Origin: an uncultured delta proteobacterium | Lineage (GTDB): Bacteria > Desulfobacterota > Desulfuromonadia > Desulfuromonadales > BM103 | DNA length: 64,000 nt | Assembly (NCBI GenBank): GCA_963715335.1 | Contig: CAVQRZ010000026.1 | Location: forward strand, 1-64,000 | Direction of reading: 5' to 3' | Shown: one piece after another, positions 1-64,000 of the stretch | Layout of the letters: every line of letters starts with the position of its first letter | Numbering within the stretch: the first letter of the stretch is position 1 | Translations under genes and position numbers: made by a program | Notes under the pieces: model-generated | Told to the model about the DNA's origin: nothing | The model's input: the letters and a program-made list of their open reading frames with translations, nothing else | Databases searched by the model: none

Positions 1-20
1 AAAAGGATAATACTGTGTTT

Positions 21-46
21 CGAGTGAGTGTAGCGAGCGGGCGCGA
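21..46 (+). repeat. 26-nt dispersed motif CGAGTGAGTGTAGCGAGCGGGCGCGA (copy 1 of 3)
   Basis: Aligns without gaps to 23288-23313 and 26461-26486. Confidence 0.7.
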
Positions 47-175
47 AATAGAAGTCCTTGAGGTTGCTTGATACATGAATACTAGGAAAAATCTTTATTG
101 CCTCAGATCAAATCTGAAAGATCGGATTTAGTAGTCAAAGTTAAACAGTTGATTACCTTTTAGAAAGCCCCATGC

Positions 176-682
176 ATGAAGCAGTGGCACGTTGTTCAGA
201 CCAAACACCGCCGGGAGAACGAGGCGGTCACCAACCTGGAACGCCAGGGTTTTGAGGTTTACCTGCCACTTATCCAGACCAGCAAACTTCGCCGCGGTAA
301 GTGGCAGCCAGTGATCGAACCCCTCTTTCCTCGCTATCTGTTCATCCTCGTTGATCCAGATGTTACCGATACCGCACCGATCCGTTCGACCCTGGGGGTC
401 ACCCATCTGGTCAAGTTCGGCCATGAGCTCGTGCCGCTCCCTGACAACTTTATTGACTACCTGAAGTCCATGGAAAATGAACACACCGGTTGTTATACCC
501 GAGAGCAAAGCACTTTCGAGAAAGGTGCACAGGTCAAGATTCTCGAAGGCCCTCTGGCTGGTTTCCATGGGGTTTACGAAGCCGAATCGAGCCAGGATCG
601 TGTGATCATCCTGCTGAACATCCTCGGCAGCGCTAAACGCTTCAATATCAAAAGCGATTTGGTCGCAAAAGCCACCACCTGA
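176..682 (+). CDS. rfaH: RfaH-type (NusG paralog) transcription antiterminator
   Basis: NGN motifs WHVVQTK, LERQGFEVYLP, EPLFPRYLFI, IRSTLGV; KOW motif VKILEGPLAG; ops site downstream. Confidence 0.88.
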   Translation: MKQWHVVQTKHRRENEAVTNLERQGFEVYLPLIQTSKLRRGKWQPVIEPLFPRYLFILVDPDVTDTAPIRSTLGVTHLVKFGHELVPLPDNFIDYLKSMENEHTGCYTREQSTFEKGAQVKILEGPLAGFHGVYEAESSQDRVIILLNILGSAKRFNIKSDLVAKATT

Positions 683-718
683 GCGTAATCTACATATTCA
701 CTAACCCATCTTTATTGT

Positions 719-748
719 TTGACTTTTTCTCTTCATTCCTTATAAAAT
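719..748 (+). promoter_or_regulatory. Putative sigma70 promoter of the polysaccharide operon
   Basis: TTGACT (719-724), 18-nt spacer, TAAAAT (743-748). Confidence 0.55.
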
Positions 749-753
749 GACCT

Positions 754-774
754 TGCGTTCAACCATTGAACGCA
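754..774. promoter_or_regulatory. Palindromic operator candidate TGCGTTCAA-CCA-TTGAACGCA
   Basis: Perfect 9-bp inverted repeat with 3-bp spacer overlapping the predicted transcription start, upstream of a MarR-type gene. Confidence 0.6.
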
Positions 775-813
775 CTCAGCCTCAAACACATTCAAATTAT
801 TTTTCTAAAAGTC

Positions 814-850
814 ACTGTGCAGACACATGACACGGTATGGCGGTAGCGTC
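814..850 (+). promoter_or_regulatory. JUMPstart-like hairpin plus ops element (GGCGGTAGCGTC at 839-850)
   Basis: Matches ops consensus GGCGGTAGnnTG at all but the last base; preceded by ACTGTG...CACGGT hairpin; lies between rfaH and a long polysaccharide operon. Confidence 0.8.
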
Positions 851-859
851 TCAAAAAAC

Positions 860-967
860 CGAAACCCGAAACGCGGGACGCGGGACGCGAATCAAAGCAA
901 AGAAGGTTTCTTTTTTTTTTGTTTTAAAATAGCTACTTCGCGTTCCTCGTCCCGCGTACTCGTCCCG
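860..967 (+). repeat. Tandem-heptamer inverted-arm element (CGGGACG / CGTCCCG)
   Basis: Left cgaaacc cgaaacg cgggacg cgggacg cgaa (860-891); right ttcg cgttcct cgtcccg cgtact cgtcccg (937-967). Confidence 0.85.
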
Positions 968-973
968 AATACC

Positions 974-1345
974 ATGACCGACGATTTCTCCTATAAAGTA
1001 ATCAAGTTAATCGAACAGGATCCCGAGATCTCCCAACGGGAATTGTCCCGAGAGCTTGGCGTGAGCCTGGGCAAGGTCAACTATTGTCTGCGGGCATTGA
1101 TCGACAAGGGTTGGGTCAAGGCACGCAACTTCCGCAACAGCTCCAACAAGCTTGCTTATCGCTACATCCTCACTCCCAACGGTTTACAGCAGAAAACTGT
1201 TGTGGCGACGAACTTCCTCAAGCGCAAACTCGCTGAGTATGAAAGTCTGCAGCAGGAGATCGAGCTTTTACGTCGCGATGTGGATGGGATGGTGAAGGGC
1301 AGTTACGCGGAACGCGGGACGCAGGACGGGAAGATCAATCTTTAA
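974..1345 (+). CDS. EPS-associated MarR-family transcriptional regulator
   Basis: ISQRELSRELGVSLGKVNYCLRALIDKGWVKARNF...YRYILTPNG; start moved from 827 to ATG 974 because the upstream part is ops plus repeat. Confidence 0.88.
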   Translation: MTDDFSYKVIKLIEQDPEISQRELSRELGVSLGKVNYCLRALIDKGWVKARNFRNSSNKLAYRYILTPNGLQQKTVVATNFLKRKLAEYESLQQEIELLRRDVDGMVKGSYAERGTQDGKINL

Positions 1346-1433
1346 CCAGTGAAAAGTTAAACGTAAAACGTGAAAAGTCACAGTATCTTGTGCCTTTATC
1401 TTTTTGCCTTTCACGTTTTACTTTTCACTTTTT
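1301..1433 (+). repeat. Heptamer arm in marR 3' end plus GTGAAAA/TTTTCAC inverted-arm element
   Basis: agttacg cggaacg cgggacg caggacg (1301-1328); gtgaaaa gttaaac gtaaaac gtgaaaa (1349-1376) versus ctttcac gttttac ttttcac (1408-1428). Confidence 0.8.
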
Positions 1434-1457
1434 CCACCCTAACGAGTCATTACTCCT

Positions 1458-2412
1458 ATGAAAAAAGCACTTATCTGCGGCATTTCCGGCCAGGACGGCG
1501 CATACCTCTCAAAGCTTCTCCTTGATAAAGGGTACGAAGTCTGGGGGACATCGCGGGATGCACAGCTCTCCGCTTTTGCCAATCTGAAAAGGCTTGGGAT
1601 CCATGACCAGGTGCAGTTGGTTTCCATGAGTCTGAATGATTTCCGCAGCACCCTGCAGGTACTTAAACAGGTGCAACCGGACGAGATTTACAATCTGGCG
1701 GGGCAAAGTTCGGTGGGGCTCTCCTTTGAACAGCCGGTGGAGACTCTCGAGAGCATCAGTGTCGGTTCCCTGAACCTGCTTGAGGCGATCCGTTTCCTCG
1801 AGTTGCCCGTACGGCTCTACAATGCCGGATCCGGAGAATGTTTCGGCAATACCAATGGCGTCGCTGCTGACGAGAACACCCCGTTCCGTCCGCGTAGCCC
1901 CTACGCCGTTGCCAAGGCTGCAGCATTCTGGGAGGTCGCCAACTACAGGGAAGCATACGGTCTCCACGCCTGCTCCGGGATTCTTTTCAATCATGAGTCT
2001 CCGTTGCGCCCAGAGCGCTTTGTTACCAGCAAGATCATTGCCGCAGCTTGTCGGATTGCCAACGGCAGCGGTGAAACCCTGGCCTTGGGTAATATTGACG
2101 TTGAGCGTGACTGGGGTTGGGCTCCTGAATATGTAGATGCCATGTGGCGGATGTTGCAGCAGGATGAGCCGGATGATTTTGTTATTGCGACCGGTGAGAC
2201 GCATTCCCTGAAAGAATTTGTTGCCGCAGCGTTTGAAGATGTTGGGTTGAATTGGCAGGACCATGTTTCTGTTGACCCGTCTCTCTATCGCCCCTCCGAT
2301 ATCATGACGATCAGTGCGAACCCTGCGAAAGCTAGCGTCTGTGCTTGGTTGGGAGGCACAGAAGAAGATGGGGGATGTGGTCAGAGAAATGATCAATGCC
2401 ATGGATCAATAA
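1458..2412 (+). CDS. GDP-mannose 4,6-dehydratase-family SDR (frameshift near 2335)
   Basis: GISGQDG, YNLAGQSSV, YAVAK, LFNHESPLR, RDWG; C-terminal LGWEAQ..DVVREM lies in +1 frame ending at 2412. Confidence 0.8.
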
Positions 2413-2482
2413 ACTGACCTAGTCTGTTGAGAGTTTTTATGATTAACCAATCACAGATCACTAATCACGAGTCACCTCATTT

Positions 2483-3334
2483 ATGAATGATCTCCACGAA
2501 GAATACTTCGGTTATCAACACAAGACGGTGATCGCTCCTCCAAAGGGTTGGCTGTCGCTGGATCTTAAAGAGGTGTGGGGCTACCGTGAGCTTCTCTCCC
2601 TGTTGGTTTGGCGCGATGTGGTCGTTCGCTACAAACAGAGTGCCGTTGGTATCGGTTGGGCAGTTATTCAACCCTTCATGATGATGATCATCTTCAGTGT
2701 CGTTTTCGGCAAATTCGCCAAACTGCCTTCTGAGGGTATTCCTTACCCCATTTTTACTTACTGTGCATTGCTTCCCTGGAATTACTTCGCTCGATCACTC
2801 GGAGATTCCAGTAATAGTCTGGTGGGGTCATCTCATCTGGTCACAAAGGTTTATTTCCCTCGCCTGATCCTGCCGCTTAGCAAAGTCTTCGCCGGTCTTG
2901 TTGATTTCGCCATCGCCTTCGTTATCCTCATTGCGATGATGTTCTGGTATGGCGTTGCGCCTACATGGGGTGTGCTCCTGCTTCCTGTCTTTATGGCTAT
3001 GGCAATGTTCACTTCCATGGCAGTCGGCCTGTGGTTGACGGCCCTCAACGTCAAGTACCGCGATGTTGTTTTCGTTGTTCCTTTCCTCACCCAATTCTGG
3101 ATGTATGCTTCACCGGTTGCTTATTCCATGACCATCGTCCCGGAAAAATGGCAATGGATCTACGGTTTAAACCCGATGGTGGGAGTTGTGGAAGGGTTCC
3201 GCTGGGCATTGCTCGGTAAAGCCGCTCCGAACTTCGAGCCAATGATTGCTTCCCTGGTCATTGTCTGCGTGCTTTTCGTTTCTGGGCTCTATTATTTCAA
3301 GAGGATGGAAAGAACCTTCGCTGACATCATTTGA
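2483..3334 (+). CDS. wzm: ABC-2 polysaccharide export permease
   Basis: RDVVVRYKQSAVGIGWAVIQP, KVYFPR, LNPM..VVEGFRWALLG. Confidence 0.92.
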   Translation: MNDLHEEYFGYQHKTVIAPPKGWLSLDLKEVWGYRELLSLLVWRDVVVRYKQSAVGIGWAVIQPFMMMIIFSVVFGKFAKLPSEGIPYPIFTYCALLPWNYFARSLGDSSNSLVGSSHLVTKVYFPRLILPLSKVFAGLVDFAIAFVILIAMMFWYGVAPTWGVLLLPVFMAMAMFTSMAVGLWLTALNVKYRDVVFVVPFLTQFWMYASPVAYSMTIVPEKWQWIYGLNPMVGVVEGFRWALLGKAAPNFEPMIASLVIVCVLFVSGLYYFKRMERTFADII

Positions 3335-3380
3335 TGTTAATGTATTGTTACTGATAACAGTTCACGGATCACGGTTTACG

Positions 3381-4646
3381 ATGTGTAAGACCAATAATCA
3401 AAGTCGAAAATCTCTCCAAAAAATATACTCTTGGGCATGTGCACACAGACTTGCTTAGTGAACGATTGGGTCGTTTTTTCCAGAGAGGAGGGGGTGTATC
3501 AAGCAAGGAGGCGCGCCAGGAGTTTTGGGCGTTGAAGGACATCAATTTTGAGGTGCAGCAAGGTGATGTTGTCGGCATTATCGGCAGGAATGGGGCAGGT
3601 AAGTCGACATTGTTGAAGATACTCTCTAGAATCACTTCTCCCACAGAAGGGCAGATTGAGATGTATGGTCGTGTCGCGAGTTTGCTTGAGGTTGGAACGG
3701 GATTCCATCCAGAGCTGACCGGGAGGGAAAATATATTTCTTAATGGCGCCATCTTGGGAATGAGTAAGTCAGAGGTGCGCAGAAAAGTTTGATGAGATTG
3801 TAGCTTTTGCGGAGGTTGAAAAATTTATTGATACCCCGGTAAAACGGTATTCGTCAGGAATGTATGTTCGCTTGGCTTTTTCCGTTGCTGCACACCTGGA
3901 GCCTGAGATCCTCTTGGTGGATGAAGTTTTAGCTGTCGGTGATGCTGCTTTTCAAAAGAAGTGCTTAGGTAAGATGGAGGATGTTGCACAGGCCGGTCGG
4001 ACGGTGTTTTTTGTCAGCCATAACATGGCAAGCATCAAAAAACTGTGTTCCAAGGTGATCTTTTTGAAGGATGGTCGGTTTATTTCGGAAGGCATCGCGA
4101 ATGATGTTGTCGGGCAATATCTGAATGAGAACTTTGCCAATGTTTCTGGAACGGTCCTCCCAGACGATATGCACCGCGTGAACTCAGCTTTTCAGATCAG
4201 GTATGTTGAATTTATAAATTCAATTGGTCAAGAGGTCTCCGCCTTTGAGTATGGTGAGGAGATAACAATTCGCCTTGTTGTGAAAGTCAGTGAGCCCGTT
4301 AGAGATGTGAAGGTTGGCGTGGGGTTGGTCGCGGAAGGAATTCGTATTTTTACCTTACACACTCCCTCAATCGAATCAATTAATCAATCAGAAGCCTTTT
4401 CCTGTGACTTGTCGTATTCCGAAAGATGTCCTTTTGCCAAGTTTTCATACGGTGCAACTTGGCGCACACGTTGCTGGGACTGGGCGCGGTCTCGACTGGG
4501 TACCTGATGCCGCTGTATTCCAGGTTATGGACGTTACGACCCGTAACGACAAAGCCATTGACGAAAAAGAATTGGGCCTTGTTCGAATCGTTCCTGAATG
4601 GGAATGGTTGGAACGGATTGAGAATAGAAAGGTTGATAGCCAGTAA
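3381..4646 (+). CDS. wzt: Polysaccharide ABC transporter ATPase with C-terminal Wzt_C-like domain (frameshifts near 3390, 3785, 4400)
   Basis: GRNGAGKST, YSSGMYVRLAF, ILLVDEVLAVGD, VSH across ORF fragments 3439-3792, 3860-4507, 4314-4646. Confidence 0.88.
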
Positions 4647-5658
4647 TGGAAAAAGTTTTTGCAGTTATTACGACAATACAAAAGCCGACGATTTCGGTAG
4701 AGAAATTGTTGAGCTTCCTTGCACCTCACAACATTCAACTGATTGTTGCTGGTGATCGTAAAGGCCCTGACAGCTTCGAAGGGGGACAACGTCAATTTCC
4801 TTTCAATCGATCAGCAGGCAAAGTCAGGTTTCAGCTTGCAACGCTCCTTCCGGAAAATCACTATGTACGAAAGAACCTTGGATATTTAAATGCTATTGCG
4901 CAAGTCGCAACATGTATTTATGAAACGGATGACGACAATGCACCGAATGAGAATTGGAATTTACGTGACTTACAGACGAATGCCAGGAAGGTTGTTCAGG
5001 ATGGCGGATAAATGTCTACAGGTATTTTACAAAAGATAAAATTTGGCCGCGAGGTTTTCCCTAGATGGATGGGAAAATCTTTTGTTGGCGGCGGCAGAAT
5101 TGGCAACGGAGGAATCAGATGTTATCGCTCCAATACAACAAGGTCTAGCCAATAACTCACCCGATGTAGATGCTATTTGGAGATTAGTTTTAGACAGGAA
5201 GTTCGATTTTGATAACGGTCCGAGTGTTTATCTCGATAAAGGGGCTTGGTGTCCATTCAACAGTCAAAGTACCTGGTGGTGGCCCGAAAGCTTATCCGTT
5301 GCTATATCTGCCCAGTTATTGCTCCTTCCGCATGACGGATATATGGCGTAGCTTCGTTGCCCAGCGTTGTCTTTTTGGGAACTTGACAAGGGGATCGTTT
5401 TCCATGCGCCGGAAGTTGTGCAGGATCGTAATAAACACGATCTGATAAGTGTAATTTTAATGGTGTAGATATACGGTTATAAAAATAATCGTTGACTGGT
5501 GGAATTTATTGAAGGTCTATCGCTTACGTCGGGACTGATGCGGTTTACACTAATTTATTGAAATGCTACGAAGCTTTAGTCGAAAAAGACTTTTTCCCAG
5601 CTAACGAGTTAAATCTGCGTTCAACTTATGGCTGGAGGACATAGAAAGAATTAGCTGA
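4646..5658 (+). CDS. STELLO/DUF288-like putative glycosyltransferase (multiple frameshifts)
   Basis: VITTI, GDRKGP, RKNLGYL, YETDDDN, QQGLANNSPDVDAIWRL, PFNSQST, FRMTDIWRS in consecutive fragments. Confidence 0.7.
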
Positions 5659-5756
5659 AGCGTACCGAGGAAAGCAAAGTTTTTAGAGAATTGCCTTTTC
5701 GGTAATTTTACGATCCTTTAGCTTTTTACAATCCCACCACACCAATACACTAATCT

Positions 5757-6646
5757 ATGAAGTCCTTATCAAATTTTCCACTCGTGTCCATTATCATCCC
5801 CAGCTATAACCAAGGACGATTCATTCGTAAAACGATAGAATCAGTTCTTACTCAGGACTACCGACCTATAGAGATCATCATTATTGACGGTGCTTCAACT
5901 GATGAAACAATTGATTGCTGCACGAGTTTGACGACATCCCTGAATTGACATGGATATCTGAACCAGACAACGGAGTGGTCGAAGCGGTCAATAAAGGTTT
6001 TGCGCGTGCCAAAGGTAAGGTAGGCGCGATACAGAGCTCTGATGATTACTATCTCCCCGGAGCGGTTAGTACGGGTGTTGAAGCCCTGATGAGGGATGCT
6101 TCTCTTGGTTTTGTCTTTGGAGACATTGTGAACGTTGATATACATGGTACCGAGCTGACGCGGACCAACCTGCAGCCGTTTACTCTCGAGGCGGTTCTCT
6201 CCCTGCAAACATGGATACCCCAACCGTCCACATTTTTTCGCTTAGGCTTGGCAAACAAACTCGGTGGTTGGCGAGAAGAGGTCCCCTTTGCTGCCGACAC
6301 GGATTTGTGGTTACGCATGGCTCTTGTGTCATCTGCCAGGAAGCTCGATAGACTCTTAGCCTGTAGGACGATGCATGAAGATCAACGTGACAATCAGGGG
6401 GAGAAGATTGTCCGCGACTTTAGCCAGATGATAGATGACCTCGGCATTGAATCAGAACTTGACTCTGCAGCAGAGGCTGGCAAGCTACTTTTGGCCAATC
6501 GATATTTGTCTAGTGAGGGTTACTGGGTATGCCACCGTCGGCTAAAAAGAGCAATTAATATTTATCCTCCACTCAGGAAGCGCGTACCATTTTCTGCCCT
6601 TGTCCCTGGTTGGTATCCTCTGTATGGGTGGATGGTGAAACACTAA
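5757..6646 (+). CDS. GT2 glycosyltransferase (frameshift near 5918)
   Basis: [36 protein letters not shown]. Confidence 0.8.
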
Positions 6647-6671
6647 AAATCCGTGGTGCAGGCACTCGACA

Positions 6672-7696
6672 GTGAGCGAGAAGAAATCATATACCTTTAA
6701 GCAGTATGTTGGTGCGCTTCTGTGCGACCTGCCTTATTATCTGGCGACTTTTCTGCAGAGCAACGGCTGGGTTTCAGCAAGAAATCGGAATGACCGGCTC
6801 GAATGGGATAGCAATGGAGTCGCGGTTAAGCTTGTCGATGATGGAGCAGTGATCTACATGCTTGTTTGTGCACGTTTTCCCCGACCTCGGTCTGGTACCT
6901 CCTGCAAAAAGCATTTCAATGCTGGCCGATTGCTGGAAAAACAGACGTCGGTTCGACTGATAATCCTGCCATTTCTTTCATCCATTCCTTTTCGCGGTCC
7001 TGAACGGCTACCTCTACTCAGAGCAGTAATCGAGAGTATTCACTCCCAGTTGGATGCGGACGTTGAGTGCCTGATCATAGAGCAGTCACCGAGACGGGAA
7101 CTGAATACATCCCCACGGCGCACATTACCTTCATTTACCACATTCTTGCGATGATCGATGGCGTAAAAGTTGGGCAAATAATGTCGGTGTCCGTAATGCC
7201 AAGTCAGATGTGATTTGTCTTTCACGATGCTGACATTCTGGTCCCATCTGCGTATGCACGGGAGGTGCTAAACAAGATTGCAGAAGGTTACGATGTTGTA
7301 CACCCACAACGTTTTTTATTTTGTCTGAATCAAGAAGCAACACAGAATTATTTGTCTGATCAAGGGTGGCAGGATATTGCTCCTGAGCGTGTTAGACAAA
7401 ACTGGCAAGGTGGAACTTTGGCAATAAGGAAAGAGTCTTTTAACCAACTTCGGGGGCTACGATGAAAGCTTTGTCGACTGGGGTGGAGAGGACAATGAAT
7501 TCTATGATCGTTACTGACGTTGAACGGCTGGCGGTATGGCTATCTGCCTTTTATACATCTGTGGCACGAACCTCAAAAGACGAAGGCCGACGATACCAGA
7601 AAACAGAATCTTGCTAGGTTAAGACGCAAGCTCTCGATCCCTTCTGAACAAAGGATTAATCAATTATTGGCGATGAAGGAGAAGAAAAGTTGGTAG
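6672..7696 (+). CDS. Glycosyltransferase with galactosyltransferase-like C-terminus (multiple frameshifts)
   Basis: IPFRG, IIEQS, FHDADI, GYDESFVDWGGEDNEF, HLWH motifs across frames. Confidence 0.6.
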
Positions 7697-8694
7697 AAGG
7701 TCTCGTTTCGACAATCATCCCGGTATATAACCGCCCACAAATGCTGCTGCAGTCGGTGGAGTCAGTGCTTGCACAAAACCTATAGACCGATAGAAATTAT
7801 CATCTGTCAGATGATCGCTCGACTGACGAGACGCCACAGGTTGCTCAGAAGCTCTGTTCCAAGCATCCAGAGATCGTTTACATCGGCAATGAGAACGAGG
7901 GACCGGGCCCTGCTCGAGAGGCAGGACGGTTAGTTGCAAAAGGCGAATTTATACAGTACCTGGATAGTGATGACCTTTTGTTGCCACAGAAATTCGCGAT
8001 CCAGGTTGAGTCACTTAAAACGCACCCGGAATGCGGCGTTTCTTATGGTAAAACCAGACTTGTCGATATGAGTGGTAAAGTTCTGGCTGATCCTTTCAAG
8101 TGGACAGCTAAAAAGGCCTCGTCACTCTTCCCGCAGTTGTTGGTCGATCGCTGGTGGTGTACTCATACACCTCTTTACAGAAGGTCTGTTTGTGATGTCA
8201 TCGGGCCATGGACCGATCTGCGATATTCGCAGGATTGGGAATATGATGGCCGGGTTGGCGCACTGGGAACTAAGCTGGTCTGGTGTGACGAAACAGTCAG
8301 TGAGCACCGAACCCATGAGTGTTTTCGGCAGACCGGGAATGGGACATGGTTAGTACCGCATGACCGGGTGCGGTTTTTTAGCCTGCTTTACCAGCATGCA
8401 CGTACAGCAGGGATAGAGATTGATGCTCCGGAGATGAAACATTTCGCACGCTGGGTTTTTCTCAATGTTCGACAATGTGGAAAACTGGACGATGGCCAGG
8501 CCGCCCGGCAATTGTTCGAGTTGGCAGTGCGTGCCAATAATGGTGCCTCTCTAGATATGCATGGTTACGCTCTGTTAGCCTGTCTGTTGGGATGGGAGAG
8601 GTCCGCGCACATGACCGAATGGTTACACGGTTGTTTGAAAAAGACACCAGGGAAACTCACACAAAAGCAATCTTGGATGGGATCCGATGATTAG
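7690..8694 (+). CDS. GT2 glycosyltransferase (frameshifts near 7790-7820)
   Basis: TTG start after AAGGAG, VSTIIPVYNR, GPGPARE, QYLDSDD, QDWEYD. Confidence 0.72.
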
Positions 8695-9613
8695 TGTGCC
8701 TGAAGTCTCCGTGGTCATGAGTGTCTACAACGGCGCTTCACATTTACGGGCGTCGATCGATAGCATTCTACAGCAGGACGGCGTCGATTTCGAGTTCATC
8801 ATTGTAGATGACGGCTCGACCGATGAGTCGCCGTCGATTCTCGACGAATACGCGAACAGAGACGCTCGTATCCGCCTTTTTCATCAAGAGAACCGGGGGT
8901 TGACTAGGGCACTGATACGTGGATGTGCCGAAGCGAGTGGGGAATTTATTGCGCGCCAAGATGTGGGTGATATCTCATTGCCTGGACGGCTGGAGCGACA
9001 GGTGGCTCTTGTTCGCAAAAACCCGCTGGCGGTGCTGATCTCCTGTGCGACCAGAATGACTGGCCCTCGAGGTGAATTTCTTGAAATTGTTGTCCAGGAT
9101 CCATCCCAGGCAACGGATAGTCTGCAAACACTTGACATTAAAAAACTTCGTGGGCCCTCTCATCACGGCGCGACGCTATTTCGTCGTGCCGACTACCAAT
9201 CTGTGGGTGGCTATCGTCCGCAGTTCCGCATGGCTCAGGATATTGACTTGTGGGTGCGCCTGTGTGAGAGAGGAGCTCATCTCCCCAGCGCTGATGTTGA
9301 TTACGAGGCGGAATATAGTCTTGTGGGGATCTCTTCGGGTCGTTGGCAGCAACAGCTCAAGATTGGAGCTCTGATTTTAGAGAGTGCTCGCCTGCGGCGC
9401 CTCGGTCAAACCGATACAGAGGTGTTAACCAATGCGGAAAAAATATCCTCGCTGAAACACTCATCGGATTCAAAAGAACGTGCTGCAGCAGCCTATTTCA
9501 TAGGATGTTGTCTTGCCAAAAACAAGCGCGGACAAGGCGCTGCCTATTTCAAACGGGCACTGCATGACAATCCCTTGCATCTAAAAGCCCTGCTGAGTCT
9601 TCTTCTGAAATAA
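8687..9613 (+). CDS. GT2 glycosyltransferase
   Basis: VSVVMSVYNG, IVDDGSTD, ENRGL, AQDIDLWVR. Confidence 0.88.
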   Translation: MISVPEVSVVMSVYNGASHLRASIDSILQQDGVDFEFIIVDDGSTDESPSILDEYANRDARIRLFHQENRGLTRALIRGCAEASGEFIARQDVGDISLPGRLERQVALVRKNPLAVLISCATRMTGPRGEFLEIVVQDPSQATDSLQTLDIKKLRGPSHHGATLFRRADYQSVGGYRPQFRMAQDIDLWVRLCERGAHLPSADVDYEAEYSLVGISSGRWQQQLKIGALILESARLRRLGQTDTEVLTNAEKISSLKHSSDSKERAAAAYFIGCCLAKNKRGQGAAYFKRALHDNPLHLKALLSLLLK

Positions 9614-9619
9614 TTATTC

Positions 9620-10424
9620 ATGATTCCACCTGTCTATAATCCAAATTGGCCTGAAGAGATCAAAGCGCTTTACAAACATGATATGGAGCAGACCTGGGAC
9701 TTCTCTTTGGCACCACACCAATACAATGAATATCGTTATTTATGGATATTGTCATGAGGGCTGCAGAAGTCCGGCAAAGGCTGAAAATACTTGATGTCGG
9801 TTGCGCCCAGGCAACACTAGCGCTGTTATTGGCAGAGCAGGGTCATCAGGTTGCGGCCCTCGATATTCGACAGGGATTTTCTTGACTATGCTGCCACGCG
9901 ATACGAACACGGGGAAATCAACTTTATTTGTGGGGATGTATTCGATGTCGAGATTGATGAAGATTTCGATCTCGTATATGCCAATCAGATTGTTGAGCAT
10001 ATTCTATACCCGGTTAAGCTGGTGAGCCGTTTGCATGACGTCTGGTAAACGGTGGGAAACTAGGTAATGACAACACCAAATAACCTTTACATCAAAAATA
10101 ATCTTCCAACATTTTCAGCACTGCAACCTGTCAGCGATTACCAACACCTTCAAAACAGTGCGGACGGAGATGGCCATTTTTTTGCTTATCGCCCCATTGA
10201 GATGAAAAATGTCTTCGAAGAGGCGGGATTGGTTGATGTTGATATCAAATGTCTGGATACCCCATGGGTGTCTGGGCATCTCAAATTTAGATATCTTCAT
10301 AGATGGACGCCCTATGAACTCTTTGAAAAGAATGGATCAGGTGATGCGAATAATTCCATATTTTGCAGATAAGTTAGGTTTTCAGATTCTTGCAATCCGG
10401 AAGGCGGCCGATTTGAAACCATGA
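9620..10424 (+). CDS. Class I SAM-dependent methyltransferase (multiple frameshifts)
   Basis: KILDVGCA, FDLVYANQIVEH, MTTPN motifs in successive frames. Confidence 0.7.
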
Positions 10425-11003
10425 GTTTTCTATTCTGTCGAGCATGCGATAACGAATGTAAGGATTGCTATGGCAAGGTTAAGAGCCTGTTTGCTTCGTG
10501 TCCGAGGTGCGAGTCTCGCTCAAAGGTCTTTATCGGCCAGCGTAGTCGTTTCGACCGGCCATGGGGAATCAGCTTCGGTACCCGGGTCATGATTGAAGGT
10601 GATGTCTATTTCAAGCTAGTCCATGACGATGCAAAGCTCAAACTTTCAGATTATGTTTTTGTTGGCAAGGGATGTGAGCTTGATGTGCAAGAAAGCGTCA
10701 TTATCGGTCCACATACTTTACTTGCCCCTGGCTGCTTTATTACAGATCATAATCATGGCACCGATCCCGACAAACGAGTCGACCAACAACCGTGCAAAGC
10801 AGATCCGGTGGTTATTGGTCAGGACGTCTGGCTGGGTACCGGTGTAGTTGTCCTCCCGGGGGTTACAATTGGCGATAGTGCTGTTGTGGGTGCGCATGCA
10901 GTGGTCAGCAAAGATATTCCGTCGGGAGCGATCGTCAGTCGGTGTCCCAGCCAAGGTCGATCGGTTGGAGGGCCGGAAAGGTGATACGCTCAGTGAAAGT
11001 TGA
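10421..11003 (+). CDS. Hexapeptide-repeat O-acyltransferase (probable frameshifts at both ends)
   Basis: ITDHNHG, PVVIGQDVWLGTGVVVLPGVTIGDSAVVGAHAVVSKD; GVPAK in shifted frame. Confidence 0.78.
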
Positions 11004-11925
11004 CGTTGGGCGTGACTCTGTTTCGATTATCATACCAACGTATGGCCGTGAACACGTGTTGGTCGATACCTTAACGGAATTATTCTGACCTTTCTTGTTG
11101 TATAAACGAGAGTAATTGTTGTCGATCAGACTACGAATCATCTTGAAGATACACAATCTTTTTTGATGAAGATGAATGAGAAGGGGAAGATACGTTGGAT
11201 CAGGCAGCATTTGCCATCTATTACACGTGCAATGAACCTTGGCCTCAGTAAAGCCAACTCTGATATTGTGCTCTTTTTGGATGATGATATCATTCCGAAT
11301 TCTGACATTGTCAGAGAGCATTTCACGAATTATGAATCTCCTGAAGTTTGGGCTGTGGTCGGACAGGTATTACAACCTGGAGAAGTGCCGACTGATTTCG
11401 TGATGAACGAGAATTCGCCTGTTGGATTGAGTGCCGATATAAATTTCAGATTCAATGCGACTCAATCTCAGTCCGTGGCAAATGTCATCGCATGCAATCT
11501 GTCCGTTCGGCGGGAGAAGGCGATACAAGTTGGCGGTTTTGATGAGAACTTCATCGGTGTTGCGTATCGCTTTGAAACGGAATTCGCCCGCAGAGTATGG
11601 AAGGCCGGCGGGAAAATATTATTCGAACCCATGGCATCTATTCGACACTTGCGAGCACCAAGTGGAGGCACCCGTAGTTACGGCAATCATTTGACATCGA
11701 TGTCGCCAATGCATGGAGTGGGGGATTATTACTTTGCTTTGCTGCCAAGGCATCAACCAAACAACCCTATTGTATATGCTCATACGGCCGTTTCGCGAAG
11801 TGCGTACCCGTTTTCATTTGCAGCATCCCTGGTGGATACCTGTCAAGTTGGTCGGAGAACTACGCGCCTTTTGCCTTGCAATCAAGCTATTCAGGGCCGG
11901 GCCCAAGTTCCTAACAACTGAGTAA
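10993..11925 (+). CDS. GT2 glycosyltransferase (frameshifts near 11090 and 11755)
   Basis: VSIIIPTYGR, AMNLG, LFLDDD, GGFDENF, HLRAPSGG. Confidence 0.75.
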
Positions 11926-11929
11926 AACA

Positions 11930-13169
11930 ATGAAACTCGGCATTCTCACAACCCACCCGATCCAATACCAGGTTCCCTGGTTTAGGGCTTTGGCTTCTTT
12001 GCCAGATATCGACCTGACTGTTTTTTTCTGCATGTTTCCCGATTCGAAACAACAGGGAGAGGGCTTTGGGGTCGCGTTTGAATGGGATGTGCCTCTGCTT
12101 GATGGTTACCACTACCGGGTTCTGGAAAATATCTCGCCGCAGCCTGCCGTAGGCTCTTTCAAAGGATGCGATACACCGGAGATCGACAGGATTGTACGAG
12201 ACGAAGGCTTTGATGCCTTCATCGTCAATGGCTGGGTTGTTAAAAGCTGTCTGCAACTGTTGTGGGCATGCAACAAAAACAAAGTTCCTTGTGTCGTGCG
12301 CGGTGAATCAAATAATTTGCGCCCGAGAGTCTGGTGGAAGAAGACTCCTCCATAGGCTGCTACTTACTCGTTACAGTGCTTTTCTTTATATCGGTGAAGG
12401 TAATCGACGTTTTTACCTTGAGAATGGTGTTGCGGAAGAGAAATTGTTCTTTGCCCCCTATTGCATTGAAAATGAACGATTTGCAAAGATGTCTGAAGAA
12501 CTCAAATTGCAGCGCGAGTCTATTCGTGAAGCGTGGGGTATCCCACGAGATGCAGTGACATTTCTATTCTGCGGCAAGTTTCAGAATAAAAAGCGCCCTA
12601 TGGATTGTTTGAGGGCTTTGCAATTGATCAAAGCCCGGGACGCGGGATGCGGGACGCGGGACGCGAAAACCCCAAAAGATTTAAGTCCTCCAGCCACTGG
12701 CCACCAGCCAGCAGCCGAACCATTGCATCTCTTAATGGTTGGCACAGGGGAGTTACTCGATGAATGCAAATCTTTTGCGAATGAACACAACCTGCCAGTG
12801 ACCTTTGCAGGGTTTTTAAATCAATCAGAAATCCCAAAGGCTTATGTGGCGTCTGATTGTCAGGTTTTGCCTTCGGACAATGGAGAAACCTGGGGATTGG
12901 TGGTGAATGAAGGGATGGCATGTGGCCTGTCCGCAATAGTTAGTGACCAAGTCGGATGCCACCTTAATCTCATTAAGGATGGAGAAACGGGGTGGGTATA
13001 CCCTTGTGGTGATGTCGTTGCCCTGTCCGATCGCATGAGAATGGTTGCTGATAAAGAGGTCCTGGAACGTTCGGGAGTAAATGCCCGTGGTCTTGTCTCA
13101 GGACACAATTACGATGTCGTTGTGAATGGAACGTTGTCAGCGCTTGATTATGTCCTAGGTCGTCACTAA
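11930..13169 (+). CDS. GT4 glycosyltransferase (frameshift near 12345; in-frame repeat insert 12636-12717)
   Basis: THPIQYQ, FCGKF..KKRP, GFLNQSEIP, ETWGLVVNEGMACG. Confidence 0.85.
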
Positions 13170-13174
13170 ACAAT

Positions 13175-14605
13175 ATGATTCTTTACTCTTTCTTCGCCTT
13201 CATTGGGTTCTCAGCGTTCATCGCTTTGTTCAACTGGCGTATGGGGCTCTATTTTTTCATAGTTGTTGGTCTCGTTCAGGATCCTGTGCGTAAGCTTATC
13301 CCGGGGGTTCCCGGATACCTTGTGTTGGCAACTGTTCCTGTATGGTTTGCCATATTAGTCAAACTATTCACATCAAGACCTCACATACTGAGACCTCTCA
13401 AGCAACAATACCCCTCTCTTAATAAATCGATCTTTTTGTTGCTACTCAGCATGATACCAGCGGCTATCCTGTCGGCGACATATGGGCCGGGTTCGTGGCA
13501 ATTGACACTGGTCGGCGCCTTCTCATACGGCACGATACTTTTGGGCCTTATAGTTGGCTTCTGGTATGCACACAATGTGAAAATGCTTCGGAATTTATTG
13601 GGTTTTTACTGTGTTGTTGCCGCCAGCATGCAAATAGGTACGTATCTCGAATATTCAGGATACTCTTTGCCGACACTCGGGACGGCAATGTTCAATGCCG
13701 AATGGATTCGCTATATTCCTGGCGAGATCATTCACATGGTCTCCGGATTCTTCCGCAGCCCTGATGTTATGGGCTGGCATGCCGTGATGTTGGCTATGAC
13801 GGCTATTACCCTGGCTGTCAGTGGGAGAGGTTGGAAGCGGTGGCTATGGGTCATCCTCGCTGTATGGGGATGCGGACTTTCAGTACTCTGCGGGCGAAGA
13901 AAAATGATTTATATGTTGCCGATATTCTTTGTTGTTATGACATGGCTGCACTGGTTTATTAGAGGACGGATGAAAAAGATATCGCTGGCGATCGTTCTGT
14001 TTCTATCTCTTTCCGGTGGAGTCTACTTTTACAAATATATGAGTCCTCACGAAGCATACATGACTTACTACACGGAGAACCCGAATCAGGCCGTAGAACG
14101 TTTTGAAAAAGATGGCTTTGATGCTCTCCTGGTTACATATCAACAAAATGGTTTTTGGGGAGCGGGCCTGGGATCAGCGACCCAGGGAACACATCATCTG
14201 AAGGTCGCTCGACCAAGAACTTGGCAGGAGGGTGGAGTGTCGCGCATCATGGTCGAGCTTGGTGTGCCCGGTCTGTTTTGCTTTATATATTTTGGTTATG
14301 CACTCATAACCACAGGTTGGCGCCTGGTGACCAAACGCATTGACCCTAATAACAAGAACTTCACAATTTGGGCCGGCCTCTTTACCATGATGCTTACCAA
14401 CGCGGGTAGTTTTGTTGTGTCTGGACAAATATTTGGCGATCCTTTTATCTCCTGTTTCTTTGCATTTATGATTGGCGCGTTACTTTCAGCCGTCAGGCTC
14501 GATGAGGCTATGCTGATACGTCCACAGAGGTTTTCTAACTCCCGGCAGATAAAGCCGCAAAAGCTTCCGCAAGGCAATGTTGATGGCAAATCGTTCGCTG
14601 GATAA
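13175..14605 (+). CDS. Multi-pass membrane protein, Wzy polymerase / O-antigen-ligase-like
   Basis: About 12 hydrophobic segments, periplasmic loop with GAGLG and ELGVPG motifs, context. Confidence 0.6.
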   Translation: MILYSFFAFIGFSAFIALFNWRMGLYFFIVVGLVQDPVRKLIPGVPGYLVLATVPVWFAILVKLFTSRPHILRPLKQQYPSLNKSIFLLLLSMIPAAILSATYGPGSWQLTLVGAFSYGTILLGLIVGFWYAHNVKMLRNLLGFYCVVAASMQIGTYLEYSGYSLPTLGTAMFNAEWIRYIPGEIIHMVSGFFRSPDVMGWHAVMLAMTAITLAVSGRGWKRWLWVILAVWGCGLSVLCGRRKMIYMLPIFFVVMTWLHWFIRGRMKKISLAIVLFLSLSGGVYFYKYMSPHEAYMTYYTENPNQAVERFEKDGFDALLVTYQQNGFWGAGLGSATQGTHHLKVARPRTWQEGGVSRIMVELGVPGLFCFIYFGYALITTGWRLVTKRIDPNNKNFTIWAGLFTMMLTNAGSFVVSGQIFGDPFISCFFAFMIGALLSAVRLDEAMLIRPQRFSNSRQIKPQKLPQGNVDGKSFAG

Positions 14606-15743
14606 ACTGCAGGTCTGTCTTGTGGAAACATCACTTCCAGGCAGTTACGGCAGTATGCCTGCTTATGCTGATATGCTCGTCAATGCGTTAGAAAGTAATC
14701 TCCATTCCAAATCGATTAACGTCAACCGAATAAATCTAATGGTTGGTCTGCCACCCTGGCTCATGCAACACTCCAGTTGGTCTTATCGCCTTCAGATTCT
14801 TTGGCTGATGCATCGTTCAAGAAAGAGATTGACTGATTTATCCGCAGACATTGTTCATATTGTCGATGGCAGTCAGGCTCATTTGGGTTTGTCTTTGAAA
14901 AACACAAAATATATCGTGACGTCTCACGATATCATCCCGCTTCTACAGGCAAAAGGGAGGTTCGATGTCCCTCCGCCGGGCATTTTTGCACGTTGGCTGA
15001 TCAAAAGAAGCCTGAAAGGTTTGCGCAAAGCTGAACAGATTGTGTCGGATAGTACCTCAACTAGCAAAGACCTTGAAAATGTGGCAGGTTTAAATGGTAA
15101 CAGAATCCATATTATTCATCTCCCGGTCAGGTTGGATTTGCAGAAAGCCATTGCGAACAAAGATGTCAGCACTGAGATAAAGATAGAGAGGACTTGCCCT
15201 ATTGTATTGCATGTTGGCAACAATGGGTTTTATAAGAACCGTGTCGGTGTTGTCAGAATCTTCAGGAAAATCAGAAACAAGATGTCTGCGCGACTCATTA
15301 TGGTGGGCCCTCCACCACATCCGGAGCTCGTTGAGTTGATAAAAAAAGCCGGGTTGGTGGCAGACGTTGAATTTGTTGAAAATCCACCTGTCAACCACTT
15401 GGCGGATCTTTACTTTAATGCAAATCTTTTCTTCTTTCCCAGTCTCTACGAAGGTTACGGTTGGCCTCCATTAGAGGCGATGGCCTGTGGATGTCCAGTC
15501 GTCTGCTCGAACGTCGCGTCACTACCTGAGGTCGTTGGTGACGCAGCATTAACATGCGACCCAGCTGACGAGGGTCAGATGGCGCAACTATGCATTTCTG
15601 TGCTTGAAAATCAGACTCTTGCTCAATCCTTGTCCTCAAAAGGCCTTGAACGTTCCAAGTTTTTCACCACCGAAAAGATGGGGTGTGAGATTCTTACTGT
15701 TTATGGAAAAGTGTTCGATACCGATTTGCTTGCAGATCGCTAA
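14577..15743 (+). CDS. GT4 glycosyltransferase
   Basis: TSHDIIP, HVG....[21 protein letters not shown]. Confidence 0.88.
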
Positions 15744-15768
15744 TAATCAATCACGGGTTACTGCTTAG

Positions 15769-16890
15769 ATGAAAGTCCTTGTCAACGCACTCTGTACCAC
15801 CAACCTCAGTGGTCGTGCCGTTTTGTTCGGTCATCTTGAACAGTTGGCCAAATGGACAGCCGGGGAGCACGAGTTCGTGGTAATTTACCATGAAAGCAAC
15901 AAGGATCTTGTGCGCGATTTTGGTCAGAATGTGACCTGGCTGCAATGTCCGGCATATACGGCGAGATGGTATGGTAGAGCATTGTGGGAGAGGACTCGGT
16001 TGTCTAATCTGATCAAAGAAACCGGTAGCGATATCCTGTTCATGCTCTCGGGCACAGCGATACCTGATTGTCTCGTTCCGCAGGTTTCCTTGACGCTCAA
16101 CCCCTGGTGTCTGGTCCCTGAGGTCCACAAGGGGCTCGTCGAAAAATTTAAGGCGTTTCTTCAGCGCAAGGCCTACTCGTATGCCGTCCGCAACGCTGAC
16201 ATGATGGCCTATTGCTCCGATTTTATGCGTGATGTTTTCCGGAAGAATGCAGGATGCCGTGAGAAGTCACATGTGATGGCCTACTGCGGTTTGAACGAGG
16301 ATATCTTTGAATGCCTTGAAGTGGTACGTTCGTTCGACAATCGCAAAGAGAACCGGGTCCTTACAGTTTCATTGATGGCACCGCATAAAGGAGTTGAGAC
16401 AATAATACGAGCCTTGGCCATACTCCGGGACGAATACAAGATCAAAGCTGAGTATGCGCTGGTCGGTGGTTGGAGCAGTGAAGATTATCGCCAGAGCATA
16501 GAAGCTTTGATTGATGAATTAGGTGTGCGATCACAGGTTGTAATTACCGGGCATGTGACTCGCGAGGAACTGTTTCGTCATTACTCCGAAGCGTTAGTGT
16601 TCTGCCTGATGAGTCGCTGTGAATCCTTTGGTATCCCGTCTGTGGAGGCCCAGTACTTTGGCACACCAGTGGTTAGCTCAAATTGCTGTGCAATCCCCGG
16701 AGTATGTGGCGAGGGAGGCCTTTTCCCTGAGAAAGATGATGTCAAAAGCACTGCCGGAGCCTTGGCGAAAATGTTGACGGAAAAGGCGCAGTGGCAAGTC
16801 TATTCTGATGCTGCAAGGGAAAATGCGCAGCGGTACCGATATGATCTGGTCGCGAAGCCGTTGATGAAAATATTTGATTTGCAGAGGTGA
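15769..16890 (+). CDS. GT4 glycosyltransferase
   Basis: PHKGV, SRCESFGIPSVEAQYFGTPVV. Confidence 0.85.
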   Translation: MKVLVNALCTTNLSGRAVLFGHLEQLAKWTAGEHEFVVIYHESNKDLVRDFGQNVTWLQCPAYTARWYGRALWERTRLSNLIKETGSDILFMLSGTAIPDCLVPQVSLTLNPWCLVPEVHKGLVEKFKAFLQRKAYSYAVRNADMMAYCSDFMRDVFRKNAGCREKSHVMAYCGLNEDIFECLEVVRSFDNRKENRVLTVSLMAPHKGVETIIRALAILRDEYKIKAEYALVGGWSSEDYRQSIEALIDELGVRSQVVITGHVTREELFRHYSEALVFCLMSRCESFGIPSVEAQYFGTPVVSSNCCAIPGVCGEGGLFPEKDDVKSTAGALAKMLTEKAQWQVYSDAARENAQRYRYDLVAKPLMKIFDLQR

Positions 16891-16986
16891 TTGCTTAGCG
16901 ATTGGTGGCTTGTCTCTTGCGATTTGTACTGATAGTCTGATCAAAAACTAGTCACATTCTACCTTGCCCTTTTACAGGGGTTCTCT

Positions 16987-17544
16987 ATGCCCGATACCAA
17001 ACTCGACATATCCACCAACCGTGAAGCAGTCAAATATTCTTCAAGTGAGAATGTGAGACGTGTCCTCTGGGCATTGGTTGCTCCTTTATTTCGATTCAGC
17101 CCACGTCCAATGTTTGGTTGGCGAAGATTCCTGCTCTTATTGTTCGGAGCCAAACTGGGGCAGGGGGTGAATGTCTACAACAGTGCTGTCATCACAATGC
17201 CCTGGAACCTGGAAGTAGGTGATTGGGCGGCGATTGGCGAGCACGCGCTGATCTACAATCTTGGCAAGATTTCCATCGGTGAAAGTGCCACGGTCTCTCA
17301 GCGAACTCACCTCTGTGCCGGTTCCCACGATTACCTCGATCCCGCCATGCCTTTGCTGAAAACACCTATCACGATTGGGGCGCAAGCCTGGATCTGCGCT
17401 GATGCCTTCGTTGGCCCAGGTGTGACGATTGGTGAGGGTGCCGTGGTTGGTGCCTGCGCTGTTGTTACTAAAGACGTCGAACCGTGGATTGTTGTCGCAG
17501 GAAATCCTGCAAATAAAGTCAAAGATCGCAAGCTTAAAAGTTGA
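16987..17544 (+). CDS. WcaF-like polysaccharide acetyltransferase
   Basis: WRRFLL.LFGA, PWNL, SQRTHLCAGSHDY, WICADAFVGPGV, AGNPA. Confidence 0.85.
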   Translation: MPDTKLDISTNREAVKYSSSENVRRVLWALVAPLFRFSPRPMFGWRRFLLLLFGAKLGQGVNVYNSAVITMPWNLEVGDWAAIGEHALIYNLGKISIGESATVSQRTHLCAGSHDYLDPAMPLLKTPITIGAQAWICADAFVGPGVTIGEGAVVGACAVVTKDVEPWIVVAGNPANKVKDRKLKS

Positions 17545-17548
17545 GGCT

Positions 17549-18436
17549 ATGCTTCCCTCTCTTCCAATCACCGTACTGATTGCGGCCAAGAACGAAGAGG
17601 CCAATATCGGTCGTTGCATTTCTGCTCTCAGCCCCGCAGCAAGAATTATCCTGATCGATTCTCACAGCAAAGACAATACCGCAAATATCGCAATAGAGAG
17701 TGGCGTAGAAGTTGTTCAATTTGATTATCAGGGGGGGTATCCGAAGAAACGTCAGTGGGCCCTCGACCAGCTGAAAATAGAAACGCCCTGGGTGCTATTG
17801 CTGGATGCCGATGAAGTCGTCCCGGATGAACTATGGGACGAGATTTCACAAGGGATATCAGGGACTCGTCCTCCTGAGGCATTTTTGATAACAAAGGGGT
17901 TCCACTTCCTTGGCAGAAAATTCCGCTTTGGTGGCTTCTCTCATGCCGCTGTATTGTTATTCAAAACCGGGAAAGCACGATTTGAACATGTTCTGGATGA
18001 GCCACCGACGGCGCCGGATATGGAGATCCACGAGCGTTTGATTGTTGAAGGAACGGTTGGCCGATTAAACACCCCACTGATCCATGAAGATTTTAAAGGT
18101 CTGGATGCTTACAAGGCACGTCATGATGACTATGCTGTGTGGGAGGCAAAAGTCAGACACAGGTTCCTGACGACCGGGCAATGGGGGGAGCAGGTAATTA
18201 AATCTGATTTTTTTGGCAATACTCAGGAAAGAAGGCGTTTCCTCAAAGAACTCGCAATACGTATGCCTTTTGAACCGTTTCTATGGTTCACTTATCACTT
18301 CATCTTGAAGTTCGGTTTTCTGGAAGGCCGGGCAGGTTTCATTGCCAGTTGGACAAGGGCTGGGTATATCGCACAAGTCAGAAGGCGTCTGAGGGGTTTG
18401 CTTGACACAGACAAAAGTTTATCCACACCATCATGA
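17549..18436 (+). CDS. GT2 glycosyltransferase
   Basis: AKNEEANI, IDSHSKD, KRQWAL, LLDADE, HE; start set at ATG 17549. Confidence 0.85.
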   Translation: MLPSLPITVLIAAKNEEANIGRCISALSPAARIILIDSHSKDNTANIAIESGVEVVQFDYQGGYPKKRQWALDQLKIETPWVLLLDADEVVPDELWDEISQGISGTRPPEAFLITKGFHFLGRKFRFGGFSHAAVLLFKTGKARFEHVLDEPPTAPDMEIHERLIVEGTVGRLNTPLIHEDFKGLDAYKARHDDYAVWEAKVRHRFLTTGQWGEQVIKSDFFGNTQERRRFLKELAIRMPFEPFLWFTYHFILKFGFLEGRAGFIASWTRAGYIAQVRRRLRGLLDTDKSLSTPS

Positions 18437-19246
18437 AACCAAAGATTTCAATAATCACCGCCACCCATAATTCTCAAGGCGTCATCACCTCATGTCTGGA
18501 CAGCCTGAAACAACAGGCTGTTCCTTTTGAGCACATTGTTATTGACGGGGCATCAACCGACTCAACCCTTCAGGTCGTCAAAGTGCAATCCCCTGATAGC
18601 CACATCCTGTCTGAGCCGGACAAAGGTCTTTACGATGCCTTAAACAAGGGCATCGGAATGGCGACAGGGGAGGTTGTCGGGGTTTTGCATGCAGATGATT
18701 TTTATGCGGCAACGAATGTTCTTCAACTTGTGTCGGACGTGTTTCAAGACCCTTCGGTGGATGCTTGTTATGGCGACTTACTCTATGTTGCCGAGAAACG
18801 CGGGACGCGGGACGCGGGACGCGGAAATCACAACAATTCACATTTCACATCTCACGATTCGCTGTTCCACGTTAAGCGCTATTGGCGTAGTGGTGACTAC
18901 AACCCCCGCAAGTTCTATTGGGGCTGGATGCCTCCGCACCCGACGTTTTTTGTTCGCAAATCAGTGTATGAGAAGTACGGCCTGTTTAATCTGAATATGG
19001 GCACCGCTGCTGATTATGAGCTGATGTTGCGCTTCCTGGTGAAGCATGGCATTACGTGTAAGTATCATCCCTGAAGTTATGGTCTGCATGCGTACAGGCG
19101 GGGTGAGTAATGCGAATCTGGGTAACCGGTTGCGGGCGAACCGGATGGATCGTGAAGCGTGGCGGATGAACGGTTTGCAGCCATACCTGTTTACGACCTG
19201 GTTGAAACCGATCAGGAAGATTCCACAGTATTTCTTACGGCCGTAA
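18433..19246 (+). CDS. GT2 glycosyltransferase, WcaE-like (frameshift near 19065; in-frame repeat insert 18794-18861)
   Basis: IDGASTD, SEPDKGLYDALNKG, LHADD, GWMPPHPTFF, ADYELMLR, MRTGGVSN. Confidence 0.85.
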
Positions 19247-19300
19247 TATGAAACTGAATTACAGGTCACCGGCCTTTCAGGATACGAGCCCCTGTCATTA

Positions 19301-20465
19301 ATGCAAACATTGGAACAACAAATCCTTCTGGCTTGTATCTTGGCTTCACCAGACTCTGAGCGTCTGGCCCTTCTCCTTGAAAAACATCCTGATTGGCATG
19401 AATTGCAAAGCCAGGGATCGCGACACGGTGTATTGCCCCTCCTCTACCAGGCATTGAAAAAATGTCCTGATTCTCCAATCCCATCATCAGTTTTAAACCG
19501 ATTGCAGGAACAGTTTGCCGCACATGCACTGCGAAGCCTGCAAATGCAGAAGAGAACTGCATAGACTGGTTGACCTGTTGTACGGTGAGGGGATTACAGT
19601 TATTCCATTTAAGGGGCCGGTTCTTGCCGAGGAGGCGTACGGTGATATTGCCCTGCGCAGCTTCGTTGATCTTGACGTGCTGGTGCCACCGGAACAGGCC
19701 CAGGATGCAGTACAAGTCCTTTTGGCACAAGGCTACAGGCTTGAGTTCGAATTACCGCAAGATCGGTGGGTGGGGCTACTGAAGGTGGAGTATCACGTCT
19801 CGCTGCATCATCCGGAGCATGACTGGATTGTCGAGATCCATTGGGCTTTGTCTCATCCCATGTACATGCAGTCATTCGACCCCTCGCCTCATTGGCAGAA
19901 TATTGAGGGTGGCCGGGAAGGGCGACTTAAGCCTGAAGAGACGTTGGTGATGCTCTGTGCCCACGGCACGAAACATTTCTGGGAACAGCTTAAATGGCTG
20001 GTCGATATCGATCGTATTCTAAGAAATGGCCCACCGATAAACGGCGAGAACACGCTCACTTTGGCCTGTCGTTCCAGTTCTGTGCGGAGTTTGCTGCTTG
20101 GCTTGAACCTGTCGCAATCCCTGCTAGGGACTCCACTCTGTGCTGAGTTCACTGCCAGGATTGACGGGAGTAAGGTTGTCCGTTCACTGACCCATGTAGC
20201 GATTGCCAACCTGTTTCGGCAGAATCCGGAGCGAAAAATCCATAAAAATGAATATGCATTTTATCTGCAAAGCCGTGACACCTTAAGCGATCAGCTTCGA
20301 CAGATTTTTCGTTGGCTGTTTCTCCCTCGTCTCGCTGATTGGCAGGTTTTCCCTCTCGGGGACTATTGTCATGCGTTGTATTATGTCGAAAGGCCGGCAC
20401 GAATGGCTTGGAAGTGGTTGCTGCGACCTTTGTTTCCGGGGCTTTGTGACAAGAAAAGCATGTAA
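19301..20465 (+). CDS. Putative nucleotidyltransferase (NTP_transf_5-like; frameshift near 19550)
   Basis: HGVLPLL, FKGPVLA..AYGD..LR...DLDVLV, VEIHW, H..KH.W..LKWLVDI. Confidence 0.72.
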
Positions 20466-20538
20466 TTACAAAACCTTTCACACTTTCATTCCCATTGATG
20501 GTCTGTTATAAAGGTTGTATCCTGGTACTGGAGAAGAA

Positions 20539-22197
20539 ATGGATTTTTTACGCTGCTTCTACAGCTTCATGACGGCGCTTTTTGCGGCGCTGATCATGGT
20601 GCCGTTCCTGCGGCAGTGGGCCCTGGACAAGAACAGTGTCGATCAGCCTGATGCCCGTAAGATTCATGATGTGCCGATGCCGCGGCTTGGTGGCATCGCC
20701 ATTTTCCTCGCCTTTTTGTTCTCAGCGATTATTTTTCTGCCGATCGATGAAAGCATCCGCGGCCTTCTCGCCGGCATGCTGATTATTTTTGCCACCGGCG
20801 TTGTCGATGATCTAAATGGACTCACCTCGCGCAGAAAGTTCGCCGGCCAGATTGCGGCGTGCCTGACCACTATACTGGTTGGCAAACTCTATTTGACCGA
20901 TCTCGGCAACCTGTTCGGGTTCGGGCCTGTGATTATGCCGGCCTGGGTAGGAGTCCCTTTCACGGTGTTTGCCGTGGTCGGAGTGATCAATGCGATCAAC
21001 CTGATTGATGGTCTCGATGGTCTGGCCGGGGGCGTCTCGAGCATCGCCCTGACCGCTTTTTTCCTGATCGGCTGGCTGGAGAACGATCCGGTTACCATGA
21101 TCCTTTCGGCCGCCCTGGTCGGCGCGATCTTCGGTTTTCTCAAGTACAATTTCTACCCGGCCCGGATCTTCATGGGTGATACCGGCTCCATGGTGGTCGG
21201 TTACGTTCTGGCTTTCATTGCCGTTGCATCGACCCAGAGGTCAGGTTCTTCGATCAGCCCGATGGTTCCTGTGCTAATTCTGGGCCTGCCGTTGCTGGAT
21301 ACTGTGTGGGTGATGATGCGCAGGATTGCGAAGCGCATGAGCCCGTTTACTGCTGATCGCACCCACATCCATCACCAGTTCCTGGACCTCGGATTCGAAC
21401 ATCGATTCACGGTCGTCATTATTTACGCGATCTCTCTGTTCTGGGCGGTTTGCGCCCTGTTATTACGCAATTCTCCTGAATACGTTCTGTTGTTTTTCTA
21501 CCTGGCCACGGCCATCGGCAGCTACTTTCTGCTGCGTTCTCTCGCACAGAGAAAAGAGCGGTTCTCCTTTCTGGAGCGAGACGACGGGACCGGAATCCGC
21601 AGCTCCTCGACCTACCAGATGTTGTCCGGTTACTCCGATTATCTCTTGATCGGAATCAAACTGCTGCTTGGCCTCTATCTCATTGTTGCCCTGGTGTCAG
21701 TCTTTAAAGACTCGATCATCCCATGGCAGATTGCCTTGATACTACTTGGCTCAGGCATCTACCTCTGGCAAAGCCGTCAGTCGGACAACCGCCAGTTCCT
21801 GATGCTCGTCGTTTATGCCACTTTCGGCCTGATCGCAACCCAGACCTGGCACATGGAGTTGCCGTTTATCGCTGAAATCTTCTCTGAAGCGCTACGGAGA
21901 CGTTCTGCTCGGCGCCGCTGGGTGTTCTGGCCGTTATCAAGATTCAGTTTCGTCGGATAGGGGAGCTGTTCCTGACGACAGCTGACTACCTCGTGCTGGC
22001 GGTCTGTATCTTCCTGGCGATCGCCTCGCAGCAGGCTGTACTCGGCTACAACTATCAACGGTCCGCTGTTTCGAACCGTGGTCGGGGTGATTGCCTTGCG
22101 AACGATTGCTACCCGTGACCAATTGGTACAGCGAACAGTTTTGTGCTGCTGTTTTGTGGTTTTGCTGGTGGTGTCGGTGATGGGGTTGATAGGTTAA
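20539..22197 (+). CDS. wecA: WecA/MraY-family undecaprenyl-phosphate sugar-1-phosphate transferase with C-terminal extension (frameshifts after 21880)
   Basis: PRLGGIAI, GVVDD, NAINLIDGLDGLA, IFMGDTGS, DRTHIHH. Confidence 0.8.
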
Positions 22198-22201
22198 TGT
22201 C

Positions 22202-22444
22202 CGGGACGAGGTCCGAGGAACGTGGTACGCGGAAAATCAAAGGCTATAATACGTTTGTGCAGATAGTTTGTTTTGTTCTTTTCATCAATTCAACAGTTCA
22301 ACAAATAAATGCTTCGACAGAAGTTCCTACCCAGCCGTTTCCTGATGCGTTAAATTCATCGATATGTTATAAGAACCAATTGTTTTTAATCACAGCTTTA
22401 GAGCTTTAAGGCTCTAAAGCAGTAAAGCCTTGCAGCGTTAAAGC
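22202..22444 (+). repeat. Composite junction: heptamer arm plus two octamer arrays
   Basis: cgggacg aggtccg aggaacg tggtacg cggaaaa; aattcaac agttcaac aaataaat gcttcgac (22287-22318); cagcttta gagcttta aggctcta aagcagta aagccttg cagcgtta (22393-22440). Confidence 0.75.
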
Positions 22445-22453
22445 TGGACTTGA

Positions 22454-23182
22454 ATGCAATACGAAACCAAAAAACGTTCGATTCTGAAAGCCCTCTCATA
22501 TCGCACCTGGGCGACGATCACCACGGCGGTGCTCGTATTCGTTTTCACCGGCAAGTTTGTGCTGGCGATTACGATTGGTCTGCTGGAAGTGTTTGCCAAA
22601 ATGGGACTCTACTTTTTGCACGAACGGTTCTGGCAGCGCATCCGTTACGGCAAAAAGGAAGTTCCGGCCTTTGTCCTCTGGTTCACCGGCCTGCCCGCAT
22701 CGGGTAAAAAGGCGTTGGCGAACCGCGTCTACAGTCAGCTTGAGGAGCTACACCTCAAGGTAGAACGTATCGACAGCCTCGATGTTCGCCCGCTGTTTCC
22801 CGAGAACGGGTTCTCTCTGGACGAAGTCGATCGCCACGTCAAACGCTCCGGGCATCTCTGTTCGATGCTGGAGAAGAACGGCGTGATCGTGGTGGCCTCT
22901 TTTGTCTCGCCTTATGCAAAGAGCCGTCAGTTTGCCCGCAGCGTGGCCAGGAACTTCGTAGAGGTCTATATGAAGACCACCGTTGAAGCGTGTGAGCAGC
23001 GGGACAGTAAAGGGCATTACGCCAAGGCCCGCAGCGGCGAGTACAAGGATTTCCCCGGTGTGGATGCACCCTACGATATCCCTGAGAATCCTGAGATTAC
23101 AATCGATGTTGACCAGATTACAATGGATGTTGCCGTCGAACAGATCATGAATTATCTCAGGAAAAATATCCTGAACAATTGA
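22454..23182 (+). CDS. DUF2061-like membrane domain fused to adenylyl-sulfate kinase-like domain
   Basis: RSILKALSYR..K..LYFLHERFW N-terminus; WFTGLPASGKK, SFVSPY, FVEVY, RDSKGHY, FPGVDAPY. Confidence 0.78.
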   Translation: MQYETKKRSILKALSYRTWATITTAVLVFVFTGKFVLAITIGLLEVFAKMGLYFLHERFWQRIRYGKKEVPAFVLWFTGLPASGKKALANRVYSQLEELHLKVERIDSLDVRPLFPENGFSLDEVDRHVKRSGHLCSMLEKNGVIVVASFVSPYAKSRQFARSVARNFVEVYMKTTVEACEQRDSKGHYAKARSGEYKDFPGVDAPYDIPENPEITIDVDQITMDVAVEQIMNYLRKNILNN

Positions 23183-23191
23183 AAACATTGA

Positions 23192-23353
23192 TCGCACAGA
23201 GACGCAGAGCCCACAGAGATAATAGAATCGCCACAAATGGGTTTTAAAAACTAGCAATCAAATATTTTCTCAGTGTTCTCTGAGCCTCGAGCGAGTAAAA
23301 CGAACGGGCGTGATAAGAATTCGCTTTTGACTTTTAACGTTTCACCCTTTACG
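23192..23353 (+). repeat. Nonamer-type inverted-arm element with 26-nt motif, followed by an orphan heptamer arm
   Basis: tcgcacagagacgcagagcccacagaga (23192-23219) versus tctcagtgttctctgagcctc..ggcgtga (23268-23313); cttttga cttttaa cgtttca cccttta (23324-23351). Confidence 0.75.
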
Positions 23354-23361
23354 GAATAACC

Positions 23362-24267
23362 ATGAAAATCAATATGACCCACCTGCGCCAGCTCGAGGCG
23401 GAAAGTATCCATATCATTCGCGAGGTGGCGGCTGAATTCGAAAACCCGGTGATGCTTTATTCGATCGGCAAGGATTCTTCAGTCATGCTGCGCCTGGCGT
23501 TGAAGGCGTTTTATCCGGCCAAGCCGCCTTTCCCCCTGATGCATATCGATACGACCTGGAAGTTTCGCGAAATGATCGAGTTTCGTGACCGGATGGCGCG
23601 CGAACATGGCTTCGACCTGCTGATCTATACCAACCAGGACGGGGTCGCCCAGGGAGTTTCTCCTTTCACGCACGGTTCGGCGCTTTACACGGACGTGATG
23701 AAGACGGAAGGGTTGAAGCAGGCGCTGGACAAGTACAAGTTCGACGCGGCGTTCGGCGGCGCCCGGCGCGACGAAGAGAAATCACGGGCCAAGGAGCGGA
23801 TTTACTCGTTCCGTTCCAAGACCCACCGCTGGGATCCGAAGAACCAGCGCCCGGAGCTCTGGAACCTTTACAACGCCCGGGTCAAGCCAGGGGAGAGTAT
23901 CCGCGCTTTCCCGCTCTCCAACTGGACCGAACTTGATATCTGGCAGTATATCTTCCTTGAGAATATCCCGATCGTGCCGCTTTATTACTCCAAGGTTCGT
24001 CCGGTCGTGGCACGTGACGGCATGTTGATCCTGATTGATGACGACCGTATCAAGCTGGCCCCCGGCGAGGAGGTCCAGATGAAGTCGGTACGCTTCCGTA
24101 CCCTCGGCTGTTATCCTTTGACCGGTGCTGTCGAGTCCGATGCGGCTACCCTGCCGGAGATCATCCAGGAGATGCTGCTGACCCGCACTTCCGAACGCCA
24201 GGGCCGACTGATCGATCATGATCAGGCAGGGAGCATGGAGAAGAAGAAGCAGGAAGGTTATTTTTAA
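23362..24267 (+). CDS. cysD: Sulfate adenylyltransferase subunit 2
   Basis: [39 protein letters not shown]. Confidence 0.96.
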
Positions 24268-24281
24268 CACATTGCGTTAAA

Positions 24282-24395
24282 AGTGGCGTGTAGCGCGTGG
24301 CGCGTGGCGAGAAAGTCAAAACATTGGCTCATGACCCGCAGATGATTGTTCGTCTTTTTAGATTTTAAATTAGATTTTTCGCGCCCCGCGCCACC
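24282..24395 (+). repeat. Tandem-heptamer inverted-arm element (CGTGGCG / CGCCACG)
   Basis: agtggcg tgtagcg cgtggcg cgtggcg agaaa versus ttttcg cgccccg cgccacc. Confidence 0.8.
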
Positions 24396-24413
24396 CGAAA
24401 ACGGAGTTTTTGC

Positions 24414-26421
24414 ATGGCCCACCAGTCAAATTTGATTGCTGAAGATATAACTGCTTACCTGAAAGCCCAGGAAGAAAAATCGATGCTGCGCTTCATCACC
24501 TGTGGCAGTGTCGATGACGGCAAGAGTACGCTGATCGGCCGCCTGCTGTGGGATTCGAAGTTGGTGTTCGAGGACCACCTGGCAGCGCTGGCGGTCGACA
24601 GTAAAAAGGTCGGCACCCAGGGCGATGATCTCGATTATGCGCTGCTGCTCGACGGCCTGCAGGCCGAGCGTGAGCAGGGGATCACCATAGATGTCGCCTA
24701 CCGCTTTTTTTCCACTGAAAAGCGCAAGTTCATCGTTGCCGACACCCCGGGGCACGAGCAGTACACCCGCAACATGGTCACCGGGGCCTCGACCGCCGAT
24801 CTGGCGGTGATCCTGATTGATGCCCGCAAGGGCGTCCTGACCCAGACCCGCCGTCACAGCTACCTGGCCTCGCTGGTCGGCATCCGCAAGGTGTTGGTGG
24901 CGATCAACAAGATGGACCTGGTCGGTTACTCGGCTGACACCTTTACTGAAATCGAACAAAGTTATCGAGCCTTTGCCACCCTGCTCGGTTTCGAAGAGAT
25001 CACCTGTATCCCGATTTCCGCACTCCGGGGCGATAACATCATCAATCCGAGCGCACAGACCGACTGGTATCAGGGCCCGACCCTGATGACCTGCCTGGAA
25101 ACCGTTCAGGTGGACAATGCCGCTCTGAGCCTGCCGTTTCGTATGCCGGTACAGTGGGTGAATCGTCCCGATCTCGATTTCCGCGGTTTCTGCGGCACAG
25201 CTCGCCTCTGGCCGGGTCTCGGCGGGCGATTCGGTTGCCGTTGCCGGTTCGGGCCAGAAGAGCCGGGTGGCACGGATTGTCACCATGGACGGGGACCTCG
25301 AGGAGGCGGTGGCCGGTCAGGCTGTCACCCTGACTCTTGAGGATGAGATTGATATCAGCCGGGGCGACATGCTCTGTGACCCTTTGAACCGCCCGGCCCA
25401 TGCTGATCAACTGGAAGCCCGCGTGGTCTGGATGCACGATGACGTCCTGTTGCCGGGCCGCAGTTACCTGCTGAAAACCGGAGCGACGACCGTACCGGCG
25501 CAGATCAGCGACCTGAAGTACAAGGTCAACGTCAATACCCTGGAGCATATGGCCGGGAAAACCCTGGGGTTGAACGAAATCGGCGTGTGCAACCTCTCAC
25601 TGGGCAAGGCGCTCTCCTTTGATCCGTACCAGGAGAACCGCAGCACCGGCAACTTTATCCTGATCGATCGCGTGACCAACGCCACGGTCGGTGCTGGTAT
25701 GATCGATTTTGCCCTGCGCCGAGCCACAAATATTCATTGGCAGGCTCTCGACGTTGACAAGAGCAACCGCGCATCGATGATGAACCAGAAACCTGCAGTG
25801 CTCTGGTTTACCGGCCTTTCCGGGGCGGGCAAGTCGACGATTGCCAACCTGGTGGAGAAAAAGCTCCATTCCCTCGGCAAACATACATACCTGCTCGATG
25901 GTGACAATGTGCGTCACGGCCTGAACCGTGACCTCGGTTTTACTGATGCCGATCGTGTTGAAAATATCCGGCGTGTGGCAGAGACCGCCAAGCTGTTCGT
26001 CGATGCCGGATTGATGGTTTTGGTCTCTTTCATTTCTCCTTTCCGCAGTGAAAGGAGTATGGCGCGGGAGATGCTGGAGGAAGGTGAATTCTACGAAGTT
26101 TATGTGAACACCCCCCTGGAAGTCTGCGAAGAGCGTGACCCGAAAGGGCTCTACAAGAAGGCTCGTGCCGGCCAATTGCTGAATTTCACCGGGATCGATT
26201 CCGCATACGAAGAGCCTGAAAATCCGGAAATCATCGTCAATACGGCGGCCTCCCAACCGGAGGATTTGGCCGAAGAGATCGTCCGGACAATCCTTGGCGA
26301 TGATTTCGCTTGCGAGATTCAGGATGGGACGGAGACGATTGACATTGGAAGCGCGAGCTGCGAATCGCGAAAAGACAAACTGATTGTCACGCAGCGTCGC
26401 AAAGAACGTAGAGATAGATAA
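24414..26421 (+). CDS. cysNC: Bifunctional sulfate adenylyltransferase subunit 1 / APS kinase (frameshift near 25201)
   Basis: [48 protein letters not shown]; removing one base at about 25201 joins the two ORFs. Confidence 0.92.
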
Positions 26422-26530
26422 AAGCAGCATTAATGATTTGCTATTGAGTGCTCAGCGTCTCGAATGAGCGAAACGAACGGGTGAGGGTTAAAAGGATGAA
26501 TCCAGATTTTCACATATAGATTTTACGGAT
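26349..26530 (+). repeat. Nested heptamer and nonamer elements overlapping the cysNC 3' end
   Basis: aagcgcg agctgcg aatcgcg aaaa; tcacgcagcgtcgcaaagaacgtagaga; gtgctcagcgtctcgaatgagcgaaacgaacgggtgag. Confidence 0.65.
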
Positions 26531-26533
26531 AAT

Positions 26534-27301
26534 ATGGAATACAAAAATATAGATTTTGTTAAGATTTGTGCCGTTGCCCGCGATGCTGGTTCGGCCGTCA
26601 TGGAGATTTACGCCGGAAAGTTCAATGTCGAGCTTAAGGGAGACGATTCTCCCTTGACCTGCGCGGACCGGGCCTCACATCGGGTGATCGTCGCGGGCCT
26701 GTGTGCGGCCACTCCGGAGATCCCGGTACTCTCCGAGGAAGGAAGGGCGATCCCTTATCAAGAGCGGGCGACCTGGCCACGCTTCTGGTTAGTCGACCCG
26801 CTCGACGGGACCAAGGAATTCATCAAGCGCAACGGTGAGTTTACCGTCAACATTGCCCTGGTGGAAGGCGGGCAGGTGACCGCAGGTGTCGTCTATGTTC
26901 CCGCGCAGGACGTGATGTATTTCGGCTGCCTGGAAGCTGGCTGCTGGAAAATTTCAAATGACGGGAACCCGGTGCCGATAAAGGTGCGAGAAGCTGATCT
27001 TAATGCCGGCTTGAAAGTGGTCATGAGCCGCTCTCATCCATCACCGGAACTGGAGGAGTACCTGCGGGAAATAAAGGTTGCCGAAGTAATCCCGGTCGGC
27101 AGCTCCCTGAAGCTTTGTGTCGTCGCCGAAGGCAAAGCCGACCTCTATCCCCGTCTTGGACCAACCATGGAATGGGACACTGCAGCTGGGCATGCGGTCG
27201 TTGAAGCGGCAGGAGGGACGGTTGCACAGGTGGACGGGAGACCGTTACGGTATAATAAGGAGAATTTGCTGAATCCCCATTTCATTGTCCGTGGACGATG
27301 A
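26534..27301 (+). CDS. cysQ: 3'(2'),5'-bisphosphate nucleotidase
   Basis: SPLT.AD, LSEE, WLVDPLDGTKEF, SRSH, GSSLK, EWDTAAG. Confidence 0.95.
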   Translation: MEYKNIDFVKICAVARDAGSAVMEIYAGKFNVELKGDDSPLTCADRASHRVIVAGLCAATPEIPVLSEEGRAIPYQERATWPRFWLVDPLDGTKEFIKRNGEFTVNIALVEGGQVTAGVVYVPAQDVMYFGCLEAGCWKISNDGNPVPIKVREADLNAGLKVVMSRSHPSPELEEYLREIKVAEVIPVGSSLKLCVVAEGKADLYPRLGPTMEWDTAAGHAVVEAAGGTVAQVDGRPLRYNKENLLNPHFIVRGR

Positions 27302-27311
27302 AGGGAGAACT

Positions 27312-27400
27312 TGAAATGCGAGGTGCGAGGCGGGAAGCGCGAAAACCTTACACCTCGGCTCAAATTTTGATTTTTTCGCGTTTCTCACTTCGCGCTTCAA
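27312..27400 (+). repeat. Tandem-heptamer inverted-arm element (CGAGGCG / CGCTTCG)
   Basis: tgaaatg cgaggtg cgaggcg ggaagcg cgaaaa versus ttttcg cgtttct cacttcg cgcttca. Confidence 0.85.
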
Positions 27401-27417
27401 CTTAATTGGAGTTTCAA

Positions 27418-28545
27418 ATGGCAAAAGTTGCACTTATAACCGGCATCACCGGCCAGGACGGAGCCTACCTCGCCGAATTCCTGCTGAAGAAAGGGTACAT
27501 CGTGCACGGCATCAAGCGCCGGGCCTCTCTGTTTAATACCGATCGTATCGATCATCTTTACCAGGATCCCCACGTTGAACATCGCAATTTTATCCTGCAT
27601 TACGGGGACCTGACCGATGCGACCAATCTGATCCGGATTATCCAGGAGGTACAGCCGGACGAGATCTACAACCTGGCGGCGATGTCGCATGTGGCGGTCT
27701 CCTTTGACACTCCAGAGTATACGGCAAATGCCGACGGCCTTGGCACGCTTCGCATCCTTGAAGCGATACGCATCCTCGGTATGGAAAAGAAAACCCGCTT
27801 CTACCAGGCATCGACATCGGAGCTTTTCGGTAAGGTCCAGGAGACCCCGCAGACCGAGACCACACCATTCTACCCGCGCTCGCCTTATGGTGTCGCCAAA
27901 CTCTACGGCTACTGGATTGTTGTCAACTACCGCGAATCTTATGGTATGTACGCCTGCAACGGGATCCTGTTCAACCACGAATCACCGATCCGTGGTGAAA
28001 CTTTCGTCACCCGCAAGATCACTCGTGCCGTGGCGCGCATGGCACTGGGCCTGCAGGAGTGTCTTTACCTCGGCAACCTCTCAGCACTGCGTGACTGGGG
28101 GCACGCCAAGGATTATATCGAAGCGCAGTGGCTGATGCTGCAACAGGAGGAACCCGAAGATTTTGTGATCGCCACCGGCAAACAGTACTCGGTGCGGCAG
28201 ATGGTGGAGACTGCCGCCAAGGAACTCGGCATCTATCTGCGCTGGGAAGGCGAAGGCCAGGAGGAAATCGGCTTTGTTGACAGTGTTGAAGAAGGTCGCG
28301 GTACCAAGGATGCTGCGCTGGTTCCAGGGCAGGCGATCGTACGCATTGATCCGCGTTATTTTCGCCCGGCAGAGGTCGAGACATTGCTCGGTGACTCGAC
28401 CAAGGCGAAGCAGAAGCTTGGTTGGGAGCCTAAGGTGACATTTCAAAAGCTTGTCAGCGAGATGGTCAGGGTCGATCTCGAAAAGGCCAAATGTGACGAG
28501 ATGGTCAAGGAGCACGGTTACCAGATATTTGATTATCATGAATGA
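27418..28545 (+). CDS. gmd: GDP-mannose 4,6-dehydratase
   Basis: [38 protein letters not shown]. Confidence 0.96.
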
Positions 28546-28547
28546 AT

Positions 28548-28680
28548 CGTGGCGCGTGGCGAGTGGCGCGTAGCGAGAAAAATCTTTGATTGAATTAATT
28601 ATGAAAATTACTCGATTGGCATATCATATGATTAACGAGTTTTTTAAACTCTTTAGCCGCGCCACGCGCCACGCGCCACG
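28548..28680 (+). repeat. Tandem-heptamer inverted-arm element (CGTGGCG / CGCCACG)
   Basis: cgtggcg cgtggcg agtggcg cgtagcg agaaaa versus cgcgccacgcgccacgcgccacg. Confidence 0.88.
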
Positions 28681-28691
28681 GTTTTATCAGA

Positions 28692-29666
28692 ATGAAAAAA
28701 AACAGTAAGATATTTGTTGCCGGTTCAAATGGCTTGGTGGGCTCGGCCATCGTGCGCCGCTTGCAGGCCGGTGGCTATAGCAACCTGTTGACTGCCGAGA
28801 TCGACGAACTGGACCTGACTGACCCCGGAGCTGTCGCGGAGTTTTTTGCCGTTGAAAAACCGGAGTACGTGATCCTGGCCGCGGCGAAGGTTGGCGGCAT
28901 CCACGCCAACGATACATTTCCGGCTGATTTTATCCACATCAACCTGATGATCCAGAACAACGTCATTCACCAGGCCTATCTGTCGGGGGTCAAACGCCTG
29001 CTCTTTTTGGGATCGTCATGCATTTATCCGAAGCTGGCACCTCAACCGATGCGAGAAGAACACCTGTTGACCGGTTTGTTGGAGCCGACCAACGAGCCGT
29101 ATGCGATCGCCAAAATCGCCGGAATCAAGATGTGCGAGTCGTACAACCGCCAGTACGGTACGCAGTTTGTGGCTGTTATGCCGACCAACCTGTATGGTCC
29201 GGGAGACAATTTCCACCCGGAAAATTCCCATGTCCTGCCTGCGCTGATTCGTCGTTTCCACGAAGCAAAGATCGAGCGGAAAGCCGAAGTGGTTGTCTGG
29301 GGGACGGGCACTCCGATGCGGGAGCTGCTCTATGTAGATGACATGGCCGACGGCAGCGTTTTTGTCATGGAACTGGATGATGCAACCCTTGCCAAAAAAT
29401 TCCTTAGCTACCCGGACCCCTGTTTTGTAAATCTCGGCACCGGTGTCGATGTGACGATTGGTGAACTGGCAAAGACCGTCAAGGCCGTGGTCGGCTTCGA
29501 AGGTGAGCTGGTTTTTGATGCCACGAAACCGGATGGCACCATGCGTAAACTCCTCGATGTCTCAAGGGCAAAATCCCTGGGGTGGCAGGCGCGGGTGAAC
29601 CTGCGTGAGGGGATTGAGAAAACTTATCGATGGTTTCTCGAGCACCAGGACAGTTTCAGGAAATAG
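28692..29666 (+). CDS. fcl: GDP-L-fucose synthase
   Basis: [40 protein letters not shown]. Confidence 0.95.
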
Positions 29667-29808
29667 ATTTGTTTTGGCTTGTGTTCGTGGGCAAGACAGC
29701 ATCCAATTGATCCTTTGAAGATCAAATTCTGTTGATCTGATATGTGACTGAATAAAATAGATTGACCAGCCGCAATTCGCCCGGTGCGATTTGCGTTTCG
29801 AGGTACTT

Positions 29809-31236
29809 ATGATCGTCCCCGTAATACTCTCTGGCGGTGCCGGAACCCGCTTGTGGCCATTGTCACGTGAACTTTATCCGAAGCAGTTGTTGCCGCTGGT
29901 TGGTGATCGAACCATGTTACAGGATACGGCTTTGCGCCTGAATGGACTGGCCAACCGGAATGCACCATTGGTCGTCTGCAACGAGGCTCACCGTTTCATG
30001 GTTGCTGAGCAGCTGCGTCAGGTCGGCCAGACAGCTGGAGCAGTAATCCTGGAGCCGGTCGGTCGCAACACGGCCCCGGCGGTTGCGGTTGCGGCTTTAT
30101 GTGCAACGGAAAACGGCGATGATCCGATCCTGCTGGTGTTGCCTGCAGATCATGTGGTACGAGATGCAAAAGAGCTCTGTAAGACAGTCAACAACGGAAT
30201 CGAAACCGCGACAGACGGGGCTCTTTTGACGTTCGGGATTGTGCCGACGTCACCGGAGACGGGGTACGGTTATATAAAGCGTGGCGCGAAGTGCGAAGTG
30301 CGAAGGATAAAATCTGATCCGACAATCTATGATGTTCAGAAATTTGTCGAAAAACCAGACTTAGCGACTGCAGAAGAGTATCTGAAGTCCGGAGATTATT
30401 ACTGGAACAGCGGCATGTTCATGTTCAGGGCCTCGGCATATCTTGCTGAGCTTGAAAATCACGCTCCTGAGATACTCTCTGCTTCTCGCAAGGCCTGGCA
30501 GGGGCGGGTGGTTGACCTTGATTTCACCCGTCTCGATGGCGAAGCGTTTGCGGCCTGTCCGTCTGATTCGATCGATTATGCAGTGATGGAAAAGACAGCC
30601 CGGGCGATGGTTGTCCCGCTCGAAGCCGGCTGGAGCGATGTTGGTTCCTGGGCTGCGCTCTGGGAAGTTGGTGAGATGGATACCGGCGGGAATGTTACGT
30701 TCGGTGATGTGATTGATGTGGACTGCAATAACAGCTATTTGCACGGTGGCTCGAGGCTGGTGGCCGGAGTCGGATTACAGGGCATCGTGGTTGTTGAGAC
30801 CGCTGATGCCGTTCTGGTCGCAGCCAAGGACCGGGTGCAGGATGTCAAACGGGTTGTTGAACAGCTGAGAAGCACTGAACGTGAGGAACACTTGCTGCAT
30901 AGGCGGGTCAACCGGCCATGGGGGGCTTATGAAGGTCTCGATTCCGGTGACGGTTTTCTGGTCAAACGAATCACTGTGAATCCTGGGGCAAGTCTCTCAC
31001 TTCAGCGCCATAAACATCGTGCCGAACACTGGATCGTGGTGCGTGGCATAGCCGACGTCACCTGTGAAAATGTTGTCCAGACCCTCGAAGCAAATCAGTC
31101 CTTCTATATTCCGATTGGCAACAAACATCGCCTGACCAACCCCGGCGACACGATCCTTGAGATCATTGAAGTGCAGACAGGCGAACTTCTGTCTGAGGAC
31201 GATATTGAACGTTTTGACGATGTGTATGGGCGTTAA
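29809..31236 (+). CDS. manC: Mannose-1-phosphate guanylyltransferase / mannose-6-phosphate isomerase
   Basis: GGAGTRLWPLSR..PKQ, EP.GRNTAPA, SIDYAVME, WSDVGSW, RPWG, HRAEHW; ATG 29809 after GAGGT. Confidence 0.95.
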   Translation: MIVPVILSGGAGTRLWPLSRELYPKQLLPLVGDRTMLQDTALRLNGLANRNAPLVVCNEAHRFMVAEQLRQVGQTAGAVILEPVGRNTAPAVAVAALCATENGDDPILLVLPADHVVRDAKELCKTVNNGIETATDGALLTFGIVPTSPETGYGYIKRGAKCEVRRIKSDPTIYDVQKFVEKPDLATAEEYLKSGDYYWNSGMFMFRASAYLAELENHAPEILSASRKAWQGRVVDLDFTRLDGEAFAACPSDSIDYAVMEKTARAMVVPLEAGWSDVGSWAALWEVGEMDTGGNVTFGDVIDVDCNNSYLHGGSRLVAGVGLQGIVVVETADAVLVAAKDRVQDVKRVVEQLRSTEREEHLLHRRVNRPWGAYEGLDSGDGFLVKRITVNPGASLSLQRHKHRAEHWIVVRGIADVTCENVVQTLEANQSFYIPIGNKHRLTNPGDTILEIIEVQTGELLSEDDIERFDDVYGR

Positions 31237-31240
31237 ATGA

Positions 31241-31358
31241 CGAAGCGCGAAGTGCGAAAAGACTATCCAATACGTAACTAGATGGAAAATATAATGAGTT
31301 CATTTCCGGGCTTTTATTTTAGGTTTATCACGCCTCGCGCCTCGCGATTCGCGCTTCG
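31241..31358 (+). repeat. Tandem-heptamer inverted-arm element (CGAAGCG / CGCTTCG)
   Basis: cgaagcg cgaagtg cgaaaa versus cgcctcg cgcctcg cgattcg cgcttcg. Confidence 0.85.
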
Positions 31359-31366
31359 AGAGTAAG

Positions 31367-32719
31367 ATGAACATCTCCTGTTTCAAAGCATATGACATCC
31401 GCGGCCGGATTCCTGATCAGTTAAACGATGATATTGCTTACCGTGTCGGCCGTGCCTATGCGCAGTTTTTGCAACCGGACACCGTCGTGGTCGGACAGGA
31501 TGTGCGGCCGACAAGCCCGTCGTTGACGCAGGCTTTGATAAAAGGTCTGACAGAGGGTGGGGCGGATGTTCTGGATATCGGCCTGTGCGGCACCGAAGAG
31601 GTCTATTTTGCCACCTCGCATACCGGAGCAGACGGCGGTATCATGGTTACGGCGAGCCACAATCCGTCTGATTACAATGGTATGAAACTGGTGCGTGAAG
31701 GAAGCCGGCCGATCAGTGGCGATAGCGGTCTTGACGCAATCCGTCAGATCGCGGAAGAGGGGGGCTTCAATGTCCATGGCCGGCTCGGCTCGGTCTCTCC
31801 GTATGAGCACCGCATCGCATATATCCGCCATTTGCTCAGCTATATCGACACGTCCACACTGAGGCCATTCAAGATCGTGGTCAATGCCGGAAACGGTTGT
31901 GCCGGACCGGTTCTTGACCTGCTTGAAAATCAGCTGCCGCTGGAGATCACCAAAATATGCCACAAACCGGATGGCACTTTCCCGAATGGTATCCCCAACC
32001 CATTGCTTCCGGAGAACCGGGGGATCACAAGGGACGCTGTCCTGGCCAATGGCGCCGGGCTCGGTATCGCCTGGGACGGTGATTTTGATCGCTGTTTTTT
32101 CTTCGACGAGCGGGGCGAGTTCATCGAGGGATATTATATCGTTGGTTTGTTGGCCGATGCGTTTCTGGCCAAGGAGCCGGATGCGAGAATCATTCATGAC
32201 CCGCGGCTGACCTGGAACACCGTTGATATAATCAACAAGGCTGGAGGGCAGGCCGTGATGAGCAAGACCGGCCATGCCTTCATCAAGGAACGCATGCGAG
32301 CCGAGGATGCGGTCTACGGCGGCGAAATGAGCGCACACCACTATTTTCGTGACTTTGCCTACTGCGACAGCGGTATGATCCCGTGGTTGCTGGTCGTAGA
32401 AATGATGTGTCGTGAACGTAAGCTGTTGTCGGAGCTAGTCGGCGAGCGGATGGCCAGGTTCCCGGCCAGCGGCGAAATCAACAGGGTTCTGGCGGATCCA
32501 AAAGCGGTGATTGCGGCTGTGGAAACAAAATACTCTGTTGATGCGTTAAGTGTTGACCGGACTGATGGTCTTTCCATTGAGTTTACCGATTGGCGTTTCA
32601 ACCTGCGCATGTCAAACACCGAACCGGTGGTGCGGTTGAATGTGGAATCCCGTGGAGACAAAGGGCTCATGGAAGAAAAGACACAGGAGTTATTGAATTT
32701 CCTGAAGAAAATTCAATAA
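31367..32719 (+). CDS. manB: Phosphomannomutase
   Basis: [31 protein letters not shown]. Confidence 0.95.
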
Positions 32720-32722
32720 CTC

Positions 32723-32875
32723 CGTGACGCGGTACGAGTGACGCGAAAGTCAAAGTCTATTGATCTAGGAACCACAGATAAACAGGATGGACACAGTTTA
32801 AGGATTAGCCTGTGAGGGTTTATGGAATCTATGAGTGAAATGAATCGCGTTCCGCATTCCGCGTCCCGCGTCCCG
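32723..32875 (+). repeat. Heptamer inverted-arm element with internal nonamer array
   Basis: cgtgacg cggtacg agtgacg cgaaa; accacagataaacaggatggacacag (32771-32796); cgttccg cattccg cgtcccg cgtcccg. Confidence 0.8.
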
Positions 32876-33886
32876 GATTCTAAAAGAATCCTGGTAACCG
32901 GTGCAGCAGGTTTCATCGGCTTTCATCTCTGCCTGCGGCTGCTGCAGCGCGGCGATCAGGTGGTTGGTCTCGACAACCTGAGCGACTACTATGATGTATC
33001 ACTTAAGGAAAACCGCCTTAAGAAACTGAATAATATTGATAATTTCTCATTTATAAAGCTTGATATTTCTGTTCGTGCGGACATGGAAAAGCTCTTTGCT
33101 GAGCATCAATTTGATGTTGTGGTCAACCTTGCGGCTCAGGCCGGCGTCCGTTATTCCCTGACCAACCCGCATGCCTACGTCGATGCCAACATCGTCGGCT
33201 TTATGAACATTCTCGAAGGCTGTCGGCAACAGCGGATCGCCCACCTTGTCTATGCTTCTTCCTCATCGGTCTACGGTGCAAACACCAGCATGCCGTTTTC
33301 GGTGCATGATAATATCGATCACCCGGTTTCGCTCTATGCCGCGAGTAAAAAGGCCAATGAGTTGATGGCGCATACCTATGCCCATCTGTATGGGCTGCCC
33401 TGTACCGGCCTGCGTTTCTTTACTGTATACGGACCCTGGGGGCGTCCTGATATGGCGCTGTTCCTGTTTGCCAGGGCAATCCTGGCCGGTGAACCGATCA
33501 ATGTTTTTAACCACGGCCGCATGCGCCGCGATTTTACTTATATTGATGACATTGTCGAGGGTGTTGTGCGGGTTATTGACAAACCGGCGCAATCCAATCC
33601 TGACTGGACGGGTGACCGGCCAGATCCCGGGACCAGTGCGGCGCCGTATCGCGTGTATAATATCGGTAACAACAACCCGGTCGAGCTGATGGACCTGATC
33701 GAAACCCTCGAAAAGGCCCTGGGTAAGGTCGCAGAAAAGAATTTCATGTCGATTCAGCCTGGGGATGTTCCTGCGACCTGGGCCAATGTCGATGCCCTTA
33801 GTGATGATGTCGGTTTCCGGCCGGATACACCGATCGAAGTCGGCGTGCAAAAATTTGTCGACTGGTACCTTGGGTATTATGCGTAA
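32822..33886 (+). CDS. NAD-dependent epimerase, UDP-glucuronate 4-epimerase type
   Basis: [41 protein letters not shown]; exact start (32822/32831/32840) uncertain. Confidence 0.9.
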
Positions 33887-33888
33887 AT

Positions 33889-34020
33889 CGAGGCGCGAAG
33901 TGCGAGGCTGGAACAAGCAAAAAAAATTGTCACGCAGAGACGCTGAACACGCAGAGCTAAAAATAACCATCTAATATCAGCTTTAATTCTCGCGATTCGC
34001 ACCTCGCATCTCGCGCTTCA
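33889..34020 (+). repeat. Heptamer inverted-arm element with internal nonamer arm
   Basis: cgaggcg cgaagtg cgaggct; tcacgcagagacgctgaacacgcagag (33930-33956); cgattcg cacctcg catctcg cgcttca. Confidence 0.82.
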
Positions 34021-34029
34021 AGGATTCTT

Positions 34030-35340
34030 ATGAGTTCAGTCGTTGCCATAGTCGGTCGGCCAAACGTTGGGAAATCGACGTTGTTCAACCGTATTCTGGG
34101 CAGGCGTATGGCAATTGTCGAGGATATCCCTGGTGTGACACGCGACCGGAATTATGCCGAGGTATCCCGTTACGCAAAACGCTTTACCCTGATCGATACA
34201 GGCGGTTTTGAACCGGCCAGTAACGATCGTCTTCTGTCTCAAATGCGTGAACAGTCCCAACTGGCAATTGAGGAGGCGGATATCATCCTCTTTCTCATGG
34301 ATGGCCGGGAAGGACTGACCCCGGCCGATGAAGAAGTAGCCGGCATGCTTCGCCAGGTGGACAAACCTGTTTTGTTCGTGGTCAACAAAGTCGATGGGCC
34401 GAACCAGGAAGCAGCGCTCGGCGAGTTTTACGCCCTCGGAGTCAATGACCTCTATCCGGTCTCTGCCGAACATCGCCTTGGTGTCGGTACGCTGATCGAT
34501 GAGGTGCTGGAGCTTTTGCCGGAACAGGACGAAGGCCAGGAGAGCCTCACCGAGACCCGTCTGTCGATTATCGGCCGACCGAACGTCGGCAAGTCCTCGC
34601 TGGTCAACCGCATGCTCGGTTACGAGCGGGTCGTCGCCAATCCGACGGCCGGGACGACCCGAGACAGTGTCGATACACCGTTCATCTACAATGAAAAACG
34701 CTATGTCCTGATCGATACCGCCGGTATCCGCCGCAAGGGCAGGGTGTCGCAAAAGTTGGAAAAGTACTCAGTAATCCACGCCCTCAAGGCTTTGGATCGT
34801 ACTCACGTTGCTCTGGTGGTGATTGACGCCGAAGAAGGGATTACCGACCAGGACCTGACGATAGCCGGTTATGCTCATGAACGGGGCCGGGCGGTCATCC
34901 TGATCGTCAACAAATGGGATCTGGTCAAAAAAGACAACTCTACGATGGGTGATTACATCAAGGACGTGCGTGACGCATTCAAGTTTCTTCCTGACAGCCC
35001 GATTCATTTTGTATCGGCACTAACCGGCCAGCGAATCAACAAGATCATGGTAGATGTCGAGATGGTCAGCGACGAGTTCAATCGCAAGGTTTCGACCGCG
35101 GAACTCAACCGGGTCCTCAAGGATGCCGAAATCAACCATCCGCCACCGATGTTCCGTGGTAGACGCCTGAAGCTATTCTATGCCACCCAGACGGCGGTCC
35201 GTCCGCCAACCTTTATCATTTTCGTCAACAAATCCGAGGGGATTCATTTTTCGTATGAACGCTATCTGATGAATTGCCTGCGTCAGGCGTTCGGTTTTAT
35301 CGCCTGCCCGATAAGATTGAAATTCTCGGACCGGAAATGA
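34030..35340 (+). CDS. der: Ribosome biogenesis GTPase Der (EngA)
   Basis: Two GRPNVGKS P-loops, DTGG and DTAG, NKVD and NKWD, KH-like tail. Confidence 0.97.
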
Positions 35341-35345
35341 GTAAA

Positions 35346-35553
35346 TAGGGTGCGAGACGGGAAGTGGGAAGCGCGAAAAAGCCAACCACTTTATCTAGCC
35401 AAAGATCAAAACCGACACAGGTGATTTAAAAGATGGTTGAACACTTGAATTTTGGCTATGCCTGTTGATAAAGAGTGAATCGGTTAAACAGCTCAACAAT
35501 TCAATACCCTCCAGGTCTTTCTCGTGCGACGCAACCCGCGTTTCGCGTCCCCC
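35346..35553 (+). repeat. Heptamer inverted-arm element enclosing an octamer pair
   Basis: tagggtg cgagacg ggaagtg ggaagcg cgaaaaa; ggttgaac acttgaat ... ggttaaac agctcaac aattcaat; tttctcg tgcgacg caacccg cgtttcg cgtcccc. Confidence 0.75.
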
Positions 35554-35669
35554 GCTTTTACGAAAACATCCTTTACTTGCCCACACTTAATAAAGTATAG
35601 TTATTTCTGTTTATTTTTCGATTGTTACACTCCGTTGTGCAGAAAATCTATGGAATTTTTTAACAGCTT

Positions 35670-37382
35670 ATGAGTCTTGTCGGTAACCTTGAAGATCTCG
35701 GCCTCGGCGAAATTCTGCAAATCGTCAGTCTGAGCCGCAAATCCGGTGTGCTGCAGTTGAACAGCCACGACCGGGACGGCCGGGTTGTTTTTCGAGACGG
35801 TCAGGTCATCCGTGCGATGGCATCGACCTTTCCTGAGAACCTGGGTGATCTCGTTCTGCGTACCGGTCTGGCCGATATGGAGGTTCTGAAACAGGCTCTG
35901 GGTCTCCAGCAGGAAAGTGATGACGATCGTCGAATCGGCGATATCCTGGTCAGTGAATTCGGGGTTGATCGTGATGCGATAGAGACCGCTGTTCGCGAAC
36001 AACTGGAAAAAATTGTTTACAGCTTCTTCGGTTGGGATGAAGGAGCTTTTTCTTTTGAACTGGGGGACTGCCAGGAACTGGTAATGACCAATCTTGACCC
36101 TCTCCAGTTCATGCTCGACCAGGGCATGAATCCTCAATGGCTGGCCATGGAAGGCAGCCGCATCCTCGATGAAAAGCGCCACCGTGGTGAAGATGTTGAT
36201 GAACGGGGCGAGTCACTGGTTGATGTTGACGCTTTGCTGGCAGAGGTTAAAGGCGAGTCCGCATCTCGACCCTCTTCAGAACTCGACGCCACAGCAGAAA
36301 CACCTGCGAGCGCTGCCCTCGGCCAGGACAAAGATTCGTCACGCTGTTTCATCGTGGTTGATGATGATCCCAATACTGCTGAACAGATTGCCGCTCTTCT
36401 CCAGAAACACAAAGCACGGGTTCATGCCTATACAAATTATCGTGCTTTCATGGCTGCGGTCGACGGCGCTGATCCGCGCTCAACGACTCTGGTCATAGAC
36501 TTGATCATGCCACGCCGCGATGGCAGCGGGGTGCTCGGCGGGCTCGAACTGCTTGAGGAGATTCGTGCCAAGCATCCTGATTTCCAGGTTCTGGTCATGT
36601 CAGATCATCCCAACCGGGAAGCAGAGCAGAGCATCCGCGAGTTCGGTGTGCCGGCCCTGTTTTCCAAACCCAAAAAAGACGAGGTTCTGGATGATCGCGG
36701 GCGGACTGGTCTGAAGGCTCTGGTTGACGCGATTCTGGCACTTGGCGCTGCTGACAAGCAGAACACGGTTGCGGACGGTCTGTATAATATCGGTGCTGAA
36801 TTGCTCAAGGAAATGGGTGAAATGGCCGTCGGGACGGCTCCACTGTCCCCTCAGCAATCTCCTGGCCTGCATCTGCTGCGAGGTATGCTGCAAGAATTAA
36901 ACAATCCGTCGCTCGGCGGAGGCATCATCCTTTTGATCCTGCGGTTTGCCAGCGAGTTAATGAACCGGGCCGTGATCCTCTTGGTAAAAGACGAAGAGAT
37001 TGTCGGATTGGGCCAGTTCGGCATTGAACTTAAAGGTGAATCTGCGGATGTAAGAGTTCGCAATACACGCCTGCCAAAAGTGGAGAAGCACGTCTTTACC
37101 GAGGCCCTGCAGGAATTCTCTCCCTACCACACGGGTCCGGCAGAAACGGACTGGAACACCTACCTTTTCAACCAACTGGGGGGAGACCGTCCATCGGAAG
37201 TTTTCATTGGCCCCCTGATCAGTGAAGGGAGGGTCGTTGCGGTTCTATACGGTGATAATCTTCCTGAAAAGAAGCCGATCGGTGATACGGAAGCCCTCGA
37301 AATATTCCTGTCTCAGGCGGGTCTGGCGATGGAAAAAGCTCTACTCGAACGCCGTATGATGAGTAATCGCGATGCTGTCTAA
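35670..37382 (+). CDS. DUF4388/PATAN + receiver + GAF-like signalling protein
   Basis: MSLVGNLEDLGLGEILQIVSLSRKSGVL, FFGWDEGAFSF; IVVDDD..VIDLIMP; PLISEGRVVAVLYGDN. Confidence 0.8.
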   Translation: MSLVGNLEDLGLGEILQIVSLSRKSGVLQLNSHDRDGRVVFRDGQVIRAMASTFPENLGDLVLRTGLADMEVLKQALGLQQESDDDRRIGDILVSEFGVDRDAIETAVREQLEKIVYSFFGWDEGAFSFELGDCQELVMTNLDPLQFMLDQGMNPQWLAMEGSRILDEKRHRGEDVDERGESLVDVDALLAEVKGESASRPSSELDATAETPASAALGQDKDSSRCFIVVDDDPNTAEQIAALLQKHKARVHAYTNYRAFMAAVDGADPRSTTLVIDLIMPRRDGSGVLGGLELLEEIRAKHPDFQVLVMSDHPNREAEQSIREFGVPALFSKPKKDEVLDDRGRTGLKALVDAILALGAADKQNTVADGLYNIGAELLKEMGEMAVGTAPLSPQQSPGLHLLRGMLQELNNPSLGGGIILLILRFASELMNRAVILLVKDEEIVGLGQFGIELKGESADVRVRNTRLPKVEKHVFTEALQEFSPYHTGPAETDWNTYLFNQLGGDRPSEVFIGPLISEGRVVAVLYGDNLPEKKPIGDTEALEIFLSQAGLAMEKALLERRMMSNRDAV

Positions 37383-37414
37383 TCAACGTTTAATCAGGTT
37401 GGGGGCCTACAGTC

Positions 37415-37783
37415 GTGAGTAAAAAAATTCTGATCGCAGAAGATTCGCTGACCATGCGTTCGCTGATAGTCTCGACGATCGCGGCCATGGGCGACTATGA
37501 GACGGTTGAAGCGGCCAATGGTTTCGAAGCTTTACGAATTCTTCCCCGCGAAAAAGTTGACCTGATCATAACCGATATTAATATGCCTGATATCAATGGT
37601 CTTGAACTGGTCAGTTTTATAAGGAATAACGACAACTATCGCGAGACTCCTCTCTTTATCATCAGTACCGAGAGCAGTGAGCGTGACCGCGAGAAAGGGT
37701 TGTCTCTTGGTGCCAACGCATATCTTGTCAAGCCTTTCGCCCCCGATCAGTTGCAGGCCCTGATCCGTGAGTACCTCGGTTGA
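37415..37783 (+). CDS. cheY: CheY-like single-domain response regulator
   Basis: ILIAEDS, DLIITDINMP, YLVKPF. Confidence 0.88.
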   Translation: MSKKILIAEDSLTMRSLIVSTIAAMGDYETVEAANGFEALRILPREKVDLIITDINMPDINGLELVSFIRNNDNYRETPLFIISTESSERDREKGLSLGANAYLVKPFAPDQLQALIREYLG

Positions 37784-37792
37784 TTTGCGGAG

Positions 37793-39865
37793 GTGACAGT
37801 GTCTGACAAGAGATCCTCCCAAGCCCTCAAGGACTTCGTCAGCGAGACAGAAGAAATTATCGAATCGCTCAATCTTGACCTGGTCAGGCTTGCTGATTCG
37901 GTGGACTCCGGTGATTGCGACCCGGACGTGCTCAATGGCATTTTTCGAGGGGCTCACTCGATCAAGGGCCTGTCCGGCATGTTCGGCTTCGATGACCTGT
38001 CGAAACTCTCCCATTCCATGGAAAGCCTGCTTGACGGATTACGCCTCGGTAAAATCCCGTTTAATCAGTTCCTGGTCGACACCCTGTTCAGCTCACTTGA
38101 TGTCCTGATCAACTTGATTGACGGCAAAAGCAATGACGAGGACTTCACCCTCGATCTGACACCTGTTCTGACGCAGATCAGCAAAGCTGCCGAGGGTGGA
38201 GGAGGAGGTGACGAGAGTCCGCTTGCCGGTCTGGAAATTGACCCTGCTATATTGAATGTCCTCACCGAGTACGAAGAACATCGCTTGTTGGAAAATGTCC
38301 GCAAGGGGCGGCAGCTTCATCTGCTGCGTATGAACTTCGACCTGGCCAGCTTCGATCAGGAACTCGCAGAGGTCACCCAGCAACTCAAACAACAGGGCGA
38401 GGTGATCAGCACTCTTCCCTCAGCTGGTGATATCGGCGAAAGGATCTCTTTCCAGATTCTGTTCGGTAGTGAACTCGGCCATGCCGACATTGCCATGCTG
38501 CTCGGCCACGACACCCTTGATATCCTCACCTATGGCGACAGGTCCGGACCTGAAGAGTCGGAGGCCCTCGTCGTTGAAGAGTCGCCGGACGATGTTGCCG
38601 AAACGGTTGTCGCCCGGTTGCCGGATACCGCAGAAGATGCAGACAGCGCAAGTTCCATGCGCTCGATCAGCCGCACGGTTAGGGTTGATATTGACAAGCT
38701 TGACCTGTTGATGAATATCGTCGGTGAACTGGTCTTGTCAAAAAGTGCCATTGCCAACATTAGTGATCGTATGAAAATGACCCTGGAGAAGGATCTTGCG
38801 ACTGATCTCGGCAAGGCCACCCGCGTTCTCGAGCGGCGTCTGCACGAATTGCAAAAAGGGGTCATGGATGTACGCATGGTTCCGGTCGGACAACTCTTTG
38901 AAAAAATGACCAGGATTGTACGTCGGGTCGCCAACGAGCAGGGCAAAAAGGTCGAGCTTGAGATTCGCGGCGCTGATACCGAACTGGACAAACTGATCAT
39001 CGAAGATGTCTCAGACCCGCTCATGCACATCATCCGCAATGCTATCGATCACGGTCTTGAAACGCCCCGCGAGCGGCTTGCTGCGGGTAAGTCGGAAAAG
39101 GGTACGATTCAGCTTCTGGCGTCGCAGAAAGGCAACCACGTTGTCATAACAGTCAATGATGACGGACGCGGTATTGACAAGGAAAAAGTGCGTCGCAAGG
39201 CCGTTGAAAGAGGCTTGATCAGCGCCTCACATGAGTTGACAGAAGAGGAAGTCCACGAGCTGCTTTTTCTGCCCGGCTTCTCAACCCGTGATGCAGTCAG
39301 TGACCTCTCCGGTCGTGGCGTCGGCATGGATGTGGTTAAAAACAACATCGCCGCACTGTCGGGGATGATCGAGGTGCGCAGCCAGTTTGGACAGGGCTCC
39401 AGTATGATCATCACCTTGCCGATTACCCTGGCTATCATCAAGGCATTGATCGTTCAGGTCGGTAAAACGACCTACGCGATTCCGATCAATTCAGTTCTGG
39501 AAACTTTGATGATCGAAGCGCATGCCATTCAGACGGTCGAGAAGCACGAAGTGATCGAGTTACGCAAAAGCACCGTGCCACTGCTGCGTCTTGACAAGAT
39601 ATTTGCTCTGTCTGAAGAAGAAGACGATGAAGACCGGCGACTCTTTGTCGCAATCGTGGGTCTGGCAGAAAAACGTGTGGGGTTCGTGGTTGACGATCTG
39701 CTCGGTCAGCAGGATGTTGTCATTAAGTCGCTCGGCAAAGCCCTCTCGTTCGTTAAGGGCATTGCCGGGGCGGCAGAACTGGGGAATCAGAAGACCATCC
39801 TGGTGCTGGACGTGGCTGGATTGATGAGCGAAGCGCTGCGAGGTGAGTCTTCACTCAATGTATGA
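37793..39865 (+). CDS. cheA: Chemotaxis-family histidine kinase
   Basis: HPt FRGAHSIKG, VRVDIDKLD, HIIRNAIDHG, DDGRGID, SGRGVGMDVV, C-terminal CheW domain. Confidence 0.96.
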   Translation: MTVSDKRSSQALKDFVSETEEIIESLNLDLVRLADSVDSGDCDPDVLNGIFRGAHSIKGLSGMFGFDDLSKLSHSMESLLDGLRLGKIPFNQFLVDTLFSSLDVLINLIDGKSNDEDFTLDLTPVLTQISKAAEGGGGGDESPLAGLEIDPAILNVLTEYEEHRLLENVRKGRQLHLLRMNFDLASFDQELAEVTQQLKQQGEVISTLPSAGDIGERISFQILFGSELGHADIAMLLGHDTLDILTYGDRSGPEESEALVVEESPDDVAETVVARLPDTAEDADSASSMRSISRTVRVDIDKLDLLMNIVGELVLSKSAIANISDRMKMTLEKDLATDLGKATRVLERRLHELQKGVMDVRMVPVGQLFEKMTRIVRRVANEQGKKVELEIRGADTELDKLIIEDVSDPLMHIIRNAIDHGLETPRERLAAGKSEKGTIQLLASQKGNHVVITVNDDGRGIDKEKVRRKAVERGLISASHELTEEEVHELLFLPGFSTRDAVSDLSGRGVGMDVVKNNIAALSGMIEVRSQFGQGSSMIITLPITLAIIKALIVQVGKTTYAIPINSVLETLMIEAHAIQTVEKHEVIELRKSTVPLLRLDKIFALSEEEDDEDRRLFVAIVGLAEKRVGFVVDDLLGQQDVVIKSLGKALSFVKGIAGAAELGNQKTILVLDVAGLMSEALRGESSLNV

Positions 39866-40682
39866 GACTTATTTTGGGCTGAGCGAGCGTCCCTTCAGTA
39901 AAACTCCGGATCCCAGGTTCCTGTTCCTGAGTCGTGGTCATCGCGAAGCGCTGGCTCGCATGCAGTACGCTGTCGAGGAGCGTGACCTGGTGCTGCTGAC
40001 AGGTGAAATCGGTTGTGGCAAGACGACCCTGTCGCGGGCCCTTATGGATACTCTTGATGAGAGCTTCAAAGTTGTCTGCCTGGTCAACCCACGCCTGACT
40101 CCGCTCGAGTTTCTCAGTAGTCTGGCGCGTCACCTTGGTGTTGAAGAAGCGGCGCGGTTCAAGGTTGATCTGCTTGAACAGATCGGCAAGATTTTGTTCC
40201 AATACTATGAGAACGATACAACCCCGGTCGTGGTGATTGATGAGGCGCAGCTTGTCCCGCACAAGGAGACGTTCGACGAAATCAGGCTGCTGACCAACTT
40301 TCAACTGGATGATCGCAACCTGATCAGTATCGTTTTGATGGGACAGCCGGAGCTGAAAAAACGTCTTAGTCACCGTGCCTACGAACCGTTGAGACAGAGG
40401 ATCGGCATGCAGTACGATCTGCAGCCGCTCAACCTGGAAGAGACAGCCGAATACCTGGATTTCCGGATCGTCAAAGCCGGTGGCCGGCCCGGACTTTTTA
40501 GCGAAGCGGCCCTTGAATCTGTCTATGCCTATTCGGGTGGGATACCACGCATGATCAATCATGCTGCGTCCCTGGCTCTATTGGAGTGCTTCGGCAGGGG
40601 TGGTGACCAGGTTGATAGTGCCACCATGAATGCCGTGATGCTGGAGCTTGACCACAACTTGTTGAAACAGAACCGCGGATAA
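39858..40682 (+). CDS. ExeA/GspA-like AAA ATPase
   Basis: MY..YFGL.ERPF..TPDP.FLF, GEIGCGKTT, VVIDEAQ, MGQPEL, SGGIPR.IN. Confidence 0.88.
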   Translation: MYETYFGLSERPFSKTPDPRFLFLSRGHREALARMQYAVEERDLVLLTGEIGCGKTTLSRALMDTLDESFKVVCLVNPRLTPLEFLSSLARHLGVEEAARFKVDLLEQIGKILFQYYENDTTPVVVIDEAQLVPHKETFDEIRLLTNFQLDDRNLISIVLMGQPELKKRLSHRAYEPLRQRIGMQYDLQPLNLEETAEYLDFRIVKAGGRPGLFSEAALESVYAYSGGIPRMINHAASLALLECFGRGGDQVDSATMNAVMLELDHNLLKQNRG

Positions 40683-40686
40683 ACAG

Positions 40687-41427
40687 ATGGATATCGCTAA
40701 GATACGCAAAAAAGCCAAAACACAAGCCAAGTCGGACAAAACTTTGCCGGAGAAAGCCCGGCCAGACGCTGCTCCTGACCAGGAATTGGTGCCCGGGCCC
40801 GACCTGATTGAGGAAGTCGCCAGAACCGCGGAAGTGCTTGTTGAATCGGAGGCTTTGGTCGCCTCCGATAACGTCCCAATTAAACCGACAAACAGCCTTG
40901 ACCGGATTTTTTCTGCGACGGACGACCTGGCTCTGGCCACGGATGAATCATATGCTGCAATGTTGCAAGACCAGATTGCTGCTCAGTCTCAGGATGTCAG
41001 CCAGTACCTGGCTTTCCATCTCAATGATGAGGAGTATGCGCTGGACATCAAGCAAATAAGCGAGATAATCAAAGTCAGGGAATTTACGGAAATCCCCCGG
41101 TCTCCCGGGTTTGTCTTGGGAATTATCTCTCTGCGTGGCGTTGTCGTACCGGTGTTCGATTTGCCCTGTCGTATGAATCTGGGATCGGCCGAAATAACGG
41201 CAAGTTCGCGGATAGTCGTATGTCAGTCAGGCGACGTTGCGGTCGGACTGCTGGTTGACAATATTAATCAGGTTGTCAATCTCGTCGATGACGAAATCGA
41301 GCCGCCGCCCGGAGTATTATCCGGGCTGGACCGTGAAATGGTCTTCGGTATTGGTCGCTACCAGGGTCGCATGATCATCTTGTTGCAGCTAAATCATGTT
41401 TTGGACATTGAGCTGAACCGAGCTTGA
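40687..41427 (+). CDS. cheW: CheW with long N-terminal extension
   Basis: YLAFHLNDEEYAL, IPRSPGFVLGIISLRG, GLLVD. Confidence 0.88.
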   Translation: MDIAKIRKKAKTQAKSDKTLPEKARPDAAPDQELVPGPDLIEEVARTAEVLVESEALVASDNVPIKPTNSLDRIFSATDDLALATDESYAAMLQDQIAAQSQDVSQYLAFHLNDEEYALDIKQISEIIKVREFTEIPRSPGFVLGIISLRGVVVPVFDLPCRMNLGSAEITASSRIVVCQSGDVAVGLLVDNINQVVNLVDDEIEPPPGVLSGLDREMVFGIGRYQGRMIILLQLNHVLDIELNRA

Positions 41428-41436
41428 AAGGAGAGT

Positions 41437-41808
41437 GTGGTGATAAAGAAGAAAATCCTGGTTGTCGAGGATGAAGAGAGCTTGCTCAAACTGGAAAGTA
41501 TCCTGCTGAGTTCAAAAGGATACGAAGTACATGGTGCAGTGGATGGTCAGGCTGCGCTGGACGCTATAGACAAGGTCAAGCCCGACCTTGTTCTGCTGGA
41601 TATCATGTTGCCGGTGATTGACGGTTTCGAGGTTTGCCGCAGGATTAAATCGAACAGCGCGACCAAACACATACCCGTGGTCATGCTGACGGCGAAAAAG
41701 AGCCGTGAAGATATGGCGCGCGGGGAGCAGGTTGGGGCTGACTGGTACATAACCAAACCGTTCAAGTCGGCCATGGTCATCGAAACCATTCAGAGATTTA
41801 TTGACTGA
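41437..41808 (+). CDS. Single-domain response regulator
   Basis: ILVVEDE, PDLVLLDIMLP, MLTA, YITKPF. Confidence 0.9.
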   Translation: MVIKKKILVVEDEESLLKLESILLSSKGYEVHGAVDGQAALDAIDKVKPDLVLLDIMLPVIDGFEVCRRIKSNSATKHIPVVMLTAKKSREDMARGEQVGADWYITKPFKSAMVIETIQRFID

Positions 41809-41813
41809 GCGCC

Positions 41814-42329
41814 ATGACGTTACGCAATGGTGGAATATCTTTGACCGTGCCAGACGAGAAAACCCTTCGCCAGGAGGTTCAACTCGCCTGCTTCAGGATT
41901 GGTTCTGAGTTGTATGCCCTTGATATCATGAGAATCAAGGAGATCATTCGTCCTCAGAAGCTGACACCCATTCCCAAAGCTCCTTCCTTTATCGAAGGCG
42001 TTATCAATTTGCGCGGAGTCGTGATTCCGGTCGCTGACCTGCGCAAACGATTTGACCAGCCGATCAGCGAAGCAAACCGTAAAAACCGGATTGTGATCTG
42101 CTCCCTCATGGGCAGAATTATCGGCCTTATGGTTGATGAGGTCACCGAGGTGAAACGCTTCGGTCGCAAGGAAATAGCTCCAGCCCCTCAATTTATCAGC
42201 GGGCCCGAGGCGAGCTATTTTCTTGGTGTTGCGCGCCGGGATGAAGACCTGATCATGTTGATTGACCTGGAAAAAGTCCTTTCGACTGAAGAAAAAATTG
42301 AATTGCAGAAATTGAGTAAAATCCAATAG
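41814..42329 (+). CDS. cheW: CheW
   Basis: IPKAPSFIEGVINLRG, GLMVD. Confidence 0.9.
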   Translation: MTLRNGGISLTVPDEKTLRQEVQLACFRIGSELYALDIMRIKEIIRPQKLTPIPKAPSFIEGVINLRGVVIPVADLRKRFDQPISEANRKNRIVICSLMGRIIGLMVDEVTEVKRFGRKEIAPAPQFISGPEASYFLGVARRDEDLIMLIDLEKVLSTEEKIELQKLSKIQ

Positions 42330-42390
42330 TGCGACTGGCTCATCCTGAAACATTTTGACCATGAGACGGTCGTTTTTTTGAGGTTCGTTG

Positions 42391-43311
42391 ATGATTGTTA
42401 AGTGTCCATCCTGTGCTGCCCGGTTTCGCCTGGATCGTGAAAAATTAGCCGGAAAACGTGTCACTTTACGCTGTGCCCGCTGTCGTACCCCGTTCAGCGC
42501 CGAGTTGCCGCGGGTTGCTTCCGAACGACCAAAGCCCAGAGTGCGCGTCCTGATCGCCCATAGCGATCAGGAGTTGTGCGGCACGATCCATAACATTGTC
42601 GAGAGTGCCGGCTTTGAGGGCATTCTCCGCCACAACGGCGATGAAGTTCTTGCCGCTATGGATGCTTTGCGCCCACGGGTGGCGGTTGTCGATGTCGCGC
42701 TGCAGGGTTTGTATGCCTTTGAGGTTGTTGACAAGCTCAGGCGCAGGCCGGGTCTTGAAAATGTCAAAATAATCCTGCTCTCTTCGGTCTATAACAAGGC
42801 TGCGTACAAGCGGTCGCCGAGTTCGCTCTACGGAGCGGATGATTACATTGAAAAGCACCATATCCCGGATGATCTTGTGTTGAAGATCAACCGGTTGCTG
42901 GTTGATGCCGCACCGGCGACCGGCCCGGCTGTAAATGGCGAAACGGAGGCGGATGGCCGTCGGCTGTCATCTGCTGATGGCATAGAGCCGTCCCTTGATT
43001 TCATAAACACGGTCAACGAAAAGATTCAGTCTGCGGAACAACACGAAGTGTCCGCTGATGGTACAACGGAGCGTCAGCGCGCCGAACGCCTCGCCCGTAT
43101 TATCGTTTCGGATATATCTCTCTATTATCAGGAGCGAGTCGATGAGGGTATCCTGAAAGGCAACTGGTCGGAACTCCTGGCGAATGAGATCAAAGAGGCC
43201 AGGCGCCTGTTCAGCGAGCGGTTTCCGAACCCGCAGATACAGAACAGCAAGATTCTCGAGGCCGCCTTTCTCGATTTCCTGGAAAAACGAAGTCGTGAAC
43301 TGGGTGTCTGA
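42391..43311 (+). CDS. Zinc-ribbon (MJ0042-type) + atypical receiver protein
   Basis: CPSC...CARC; receiver with LIAHSD and VVDVAL; C-terminal RAERLARIIVSDI helix domain. Confidence 0.8.
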   Translation: MIVKCPSCAARFRLDREKLAGKRVTLRCARCRTPFSAELPRVASERPKPRVRVLIAHSDQELCGTIHNIVESAGFEGILRHNGDEVLAAMDALRPRVAVVDVALQGLYAFEVVDKLRRRPGLENVKIILLSSVYNKAAYKRSPSSLYGADDYIEKHHIPDDLVLKINRLLVDAAPATGPAVNGETEADGRRLSSADGIEPSLDFINTVNEKIQSAEQHEVSADGTTERQRAERLARIIVSDISLYYQERVDEGILKGNWSELLANEIKEARRLFSERFPNPQIQNSKILEAAFLDFLEKRSRELGV

Positions 43312-43331
43312 ACAGAAGGCAGGGATGAACA

Positions 43332-45341
43332 GTGAGCACTATTGAACAGATAAGCGATGCATTGAATTCGCCGGATGAGGAGACTCGTTTACGGGGCCTG
43401 CGTGATTTGGCCGACAGCAACTCCAGCGAAGGACTCGATCTTGTATTCAAGGCGTTCGGGGATGAGAGCTGGCGGGTTCGAAAGCAGTCTATTGATCTCT
43501 TCCTGAGCATGCCGGTCAGCAGAGAAATGGTCGGCGAAGTTATCGAGCTTCTGCATGCCGAAGAGAATGCCGGTTTACGCAATGCCGGAGTTGAAATCCT
43601 CAGCCGGATGGGGCGGAGTACCGTGCCGATGTTGATTGAGCACGCCAGATGTCCGGACCAGGATGTGCGCAAGTTTATCATTGATGTCCTTGGAGATATT
43701 GCCGCACCGGAAGCTGTTCCGGTTCTGACTCTTGGCCTCGAGGACTCAGACAGCAATGTCAGGGCTGCTGCTGCCGAAAACCTCGGCAAGTTAAAAACCA
43801 GGGAAGCAGTACCGGCCTTGCTCAGAGCTATGCATTTGCCGGATCTGCTGCTTCAATTTACGATTCTCGACGCCTTGAGCCGGATCGCTGCACCTGTCCC
43901 TCTCTCTGAACTCCTCCCCTACAAAGATGAGAAGTTGCTTCGTAAGGCATTGATTGATTGTCTGGGCAAGGCAGGCGATGCATCCGCGGTCCCCGAACTG
44001 GTCGGTGCATTGACTGACCCAATGCGAAACGTTCGTGAATCTGCCATCCTGGCTGTTGTGGAAATTTATAATCGACACCCTGCAGAAATCAGAAAGGCAC
44101 TGTCAGCATGTGAAAAAGGACCTGTGTCAATGACGGTTAGCGGGTACCTCGATGAAGAATACAACGATGCCCTGAAACGGGCATCGATTAAGATTCTCGG
44201 TTGGTTGGCAGCAGCAGATGCTGTCGAGCAACTATTAAGTCTGCTTGATTTTGAAACGCTGCAACAGACCGCACTTGATGCCATGATCGATATCGGTCGT
44301 GCCAACCCGCAGATATTACTTGACACATGGGCTGGTGTAAGTGGCCCCCGCCGTGCTTATCTTGCCTACATCCTTGGTGAGGCAGAATGTGCAGATGCTC
44401 TGTCGCTGTTAGAGGGTGCGCTGGAGGATGAGGATATGCAGGTCGTATGCATGGCCGTGCATGCCCTGGGCAAGATCGGTTCTGCCGCTACGCTGCCGGG
44501 ATTGGTTGCATGTCTGCAGAGCGGTGATAGCGAAGTTCGAACCGCTGCATCACAGGCTTTGACCTCTCTGGGAGAGAAATGCCCCGATGAAACATTTTCT
44601 GCCATACAGCCATTGCTAAGTCATGCCGATGCCGTGCAGAGGGAGCTGGCCGTTGTCGTGCTCAGAGAACTCGATAACCCGTCCGTTCTGAAGGCCTTGA
44701 GCCTTGCGCTGAAAGACTCCGCAGCTGAAGTCAGAAGGGCGGCAATCAGGGTCTTTGAACGTTACGACATCACCGAGCATATCAGCACACTGTTGCTGGC
44801 CCTGACCGATGAGGACGCCGAGATTAGAAGGACCGTCGTGGATGTTCTGGCCAATTGCAACAACGAGAGCGTCCTCGACGGTTTGCAACTGGCCTTGCAG
44901 GATGAGGACATCTGGGTTCGTTCTGCGGCTGTGCGTGGTCTGGGAAGGATCGCCGATGATCGCAGTCGCGGTCTTGTGGAGCAGGCCCTCACGGATCCGG
45001 TCGGGCTCGTGAGCATTGCCGCGCTGGAAACGCTCGCCCACCTGTCCGGTGCTTGTGCCCTGCCGCAGATGATTTCTGCTCTGGACCATCATGATGAAGA
45101 GGTGGTTACGGCCGCTATGAACCTTCTGACCAGCCACGGTGCTGGAGACTGGGTACATGCCCATGCTGAGAGACTGATCAATCATTCTTTCTGGGTCGTC
45201 CGCGCACAAATCGCGCGGAGTGCTTCAGAAGTCCTTGGTGCTGGGGCCAGATCCCTGCTCGAGCGTCGTCTGGAAATTGAGGCCGAAGAAGTCGTCCGCC
45301 AGCAATTGGCCGACATCCTGGCCGGGTTACCCATCGAGTAA
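43332..45341 (+). CDS. HEAT/PBS-lyase repeat protein
   Basis: Many L.D....VR..A..ALG repeats. Confidence 0.9.
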   Translation: MSTIEQISDALNSPDEETRLRGLRDLADSNSSEGLDLVFKAFGDESWRVRKQSIDLFLSMPVSREMVGEVIELLHAEENAGLRNAGVEILSRMGRSTVPMLIEHARCPDQDVRKFIIDVLGDIAAPEAVPVLTLGLEDSDSNVRAAAAENLGKLKTREAVPALLRAMHLPDLLLQFTILDALSRIAAPVPLSELLPYKDEKLLRKALIDCLGKAGDASAVPELVGALTDPMRNVRESAILAVVEIYNRHPAEIRKALSACEKGPVSMTVSGYLDEEYNDALKRASIKILGWLAAADAVEQLLSLLDFETLQQTALDAMIDIGRANPQILLDTWAGVSGPRRAYLAYILGEAECADALSLLEGALEDEDMQVVCMAVHALGKIGSAATLPGLVACLQSGDSEVRTAASQALTSLGEKCPDETFSAIQPLLSHADAVQRELAVVVLRELDNPSVLKALSLALKDSAAEVRRAAIRVFERYDITEHISTLLLALTDEDAEIRRTVVDVLANCNNESVLDGLQLALQDEDIWVRSAAVRGLGRIADDRSRGLVEQALTDPVGLVSIAALETLAHLSGACALPQMISALDHHDEEVVTAAMNLLTSHGAGDWVHAHAERLINHSFWVVRAQIARSASEVLGAGARSLLERRLEIEAEEVVRQQLADILAGLPIE

Positions 45342-45349
45342 TGTCATAA

Positions 45350-46225
45350 ATGTTATTTGCCACCCCTGACATAAAGATGGATCCGGATGAATTTCGCCTG
45401 CTGCGTGACTTCGTTTATCAACATTGCGGGTTGAATTTCACCGAAGATTCCAAATACCTGCTCGAAAAACGTCTGGGTAAGAGAGTTCACCAGCATAACC
45501 TGAAGAGCTTTAAGGATTACTATTACTTCTTGCGGTATAACCAGAATAAAGACCAGGAGATGTCAGAGGTCATCGATCAGCTGACTACCAACGAAACCTA
45601 TTTTTTCCGTGAAGATTTCCAACTGCGCACATTCGTAGAGGATATCCTGCCGGAAATACGCAAACGCAAAGAGCAGGAAGGCAAGCAGACGCTGCGGATC
45701 TGGAGTGCGGGCTGTTCGTCGGGTGAAGAGCCGTACACCATCGCCATGTTGTTGCTCAACCAACCATGGTTGAGGTCGTGGCGGGTGGAAGTGATTGGTA
45801 CGGACATCAGCCAGCGGGTTTTGCACATGGCGCGCGAGGGGCTGTACGGCGACGCCTCGTTCAGAAGTACAGACGACGTGCAGAAGCGCCGTTTTTTTAC
45901 GGAGCATGGGGGCAAATATCGCGTCAATGATGAAGTCAGAAATCTTGTGTCAATCAGTCATCTCAACCTTTTTGACGTGTCCCGAATTGCCCTGTTGGGA
46001 AAAATGGATGTGATTTTCTGTCGCAACGTGATCATCTATTTCGATCAGGCCGGGAAAAAGAAGGCCATTGAAAGTTTTTTCCAACGACTGGACCCGGAAG
46101 GGTTCCTGCTGCTCGGACACTCTGAATCGCTGATCAACCTCAGTACCTCTTTCCGACTCAGACATTTCCAGCACGACATGGTGTACCAGAAACCCTCTGC
46201 CAGCACCTCAATTGGGGGTCTGTGA
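45350..46225 (+). CDS. cheR: Protein-glutamate O-methyltransferase
   Basis: TTNETYFFRE, WSAGCSSGEEPY, GTDIS, CRNVIIYF, GHSES. Confidence 0.96.
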   Translation: MLFATPDIKMDPDEFRLLRDFVYQHCGLNFTEDSKYLLEKRLGKRVHQHNLKSFKDYYYFLRYNQNKDQEMSEVIDQLTTNETYFFREDFQLRTFVEDILPEIRKRKEQEGKQTLRIWSAGCSSGEEPYTIAMLLLNQPWLRSWRVEVIGTDISQRVLHMAREGLYGDASFRSTDDVQKRRFFTEHGGKYRVNDEVRNLVSISHLNLFDVSRIALLGKMDVIFCRNVIIYFDQAGKKKAIESFFQRLDPEGFLLLGHSESLINLSTSFRLRHFQHDMVYQKPSASTSIGGL

Positions 46226-47301
46226 TGACTTCGGGCAGGGTCAGAGTCCTGGTGGTTGACGATTCAGCTTTCAACCGGCGCACAATTGTCAAGATGCTTG
46301 AATCGCTCCCCAATGTCGAGGTTGTCGGTTATGCCTGCGACGGTGAAGAGGGTCTGCGTAAGGTGATCGATTTGCGTCCGGATCTGATTACGCTCGATCT
46401 GGAAATGCCGCGTATGGATGGCTTCACTCTGCTGCGCATCGTCATGCAAAAGCAGCCGACGCCGATTATAGTCGTGTCCTCCCGCGCCGATGATGAGAAT
46501 GTCTTCAAGGCCCTCGATCTGGGTGCGGTCGAATTTGTCCCGAAACCGTCTTCCAGCGTGTCGCCGGTTTTAATGGATATCCGAGAAGAACTTCTCAGCA
46601 AAGTCCGTGAGGTAACGTCCGCTAATCTGAAAAATGTCATGGCGCGGGCCGAAAATGCGATTAAGGCGCAAAACCTTGTCGTGAAGTCGACTTCCAGGAA
46701 AAAGAAAACCACCAAAGCGACAAGTTCTGACTACCAGATGGTGGTGATTGGCTCATCGACCGGAGGTCCTCCGGCATTGCAGAATATCTTTTCTGCCATC
46801 CAGGAAGAAATTCCGGTTGCCTTTGCCGTCGCCCAGCATATGCCTCCGGATTTCACCCGGGCTTTTGCCGAAAGGCTTAACCGTTTTTCTGCCTTGACCA
46901 TTCGCGAGGCGGAAGATGGTGATCTGGTGAAACCGGGACAGGTTCTCATTGCTCCCGGCGGGAAAAACCTTGAATTCCTTGCGAAAGACAATGAGATCAT
47001 CGCCAAGGTCTCAGGGCCAGAAGGTCACCAGCGGTATTTACCCTCGGTAGACATGCTTTTTGCCAGTTCTGCCGAAATATTCGGTGATCGAGTCCTCGGT
47101 GTTGTCCTGACCGGAATGGGTAACGACGGAGCCATGGGAACTCGGGCAATCAAGTCTGCCGGTGGAAGCGTTTTTGCCGAGGCCGAGGAAAGCTGTGTGG
47201 TTTTCGGCATGCCCAAAGAAGCAATTGCCACCGGGCTGGTTGACCGGATTGTTCCATTACCGTCGGTCTGTAAGGAAATCCTGCAGTATTGCGGGTATTA
47301 A
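46225..47301 (+). CDS. cheB: Protein-glutamate methylesterase with receiver
   Basis: VVDDS, TLDLEMP, GSSTGGP, QHMP, PSVD, LTGMGNDG. Confidence 0.96.
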   Translation: MTSGRVRVLVVDDSAFNRRTIVKMLESLPNVEVVGYACDGEEGLRKVIDLRPDLITLDLEMPRMDGFTLLRIVMQKQPTPIIVVSSRADDENVFKALDLGAVEFVPKPSSSVSPVLMDIREELLSKVREVTSANLKNVMARAENAIKAQNLVVKSTSRKKKTTKATSSDYQMVVIGSSTGGPPALQNIFSAIQEEIPVAFAVAQHMPPDFTRAFAERLNRFSALTIREAEDGDLVKPGQVLIAPGGKNLEFLAKDNEIIAKVSGPEGHQRYLPSVDMLFASSAEIFGDRVLGVVLTGMGNDGAMGTRAIKSAGGSVFAEAEESCVVFGMPKEAIATGLVDRIVPLPSVCKEILQYCGY

Positions 47302-47373
47302 CGCTGGATATTTTTCCACAGGATTGTTATTATTTTGAGGTTTTGACTGTGAATCTTTCACGAGGAGCAGGAC

Positions 47374-48204
47374 ATGAGTCATAGCGACGAAGAAAAAGAT
47401 ACTGTCTCGCGTGCAGATGATTTTCTGCAGATGTTCAAAAAAGGGGCTGAGTTCACTCAGGACCTGCTCAAGGAGAACGAGCGGTTGAGGTTTCGCATCG
47501 TCAAGCTTGAGGAGTCGATGAAAGAGCAAGGCCACGGAATTTGCTCTGAAACAGCTGACACCCTTGAATTGAAGAAAAAGATCGAAGCGCTGGAACTGGA
47601 AAAGGAGGAAATTCTCGGCCGGATCAAGACGGTTGAAGAGGAAAACCAAAGTTTTGCGAACCGCTACGTTGAGATTGAAGAAGAAAACAACATGCTCGCC
47701 AATCTCTACATCGCGTCCTACCAGTTGCACTCAACATTGGACTTCAAAGAGGTTTTGCAGATAATCCTGGAAATAGTTATCAATCTGATCGGTGCAGAAG
47801 AGTTCGGCGTATTGCTGCTTGATGAAAAGACCAACCGCCTCGAACCTGTTGCCAGCGAAGGCGTTGAGACTTCCGAGCTGCCTTCGATAGCTGTTGGTAA
47901 AGGGATTATCGGAGAATCGGTCAAGACCGGCGAAAACTATTTCATCGAAACGATGGAGGGTTACCAGCGTGATTTTGCAAAGCCGATCGTTTGCATCCCT
48001 TTGAAAATCAAGGAACATGTTATCGGTGTGATCGTGATCTACACGCTTCTGGTCCAGAAGGACCAATTTAACAATGTTGACTATGAACTTTTCACCCTGC
48101 TGGCCGGCCATGCAGCTACGGCGGTCTTCTCGTCGCGGCTCTACTCCGATTCAGAGCGTAAGCTTTCGACCATCCAGGGCTTTATTGACTTGTTGACCAA
48201 GTAG
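47374..48204 (+). CDS. Coiled-coil + GAF domain protein
   Basis: Heptad-rich N-terminus; ANLYIASYQLHSTLD, CIPLKIKEHVIGVI. Confidence 0.8.
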   Translation: MSHSDEEKDTVSRADDFLQMFKKGAEFTQDLLKENERLRFRIVKLEESMKEQGHGICSETADTLELKKKIEALELEKEEILGRIKTVEEENQSFANRYVEIEEENNMLANLYIASYQLHSTLDFKEVLQIILEIVINLIGAEEFGVLLLDEKTNRLEPVASEGVETSELPSIAVGKGIIGESVKTGENYFIETMEGYQRDFAKPIVCIPLKIKEHVIGVIVIYTLLVQKDQFNNVDYELFTLLAGHAATAVFSSRLYSDSERKLSTIQGFIDLLTK

Positions 48205-48220
48205 AACGGGGAGAGATTTC

Positions 48221-48595
48221 ATGACCGGCTATAAAGTTCTTGTTGTTGAAGACTCACCCACCATGCGGCAGTTGATTGTTTTTGCCTTGAAGCGGATTCG
48301 TGGCTTCCAGATTGTGGAAGCCAATGATGGTGTGGATGGTTTGAAAAAACTCAGTGCTGACAAGTTTGACCTGATCCTCACTGATATCAATATGCCGATC
48401 ATGGACGGCTTGAAGCTGGTGAGTATGGTGCGTAACGACCCACACTACAAGGAAACTCCGATTATCGTAATTACCACCGAAGGGGCAACCGAGGACCGTG
48501 AAAGGGCCCTTGCTCTGGGGGCCAATGAATACATCACCAAGCCGATCCAGACTACGCAGATACTGGAGACGGTTAAAAAATTAATGAATCTTTGA
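48221..48595 (+). CDS. cheY: CheY-like single-domain response regulator
   Basis: VLVVEDS, DLILTDINMP, YITKPI. Confidence 0.88.
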   Translation: MTGYKVLVVEDSPTMRQLIVFALKRIRGFQIVEANDGVDGLKKLSADKFDLILTDINMPIMDGLKLVSMVRNDPHYKETPIIVITTEGATEDRERALALGANEYITKPIQTTQILETVKKLMNL

Positions 48596-48625
48596 TTTAT
48601 AGCCAACGTAAAGCAGGAGGTTAGA

Positions 48626-48844
48626 TTGTCTAAAGAAGAAGCGATTGAAGTTGAAGGAAGCGTGATAGAACCTTTGCCTAACGCGATGTTCAAGGTTGAA
48701 CTCGACAACGGGCATGTCGTTCTGGCACACATCTCTGGCAAGATGCGTAAATATTATATCCGTATTTTGCCCGGAGACCGGGTCACAGTTGAACTCTCGC
48801 CCTATGATCTCAGCCGCGGCCGGATTACATATCGCGCCAAGTAA
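48626..48844 (+). CDS. infA: Translation initiation factor IF-1
   Basis: [32 protein letters not shown] start after AGGAGG. Confidence 0.97.
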
Positions 48845-48959
48845 ACTGGTTGCAGGCGGCCTTTGCAGTCGTGTGATTGCCTGCCGCTGTCATGTCCATG
48901 AGATAACCGGCTTATGCCGGTTTTCATGTTTCAGGTTGTGATGTCAGTTTGGAGGATGT

Positions 48960-51521
48960 ATGCAGGAACGTTATAACCCTCTGGGAATCGAAAAGGTCTG
49001 GCAGGAACACTGGTCATCTACCCAGCCCTGGAAGGTGTCCGAGGTTCATGACAGACCGAAATATTACCTGCTGGAGATGTTCCCTTATCCGTCAGGACGG
49101 ATCCATATGGGGCACGTCCGGAATTACTCGATAGGCGATGTCGTCGCCCGTTTCAAGCGACTGCAGGGATTCAATGTCCTGCATCCGATGGGATGGGACG
49201 CTTTCGGCATGCCGGCGGAAAATGCGGCGATCCAACATGGCACGCACCCTGCGGTCTGGACTCGGGAAAATATCGCGAATATGCGCACCCAGCTCAAACG
49301 CATGGGGCTTTCGTATGACTGGGACAGAGAGTTGGCTACCTGCAATGCCGATTACTATCGCTGGGAGCAGCTGATTTTTCTAAGAATGCTGGAGAAAGGC
49401 CTGGCTTACAAGAAAAGCGCCGCTGTGAACTGGTGCCCTGAATGTGAGACGGTCCTGGCAAACGAACAGGTTGAGGAGGAATGTTGCTGGCGTTGTGACA
49501 ACAAGGTCGTGCAGAAAGAGCTCGACCAGTGGTTTTTCAAGATCACTCAGTACGCTGAAGAACTCCTCGAGTGGACCGAGCGGATGCCAGGCTGGCCGGA
49601 ATCAGTTCTGACCATGCAGCGCAACTGGATCGGTAAGAGTAACGGTTGTGAAATCGACTTTTCGGTCCATGGCAGCGAGGCAAAGATCCGGGTTTTCACG
49701 ACTCGCCCTGATACCCTGTTTGGGGCGACTTTCATGAGCCTGGCACCTGAGCACCCGATGGCGAAAACTCTCACTGTCCCTGAACGCTGTCGTGAAATCG
49801 AAGCGTTCATCAGTAAGGTTCAGTCGGTCGATCAGGCCCAGCGCACCAGTGACGATTACGAAAAAGAGGGCGTTTTTACCGGCTCTTACTGCATCAACCC
49901 CGTCAACGGGGTGAAGATTCCGGTATTCCTGGGCAATTTTGTTCTCATGGGTTATGGCACCGGTGCAGTTATGGCGGTCCCTGCACATGACCAGCGTGAT
50001 TTCGAGTTCGCCCGCAAATATGACCTGCCTGTCCAGGTGGTCATCCAGCCTGAAGGGGATGCTCTCGACCCTGCGGGGATGACCGAGGCCTGGACCGGTC
50101 CCGGAAGGATGGTCAACTCCGGGGCTTTCGACGGTCTCGATCATGAGACCGGCAAAACAAAGATTACGGAATTCCTTGTAAGCAGAGGCACTGGTGAAAG
50201 CTCTGTCAACTTCAGGATCCGGGACTGGCTGGTCTCCAGGCAGCGTTATTGGGGAACCCCGATTCCGGTGATCTATTGTGATGATTGTGGCGCAGTTCCG
50301 GTACCCGATCAGGACCTGCCGGTTGAGTTGCCGACCGATATCGAGTTCAGTGGCGAGGGGGGTAGCCCTCTGGCCAGGCTCGAATCTTTTGTCAACACAA
50401 AATGCCCGAAATGTGGCAAGGCAGCACGACGTGAGACGGATACCTTTGACACGTTCGTCGAAAGCTCCTGGTATTTCATGCGTTATGCCAGCCCGAAACA
50501 TGATGTGGCGCCTGTCGATCGTGGCGCCGTTGAATACTGGATGCCTGTAGATCAGTACATCGGCGGTGTCGAACATGCTGTCCTGCATCTACTGTACGCC
50601 AGATTCTGGACGAAGATCATGCGAGACCTGGGCATGGTCTCTTTTGCTGAGCCATTTGAGAACCTGTTGACCCAGGGAATGGTCTGCATGGAGACCAAGT
50701 CCTGTCCGGAACACGGCTGGCTTTACCCTGAAGAGATTGATAACGGTCTTTGCACCCGTTGCCAGAGTGCCGTCGTCTCCGGTCGCAACGAGAAGATGAG
50801 CAAGTCGAAGAAGAATGTTATCGACCCGGATGGCCTGATCAACCGGTTTGGCGCCGATACGGCGCGCCTCTTTACTCTGTTTGCGGCCCCCCCTGAAAAG
50901 GACCTCGAATGGAATGAGCAGGGCGTTGAGGGCTGTTTCCGCTTTCTCAACCGGGTGTGGCGGCTGGTCTACGAGAACCTGCCGGTTATCAAGGGCGCCT
51001 CTGCTGTAAATGCTGAACAACTTAGCCCTGAAGCCCGCGGGCTTCGCCGCCAGGTTCATCGCACAATCAAGAAGGTCACGGAAGATATTGACGGCAGCTT
51101 CCATTTCAATACGGCTATTGCTGCAGTCATGGAACTGGTTAACGCAATCTCCGTGTTCCCTGGCAAGGAGTCTGCGCCCGAAGTCCTGCGTGAGGCCATT
51201 GAGTCTGTCGTTCGCCTCCTTTCCCCATTTGTTCCGCATATATGTGAAGAATTATGGCGGAACCTGGGTTATGATGAGTCCTTGGAAAAAAGTCGCTGGC
51301 CGGTCTGGGATGAAAACGCCCTGGCCGCAGAGACCCTGTTGATTGTTGTTCAGGTTAATGGCAAAGTTCGTGGTAAGGTGACCGTACCGGCAGACGCAGA
51401 GACGGATGCTGTTGAAGCTGCGGCCCTGGCTGACGCAAATGTCGTCCGCTTTACAGAGGGGAAAACCGTTCGCAAAGTCATTGTCGTGCCTGGCCGGTTG
51501 GTCAATGTGGTCATAGGGTGA
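48960..51521 (+). CDS. leuS: Leucine--tRNA ligase
   Basis: [39 protein letters not shown]. Confidence 0.98.
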
Positions 51522-52033
51522 GAAAAATGCGTGGACTGCTGATTCTGTTGGCTCTGCTTGTTTCAGGATGTGGATACCACGTGCCCGGCGCATCTGACGC
51601 CTGGGTAGGTGGGGATGCGCGGCTCGTATATGTCCGGCTGTTTGAAAATACGACGGCACAGCCGTACCTGGATAATTACATGACCGATGCTCTGGTTGAA
51701 GAGCTCTCCAGGGCAAGGCTTTTTGACCTCACCGAAAATGCCGATGCTGCGGAAGTGCTGATTGGCGGGACCGTTGATAACTTTACCAGTAGCGCGATAT
51801 CCTACAGTTCGACGGACACCATTACTGACTACCGTGCAACCATGGGAATTACTGTTCAGTTGTTAAAGAACGGTAACGGTCAGATCTTGTGGCAGGAAAA
51901 AATGAGCCGCAGCGAAGACTACAGCGCAGCCGTCAACAAAAACCTGCAGCTGGAGGGGGAGCGGCTGGCCGCGAGACAGGTCGCCAGGCGACTCGCCGAG
52001 GATATCCGTGCCCAACTTTTGAATAACTTCTGA
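51518..52033 (+). CDS. lptE: LPS assembly lipoprotein LptE family
   Basis: Lipobox VSGC followed by GY; position between leuS and holA. Confidence 0.82.
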
Positions 52034-52047
52034 AGCAACAACCGACA

Positions 52048-53049
52048 ATGTCATTAAAAGAATTGCAAAATATCCTTCAGGCCGGAACTATTCCCGGCCT
52101 GATTTTGCTTCATGGGCAGGAGCCCTATTTTGTTGAGAGGGGTATGCTGGCCGTTCGGGATGCCGTTGTTGCCCCCGAGAACAGGGATTTCAACCTGACC
52201 CAGTTCTATGGCAAGGATTTTATTGTCAACGACGTGGTGGAACAGGCCAGGACCTACCCTGTGTTTGCTGATCGTCGTCTTGTTTTGCTCAAAAACATCC
52301 ACGAATCAAGGGCCGATCAACTGGAAGGTTTGCTGGATTATGTCATGGACCCTGTTCCTGAAACCGTTCTGCTGTTGACCGCAGAAAAGATAGACGCTCG
52401 CCGTAAAATTTTCCAATTATTTAAAAAAAATGGTCTGTCGATAGAGTTTAAGAAAATATATGAGAACCAACTGCCTGCTTTTGTCCGAGAGCTGGCCAAG
52501 GTCAACAAGCTGAGCTTGACTGCTGGCGCACTGAAGCTGTTTTGTAAAAGGGTCGGGACAAATCTGACAGAGGTTCAGGGTGAGATGGAAAAGCTGGTTG
52601 GCTACCTCGGCGAACGGGATCTGGCTGAAGAAGCTGATGTTGCAGCAATCGTCTCGGATACCCGCGTAGAGAGCATCTTCGATTTAACCGATGCGATCGG
52701 AAAGGGTGACCGATCAAAGGCTCTGACTTTATTTGATCGACTGATGACGGAAGGCCAGGCCCCGTTGATGGTCCTCGCTATGATGACCCGCCATTTCAGG
52801 CAGATGTGGAAAATCAGTGAGCTGATGTCACAGAAAATTCCGCAGAGTGAACTCCCCCGCAGGGTTGGAGCCAGCCCGTATTTTCTCACAGGGTTGATCC
52901 AGCAAGCCGCCAGGTTCGATAATCGGCAGTACAGGCGTGTGTTTAATCGCTTACTGGAAACTGACCTGGCACTTAAATCGAGTGGTGGAGAGCCAAGGAT
53001 GCAGTTGGAGCAACTGCTTCTGGAAATTTCCGATATGAGTGGCAAATAA
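52048..53049 (+). CDS. holA: DNA polymerase III delta subunit
   Basis: LLHGQE, FADRRLV, IFDLTDAI, DLALKS; synteny. Confidence 0.92.
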   Translation: MSLKELQNILQAGTIPGLILLHGQEPYFVERGMLAVRDAVVAPENRDFNLTQFYGKDFIVNDVVEQARTYPVFADRRLVLLKNIHESRADQLEGLLDYVMDPVPETVLLLTAEKIDARRKIFQLFKKNGLSIEFKKIYENQLPAFVRELAKVNKLSLTAGALKLFCKRVGTNLTEVQGEMEKLVGYLGERDLAEEADVAAIVSDTRVESIFDLTDAIGKGDRSKALTLFDRLMTEGQAPLMVLAMMTRHFRQMWKISELMSQKIPQSELPRRVGASPYFLTGLIQQAARFDNRQYRRVFNRLLETDLALKSSGGEPRMQLEQLLLEISDMSGK

Positions 53050-53081
53050 AAGGGGAGACACTCCGTTTGGGAGCGCTCCCC
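53046..53081 (-). terminator. Intrinsic terminator candidate for rpsT (between convergent genes)
   Basis: Minus strand GGGGAGCGCTCC-CAAAC-GGAGTGTCTCCCC followed by TTTTAT. Confidence 0.65.
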
Positions 53082-53107
53082 GTGATGCGTAAAATTCTCA
53101 GAGAAAA

Positions 53108-53380
53108 TCAGTCTGCCGATTCTGTTCCGTCGACCAGTTTGGCCAGACGGCTGATTTTGCGGCTTGCCGTTGCTTTGTGAATGACGCCCTTGGTCGCCGC
53201 CTTGTCAATATAAGGGACGGCTTTTTCCAGCAGAATTTTTGCCGTGTCAAGGTCACCATCGGCAATTGCGATGCGAACTTTTTTGACGTAACTGCGCATG
53301 GTTGAGCGAATATGAGTATTCCGGGCATTGCGAATTTTGCTCTGACGATGTCTTTTTTCTGCTGATTTGTGATTTGCCAC
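53108..53380 (-). CDS. rpsT: 30S ribosomal protein S20
   Basis: ANHKSAEKR, KGVIHK..ASRKISRL. Confidence 0.97.
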   Translation of the reverse strand: MANHKSAEKRHRQSKIRNARNTHIRSTMRSYVKKVRIAIADGDLDTAKILLEKAVPYIDKAATKGVIHKATASRKISRLAKLVDGTESAD

Positions 53381-53571
53381 TTTTATTCCTCCGGGCTATT
53401 TTCTTTGCGTGATTTATTTGTAAAGCGTCAGTTTTATAACATTGGCAGGAACAACAGTCAAGATAAAAAGATTCCAATATATAAAAAAATAGTGTTTAAT
53501 TTAAGTATGTTATGAATATTAAGTATGGGATTAATAGAAAATAATGCATTGTGCCGGGTGTTGATGTCGTC

Positions 53572-55161
53572 ATGTCTGTAGCAAGTGAAGAGAAAAAACA
53601 TATCTCGAGAGCGGCCGGTGTTTTGACCCTGGCGACCACGGTCAGCAGGATTGCCGGCCTGGTTCGTGACATAGTTGTTGCCGCAATATTCGGCGCGGGA
53701 ATGCTGACGGATGCGTTTTTCGTCGCATTCACTATCCCTAACCTGTTGCGCAGATTCTTTGCCGAGGGTTCTCTGACGGCCGCATTTGTGCCGACCTTTA
53801 CCGATGTGCTTCACCATGAAGGCACCGATGAAGCGCGTCGGGTTGTTCGGATCTGTTGGACGCTCCTTCTGCTGGTTCTGGCCTGTGTCACGCTGCTTGG
53901 GATTTTGTCGTCGCCCTGGCTGGTCAAACTGATCGGTTATGGCTTTGCAGGTACGGCTGGGAAACTGGCGCTAACCGATCTTCTCAACCGGTTGATGTTT
54001 CCCTATATCTTTTTCATCAGCCTGGTCGCGCTCTTTGCCGGTGTCCTGAATGTGTCGGGGCATTTCCTCTTGCCGGCCCTCTCTCCGGTGCTGCTGAACC
54101 TCTCCATGATCGGAGCTGCACTGGTCCTTGCCCCGCGGCTGGATGAACCGATAACGGCTCTCGCCTATGGCGTACTTCTCGGCGGCGTGATTCAGTTTGC
54201 CATGCAAATCCCGATTTTGTACCGCCGTGGATATGATCTGAGGCCGGATTTCAACTTCCGCCACAGCGCGGTTGTTCGTATCGTCAGGCTGATGCTCCCC
54301 GGTATCCTCGGGGTGGCTATCTACCAGATCAATGTCGTGGTAACTCGCTTGATGGCTTCTTTCCTTCAGGAGGGGAGTGTCTCCTGGCTCTATTATGGGC
54401 AGAGACTATTCGAGTTTCCGCAGGGAATTTTTGTGGTTTCTCTGGCTCAGGCGGTGTTACCAACCATGTGTCGGCAGGCCTCGGCTGAGGACCTGGATGG
54501 TTTCCGTGAGTCATTGCGGTTCGCTCTGGTTCTGATCATGCTGGTTACCATCCCGGCAGCTTTGGGGTTGGTCCTCTGCAACGAGGCGGTGTACAGCCTG
54601 TTCTTTATGCGTGGGAGCTTTTCCGTGTTCGACGTTTCCCAGTCGGCTATAGCTCTGGCCTGGTACGCTCCGGGCCTGCTGTTCGTCGGCATCAGTCGCG
54701 TGGCTGTGCCGTGTTTTTACGCCATGAAAGATACCCGTACCCCCGTTATAATTTCTTTTTGGACACTGTTGGTCAATGCCGTAGCCGGTCTGCTGTTGAT
54801 GCGGGTTATGGGGCATGCCGGACTGGCGTTAGCCCTGACGATAGCATCGGTCTTCAATGCCTTGATCCTCATCGTACTGCTTACAAGGAAGCTCGGTAAA
54901 CTGGATATCGCAGGGATACTCAACACCGTTCTGAGAACGATCCCTGGATTGTGTTTTATGTGCATTGTAGCGACTCTGGTCCTCAGGCAGGCAGACTGGT
55001 TGACGGTCGGTCCGTTCTTGCCGCGTTTTGCTCTCCTTGGTGTCGCCGTATTGTCGGGGTCTTTCGTCTATGCCGCCTGTCTATGGGTCTTTGGGGTAAG
55101 GGAGATCAAGCAGGTCTGGTCGTTGATCGCGGGGCGCTTACCGTCCCCACGCAAAAGGTGA
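53572..55161 (+). CDS. murJ: Lipid II flippase
   Basis: SRIAGLVRD, IPNLLRRFFAEG, RLFEFPQG, FYAMKDTRTP; start 53551 or 53572. Confidence 0.95.
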   Translation: MSVASEEKKHISRAAGVLTLATTVSRIAGLVRDIVVAAIFGAGMLTDAFFVAFTIPNLLRRFFAEGSLTAAFVPTFTDVLHHEGTDEARRVVRICWTLLLLVLACVTLLGILSSPWLVKLIGYGFAGTAGKLALTDLLNRLMFPYIFFISLVALFAGVLNVSGHFLLPALSPVLLNLSMIGAALVLAPRLDEPITALAYGVLLGGVIQFAMQIPILYRRGYDLRPDFNFRHSAVVRIVRLMLPGILGVAIYQINVVVTRLMASFLQEGSVSWLYYGQRLFEFPQGIFVVSLAQAVLPTMCRQASAEDLDGFRESLRFALVLIMLVTIPAALGLVLCNEAVYSLFFMRGSFSVFDVSQSAIALAWYAPGLLFVGISRVAVPCFYAMKDTRTPVIISFWTLLVNAVAGLLLMRVMGHAGLALALTIASVFNALILIVLLTRKLGKLDIAGILNTVLRTIPGLCFMCIVATLVLRQADWLTVGPFLPRFALLGVAVLSGSFVYAACLWVFGVREIKQVWSLIAGRLPSPRKR

Positions 55162-55164
55162 GTT

Positions 55165-55683
55165 ATGTCAGGGCAACAGTGGGATATGTTATCCTTTGAA
55201 TACGGCACAGTGGCGCTGGTTGTCAGCGGCGGCCGTTTATCCAGAATCTGCTTCACACGCTCCTTTGAAGAGTCCTCGCTCGAAGTCCTCAGGCATTGTC
55301 CCGACGCCTGCCGGAGCTTGCACCCGCTGATCAGCGAGATTTTTGTCCAGTTGGAGGAATATTTTCAGGGGGAGAGGAGGACTTTTGATGTCAGGCTCGA
55401 TAATGCCGGATTGTCCTGCTTTGCAAGAAAAGTCCACAAGGCGTTGCTCGAGGTGCCCTATGGCTCGCTGATTTCGTACCTTGATCTGGCCAGGATGGCA
55501 GGTTCGCCAGGTGCTGCACGGGCGGTTGGACGGGTCATGTCTGCAAACCCCTTCCCACTGATCGTGCCTTGTCACCGTGTTGTCAATGCTGATGGTCGCC
55601 TGGGGCAGTATTCCGGCGGTTTCGGCGGAGAGACCAAGGCCGGGCTGATCGATTTGGAGCGTGGACTCGTATCACAACCGTAG
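55165..55683 (+). CDS. ogt: Methylated-DNA--protein-cysteine methyltransferase
   Basis: ARAVG, NP.PLIVPCHRVV. Confidence 0.92.
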   Translation: MSGQQWDMLSFEYGTVALVVSGGRLSRICFTRSFEESSLEVLRHCPDACRSLHPLISEIFVQLEEYFQGERRTFDVRLDNAGLSCFARKVHKALLEVPYGSLISYLDLARMAGSPGAARAVGRVMSANPFPLIVPCHRVVNADGRLGQYSGGFGGETKAGLIDLERGLVSQP

Positions 55684-55721
55684 CGGGCCACGGCTGCTCG
55701 CCATGTACTTCTTAAGGTCAG

Positions 55722-56807
55722 GTGTCTATGCAGGTTGCCGGACGGATAACATTGCTCCTCCTTGCTGCTGTCGGTCTCGTCTTCCTTAATGCCTGCGGGG
55801 AGAGTGGCTATCTGTTCCAGAGCGTCAAAGGCCATCTGGGGTTGATGTCGCGCGCGCAGTCGATAGAAGAAGTTCTGGCCAGCAACGAGGAACCGGAAAT
55901 TGTCCTCAGCCAGTTGGAAACGGTTGTCAGGCTGAGAAAATTTGCGGTCGATTCACTGTCCCTGCCTGACAGTGGCAGCTATCATGAGTACGCAGACCTG
56001 GGACGACCCTATGTTGTCTGGAACCTGACCGCGGCGCCTGAGTTTTCTCTCGAGATGAAACAGTGGTGTTTTCCTGTCGTTGGCTGTGTCACATATCGTG
56101 GCTATTTTGACGAAAACGCGGCCCTGGTCATGGCCGAGGGCCTGTCTGTACAAGGTTTTGACGTCGATGTCTACGGGGTTGAGGCTTACTCGACTCTCAA
56201 CTGGTTTGATGACCCGGTTTTGAATACCTTCCTGAAAAATGACGAAATCCATCTGGCCGCATTGCTGTTTCATGAGATGGCGCATCAAGTTATTTATGTG
56301 CCCGATGCCACGACATTTAACGAATCCTTTGCCAAAACGGTCGAAATAGAAGGCTTGCGCCGCTGGTTTCACAGCACGGAATTTGACGATCTGTGGCAGG
56401 AGTGCCTGCTACGTGAAAAAAGGTCTGCCGATTTCCAGGATTTTCTGAGTGGCATCCGTCTGGAGTTGCAGACCGTGTACACGGCCGATTTGGTGGTCGA
56501 GGATAAAAGGTTGGCAAAGCAACAGATTATTTCACATGGCCATGAGACCTATGCCCGATTGAAAGAGGGGTGGGGTGGTTATGCTGGATACGACCGGTGG
56601 ATGGAGAAAGGGATCAACAATGCGCGACTCTCTTCGGCAGCAGCCTACCATGATCTGGTCTCGGCATTTCAGACCCTTCTGCAGAGAGTCGATTATGATC
56701 TGCCCGCCTTTTATGTTGAAGTGAAAAAACTCGGGTCGCTGCCCGAAGATGCGCGTCAGGCAAAGCTGAAGTCACTTTCTCCTCGTCTCAACGCTTCTCT
56801 GTATTAA
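55722..56807 (+). CDS. Putative Zn aminopeptidase lipoprotein (DUF2265-like)
   Basis: LNAC lipobox, WCFPVVGCVTYRGYF, AYSTLNWFDDP, HEMAH, FNESFA. Confidence 0.85.
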   Translation: MSMQVAGRITLLLLAAVGLVFLNACGESGYLFQSVKGHLGLMSRAQSIEEVLASNEEPEIVLSQLETVVRLRKFAVDSLSLPDSGSYHEYADLGRPYVVWNLTAAPEFSLEMKQWCFPVVGCVTYRGYFDENAALVMAEGLSVQGFDVDVYGVEAYSTLNWFDDPVLNTFLKNDEIHLAALLFHEMAHQVIYVPDATTFNESFAKTVEIEGLRRWFHSTEFDDLWQECLLREKRSADFQDFLSGIRLELQTVYTADLVVEDKRLAKQQIISHGHETYARLKEGWGGYAGYDRWMEKGINNARLSSAAAYHDLVSAFQTLLQRVDYDLPAFYVEVKKLGSLPEDARQAKLKSLSPRLNASLY

Positions 56808-56929
56808 GCGAATTCGCCTGCGCGCAGTCACTGGAAGCCGTAGCCATGACTGTTAATACTGCTTGATAAGTGGATGTGTGCAAGGATACTTTCCCGGGCA
56901 ACATTTGAACTGTAAATCAAGGGTCGCAA

Positions 56930-57739
56930 ATGCTTGGAGCAATTGCCGGAGATGTGATCGGCTCACGTTTTGAACATGCCGGGATCAAAAGCAAGGATTT
57001 CGTACTGTTCAATCGGCGGAGTACGTTTACCGACGATACGGTTCATACCGTTGCCCTGGCGGACAGCCTTCTGCATAAAGTCCCCTACCAGGACAAACTC
57101 CGCGAATATTTCCACCACTATCCGACCGCTGGGTATGGTACCCGCTTCAGGCGTTGGGCAAGGGCGTCAAAACCAGTCCCTTATGGGAGCTATGGTAACG
57201 GGTCCGCGATGCGCGTCAGCCCTGTTGCCTGGTTCTATGACACCCTTGAGGATGTCCTCTCCGAGGCGCTAAGGAGCGCCGAGGTGACCCATAACCACCC
57301 GGAGGGTATCCGCGGCGCCCAGGCCGTTGCTGGCGCTGTTTTCATGGCACGTAACGGGGCCAGCAAGGTTATCATCCGCAATTACGTCGAGGACTCATTC
57401 AATTACGATTTATCCGCAAAGATTGCAGAGATTCGACCGGATTACAGGTTTGATGTTTCATGCCAGAACTCGGTTCCGCAGGCGATCATAGCGTTCCTGG
57501 AAGCAAAGGACTTTGAAGATGCCGTCCGGAATGCGGTGTCTCTCGGAGGGGACAGTGACACCCAGGCCTGTATTGCTGGGAGTATCGCAGAAGCGTATTT
57601 TGGGGTGGTCCCGGATCATATCAAGGCGCAGACGCTGGCCTGTCTGGATGAAAGACTGTCTGCAGTTTTAAAAGCCTTTTACCAGAAAGTATCAGGCGTT
57701 ACCCGGCATCCAGAAATGTTGGAGCCAGGACTTCAATAA
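56930..57739 (+). CDS. ADP-ribosylglycohydrolase family protein
   Basis: GAIAGD, TDDT, GNGSAMR, TH, GGDSDT. Confidence 0.9.
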   Translation: MLGAIAGDVIGSRFEHAGIKSKDFVLFNRRSTFTDDTVHTVALADSLLHKVPYQDKLREYFHHYPTAGYGTRFRRWARASKPVPYGSYGNGSAMRVSPVAWFYDTLEDVLSEALRSAEVTHNHPEGIRGAQAVAGAVFMARNGASKVIIRNYVEDSFNYDLSAKIAEIRPDYRFDVSCQNSVPQAIIAFLEAKDFEDAVRNAVSLGGDSDTQACIAGSIAEAYFGVVPDHIKAQTLACLDERLSAVLKAFYQKVSGVTRHPEMLEPGLQ

Positions 57740-57764
57740 ACAATTACGGAAAACGGAGAACAGT

Positions 57765-58295
57765 ATGCTGATTATGAATGAGCTTGCCGAAGTTGCCGGA
57801 TTGATGCGTGCCGCCGAGAACCTTTGTGTTGCCGCACGAACTGCTCCCAAAGGCAAAGGCAAAGACCTGCTTGTGACAGCAATCGTGACGGAGGATGATA
57901 AAAAGCGTCTCCAGCAGCAGATGAGGGCAATCGGTGAACGCGATGGCGTGATATTTTTTCTTCGCGATGCAGACAATATAGACCATGCCCCGGTTGTCGT
58001 CCTGGTCGGCACTCGCAAAAAGCCGCTGCAGATCCCTGCGTGTGGCTTCTGCGGCTTTGTTGATTGCGATACCATGACCAGCGCGGGGGGGACCTGTTCG
58101 TTTAATGCCGGGGATCTCGGGATTGCGGTCGGCTCAGCGGTCGCTCTTGCTGCCGACCTGCGAATCGACAACCGCATAATGTACACGGTTGGCAAGGCAG
58201 CGATTGAACTTGGTCTCCTTGGCGAGGAGGTGAAGATCGCGTACGGCATACCTCTCGCGGCCAAAAGCAAAAATCCCTTTTTTGACAGAAGCTGA
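57765..58295 (+). CDS. DUF2148-like ferredoxin-domain protein
   Basis: AARTAPKGKG, CGFCGF..C, DLGIAVGSA, DNRIM, KNPFFDR. Confidence 0.82.
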   Translation: MLIMNELAEVAGLMRAAENLCVAARTAPKGKGKDLLVTAIVTEDDKKRLQQQMRAIGERDGVIFFLRDADNIDHAPVVVLVGTRKKPLQIPACGFCGFVDCDTMTSAGGTCSFNAGDLGIAVGSAVALAADLRIDNRIMYTVGKAAIELGLLGEEVKIAYGIPLAAKSKNPFFDRS

Positions 58296-58372
58296 AAAAC
58301 CGGGAGATGGGGGGCAGGTTCTGGATATGGACCGTCCAAACCCAGCCCTGGAGAACCAGCGCCCTAATTTAA

Positions 58373-58981
58373 ATGATCGATCCGAACGAGCTGTTTGATA
58401 TCGTAAATAACGATGACGAAGTCATCGGACAGGCTCCACGTTGCGCCTGCCATGGCAACCCGGCCCTGGTCCATCGCGCGGTACATGTGTTGGTGTTTAA
58501 CAGCTCCGGATGGTTATTGCTGCAGAAACGTGCTCCAGACAGAGACATCCAGCCAGGCAAATGGGATACCAGTGTCGGTGGACACCTCAACTCTGGAGAA
58601 TCATATCTCGCTGCAGCATATCGTGAAATGTCTGAAGAGCTGGGATTGACCGGCCTGCCATTGACGCACCTGTACCGGTCCGTAATCAGAAACCAGGTCG
58701 AGTCGGAAAACGTGCACTCATATCTCGCAATCACTGATGATGCCATTGCATACGAGCGCAGCGAAATCTCCGAGGTTCGCTTCTGGTCTCATGGTCAAAT
58801 TGACCAGGCCCTGGGGCAAGGAGTTTTTACCCCGAATTTCGAGGCAGAATGGCAGATGTTCAAGAGCTTTGCTCGCCGTTACCAATCGGCGGATTCGGAC
58901 CGAATAGCTTTCTGTTCCGGGGCGTCTTTCCCTGACCTGTGGCGAGAGTTGTACAAGGCTTGTTGTCCAGATTCCGAGTGA
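58373..58981 (+). CDS. NUDIX hydrolase (YfcD/Idi-like)
   Basis: HRAVHV, LLQKR, PGKWD, GGH...GE....AAYREMSEELG. Confidence 0.88.
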   Translation: MIDPNELFDIVNNDDEVIGQAPRCACHGNPALVHRAVHVLVFNSSGWLLLQKRAPDRDIQPGKWDTSVGGHLNSGESYLAAAYREMSEELGLTGLPLTHLYRSVIRNQVESENVHSYLAITDDAIAYERSEISEVRFWSHGQIDQALGQGVFTPNFEAEWQMFKSFARRYQSADSDRIAFCSGASFPDLWRELYKACCPDSE

Positions 58982-59029
58982 TGCTCAAAAGCTGGGCAAT
59001 TGGTTGTTAAGATGCTCTATTTGTGAGCA
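58982..59029. promoter_or_regulatory. Two putative enhancer-binding-protein sites
   Basis: TGCTCA-N5-TGGGCA (58982-58998) and TGCTCT-N5-TGAGCA (59013-59029), 31 bp apart. Confidence 0.6.
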
Positions 59030-59135
59030 TGTATGCGCTTGCTTGTTGACGTGATGTATAGATGTTCAAGTCTTTTTACCTGTAAAAACTCATAAATATC
59101 AGACGTTTGTCAATGTTTATTGGTTTGTTTTATTT

Positions 59136-59152
59136 TAGGCAAGCTAATTGCT
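59136..59152 (+). promoter_or_regulatory. Sigma54 -24/-12 promoter of glnB-glnA
   Basis: TAGGCAAGCTAATTGCT with GG-N10-GC spacing. Confidence 0.75.
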
Positions 59153-59204
59153 ATTAGTCATTGCTGGACACTTTTGAGAACTATTTATGCTTAGTAGGAT
59201 GTGA

Positions 59205-59570
<366 letters not shown>

Positions 59571-59627
59571 CGCTAAGACAATTACCCTAGACAGCAAGAT
59601 CATTATCTTAATAAGGAGAAGTTTAAA

Positions 59628-61037
59628 ATGACCCCACAAGAAGTCGTCAAATTTGCCCAGGATAACGATTGCAAGATGGTCGACTACAAGTTTCTTGACT
59701 TTGTCGGTATCTGGCAGCACTTTTCAACTCCGATTGGTGAATTCAGCGAAGACACCTTCGAAGAAGGTATCGGTTTCGATGGTTCTTCGATCCGCGGTTG
59801 GCAGCCGATCCACAACTCGGACATGCTGATCATGCCGGATTCGTCGACTGCCAAAATTGACCCCTTTGTCAAGGTGCCGACACTGAGCCTGATCTGCAAC
59901 ATCATCGACCCGATCACCAAGGAAGGTTACACCCGCGACCCGCGTTTCATCGCCCAGAAGGCAGAAGCTTACCTGAAACAGACGGGTATTGCTGACACGG
60001 CATACTTCGGTCCTGAGCCTGAATTCTTTATCTTTGACGATGTGCGCTATGATTCCAGCGCCAATGAGTCTTTCTATTCCGTTGATTCAGTTGAAGGCGT
60101 GTGGAATACCGGCCGAGAGGAGTTCCCCAACCTCGGCTACAAGCCACGCCACAAGGAAGGTTACTTCCCCTGTGCGCCGACCGATTCCCTCATCGACCTG
60201 CGTAACGAGATGGTCGAGGTCCTGCAGAGCGTCGGCATGACCATCGAGGCTGTACACCATGAAGTTGCTACCGGTGGCCAGTGTGAGATCGACATGCGCT
60301 TTGATTCTCTGCTCGCCATGGGTGACACCCTGCAGTGGTTCAAATACATCGTCAAGAACGTTGCCGTTCGTAACGGCAAAACCGTCACCTTCATGCCCAA
60401 GCCGATCTTTGGTGACAATGGGTCCGGTATGCACTGCCATCAATCGCTCTGGAAAGATGGCGTCAATCTGTTTGCCGGCGACGGCTACGGCGGCCTTTCC
60501 AAGACGGCCATGTATTACATCGGTGGCATCATGAAGCACGCCAAGGCGCTCTGTGCATTCACCAACCCGACCACTATCTCCTACAAGCGCCTGGTCCCCG
60601 GCTACGAAGCTCCGGTCAATCTGGCTTACTCGAACCGTAACCGCTCCGCTTCCTTGCGTATTCCGGTCACCGACAACCCCAAGTCGAAGCGCGTCGAGTA
60701 CCGCACGCCAGACCCGAGCTGCAACGGTTATCTGGCATTTGCTGCCCAGGTGATGGCTGGCCTTGACGGTATCGAGAACAAGATCGATCCGGGCGAGCCC
60801 CTGGACAAGGACATCTACGGTCTTTCTCCGGAAGAACTCAAAGATATCCCGAATGTGGCTGGTACCCTGCAGGAGGCTCTTGAGTGCCTTGAGGCCGATC
60901 ATGAATTCCTGCTCAAGGGTGACGTCTTCACCAAGGATGTCATTGATATGTGGATCTCCTACAAGCGCGAAGCAGAGGTTGATGTCGTGCGCATGCGTCC
61001 GACCCCAACCGAATTCGCCCTCTACTTCGACTGCTAA
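59628..61037 (+). CDS. glnA: Glutamine synthetase type I
   Basis: [46 protein letters not shown]. Confidence 0.98.
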
Positions 61038-61060
61038 GCGATCGAAACAGATAGAAAATC

Positions 61061-61094
61061 AAAGCCCCTGGTCAATCGACCAGGGGCTTTTTTT
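61061..61094 (+). terminator. Intrinsic terminator after glnA
   Basis: AAAGCCCCTGGTC-AATC-GACCAGGGGCTTT followed by TTTT. Confidence 0.9.
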
Positions 61095-61170
61095 ATGAGG
61101 TTCAGAAGTGAGTTTTTTTCATTGGGGCAGGGATGCGGGTTGTCGTGCCCAGGCCAAAGAGGGTGACATC

Positions 61171-62562
61171 CTATGACAAGGCATTTCCTGAGAGGTAGGC
61201 CTTGACCACCTCGGTCTTCGCATCGATGATCTCGCAGCGCTTCTGCCGATTCTCCAGGCCATCCAGGCTCGACGGACGCTCCGGATCCCGACCGATGGCC
61301 TGGTTGACAGCCTCGGGGAACTTGGCCGGATGGGCCGTGGCCAGGCAGATCACCGGATAATCGCCGCCGGGAAGATCCTGGCCGGCTTTCACCCCGGTGG
61401 CCGTGTGCGGATCGAGGACATAGCCGGTTGCCGCGTAAAAATCCCGAATGGTTGCCAGGGTTTGCTCGTTGTCCACCGCCGCAGAGAGGAAGGTCTCGTT
61501 GACCTTGGCAATCTGCTCTGCCGTGAAGGAGAGCTGCCCCGCTGCCGAGAATTGCTGCATGGCGGCGGCCAGACGTGTCGAGTCCTTATCGAAAAGGTAG
61601 AAAAGATAGCGCTCCAGGTTGCTCGCATTCTGGATGTCCATCGAGGGCGAGAAGGTTGGATGGACATCGTCGATCGAGTAATCGCCGGCGTTGACAAAGC
61701 GTTCGAGGATGTTGTTGGCATTGGTAGCGAGGACCAGCCTCTCAATCGGCAGTCCCATACGCATGGCGACATACCCCGCAAAGATATCACCGAAGTTGCC
61801 GGTCGGGACCGAGAAGTAGACCTTAGCACAACCGGTCTGCTTGCGGACTTGCCCCCAGGCGTAGAAGTAGTAGACGACCTGGGCGAGGACCCTGGCCCAG
61901 TTGATCGAGTTGACCGCGCCGAGCGCGTATTTCTGTTTGAAGTCGAGATCGCCGAAGATCTCCTTGACGATTTGCTGGCCATCATCAAATGTGCCTTTGA
62001 TAGCCAGATTGAAAACATTCTCGTCGGTGACCGTCGTCATCTGCAACTCCTGCACCGGAGAGACCTTCTTGTGCGGGTGCAGGATGAATATGTTGATATT
62101 GCGTTTGCCGCGTACGCCGTAAATGGCCGCGCTGCCTGTGTCGCCGGAGGTCGCGCCAAGGATGTTCATGTGTGCGCCGGATTCTGCCAGCAGGTACTCG
62201 AAGAGGTTGCCGAGGAACTGCAGGGCGACATCCTTGAAGGCCAGGGTCGGACCATGGAAAAGTTCCAGGATGTAGACGCCGTCCTTGTGTAAAAGAGGCG
62301 TAATATCCTGGTGGTTAAAGGTTGTGTAGGAACGGTCAATCATCGATTTCAGATCGGCGGCCGGGATATCTTCGATGAAGTGGCTCATGACATGGAAGGC
62401 CAACTCCGGATAGGCCAGTTTGGCCAGAGCGTCAAGATCACCCGGGGTAAGCTGCGGGATGGTCTCAGGAAGGAGCAGGCCGCCATCCTCGGCAAGACCC
62501 ATCATGACCGCCTGCTTGAAGGGAATGTTCCGGACTTGCCCGCGAGTGCTCAGATATTTCAT
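61171..62562 (-). CDS. thrC: Threonine synthase
   Basis: YLSTRG, LFHGPTLAFKD, ATSGDTG, NSINWAR, PTGNFG, TAHPAKF. Confidence 0.97.
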   Translation of the reverse strand: MKYLSTRGQVRNIPFKQAVMMGLAEDGGLLLPETIPQLTPGDLDALAKLAYPELAFHVMSHFIEDIPAADLKSMIDRSYTTFNHQDITPLLHKDGVYILELFHGPTLAFKDVALQFLGNLFEYLLAESGAHMNILGATSGDTGSAAIYGVRGKRNINIFILHPHKKVSPVQELQMTTVTDENVFNLAIKGTFDDGQQIVKEIFGDLDFKQKYALGAVNSINWARVLAQVVYYFYAWGQVRKQTGCAKVYFSVPTGNFGDIFAGYVAMRMGLPIERLVLATNANNILERFVNAGDYSIDDVHPTFSPSMDIQNASNLERYLFYLFDKDSTRLAAAMQQFSAAGQLSFTAEQIAKVNETFLSAAVDNEQTLATIRDFYAATGYVLDPHTATGVKAGQDLPGGDYPVICLATAHPAKFPEAVNQAIGRDPERPSSLDGLENRQKRCEIIDAKTEVVKAYLSGNALS

Positions 62563-62670
62563 TGTAACGTCCTTGGCGTTGTTGTGTGGGGCGGCATTTT
62601 AGCAGTTGTAAGCAAAACAGGGAAGGGGAAACGCGGTTGTAAGCACAAGGTATCGGAAAACCATATTTAC

Positions 62671-62705
62671 AAAAAAGGAGGGGCAAGCCGTACTGGCTGC
62701 CCCTC
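62671..62705 (-). terminator. Intrinsic terminator after maeB
   Basis: Minus strand GAGGGGCAGCC-AGTAC-GGCTTGCCCCTC followed by CTTTTTT. Confidence 0.8.
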
Positions 62706-62743
62706 GAGAGATTCAAAATCTGGTGCTATCGAACAGCGTATGG

Positions 62744-64000
62744 TTATTTATTATTGTGTGCATATTCCTGGGCGTCGACGACGGCAACAGCAGCCATGTT
62801 GACGATGTCGGTGACATCGTCACCGCGCTGCAGGACATGGACCGGCTTCTTGGTGCCCATCAGGATGGGGCCGATCTGCTCGGCACCGCCCAGTTTATGC
62901 AGCAGCTTGTAGGCGATGTTGCCGGATTGCAGGTCCGGGAAAATGAAAACGTTGGCGTTGCCTTTGAGCTTGGAGAAGGGGTACTGCTTCTCTACGAGGT
63001 CCGGGTCAAGGGCAACATTGGCCTGGATCTCACCTTCAACGATTAGTTCCGGAGCCCTTTCCTTGACCAACTTGGTAGCTCTGGCAACCTTGTTGGTCAA
63101 CGGGTGCTGGGCGCTGCCAAAGTTGGAGAAAGAGAGCATCGCAACCCTTGGCTCAACCTCAAAGTACTTGGCTTTTTCGGCCGTCAGGATCGCGGTCTCA
63201 GCCAGTTCTTCCGCGGTCGGTTCGATGGTCACGGTGGTGTCGGCGAAGAACACGGCCTCTTTCTTGGTGACCATCATGTACAGGCCATGAACCTTGGAGA
63301 GGTTGTCCTGCTTGCCGATGATCTCAAGGGCAGGGCGGATCGTTTCCGGGTAGTGGTGGCTGATGCCGGAAAGGAGGGTGTCCGCATCGCCTTTTTCGAC
63401 CATCATGGCACCGAAATAGTTGCGGTTCTTTTTGATCAGGCGCTTGGCTTCTGCCAGGGTGACGCCTTTGCGCTGACGCATGGCAAAGAGCGCATCAATG
63501 TATTCTTTGCGTTTGGGTGAATTCTCGGGGTCAATAATCTCTGCACCTGTAATATCTGCACCGAGTTCCTTGACGCGGGCTTCGATTTCTCCCCTGTTGC
63601 CGAGCAGTATCGGCTTGGCGATGTTCTCATCAAGCAGGATCTGAGCAGCACGGATGATCTTGTCTTCTTCGCCTTCCGGGAAGACGATCCGCTTCGGGCA
63701 GGCTTTCGCCTTGTTGATCAGGGTCCGCATGACCGATTTCGAGCGGCCCTGCATCGCCTCCAGGCGTTCTCTGTATGCGTCCATGTCCTGAATGGGACGG
63801 CGTGCGACGCCGCTATCCATTGCCGCCTGCGCCACTGCAGGTGCAACGTGCAGCAGGACCCGTGGGTCAAAAGGCTTCGGGATGATATATTCGCGGCCGA
63901 ACTTTATGACCTCGCCGCCATACGCCTTGCGGACCGAGTCGGGAACGTCTTCTTTGGCAAGCTCGGCAAGCGCCATGACCGCCGCGAGTTTCATCTCGGC
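62744..64000 (-). CDS. maeB: NADP-dependent malic enzyme with PTA-like domain, 3' part (runs off the window)
   Basis: [45 protein letters not shown]. Confidence 0.93.

Follow-up and report, generated by a model that had tools for sequence, protein, structure and literature searches.

The polysaccharide locus at the start of the window (the whole 64,000-nucleotide stretch of contig CAVQRZ010000026.1, from an uncultured member of the Desulfuromonadales, that was analyzed) carries a series of hairpin-like elements at its gene junctions, raising the question of what these elements are and how they came to lie there. A sequence-only reading had offered 2 answers, namely, RNA structures tuning an RfaH-driven operon or sites of a system that inserts and shuffles genes in glycan loci, and had suggested that similar arrays flank four-helix-bundle and GxxExxY genes in other genomes, of which the elements would be empty versions.

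Paired heptamer arrays in the window and across the genome

All 9 paired elements of that reading, each with a purine-rich left arm, an AT-rich spacer and a complementary right arm, were recovered, together with orphan arms and arms lying in frame within genes (Table 1). The first element is preceded by an ops-like site, and its right arm stops 6 nt 5' of the start of the EPS-type marR gene (974–1345; TIGR04176). All 9 elements lie between or in protein genes and none in an rRNA gene, and an Rfam search of the window gave no match at gathering score. Compared with dinucleotide shuffles, 7 of the 9 fold on the sense strand at z < −2.5, the exceptions being 31241–31358 (z −1.9) and 32726–32875 (z −0.3, trimmed to 150 nt). 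In the manB-uge element, the right arm is translated as the N-terminus of Uge and the loop holds a nested arm of the 8–10-base type; an orphan family F right arm (23324–23345) lies in the cysC-cysD junction. The elements do not punctuate the whole locus, since no paired element was found between approximately 1.5 and 23 kb, where only orphan or in-frame arms occur. Their reported absence from 35.6–64 kb holds for paired forms: a sensitive scan returned 25 arm-like matches in 1–35.6 kb and, beyond it, 4 weak unpaired matches (score 0.50–0.60).

Table 1. Elements, arms and context features in the first 36 kb of the window (z, folding score).
Feature	Position	Strand	Evidence or remark
rfaH, context gene at the operon head	176..682	+	TIGR01955, 150.9 bits (cut-off 144.5)
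ops-like site directly 5' of the first element	839..849	+	noticed in the sequence
Paired element, family D (22 arrays genome-wide)	860..967	.	z −5.7 sense, −4.2 antisense
Orphan family D left arm, in frame, 3' end of EPS-type marR	1305..1328	+	TIGR04176
Paired element, family F (8 arrays)	1349..1433	.	z −6.2 sense, −5.7 antisense
In-frame stretch of GT1 glycosyltransferase: family D left arm and family E right arm, non-complementary	12636..12716	+	
In-frame stretch of GT2 glycosyltransferase: family D left arm and right arm of a different family	18798..18855	+	
Orphan left arm and 2 period-8 arrays, 5' of cysC	22200..22445	.	
cysC-cysD junction: worn pair, 8–10-base type	23186..23345	.	type assigned by eye against GxxExxY arms
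Paired element, family C, cysD-cysN	24282..24395	.	z −3.5 sense, −2.4 antisense
cysN-cysQ junction: remnant of 8–10-base type pair	26421..26510	.	whole pair in G002
Paired element, family B (40 arrays), cysQ-gmd	27312..27400	.	z −5.2 sense, −1.5 antisense
Paired element, family C (32 arrays), gmd-fcl	28548..28680	.	z −7.8 sense, −7.1 antisense
Family B left arm, in frame, variable loop of manC	30279..30308	+	
Paired element, family B, manC-manB	31241..31358	.	z −1.9 sense, −2.3 antisense
Paired element, family D, manB-uge	32723..32875	.	z −0.3 sense, −2.1 antisense, scored on 32726–32875
Paired element, family B, uge-engA, with nested 8–10-base type arm	33889..34020	.	z −4.4 sense, −3.2 antisense
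Worn paired element 3' of engA, period-8-like inner pair	35346..35553	.	z −2.6

The 9 elements belong to a repeat found throughout the genome and mark the stretch where it is densest. Period-7 arrays number 226 in this genome, far above chance, compared with 12–49 for each of the periods 4, 5, 8, 10, 11 and 13; some exceed 10 units, and across 86 bins, no link to low G+C is seen (rho 0.02). The arrays sort genome-wide into about 6 main sequence families (families of 55, 40, 32, 22, 17, 9 and 8 members), contradicting the view that period rather than sequence is conserved. Twenty-five of the 226 lie within 2 kb of any of 24 glycan-gene places, located with the proteins of the window, which amounts to an approximately 5-fold enrichment; the other 201 lie farther away, ruling out a glycan-specific system. 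Elements start a median of 6 nt past a stop codon and end a median of 22 nt before a start codon (n = 73), and they are scarce between divergent genes (6 of 96, compared with 17% of gaps; p 0.003).

The sequence-only reading had treated the shared polarity of the elements as a property of the strand and had named a genome-wide spread in random orientation, or a prior description, as grounds against its proposal. The arrays do occur throughout the genome, and paired heptamer or octamer arrays are in print for Geobacter metallireducens and Xanthomonas, which counts in part against that proposal. Of 99 elements paired automatically, 92 begin with the purine-rich arm, regardless of gene direction, as do 37 pairs versus 1 in a second count. 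Uniform polarity is uninformative, because an inverted pair reads identically on either strand. The 2 arms of a junction match at the level of the family, but not as individuals, the own partner having a rank of 0.51 among family members (0.5 is random; n = 25). Unit-for-unit co-maintenance is likewise ruled out by a second test, in which the own partner was strictly best in 11 of 91 cases against a pool of 180 arms, although that test is biased by taking the maximum and the rank test is the fairer one. The whole element at 28540–28690 matches elsewhere in its own genome only over stretches of 20–40 nt, the length of an arm.

In having tandem 7-base units, an arrangement in convergent inverted pairs and a mainly intergenic, genome-wide spread, the elements resemble published repeats. 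The Gmet_I (classes 1–4) and Gmet_H4 heptamer elements of G. metallireducens are paired sites of 3–5 tandem 7–9-base units on opposite strands, with variable spacers and both intergenic and in-frame intragenic positions (Aklujkar 2009, PMC2700814); they were interpreted as binding sites of global regulators, and the available part of that report mentions no cargo gene, filled or empty states or swaps. Heptamer repeats of Xanthomonas and Nostoc (Rehm 2015, PMC4692102) and Beggiatoaceae (MacGregor 2015, PMC4679880) share the period, the mainly intergenic position and the rarity between divergent genes, and Xanthomonas has 70–75 convergent inverted pairs per genome. In the parts of these studies at hand, however, each deals with 1 unit, considered as a quadruplex or translation signal, whereas here several families are linked to cargo genes. 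Paired heptamer arrays are already in print; our literature search found no publication that links them to a cassette.

Genes between the arms

Two types of cargo gene occur between such arms, in agreement with the association suggested earlier: four-helix-bundle genes (TIGR02436/PF05635, 23S-IVS-protein- or Avd-like) and GxxExxY genes of the PD-(D/E)XK nuclease fold, all genes found between arms belonging to PF05635 or PF13366. All 3 intact four-helix genes of this genome (C23:173536–173910, C25:187373–187732 and C25:188781–189167) sit between paired arms, and a fourth, frameshifted copy retains the left arm; the 4 copies match 4 different array families. Inverted arms scoring at least 13 flank 28 of 32 four-helix loci compared with 2 of 120 random genes, and direct repeats flank 20 of 32 compared with 6 of 120. 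Paired arms were present at 24 of 29 GxxExxY loci.

The period of the arms tracks the cargo, being 7 in 25 of the 28 four-helix pairs and 8–10 in all 24 GxxExxY pairs. Protein identity and arm similarity covary as well (Mantel rho 0.27, p 0.0005, n = 30), which reflects co-inheritance rather than recognition, since kin share both protein and arms. Family F arms, as found next to marR, accompany four-helix genes in relatives; family D is without a four-helix gene in this assembly, and no GxxExxY gene was found in this genome, though 8–10-base remnants are present. Sampled array density was 25 in 400 kb in 4 genomes with a four-helix gene versus 6 in 345 kb in 4 genomes without. Array counts across relatives took in family C only, one of the 6 main families. 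A strict dependence of the arrays on a resident cargo gene is ruled out by G015 (99% complete), with 22 matches to family C arms and neither cargo gene over the cut-off; G050 (87% complete) and G022 (94% complete) likewise have arms without a cargo gene over the cut-off.

A known counterpart of the filled form is the 23S rRNA IVS of Coxiella burnetii, in which an S23p/PF05635 ORF lies in the loop of a long stem with tandem heptamers on its 5' side, and the ORF can decay while the stem remains (Warrier 2016, PMC4990558). That IVS is part of an rRNA, from which RNase III excises it, whereas the present elements lie between or within protein genes and are mostly empty. The filled forms of this genome and of relatives do hold a PF05635 ORF in the loop closed by a terminal stem; the 9 elements of the window are empty.

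Junction contents in related genomes

Gene order from cysC to engA is constant in relatives with a one-piece assembly while the contents of the junctions vary, and no evidence was found for an insertion or shuffling of the glycan genes themselves, as had been envisaged. The same junctions can be filled, empty, swapped, nested or devoid of an element, and the empty as well as the filled forms concentrate in glycan loci. Three of the 9 junctions of the window hold a four-helix or GxxExxY gene between the arms in relatives, which bears out the idea of empty versions. At cysD-cysN, G024 and G039 have a four-helix gene and G003, G004, G006 and G017 a family D element. The gmd-fcl junction is filled with GxxExxY in G039 and G011, holds a split four-helix gene in G040 and is element-free in G006, G017 and G019. 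At manC-manB, a four-helix gene is present in G040 (sense) and G028 (antisense) and a GxxExxY gene in G025, and G019 is element-free. Elsewhere, other element types replace the cysQ-gmd element in G002 and G017, different arms occupy the same manC loop in other relatives, the uge-engA junction measures at most 9 nt in G015, G017 and G021, and the element 3' of engA is lost in G001. Within the genus, arm families swap at 4 of 10 junctions compared.

The clearest pair is gmd-fcl in G024 (empty) and G011 (filled), which have both outer ends in common; the empty junction equals the filled one minus approximately 600 nt between direct-repeat arms. This pair belongs to the GxxExxY rather than the 7-base type and could reflect either loss or gain. 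Recent, identical copies bearing target duplications were not encountered. The relatives with tight junctions, at approximately 75% DNA identity, are too distant for reading boundaries. Sliding identity among G000, G002 and G004 is mosaic, with no clear recombination tract tied to the swaps. A comparable wholesale exchange is known from the P6b stem of the Nostoc trnL intron, where one 7-base repeat-class stem has repeatedly been swapped for another at a fixed site (PMC4476775); that case concerns a single site in a structured RNA, and the part of the study consulted mentions no cargo gene.

The coupling to 2 cargo genes, together with 6 or more unrelated unit families interchangeable at one slot, makes it improbable that a host nucleoid or regulatory protein, IHF/HU-like, uses the elements as paired sites on the DNA, as hypothesized for the 7–9-base arrays of G. 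metallireducens (PMC2700814). Their strand-symmetric behavior would fit such a role at the DNA level, but they are depleted between divergent genes, where promoters lie. Marginally less probable still is a local neutral origin, in which slippage would create the tandem units and template switching the mirror arm, with no cassette involved. It would account for the longest arrays, for the few cassettes with unit-for-unit mirror arms and for the persistence of arrays in genomes without either cargo gene; however, families common to dozens of unlinked sites, the single period of 7, the fixed arm order and the cargo-period coupling are left unexplained, and the own partner does not match best, contrary to what template switching predicts.

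RNA structure, transposition or cassette remnants

The most serious rival, although an unlikely one, is that selection maintains the elements as mRNA structures of the RfaH-driven transcript, serving as RNase III-type cut sites, as stabilizing stems that set relative expression or to bring stop codon and ribosome-binding site together. The tight spacing to stop and start codons, the scarcity between divergent genes, the long, stable stems and the cutting of the heptamer-bearing Coxiella stem by RNase III (PMC4990558) would all fit. In the window, 6 of 8 elements fold better on the sense strand, and the 7 scored elements lean to sense G-U (11 versus 4 A-C, with 5 from a single element). Across 82 empty elements of the genome, however, sense G-U amounts to 86 versus 109 A-C, compared with 65:35 in ordinary post-stop control hairpins (Fisher p 0.0009), which argues against tuned mRNA regulators. 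Nor do the elements behave as intrinsic terminators, with no sense-strand calls in 7 elements in 22–36 kb and no such bias. An own partner arm no closer than other family members, junction contents swapped or absent in relatives of identical gene order and solitary or in-frame arms within genes also speak against selected structures, and the RNA-tuning option of the sequence-only reading is thus unsupported genome-wide. In filled cassettes, the cargo strand is biased toward G-U (75:50, p 0.03); with the lean and the sense folding in the window, this suggests that base pairing in RNA may play a role at some stage of the life cycle.

REPIN- or MITE-like non-autonomous transposons, copied in trans by a host transposase of the RAYT/IS200 or IS110 type and carrying the four-helix and GxxExxY genes as passengers, are somewhat less probable again. 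Two inverted arms around a diverse spacer, many dispersed extragenic copies, decaying singlets, a rare associated gene and higher copy numbers where that gene is present recall the REPIN/RAYT system (PMC8049555); the genome has 2 Y1_Tnp genes, and in G. metallireducens 2 IS families lie at a fixed distance from similar paired sites (PMC2700814). Yet the Y1_Tnp genes are not flanked by the repeats, the nearest period-7 array being 17.8 kb from one and 23.2 kb from the other, no IS110 transposase was found, and no RAYT or IS110 partner and no HUH transposase was found beside the arrays. Each arm takes the form of a tandem array whose units are specific to its family, rather than of a single palindrome, and searches for Y1_Tnp and IS110 genes linked the arms to no transposase-bearing IS. 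Unlike MITE copies, the element at 28540–28690 does not match others along its whole length. The associated genes lie inside the pair and have other folds, and mere passengers should not segregate according to the period of the arms.

We therefore favor, with a probability of roughly 0.6, the reading that the elements are gene-less remnants of a small exchangeable IVS-like cassette, whose mobilization we infer; the copying or inserting step is the weakest part of this reading. Cassettes would arrive just 3' of a stop codon or within a protein loop that tolerates insertions, sparing the downstream ribosome-binding site, and recombination or slippage between same-direction arm copies would then remove the cargo gene and leave an empty hairpin. 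The next element would then enter at the leftover arms, which would explain nesting, cassettes with three arms and the complete exchange of contents at fixed slots. Glycan operons may collect cassettes because these loci are often exchanged and are cassette hot spots, and effects on mRNA would be a by-product rather than the reason for the presence of the elements. More tentatively, the move could be a recombination-type event at the arm arrays, at the DNA level, promoted by the cargo proteins, with the GxxExxY protein as cutter and a four-helix ring as arm binder; we know of no catalytic activity of the four-helix protein. The pentamer structure of a four-helix relative has been solved (2GSC). 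A more speculative extension, and a doubtful one, is a transposase-free mobile system in which the four-helix ring would serve the 7-base code and the GxxExxY nuclease the 8–10-base code, each clade recognizing its own unit and the many empty hairpins being descended from the cassettes and at the same time serving them as landing sites.

Because the junctions are available in matched filled, empty, swapped and tight versions and the cargo-to-period rule is clean, assays of binding, cutting and insertion can pair each protein with a defined arm and include mismatched controls. For annotation, protein ends and loops are padded by peptides translated from arms, and hairpins of this kind should not be taken for operon-specific regulators. 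The elements touch on 3 long-open questions, namely, why 7-base repeats are in excess in bacteria, how rRNA IVSs arose and what the TIGR02436 and GxxExxY proteins do; if true, a two-code transposase-free system would explain together the heptamer excess, the ORF-bearing rRNA IVSs and 2 large protein families without an assigned function.

Paired elements in the polysaccharide locus and across the genome

The window covers the initial 64 kb of contig C26 in a 3.3-Mb assembly of 43 contigs and opens with a polysaccharide operon headed by rfaH; engA and chemotaxis genes lie 3' of the operon. Judged by its gene content, the organism is probably Geobacter-like. The gene symbols uge, ywqE, yicC, and the like are presumptive labels, in part from Pfam matches. 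Frameshifts split many genes of the locus (wzt, several glycosyltransferases, and cysN), for which assembly indel errors are as likely a cause as decay because the frameshifted four-helix copy on contig C1 and cysN of the relative G002 look alike. A possible terminator of antisense transcription, a minus-strand hairpin of 17 pairs followed through to a T tract, lies across the end of manB.

Coordinates of the features in the window, the genome under study (G000) and its relatives
Feature	Location	Content
Polysaccharide operon	176-33886	rfaH, EPS-type marR, GDP-mannose dehydratases, wzm/wzt, glycosyltransferases, sulfate-activation block, gmd, fcl, manC, manB, epimerase
Paired element	860-967	
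Paired element	1349-1433	
Paired element	24282-24395	
Paired element	27312-27400	
Paired element	28548-28680	
Paired element	31241-31358	
Paired element	32723-32875	
Paired element	33889-34020	
Paired element	35346-35553	
Frameshifted genes	3439-21960, 24414-26421	
Hairpin, minus strand	32686-32723	
Identical element and flanks	C1:23668-23731, C32:22560-22623	
Four-helix cassette (L021)	G000:C23:173350-174020	
In-frame element (L022)	G000:C25:188240-188410	PHP-type phosphatase gene
Two manC-manB pairs (L062)	G028:C1:2078000-2097999	
Tandem hairpin units	L017:2620-3630	G039 gmd-fcl

All 9 paired elements exist as the sequence-only reading described them, each a purine-rich array of 7-base units, an AT-rich spacer, and a complementary pyrimidine-rich array, and 7 of the 9 have a sense-strand folding z below −2.5. 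Genome-wide, 226 period-7 arrays were found, compared with 12 to 49 for 6 control periods. An inverted partner lies downstream of 49/99 purine-rich arrays and upstream of 47/94 pyrimidine-rich ones (control, 8/678), with 33 of the 226 arrays belonging to neither class. Adjacent arrays are ordered purine-first in 37 cases and in reverse in 1. The common polarity claimed earlier is not a property of the strand: because an inverted pair reads identically on both strands, purine-first is an order internal to the element rather than a polarity relative to transcription. Pairs occur between genes of either strand, the 99 paired elements, a few of them chance matches, being distributed between minus-strand (46), plus-strand (34), convergent (10), divergent (6), and other (3) genes, as called by a purpose-made caller that placed 1 window gene on the wrong strand. 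One identical element with its flanks is present on 2 contigs of G000 and is double-counted among the paired elements; it probably reflects duplication or contamination (assembly contamination, 6.87%).

The arrays form clusters of 55 (family A), 40 (B), 32 (C), 22 (D), 17 (E), 9, and 8 (F) members, each found on 5 to 18 contigs; therefore, sequence is conserved across the genome at the family level, contrary to the proposal that only the period is. Matching of left and right arms within a junction holds for the family (25/37 neighboring pairs, 13% expected) but not beyond it, own partners being no nearer than the rest of the family (mean rank 0.51, n = 25).

The proposed association with glycan loci was upheld as an enrichment, although not as a restriction: of the 226 arrays, only 25 are located at most 2 kb from one of the 24 glycan-gene places, which make up 2.3% of the genome, and 10/210 do so (1.3% of the genome) when the window locus is excluded, the glycan set being incomplete, as it was found with the window's own proteins only. 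The densest of 86 genome bins is the first 35 kb of the window, followed by the second polysaccharide locus. In relatives, 15/29 four-helix (TIGR02436/PF05635) and 9/30 GxxExxY (TIGR04256) loci have a neighbor of glycan, sulfation, or locus-regulator type within 1.5 kb, compared with 12/222 background tiles, each genome being represented by its best match (about 30 loci per gene, from the 100 TIGR02436 and 80 TIGR04256 matches listed). The elements are real, yet not glycan-specific.

Cargo genes between the arms

G000 carries 3 four-helix genes over the cut-off, all bracketed by paired arms, and 1 weak, frameshifted copy; flanks of the 4 copies match families E, C, B, and A. No GxxExxY gene was found in this genome. 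The four-helix protein (PF05635/TIGR02436) matches the solved pentamer Xcc0516 and reportedly resembles the DGR protein Avd (PMC10053308). Matches to TIGR02436 occur in 39 of 61 genomes (in some, short weak ones only) and matches to TIGR04256 in 37. Inverted arms surround 28/32 four-helix loci, a set leaving out the weak G000 copy, which had no tblastn hit, compared with 2/120 random genes, and direct repeats flank 20/32 and 6/120, respectively. Paired arms likewise surround 24/29 GxxExxY loci (a 30th, with no match, was dropped), bearing out the suggested tie of the arrays to both genes. The arm period follows the cargo, being 7 in 25/28 four-helix cases and 8 to 10 in 24/24 GxxExxY cases.

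Four-helix protein identity and arm similarity covary (rho 0.27, n = 30 of 34 loci), and 1 protein clade with family F arms is common to loci from 3 families of the order. Such covariation demonstrates co-inheritance, not recognition. The four-helix alignment has a candidate specificity loop just past the conserved glutamate-glycine of helix 2, where a few residues are the same throughout an arm family but vary from one family to another; this pattern is not distinguished from the effect of ancestry. One G000 cassette (L021) lies within a conserved gene run that we take to be yicC-gmk-rpoZ-spoT, where its right arm encodes the N-terminus of guanylate kinase; G001, G002, and G029 are filled at this site too.

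Filled, empty, and exchanged junctions

The suggestion that the elements are empty versions gained support from relatives in which the same junctions hold cargo: a four-helix gene at cysD-cysN (G024 and G039); a GxxExxY gene (G039 and G011) or a split four-helix gene (G040) at gmd-fcl; and, at manC-manB, a four-helix gene (G040; antisense to the operon in G028) or a GxxExxY gene (G025). The empty gmd-fcl junction of G024 has the left end and last approximately 40 bases of the G011 cassette, a sequence pattern consistent with loss, relative to G011, of a stretch of approximately 600 nt bounded by arms that run in the same direction. In the second polysaccharide locus, one junction holds a four-helix/7-base cassette in G000 and G003 and a GxxExxY/9-base cassette in G004. 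Of 10 junctions compared within the genus, 4 (cysD-cysN, cysQ-gmd, gmd-fcl, and manC-manB) vary in arm family with gene order unchanged, and some of these sites are tight junctions in G006, G015, G017, G019, and G021. Elements of the 8- to 10-base type are nested, as judged by eye, in loops of 7-base pairs, and a ManC loop of 17 residues in G019 spans 22 to 35 in 10 others, where it holds arm-like sequence of different families.

Several further arrangements were observed. G028 has 2 manC-manB pairs, one with the antisense four-helix cassette and the other, by coordinates, with a sense one. At gmd-fcl of G039 the empty element is locally amplified, with four near-identical hairpin units of approximately 140 nt in tandem 5' of the GxxExxY gene. 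A whole paired element within a G000 phosphatase gene adds approximately 55 residues in frame; G004 has an element of a different family at this position. The manB-uge junctions of G017 and G021 (L010 and L067) hold unrelated hairpin-ended insertions of approximately 580 nt.

Family C arms also match in G015 (22), G050 (39), and G022 (12), which have neither cargo gene; arrays persist without a resident cargo gene, which counts against the cassette reading. Sampled density was 25 arrays in 400 kb from 4 genomes with the four-helix gene versus 6 in 345 kb from 4 without, a noisy comparison because the G015 sample scored 0 despite its 22 family C matches elsewhere. G000 and the relatives compared showed no fresh insertion or target duplication, and no mobilizing activity.

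RNA or DNA level and known repeats

Should the elements instead act as mRNA structures, G-U pairs would be expected on the sense strand. The pairing score is strand-symmetric, treating G-U and A-C mismatches equally. On this strand, the 7 scored window elements have 11 G-U and 4 A-C, 6/8 window elements fold better on the sense strand, and filled cassettes have 75 and 50, respectively, on the cargo strand. These results run counter to the genome-wide absence of G-U bias: on the sense strand, 82 elements have 86 G-U and 109 A-C, against 65 and 35 in 180 ordinary post-stop hairpins. Mismatches are not independent within an element; the per-element split is 25 to 35 (p = 0.25). Elements start a median of 6 nt past a stop codon, end a median of 22 nt ahead of a start, and are rare between divergent genes, a placement equally compatible with targeting, with tolerance, and with a function in RNA.

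Cyanobacterial STRR repeats and a general excess of heptamer repeats are familiar. The excess is also cited in PMC4692102 which, with PMC2700814, describes paired tandem arrays. Heptamers are known from 1 IVS stem (PMC4990558), from Beggiatoaceae (PMC4679880), and, as 7-base repeats, from the P6b stem of the Nostoc trnL intron (PMC4476775), with REPIN/RAYT as a comparison system (PMC8049555) and PMC2996986 as further background. No paper connecting four-helix or GxxExxY cassettes with dispersed pairs of heptamers was found in a search covering few subscription journals, and the supplements of PMC2700814 may already list the units and their neighbors.

Collectively, we favor, with a probability of roughly 0.6, the reading in which the 9 elements represent an exchangeable IVS-like cassette in its empty form. 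Repeats of this kind are already known; what is new is the proposed life cycle of the cassette and the rule linking cargo to period.
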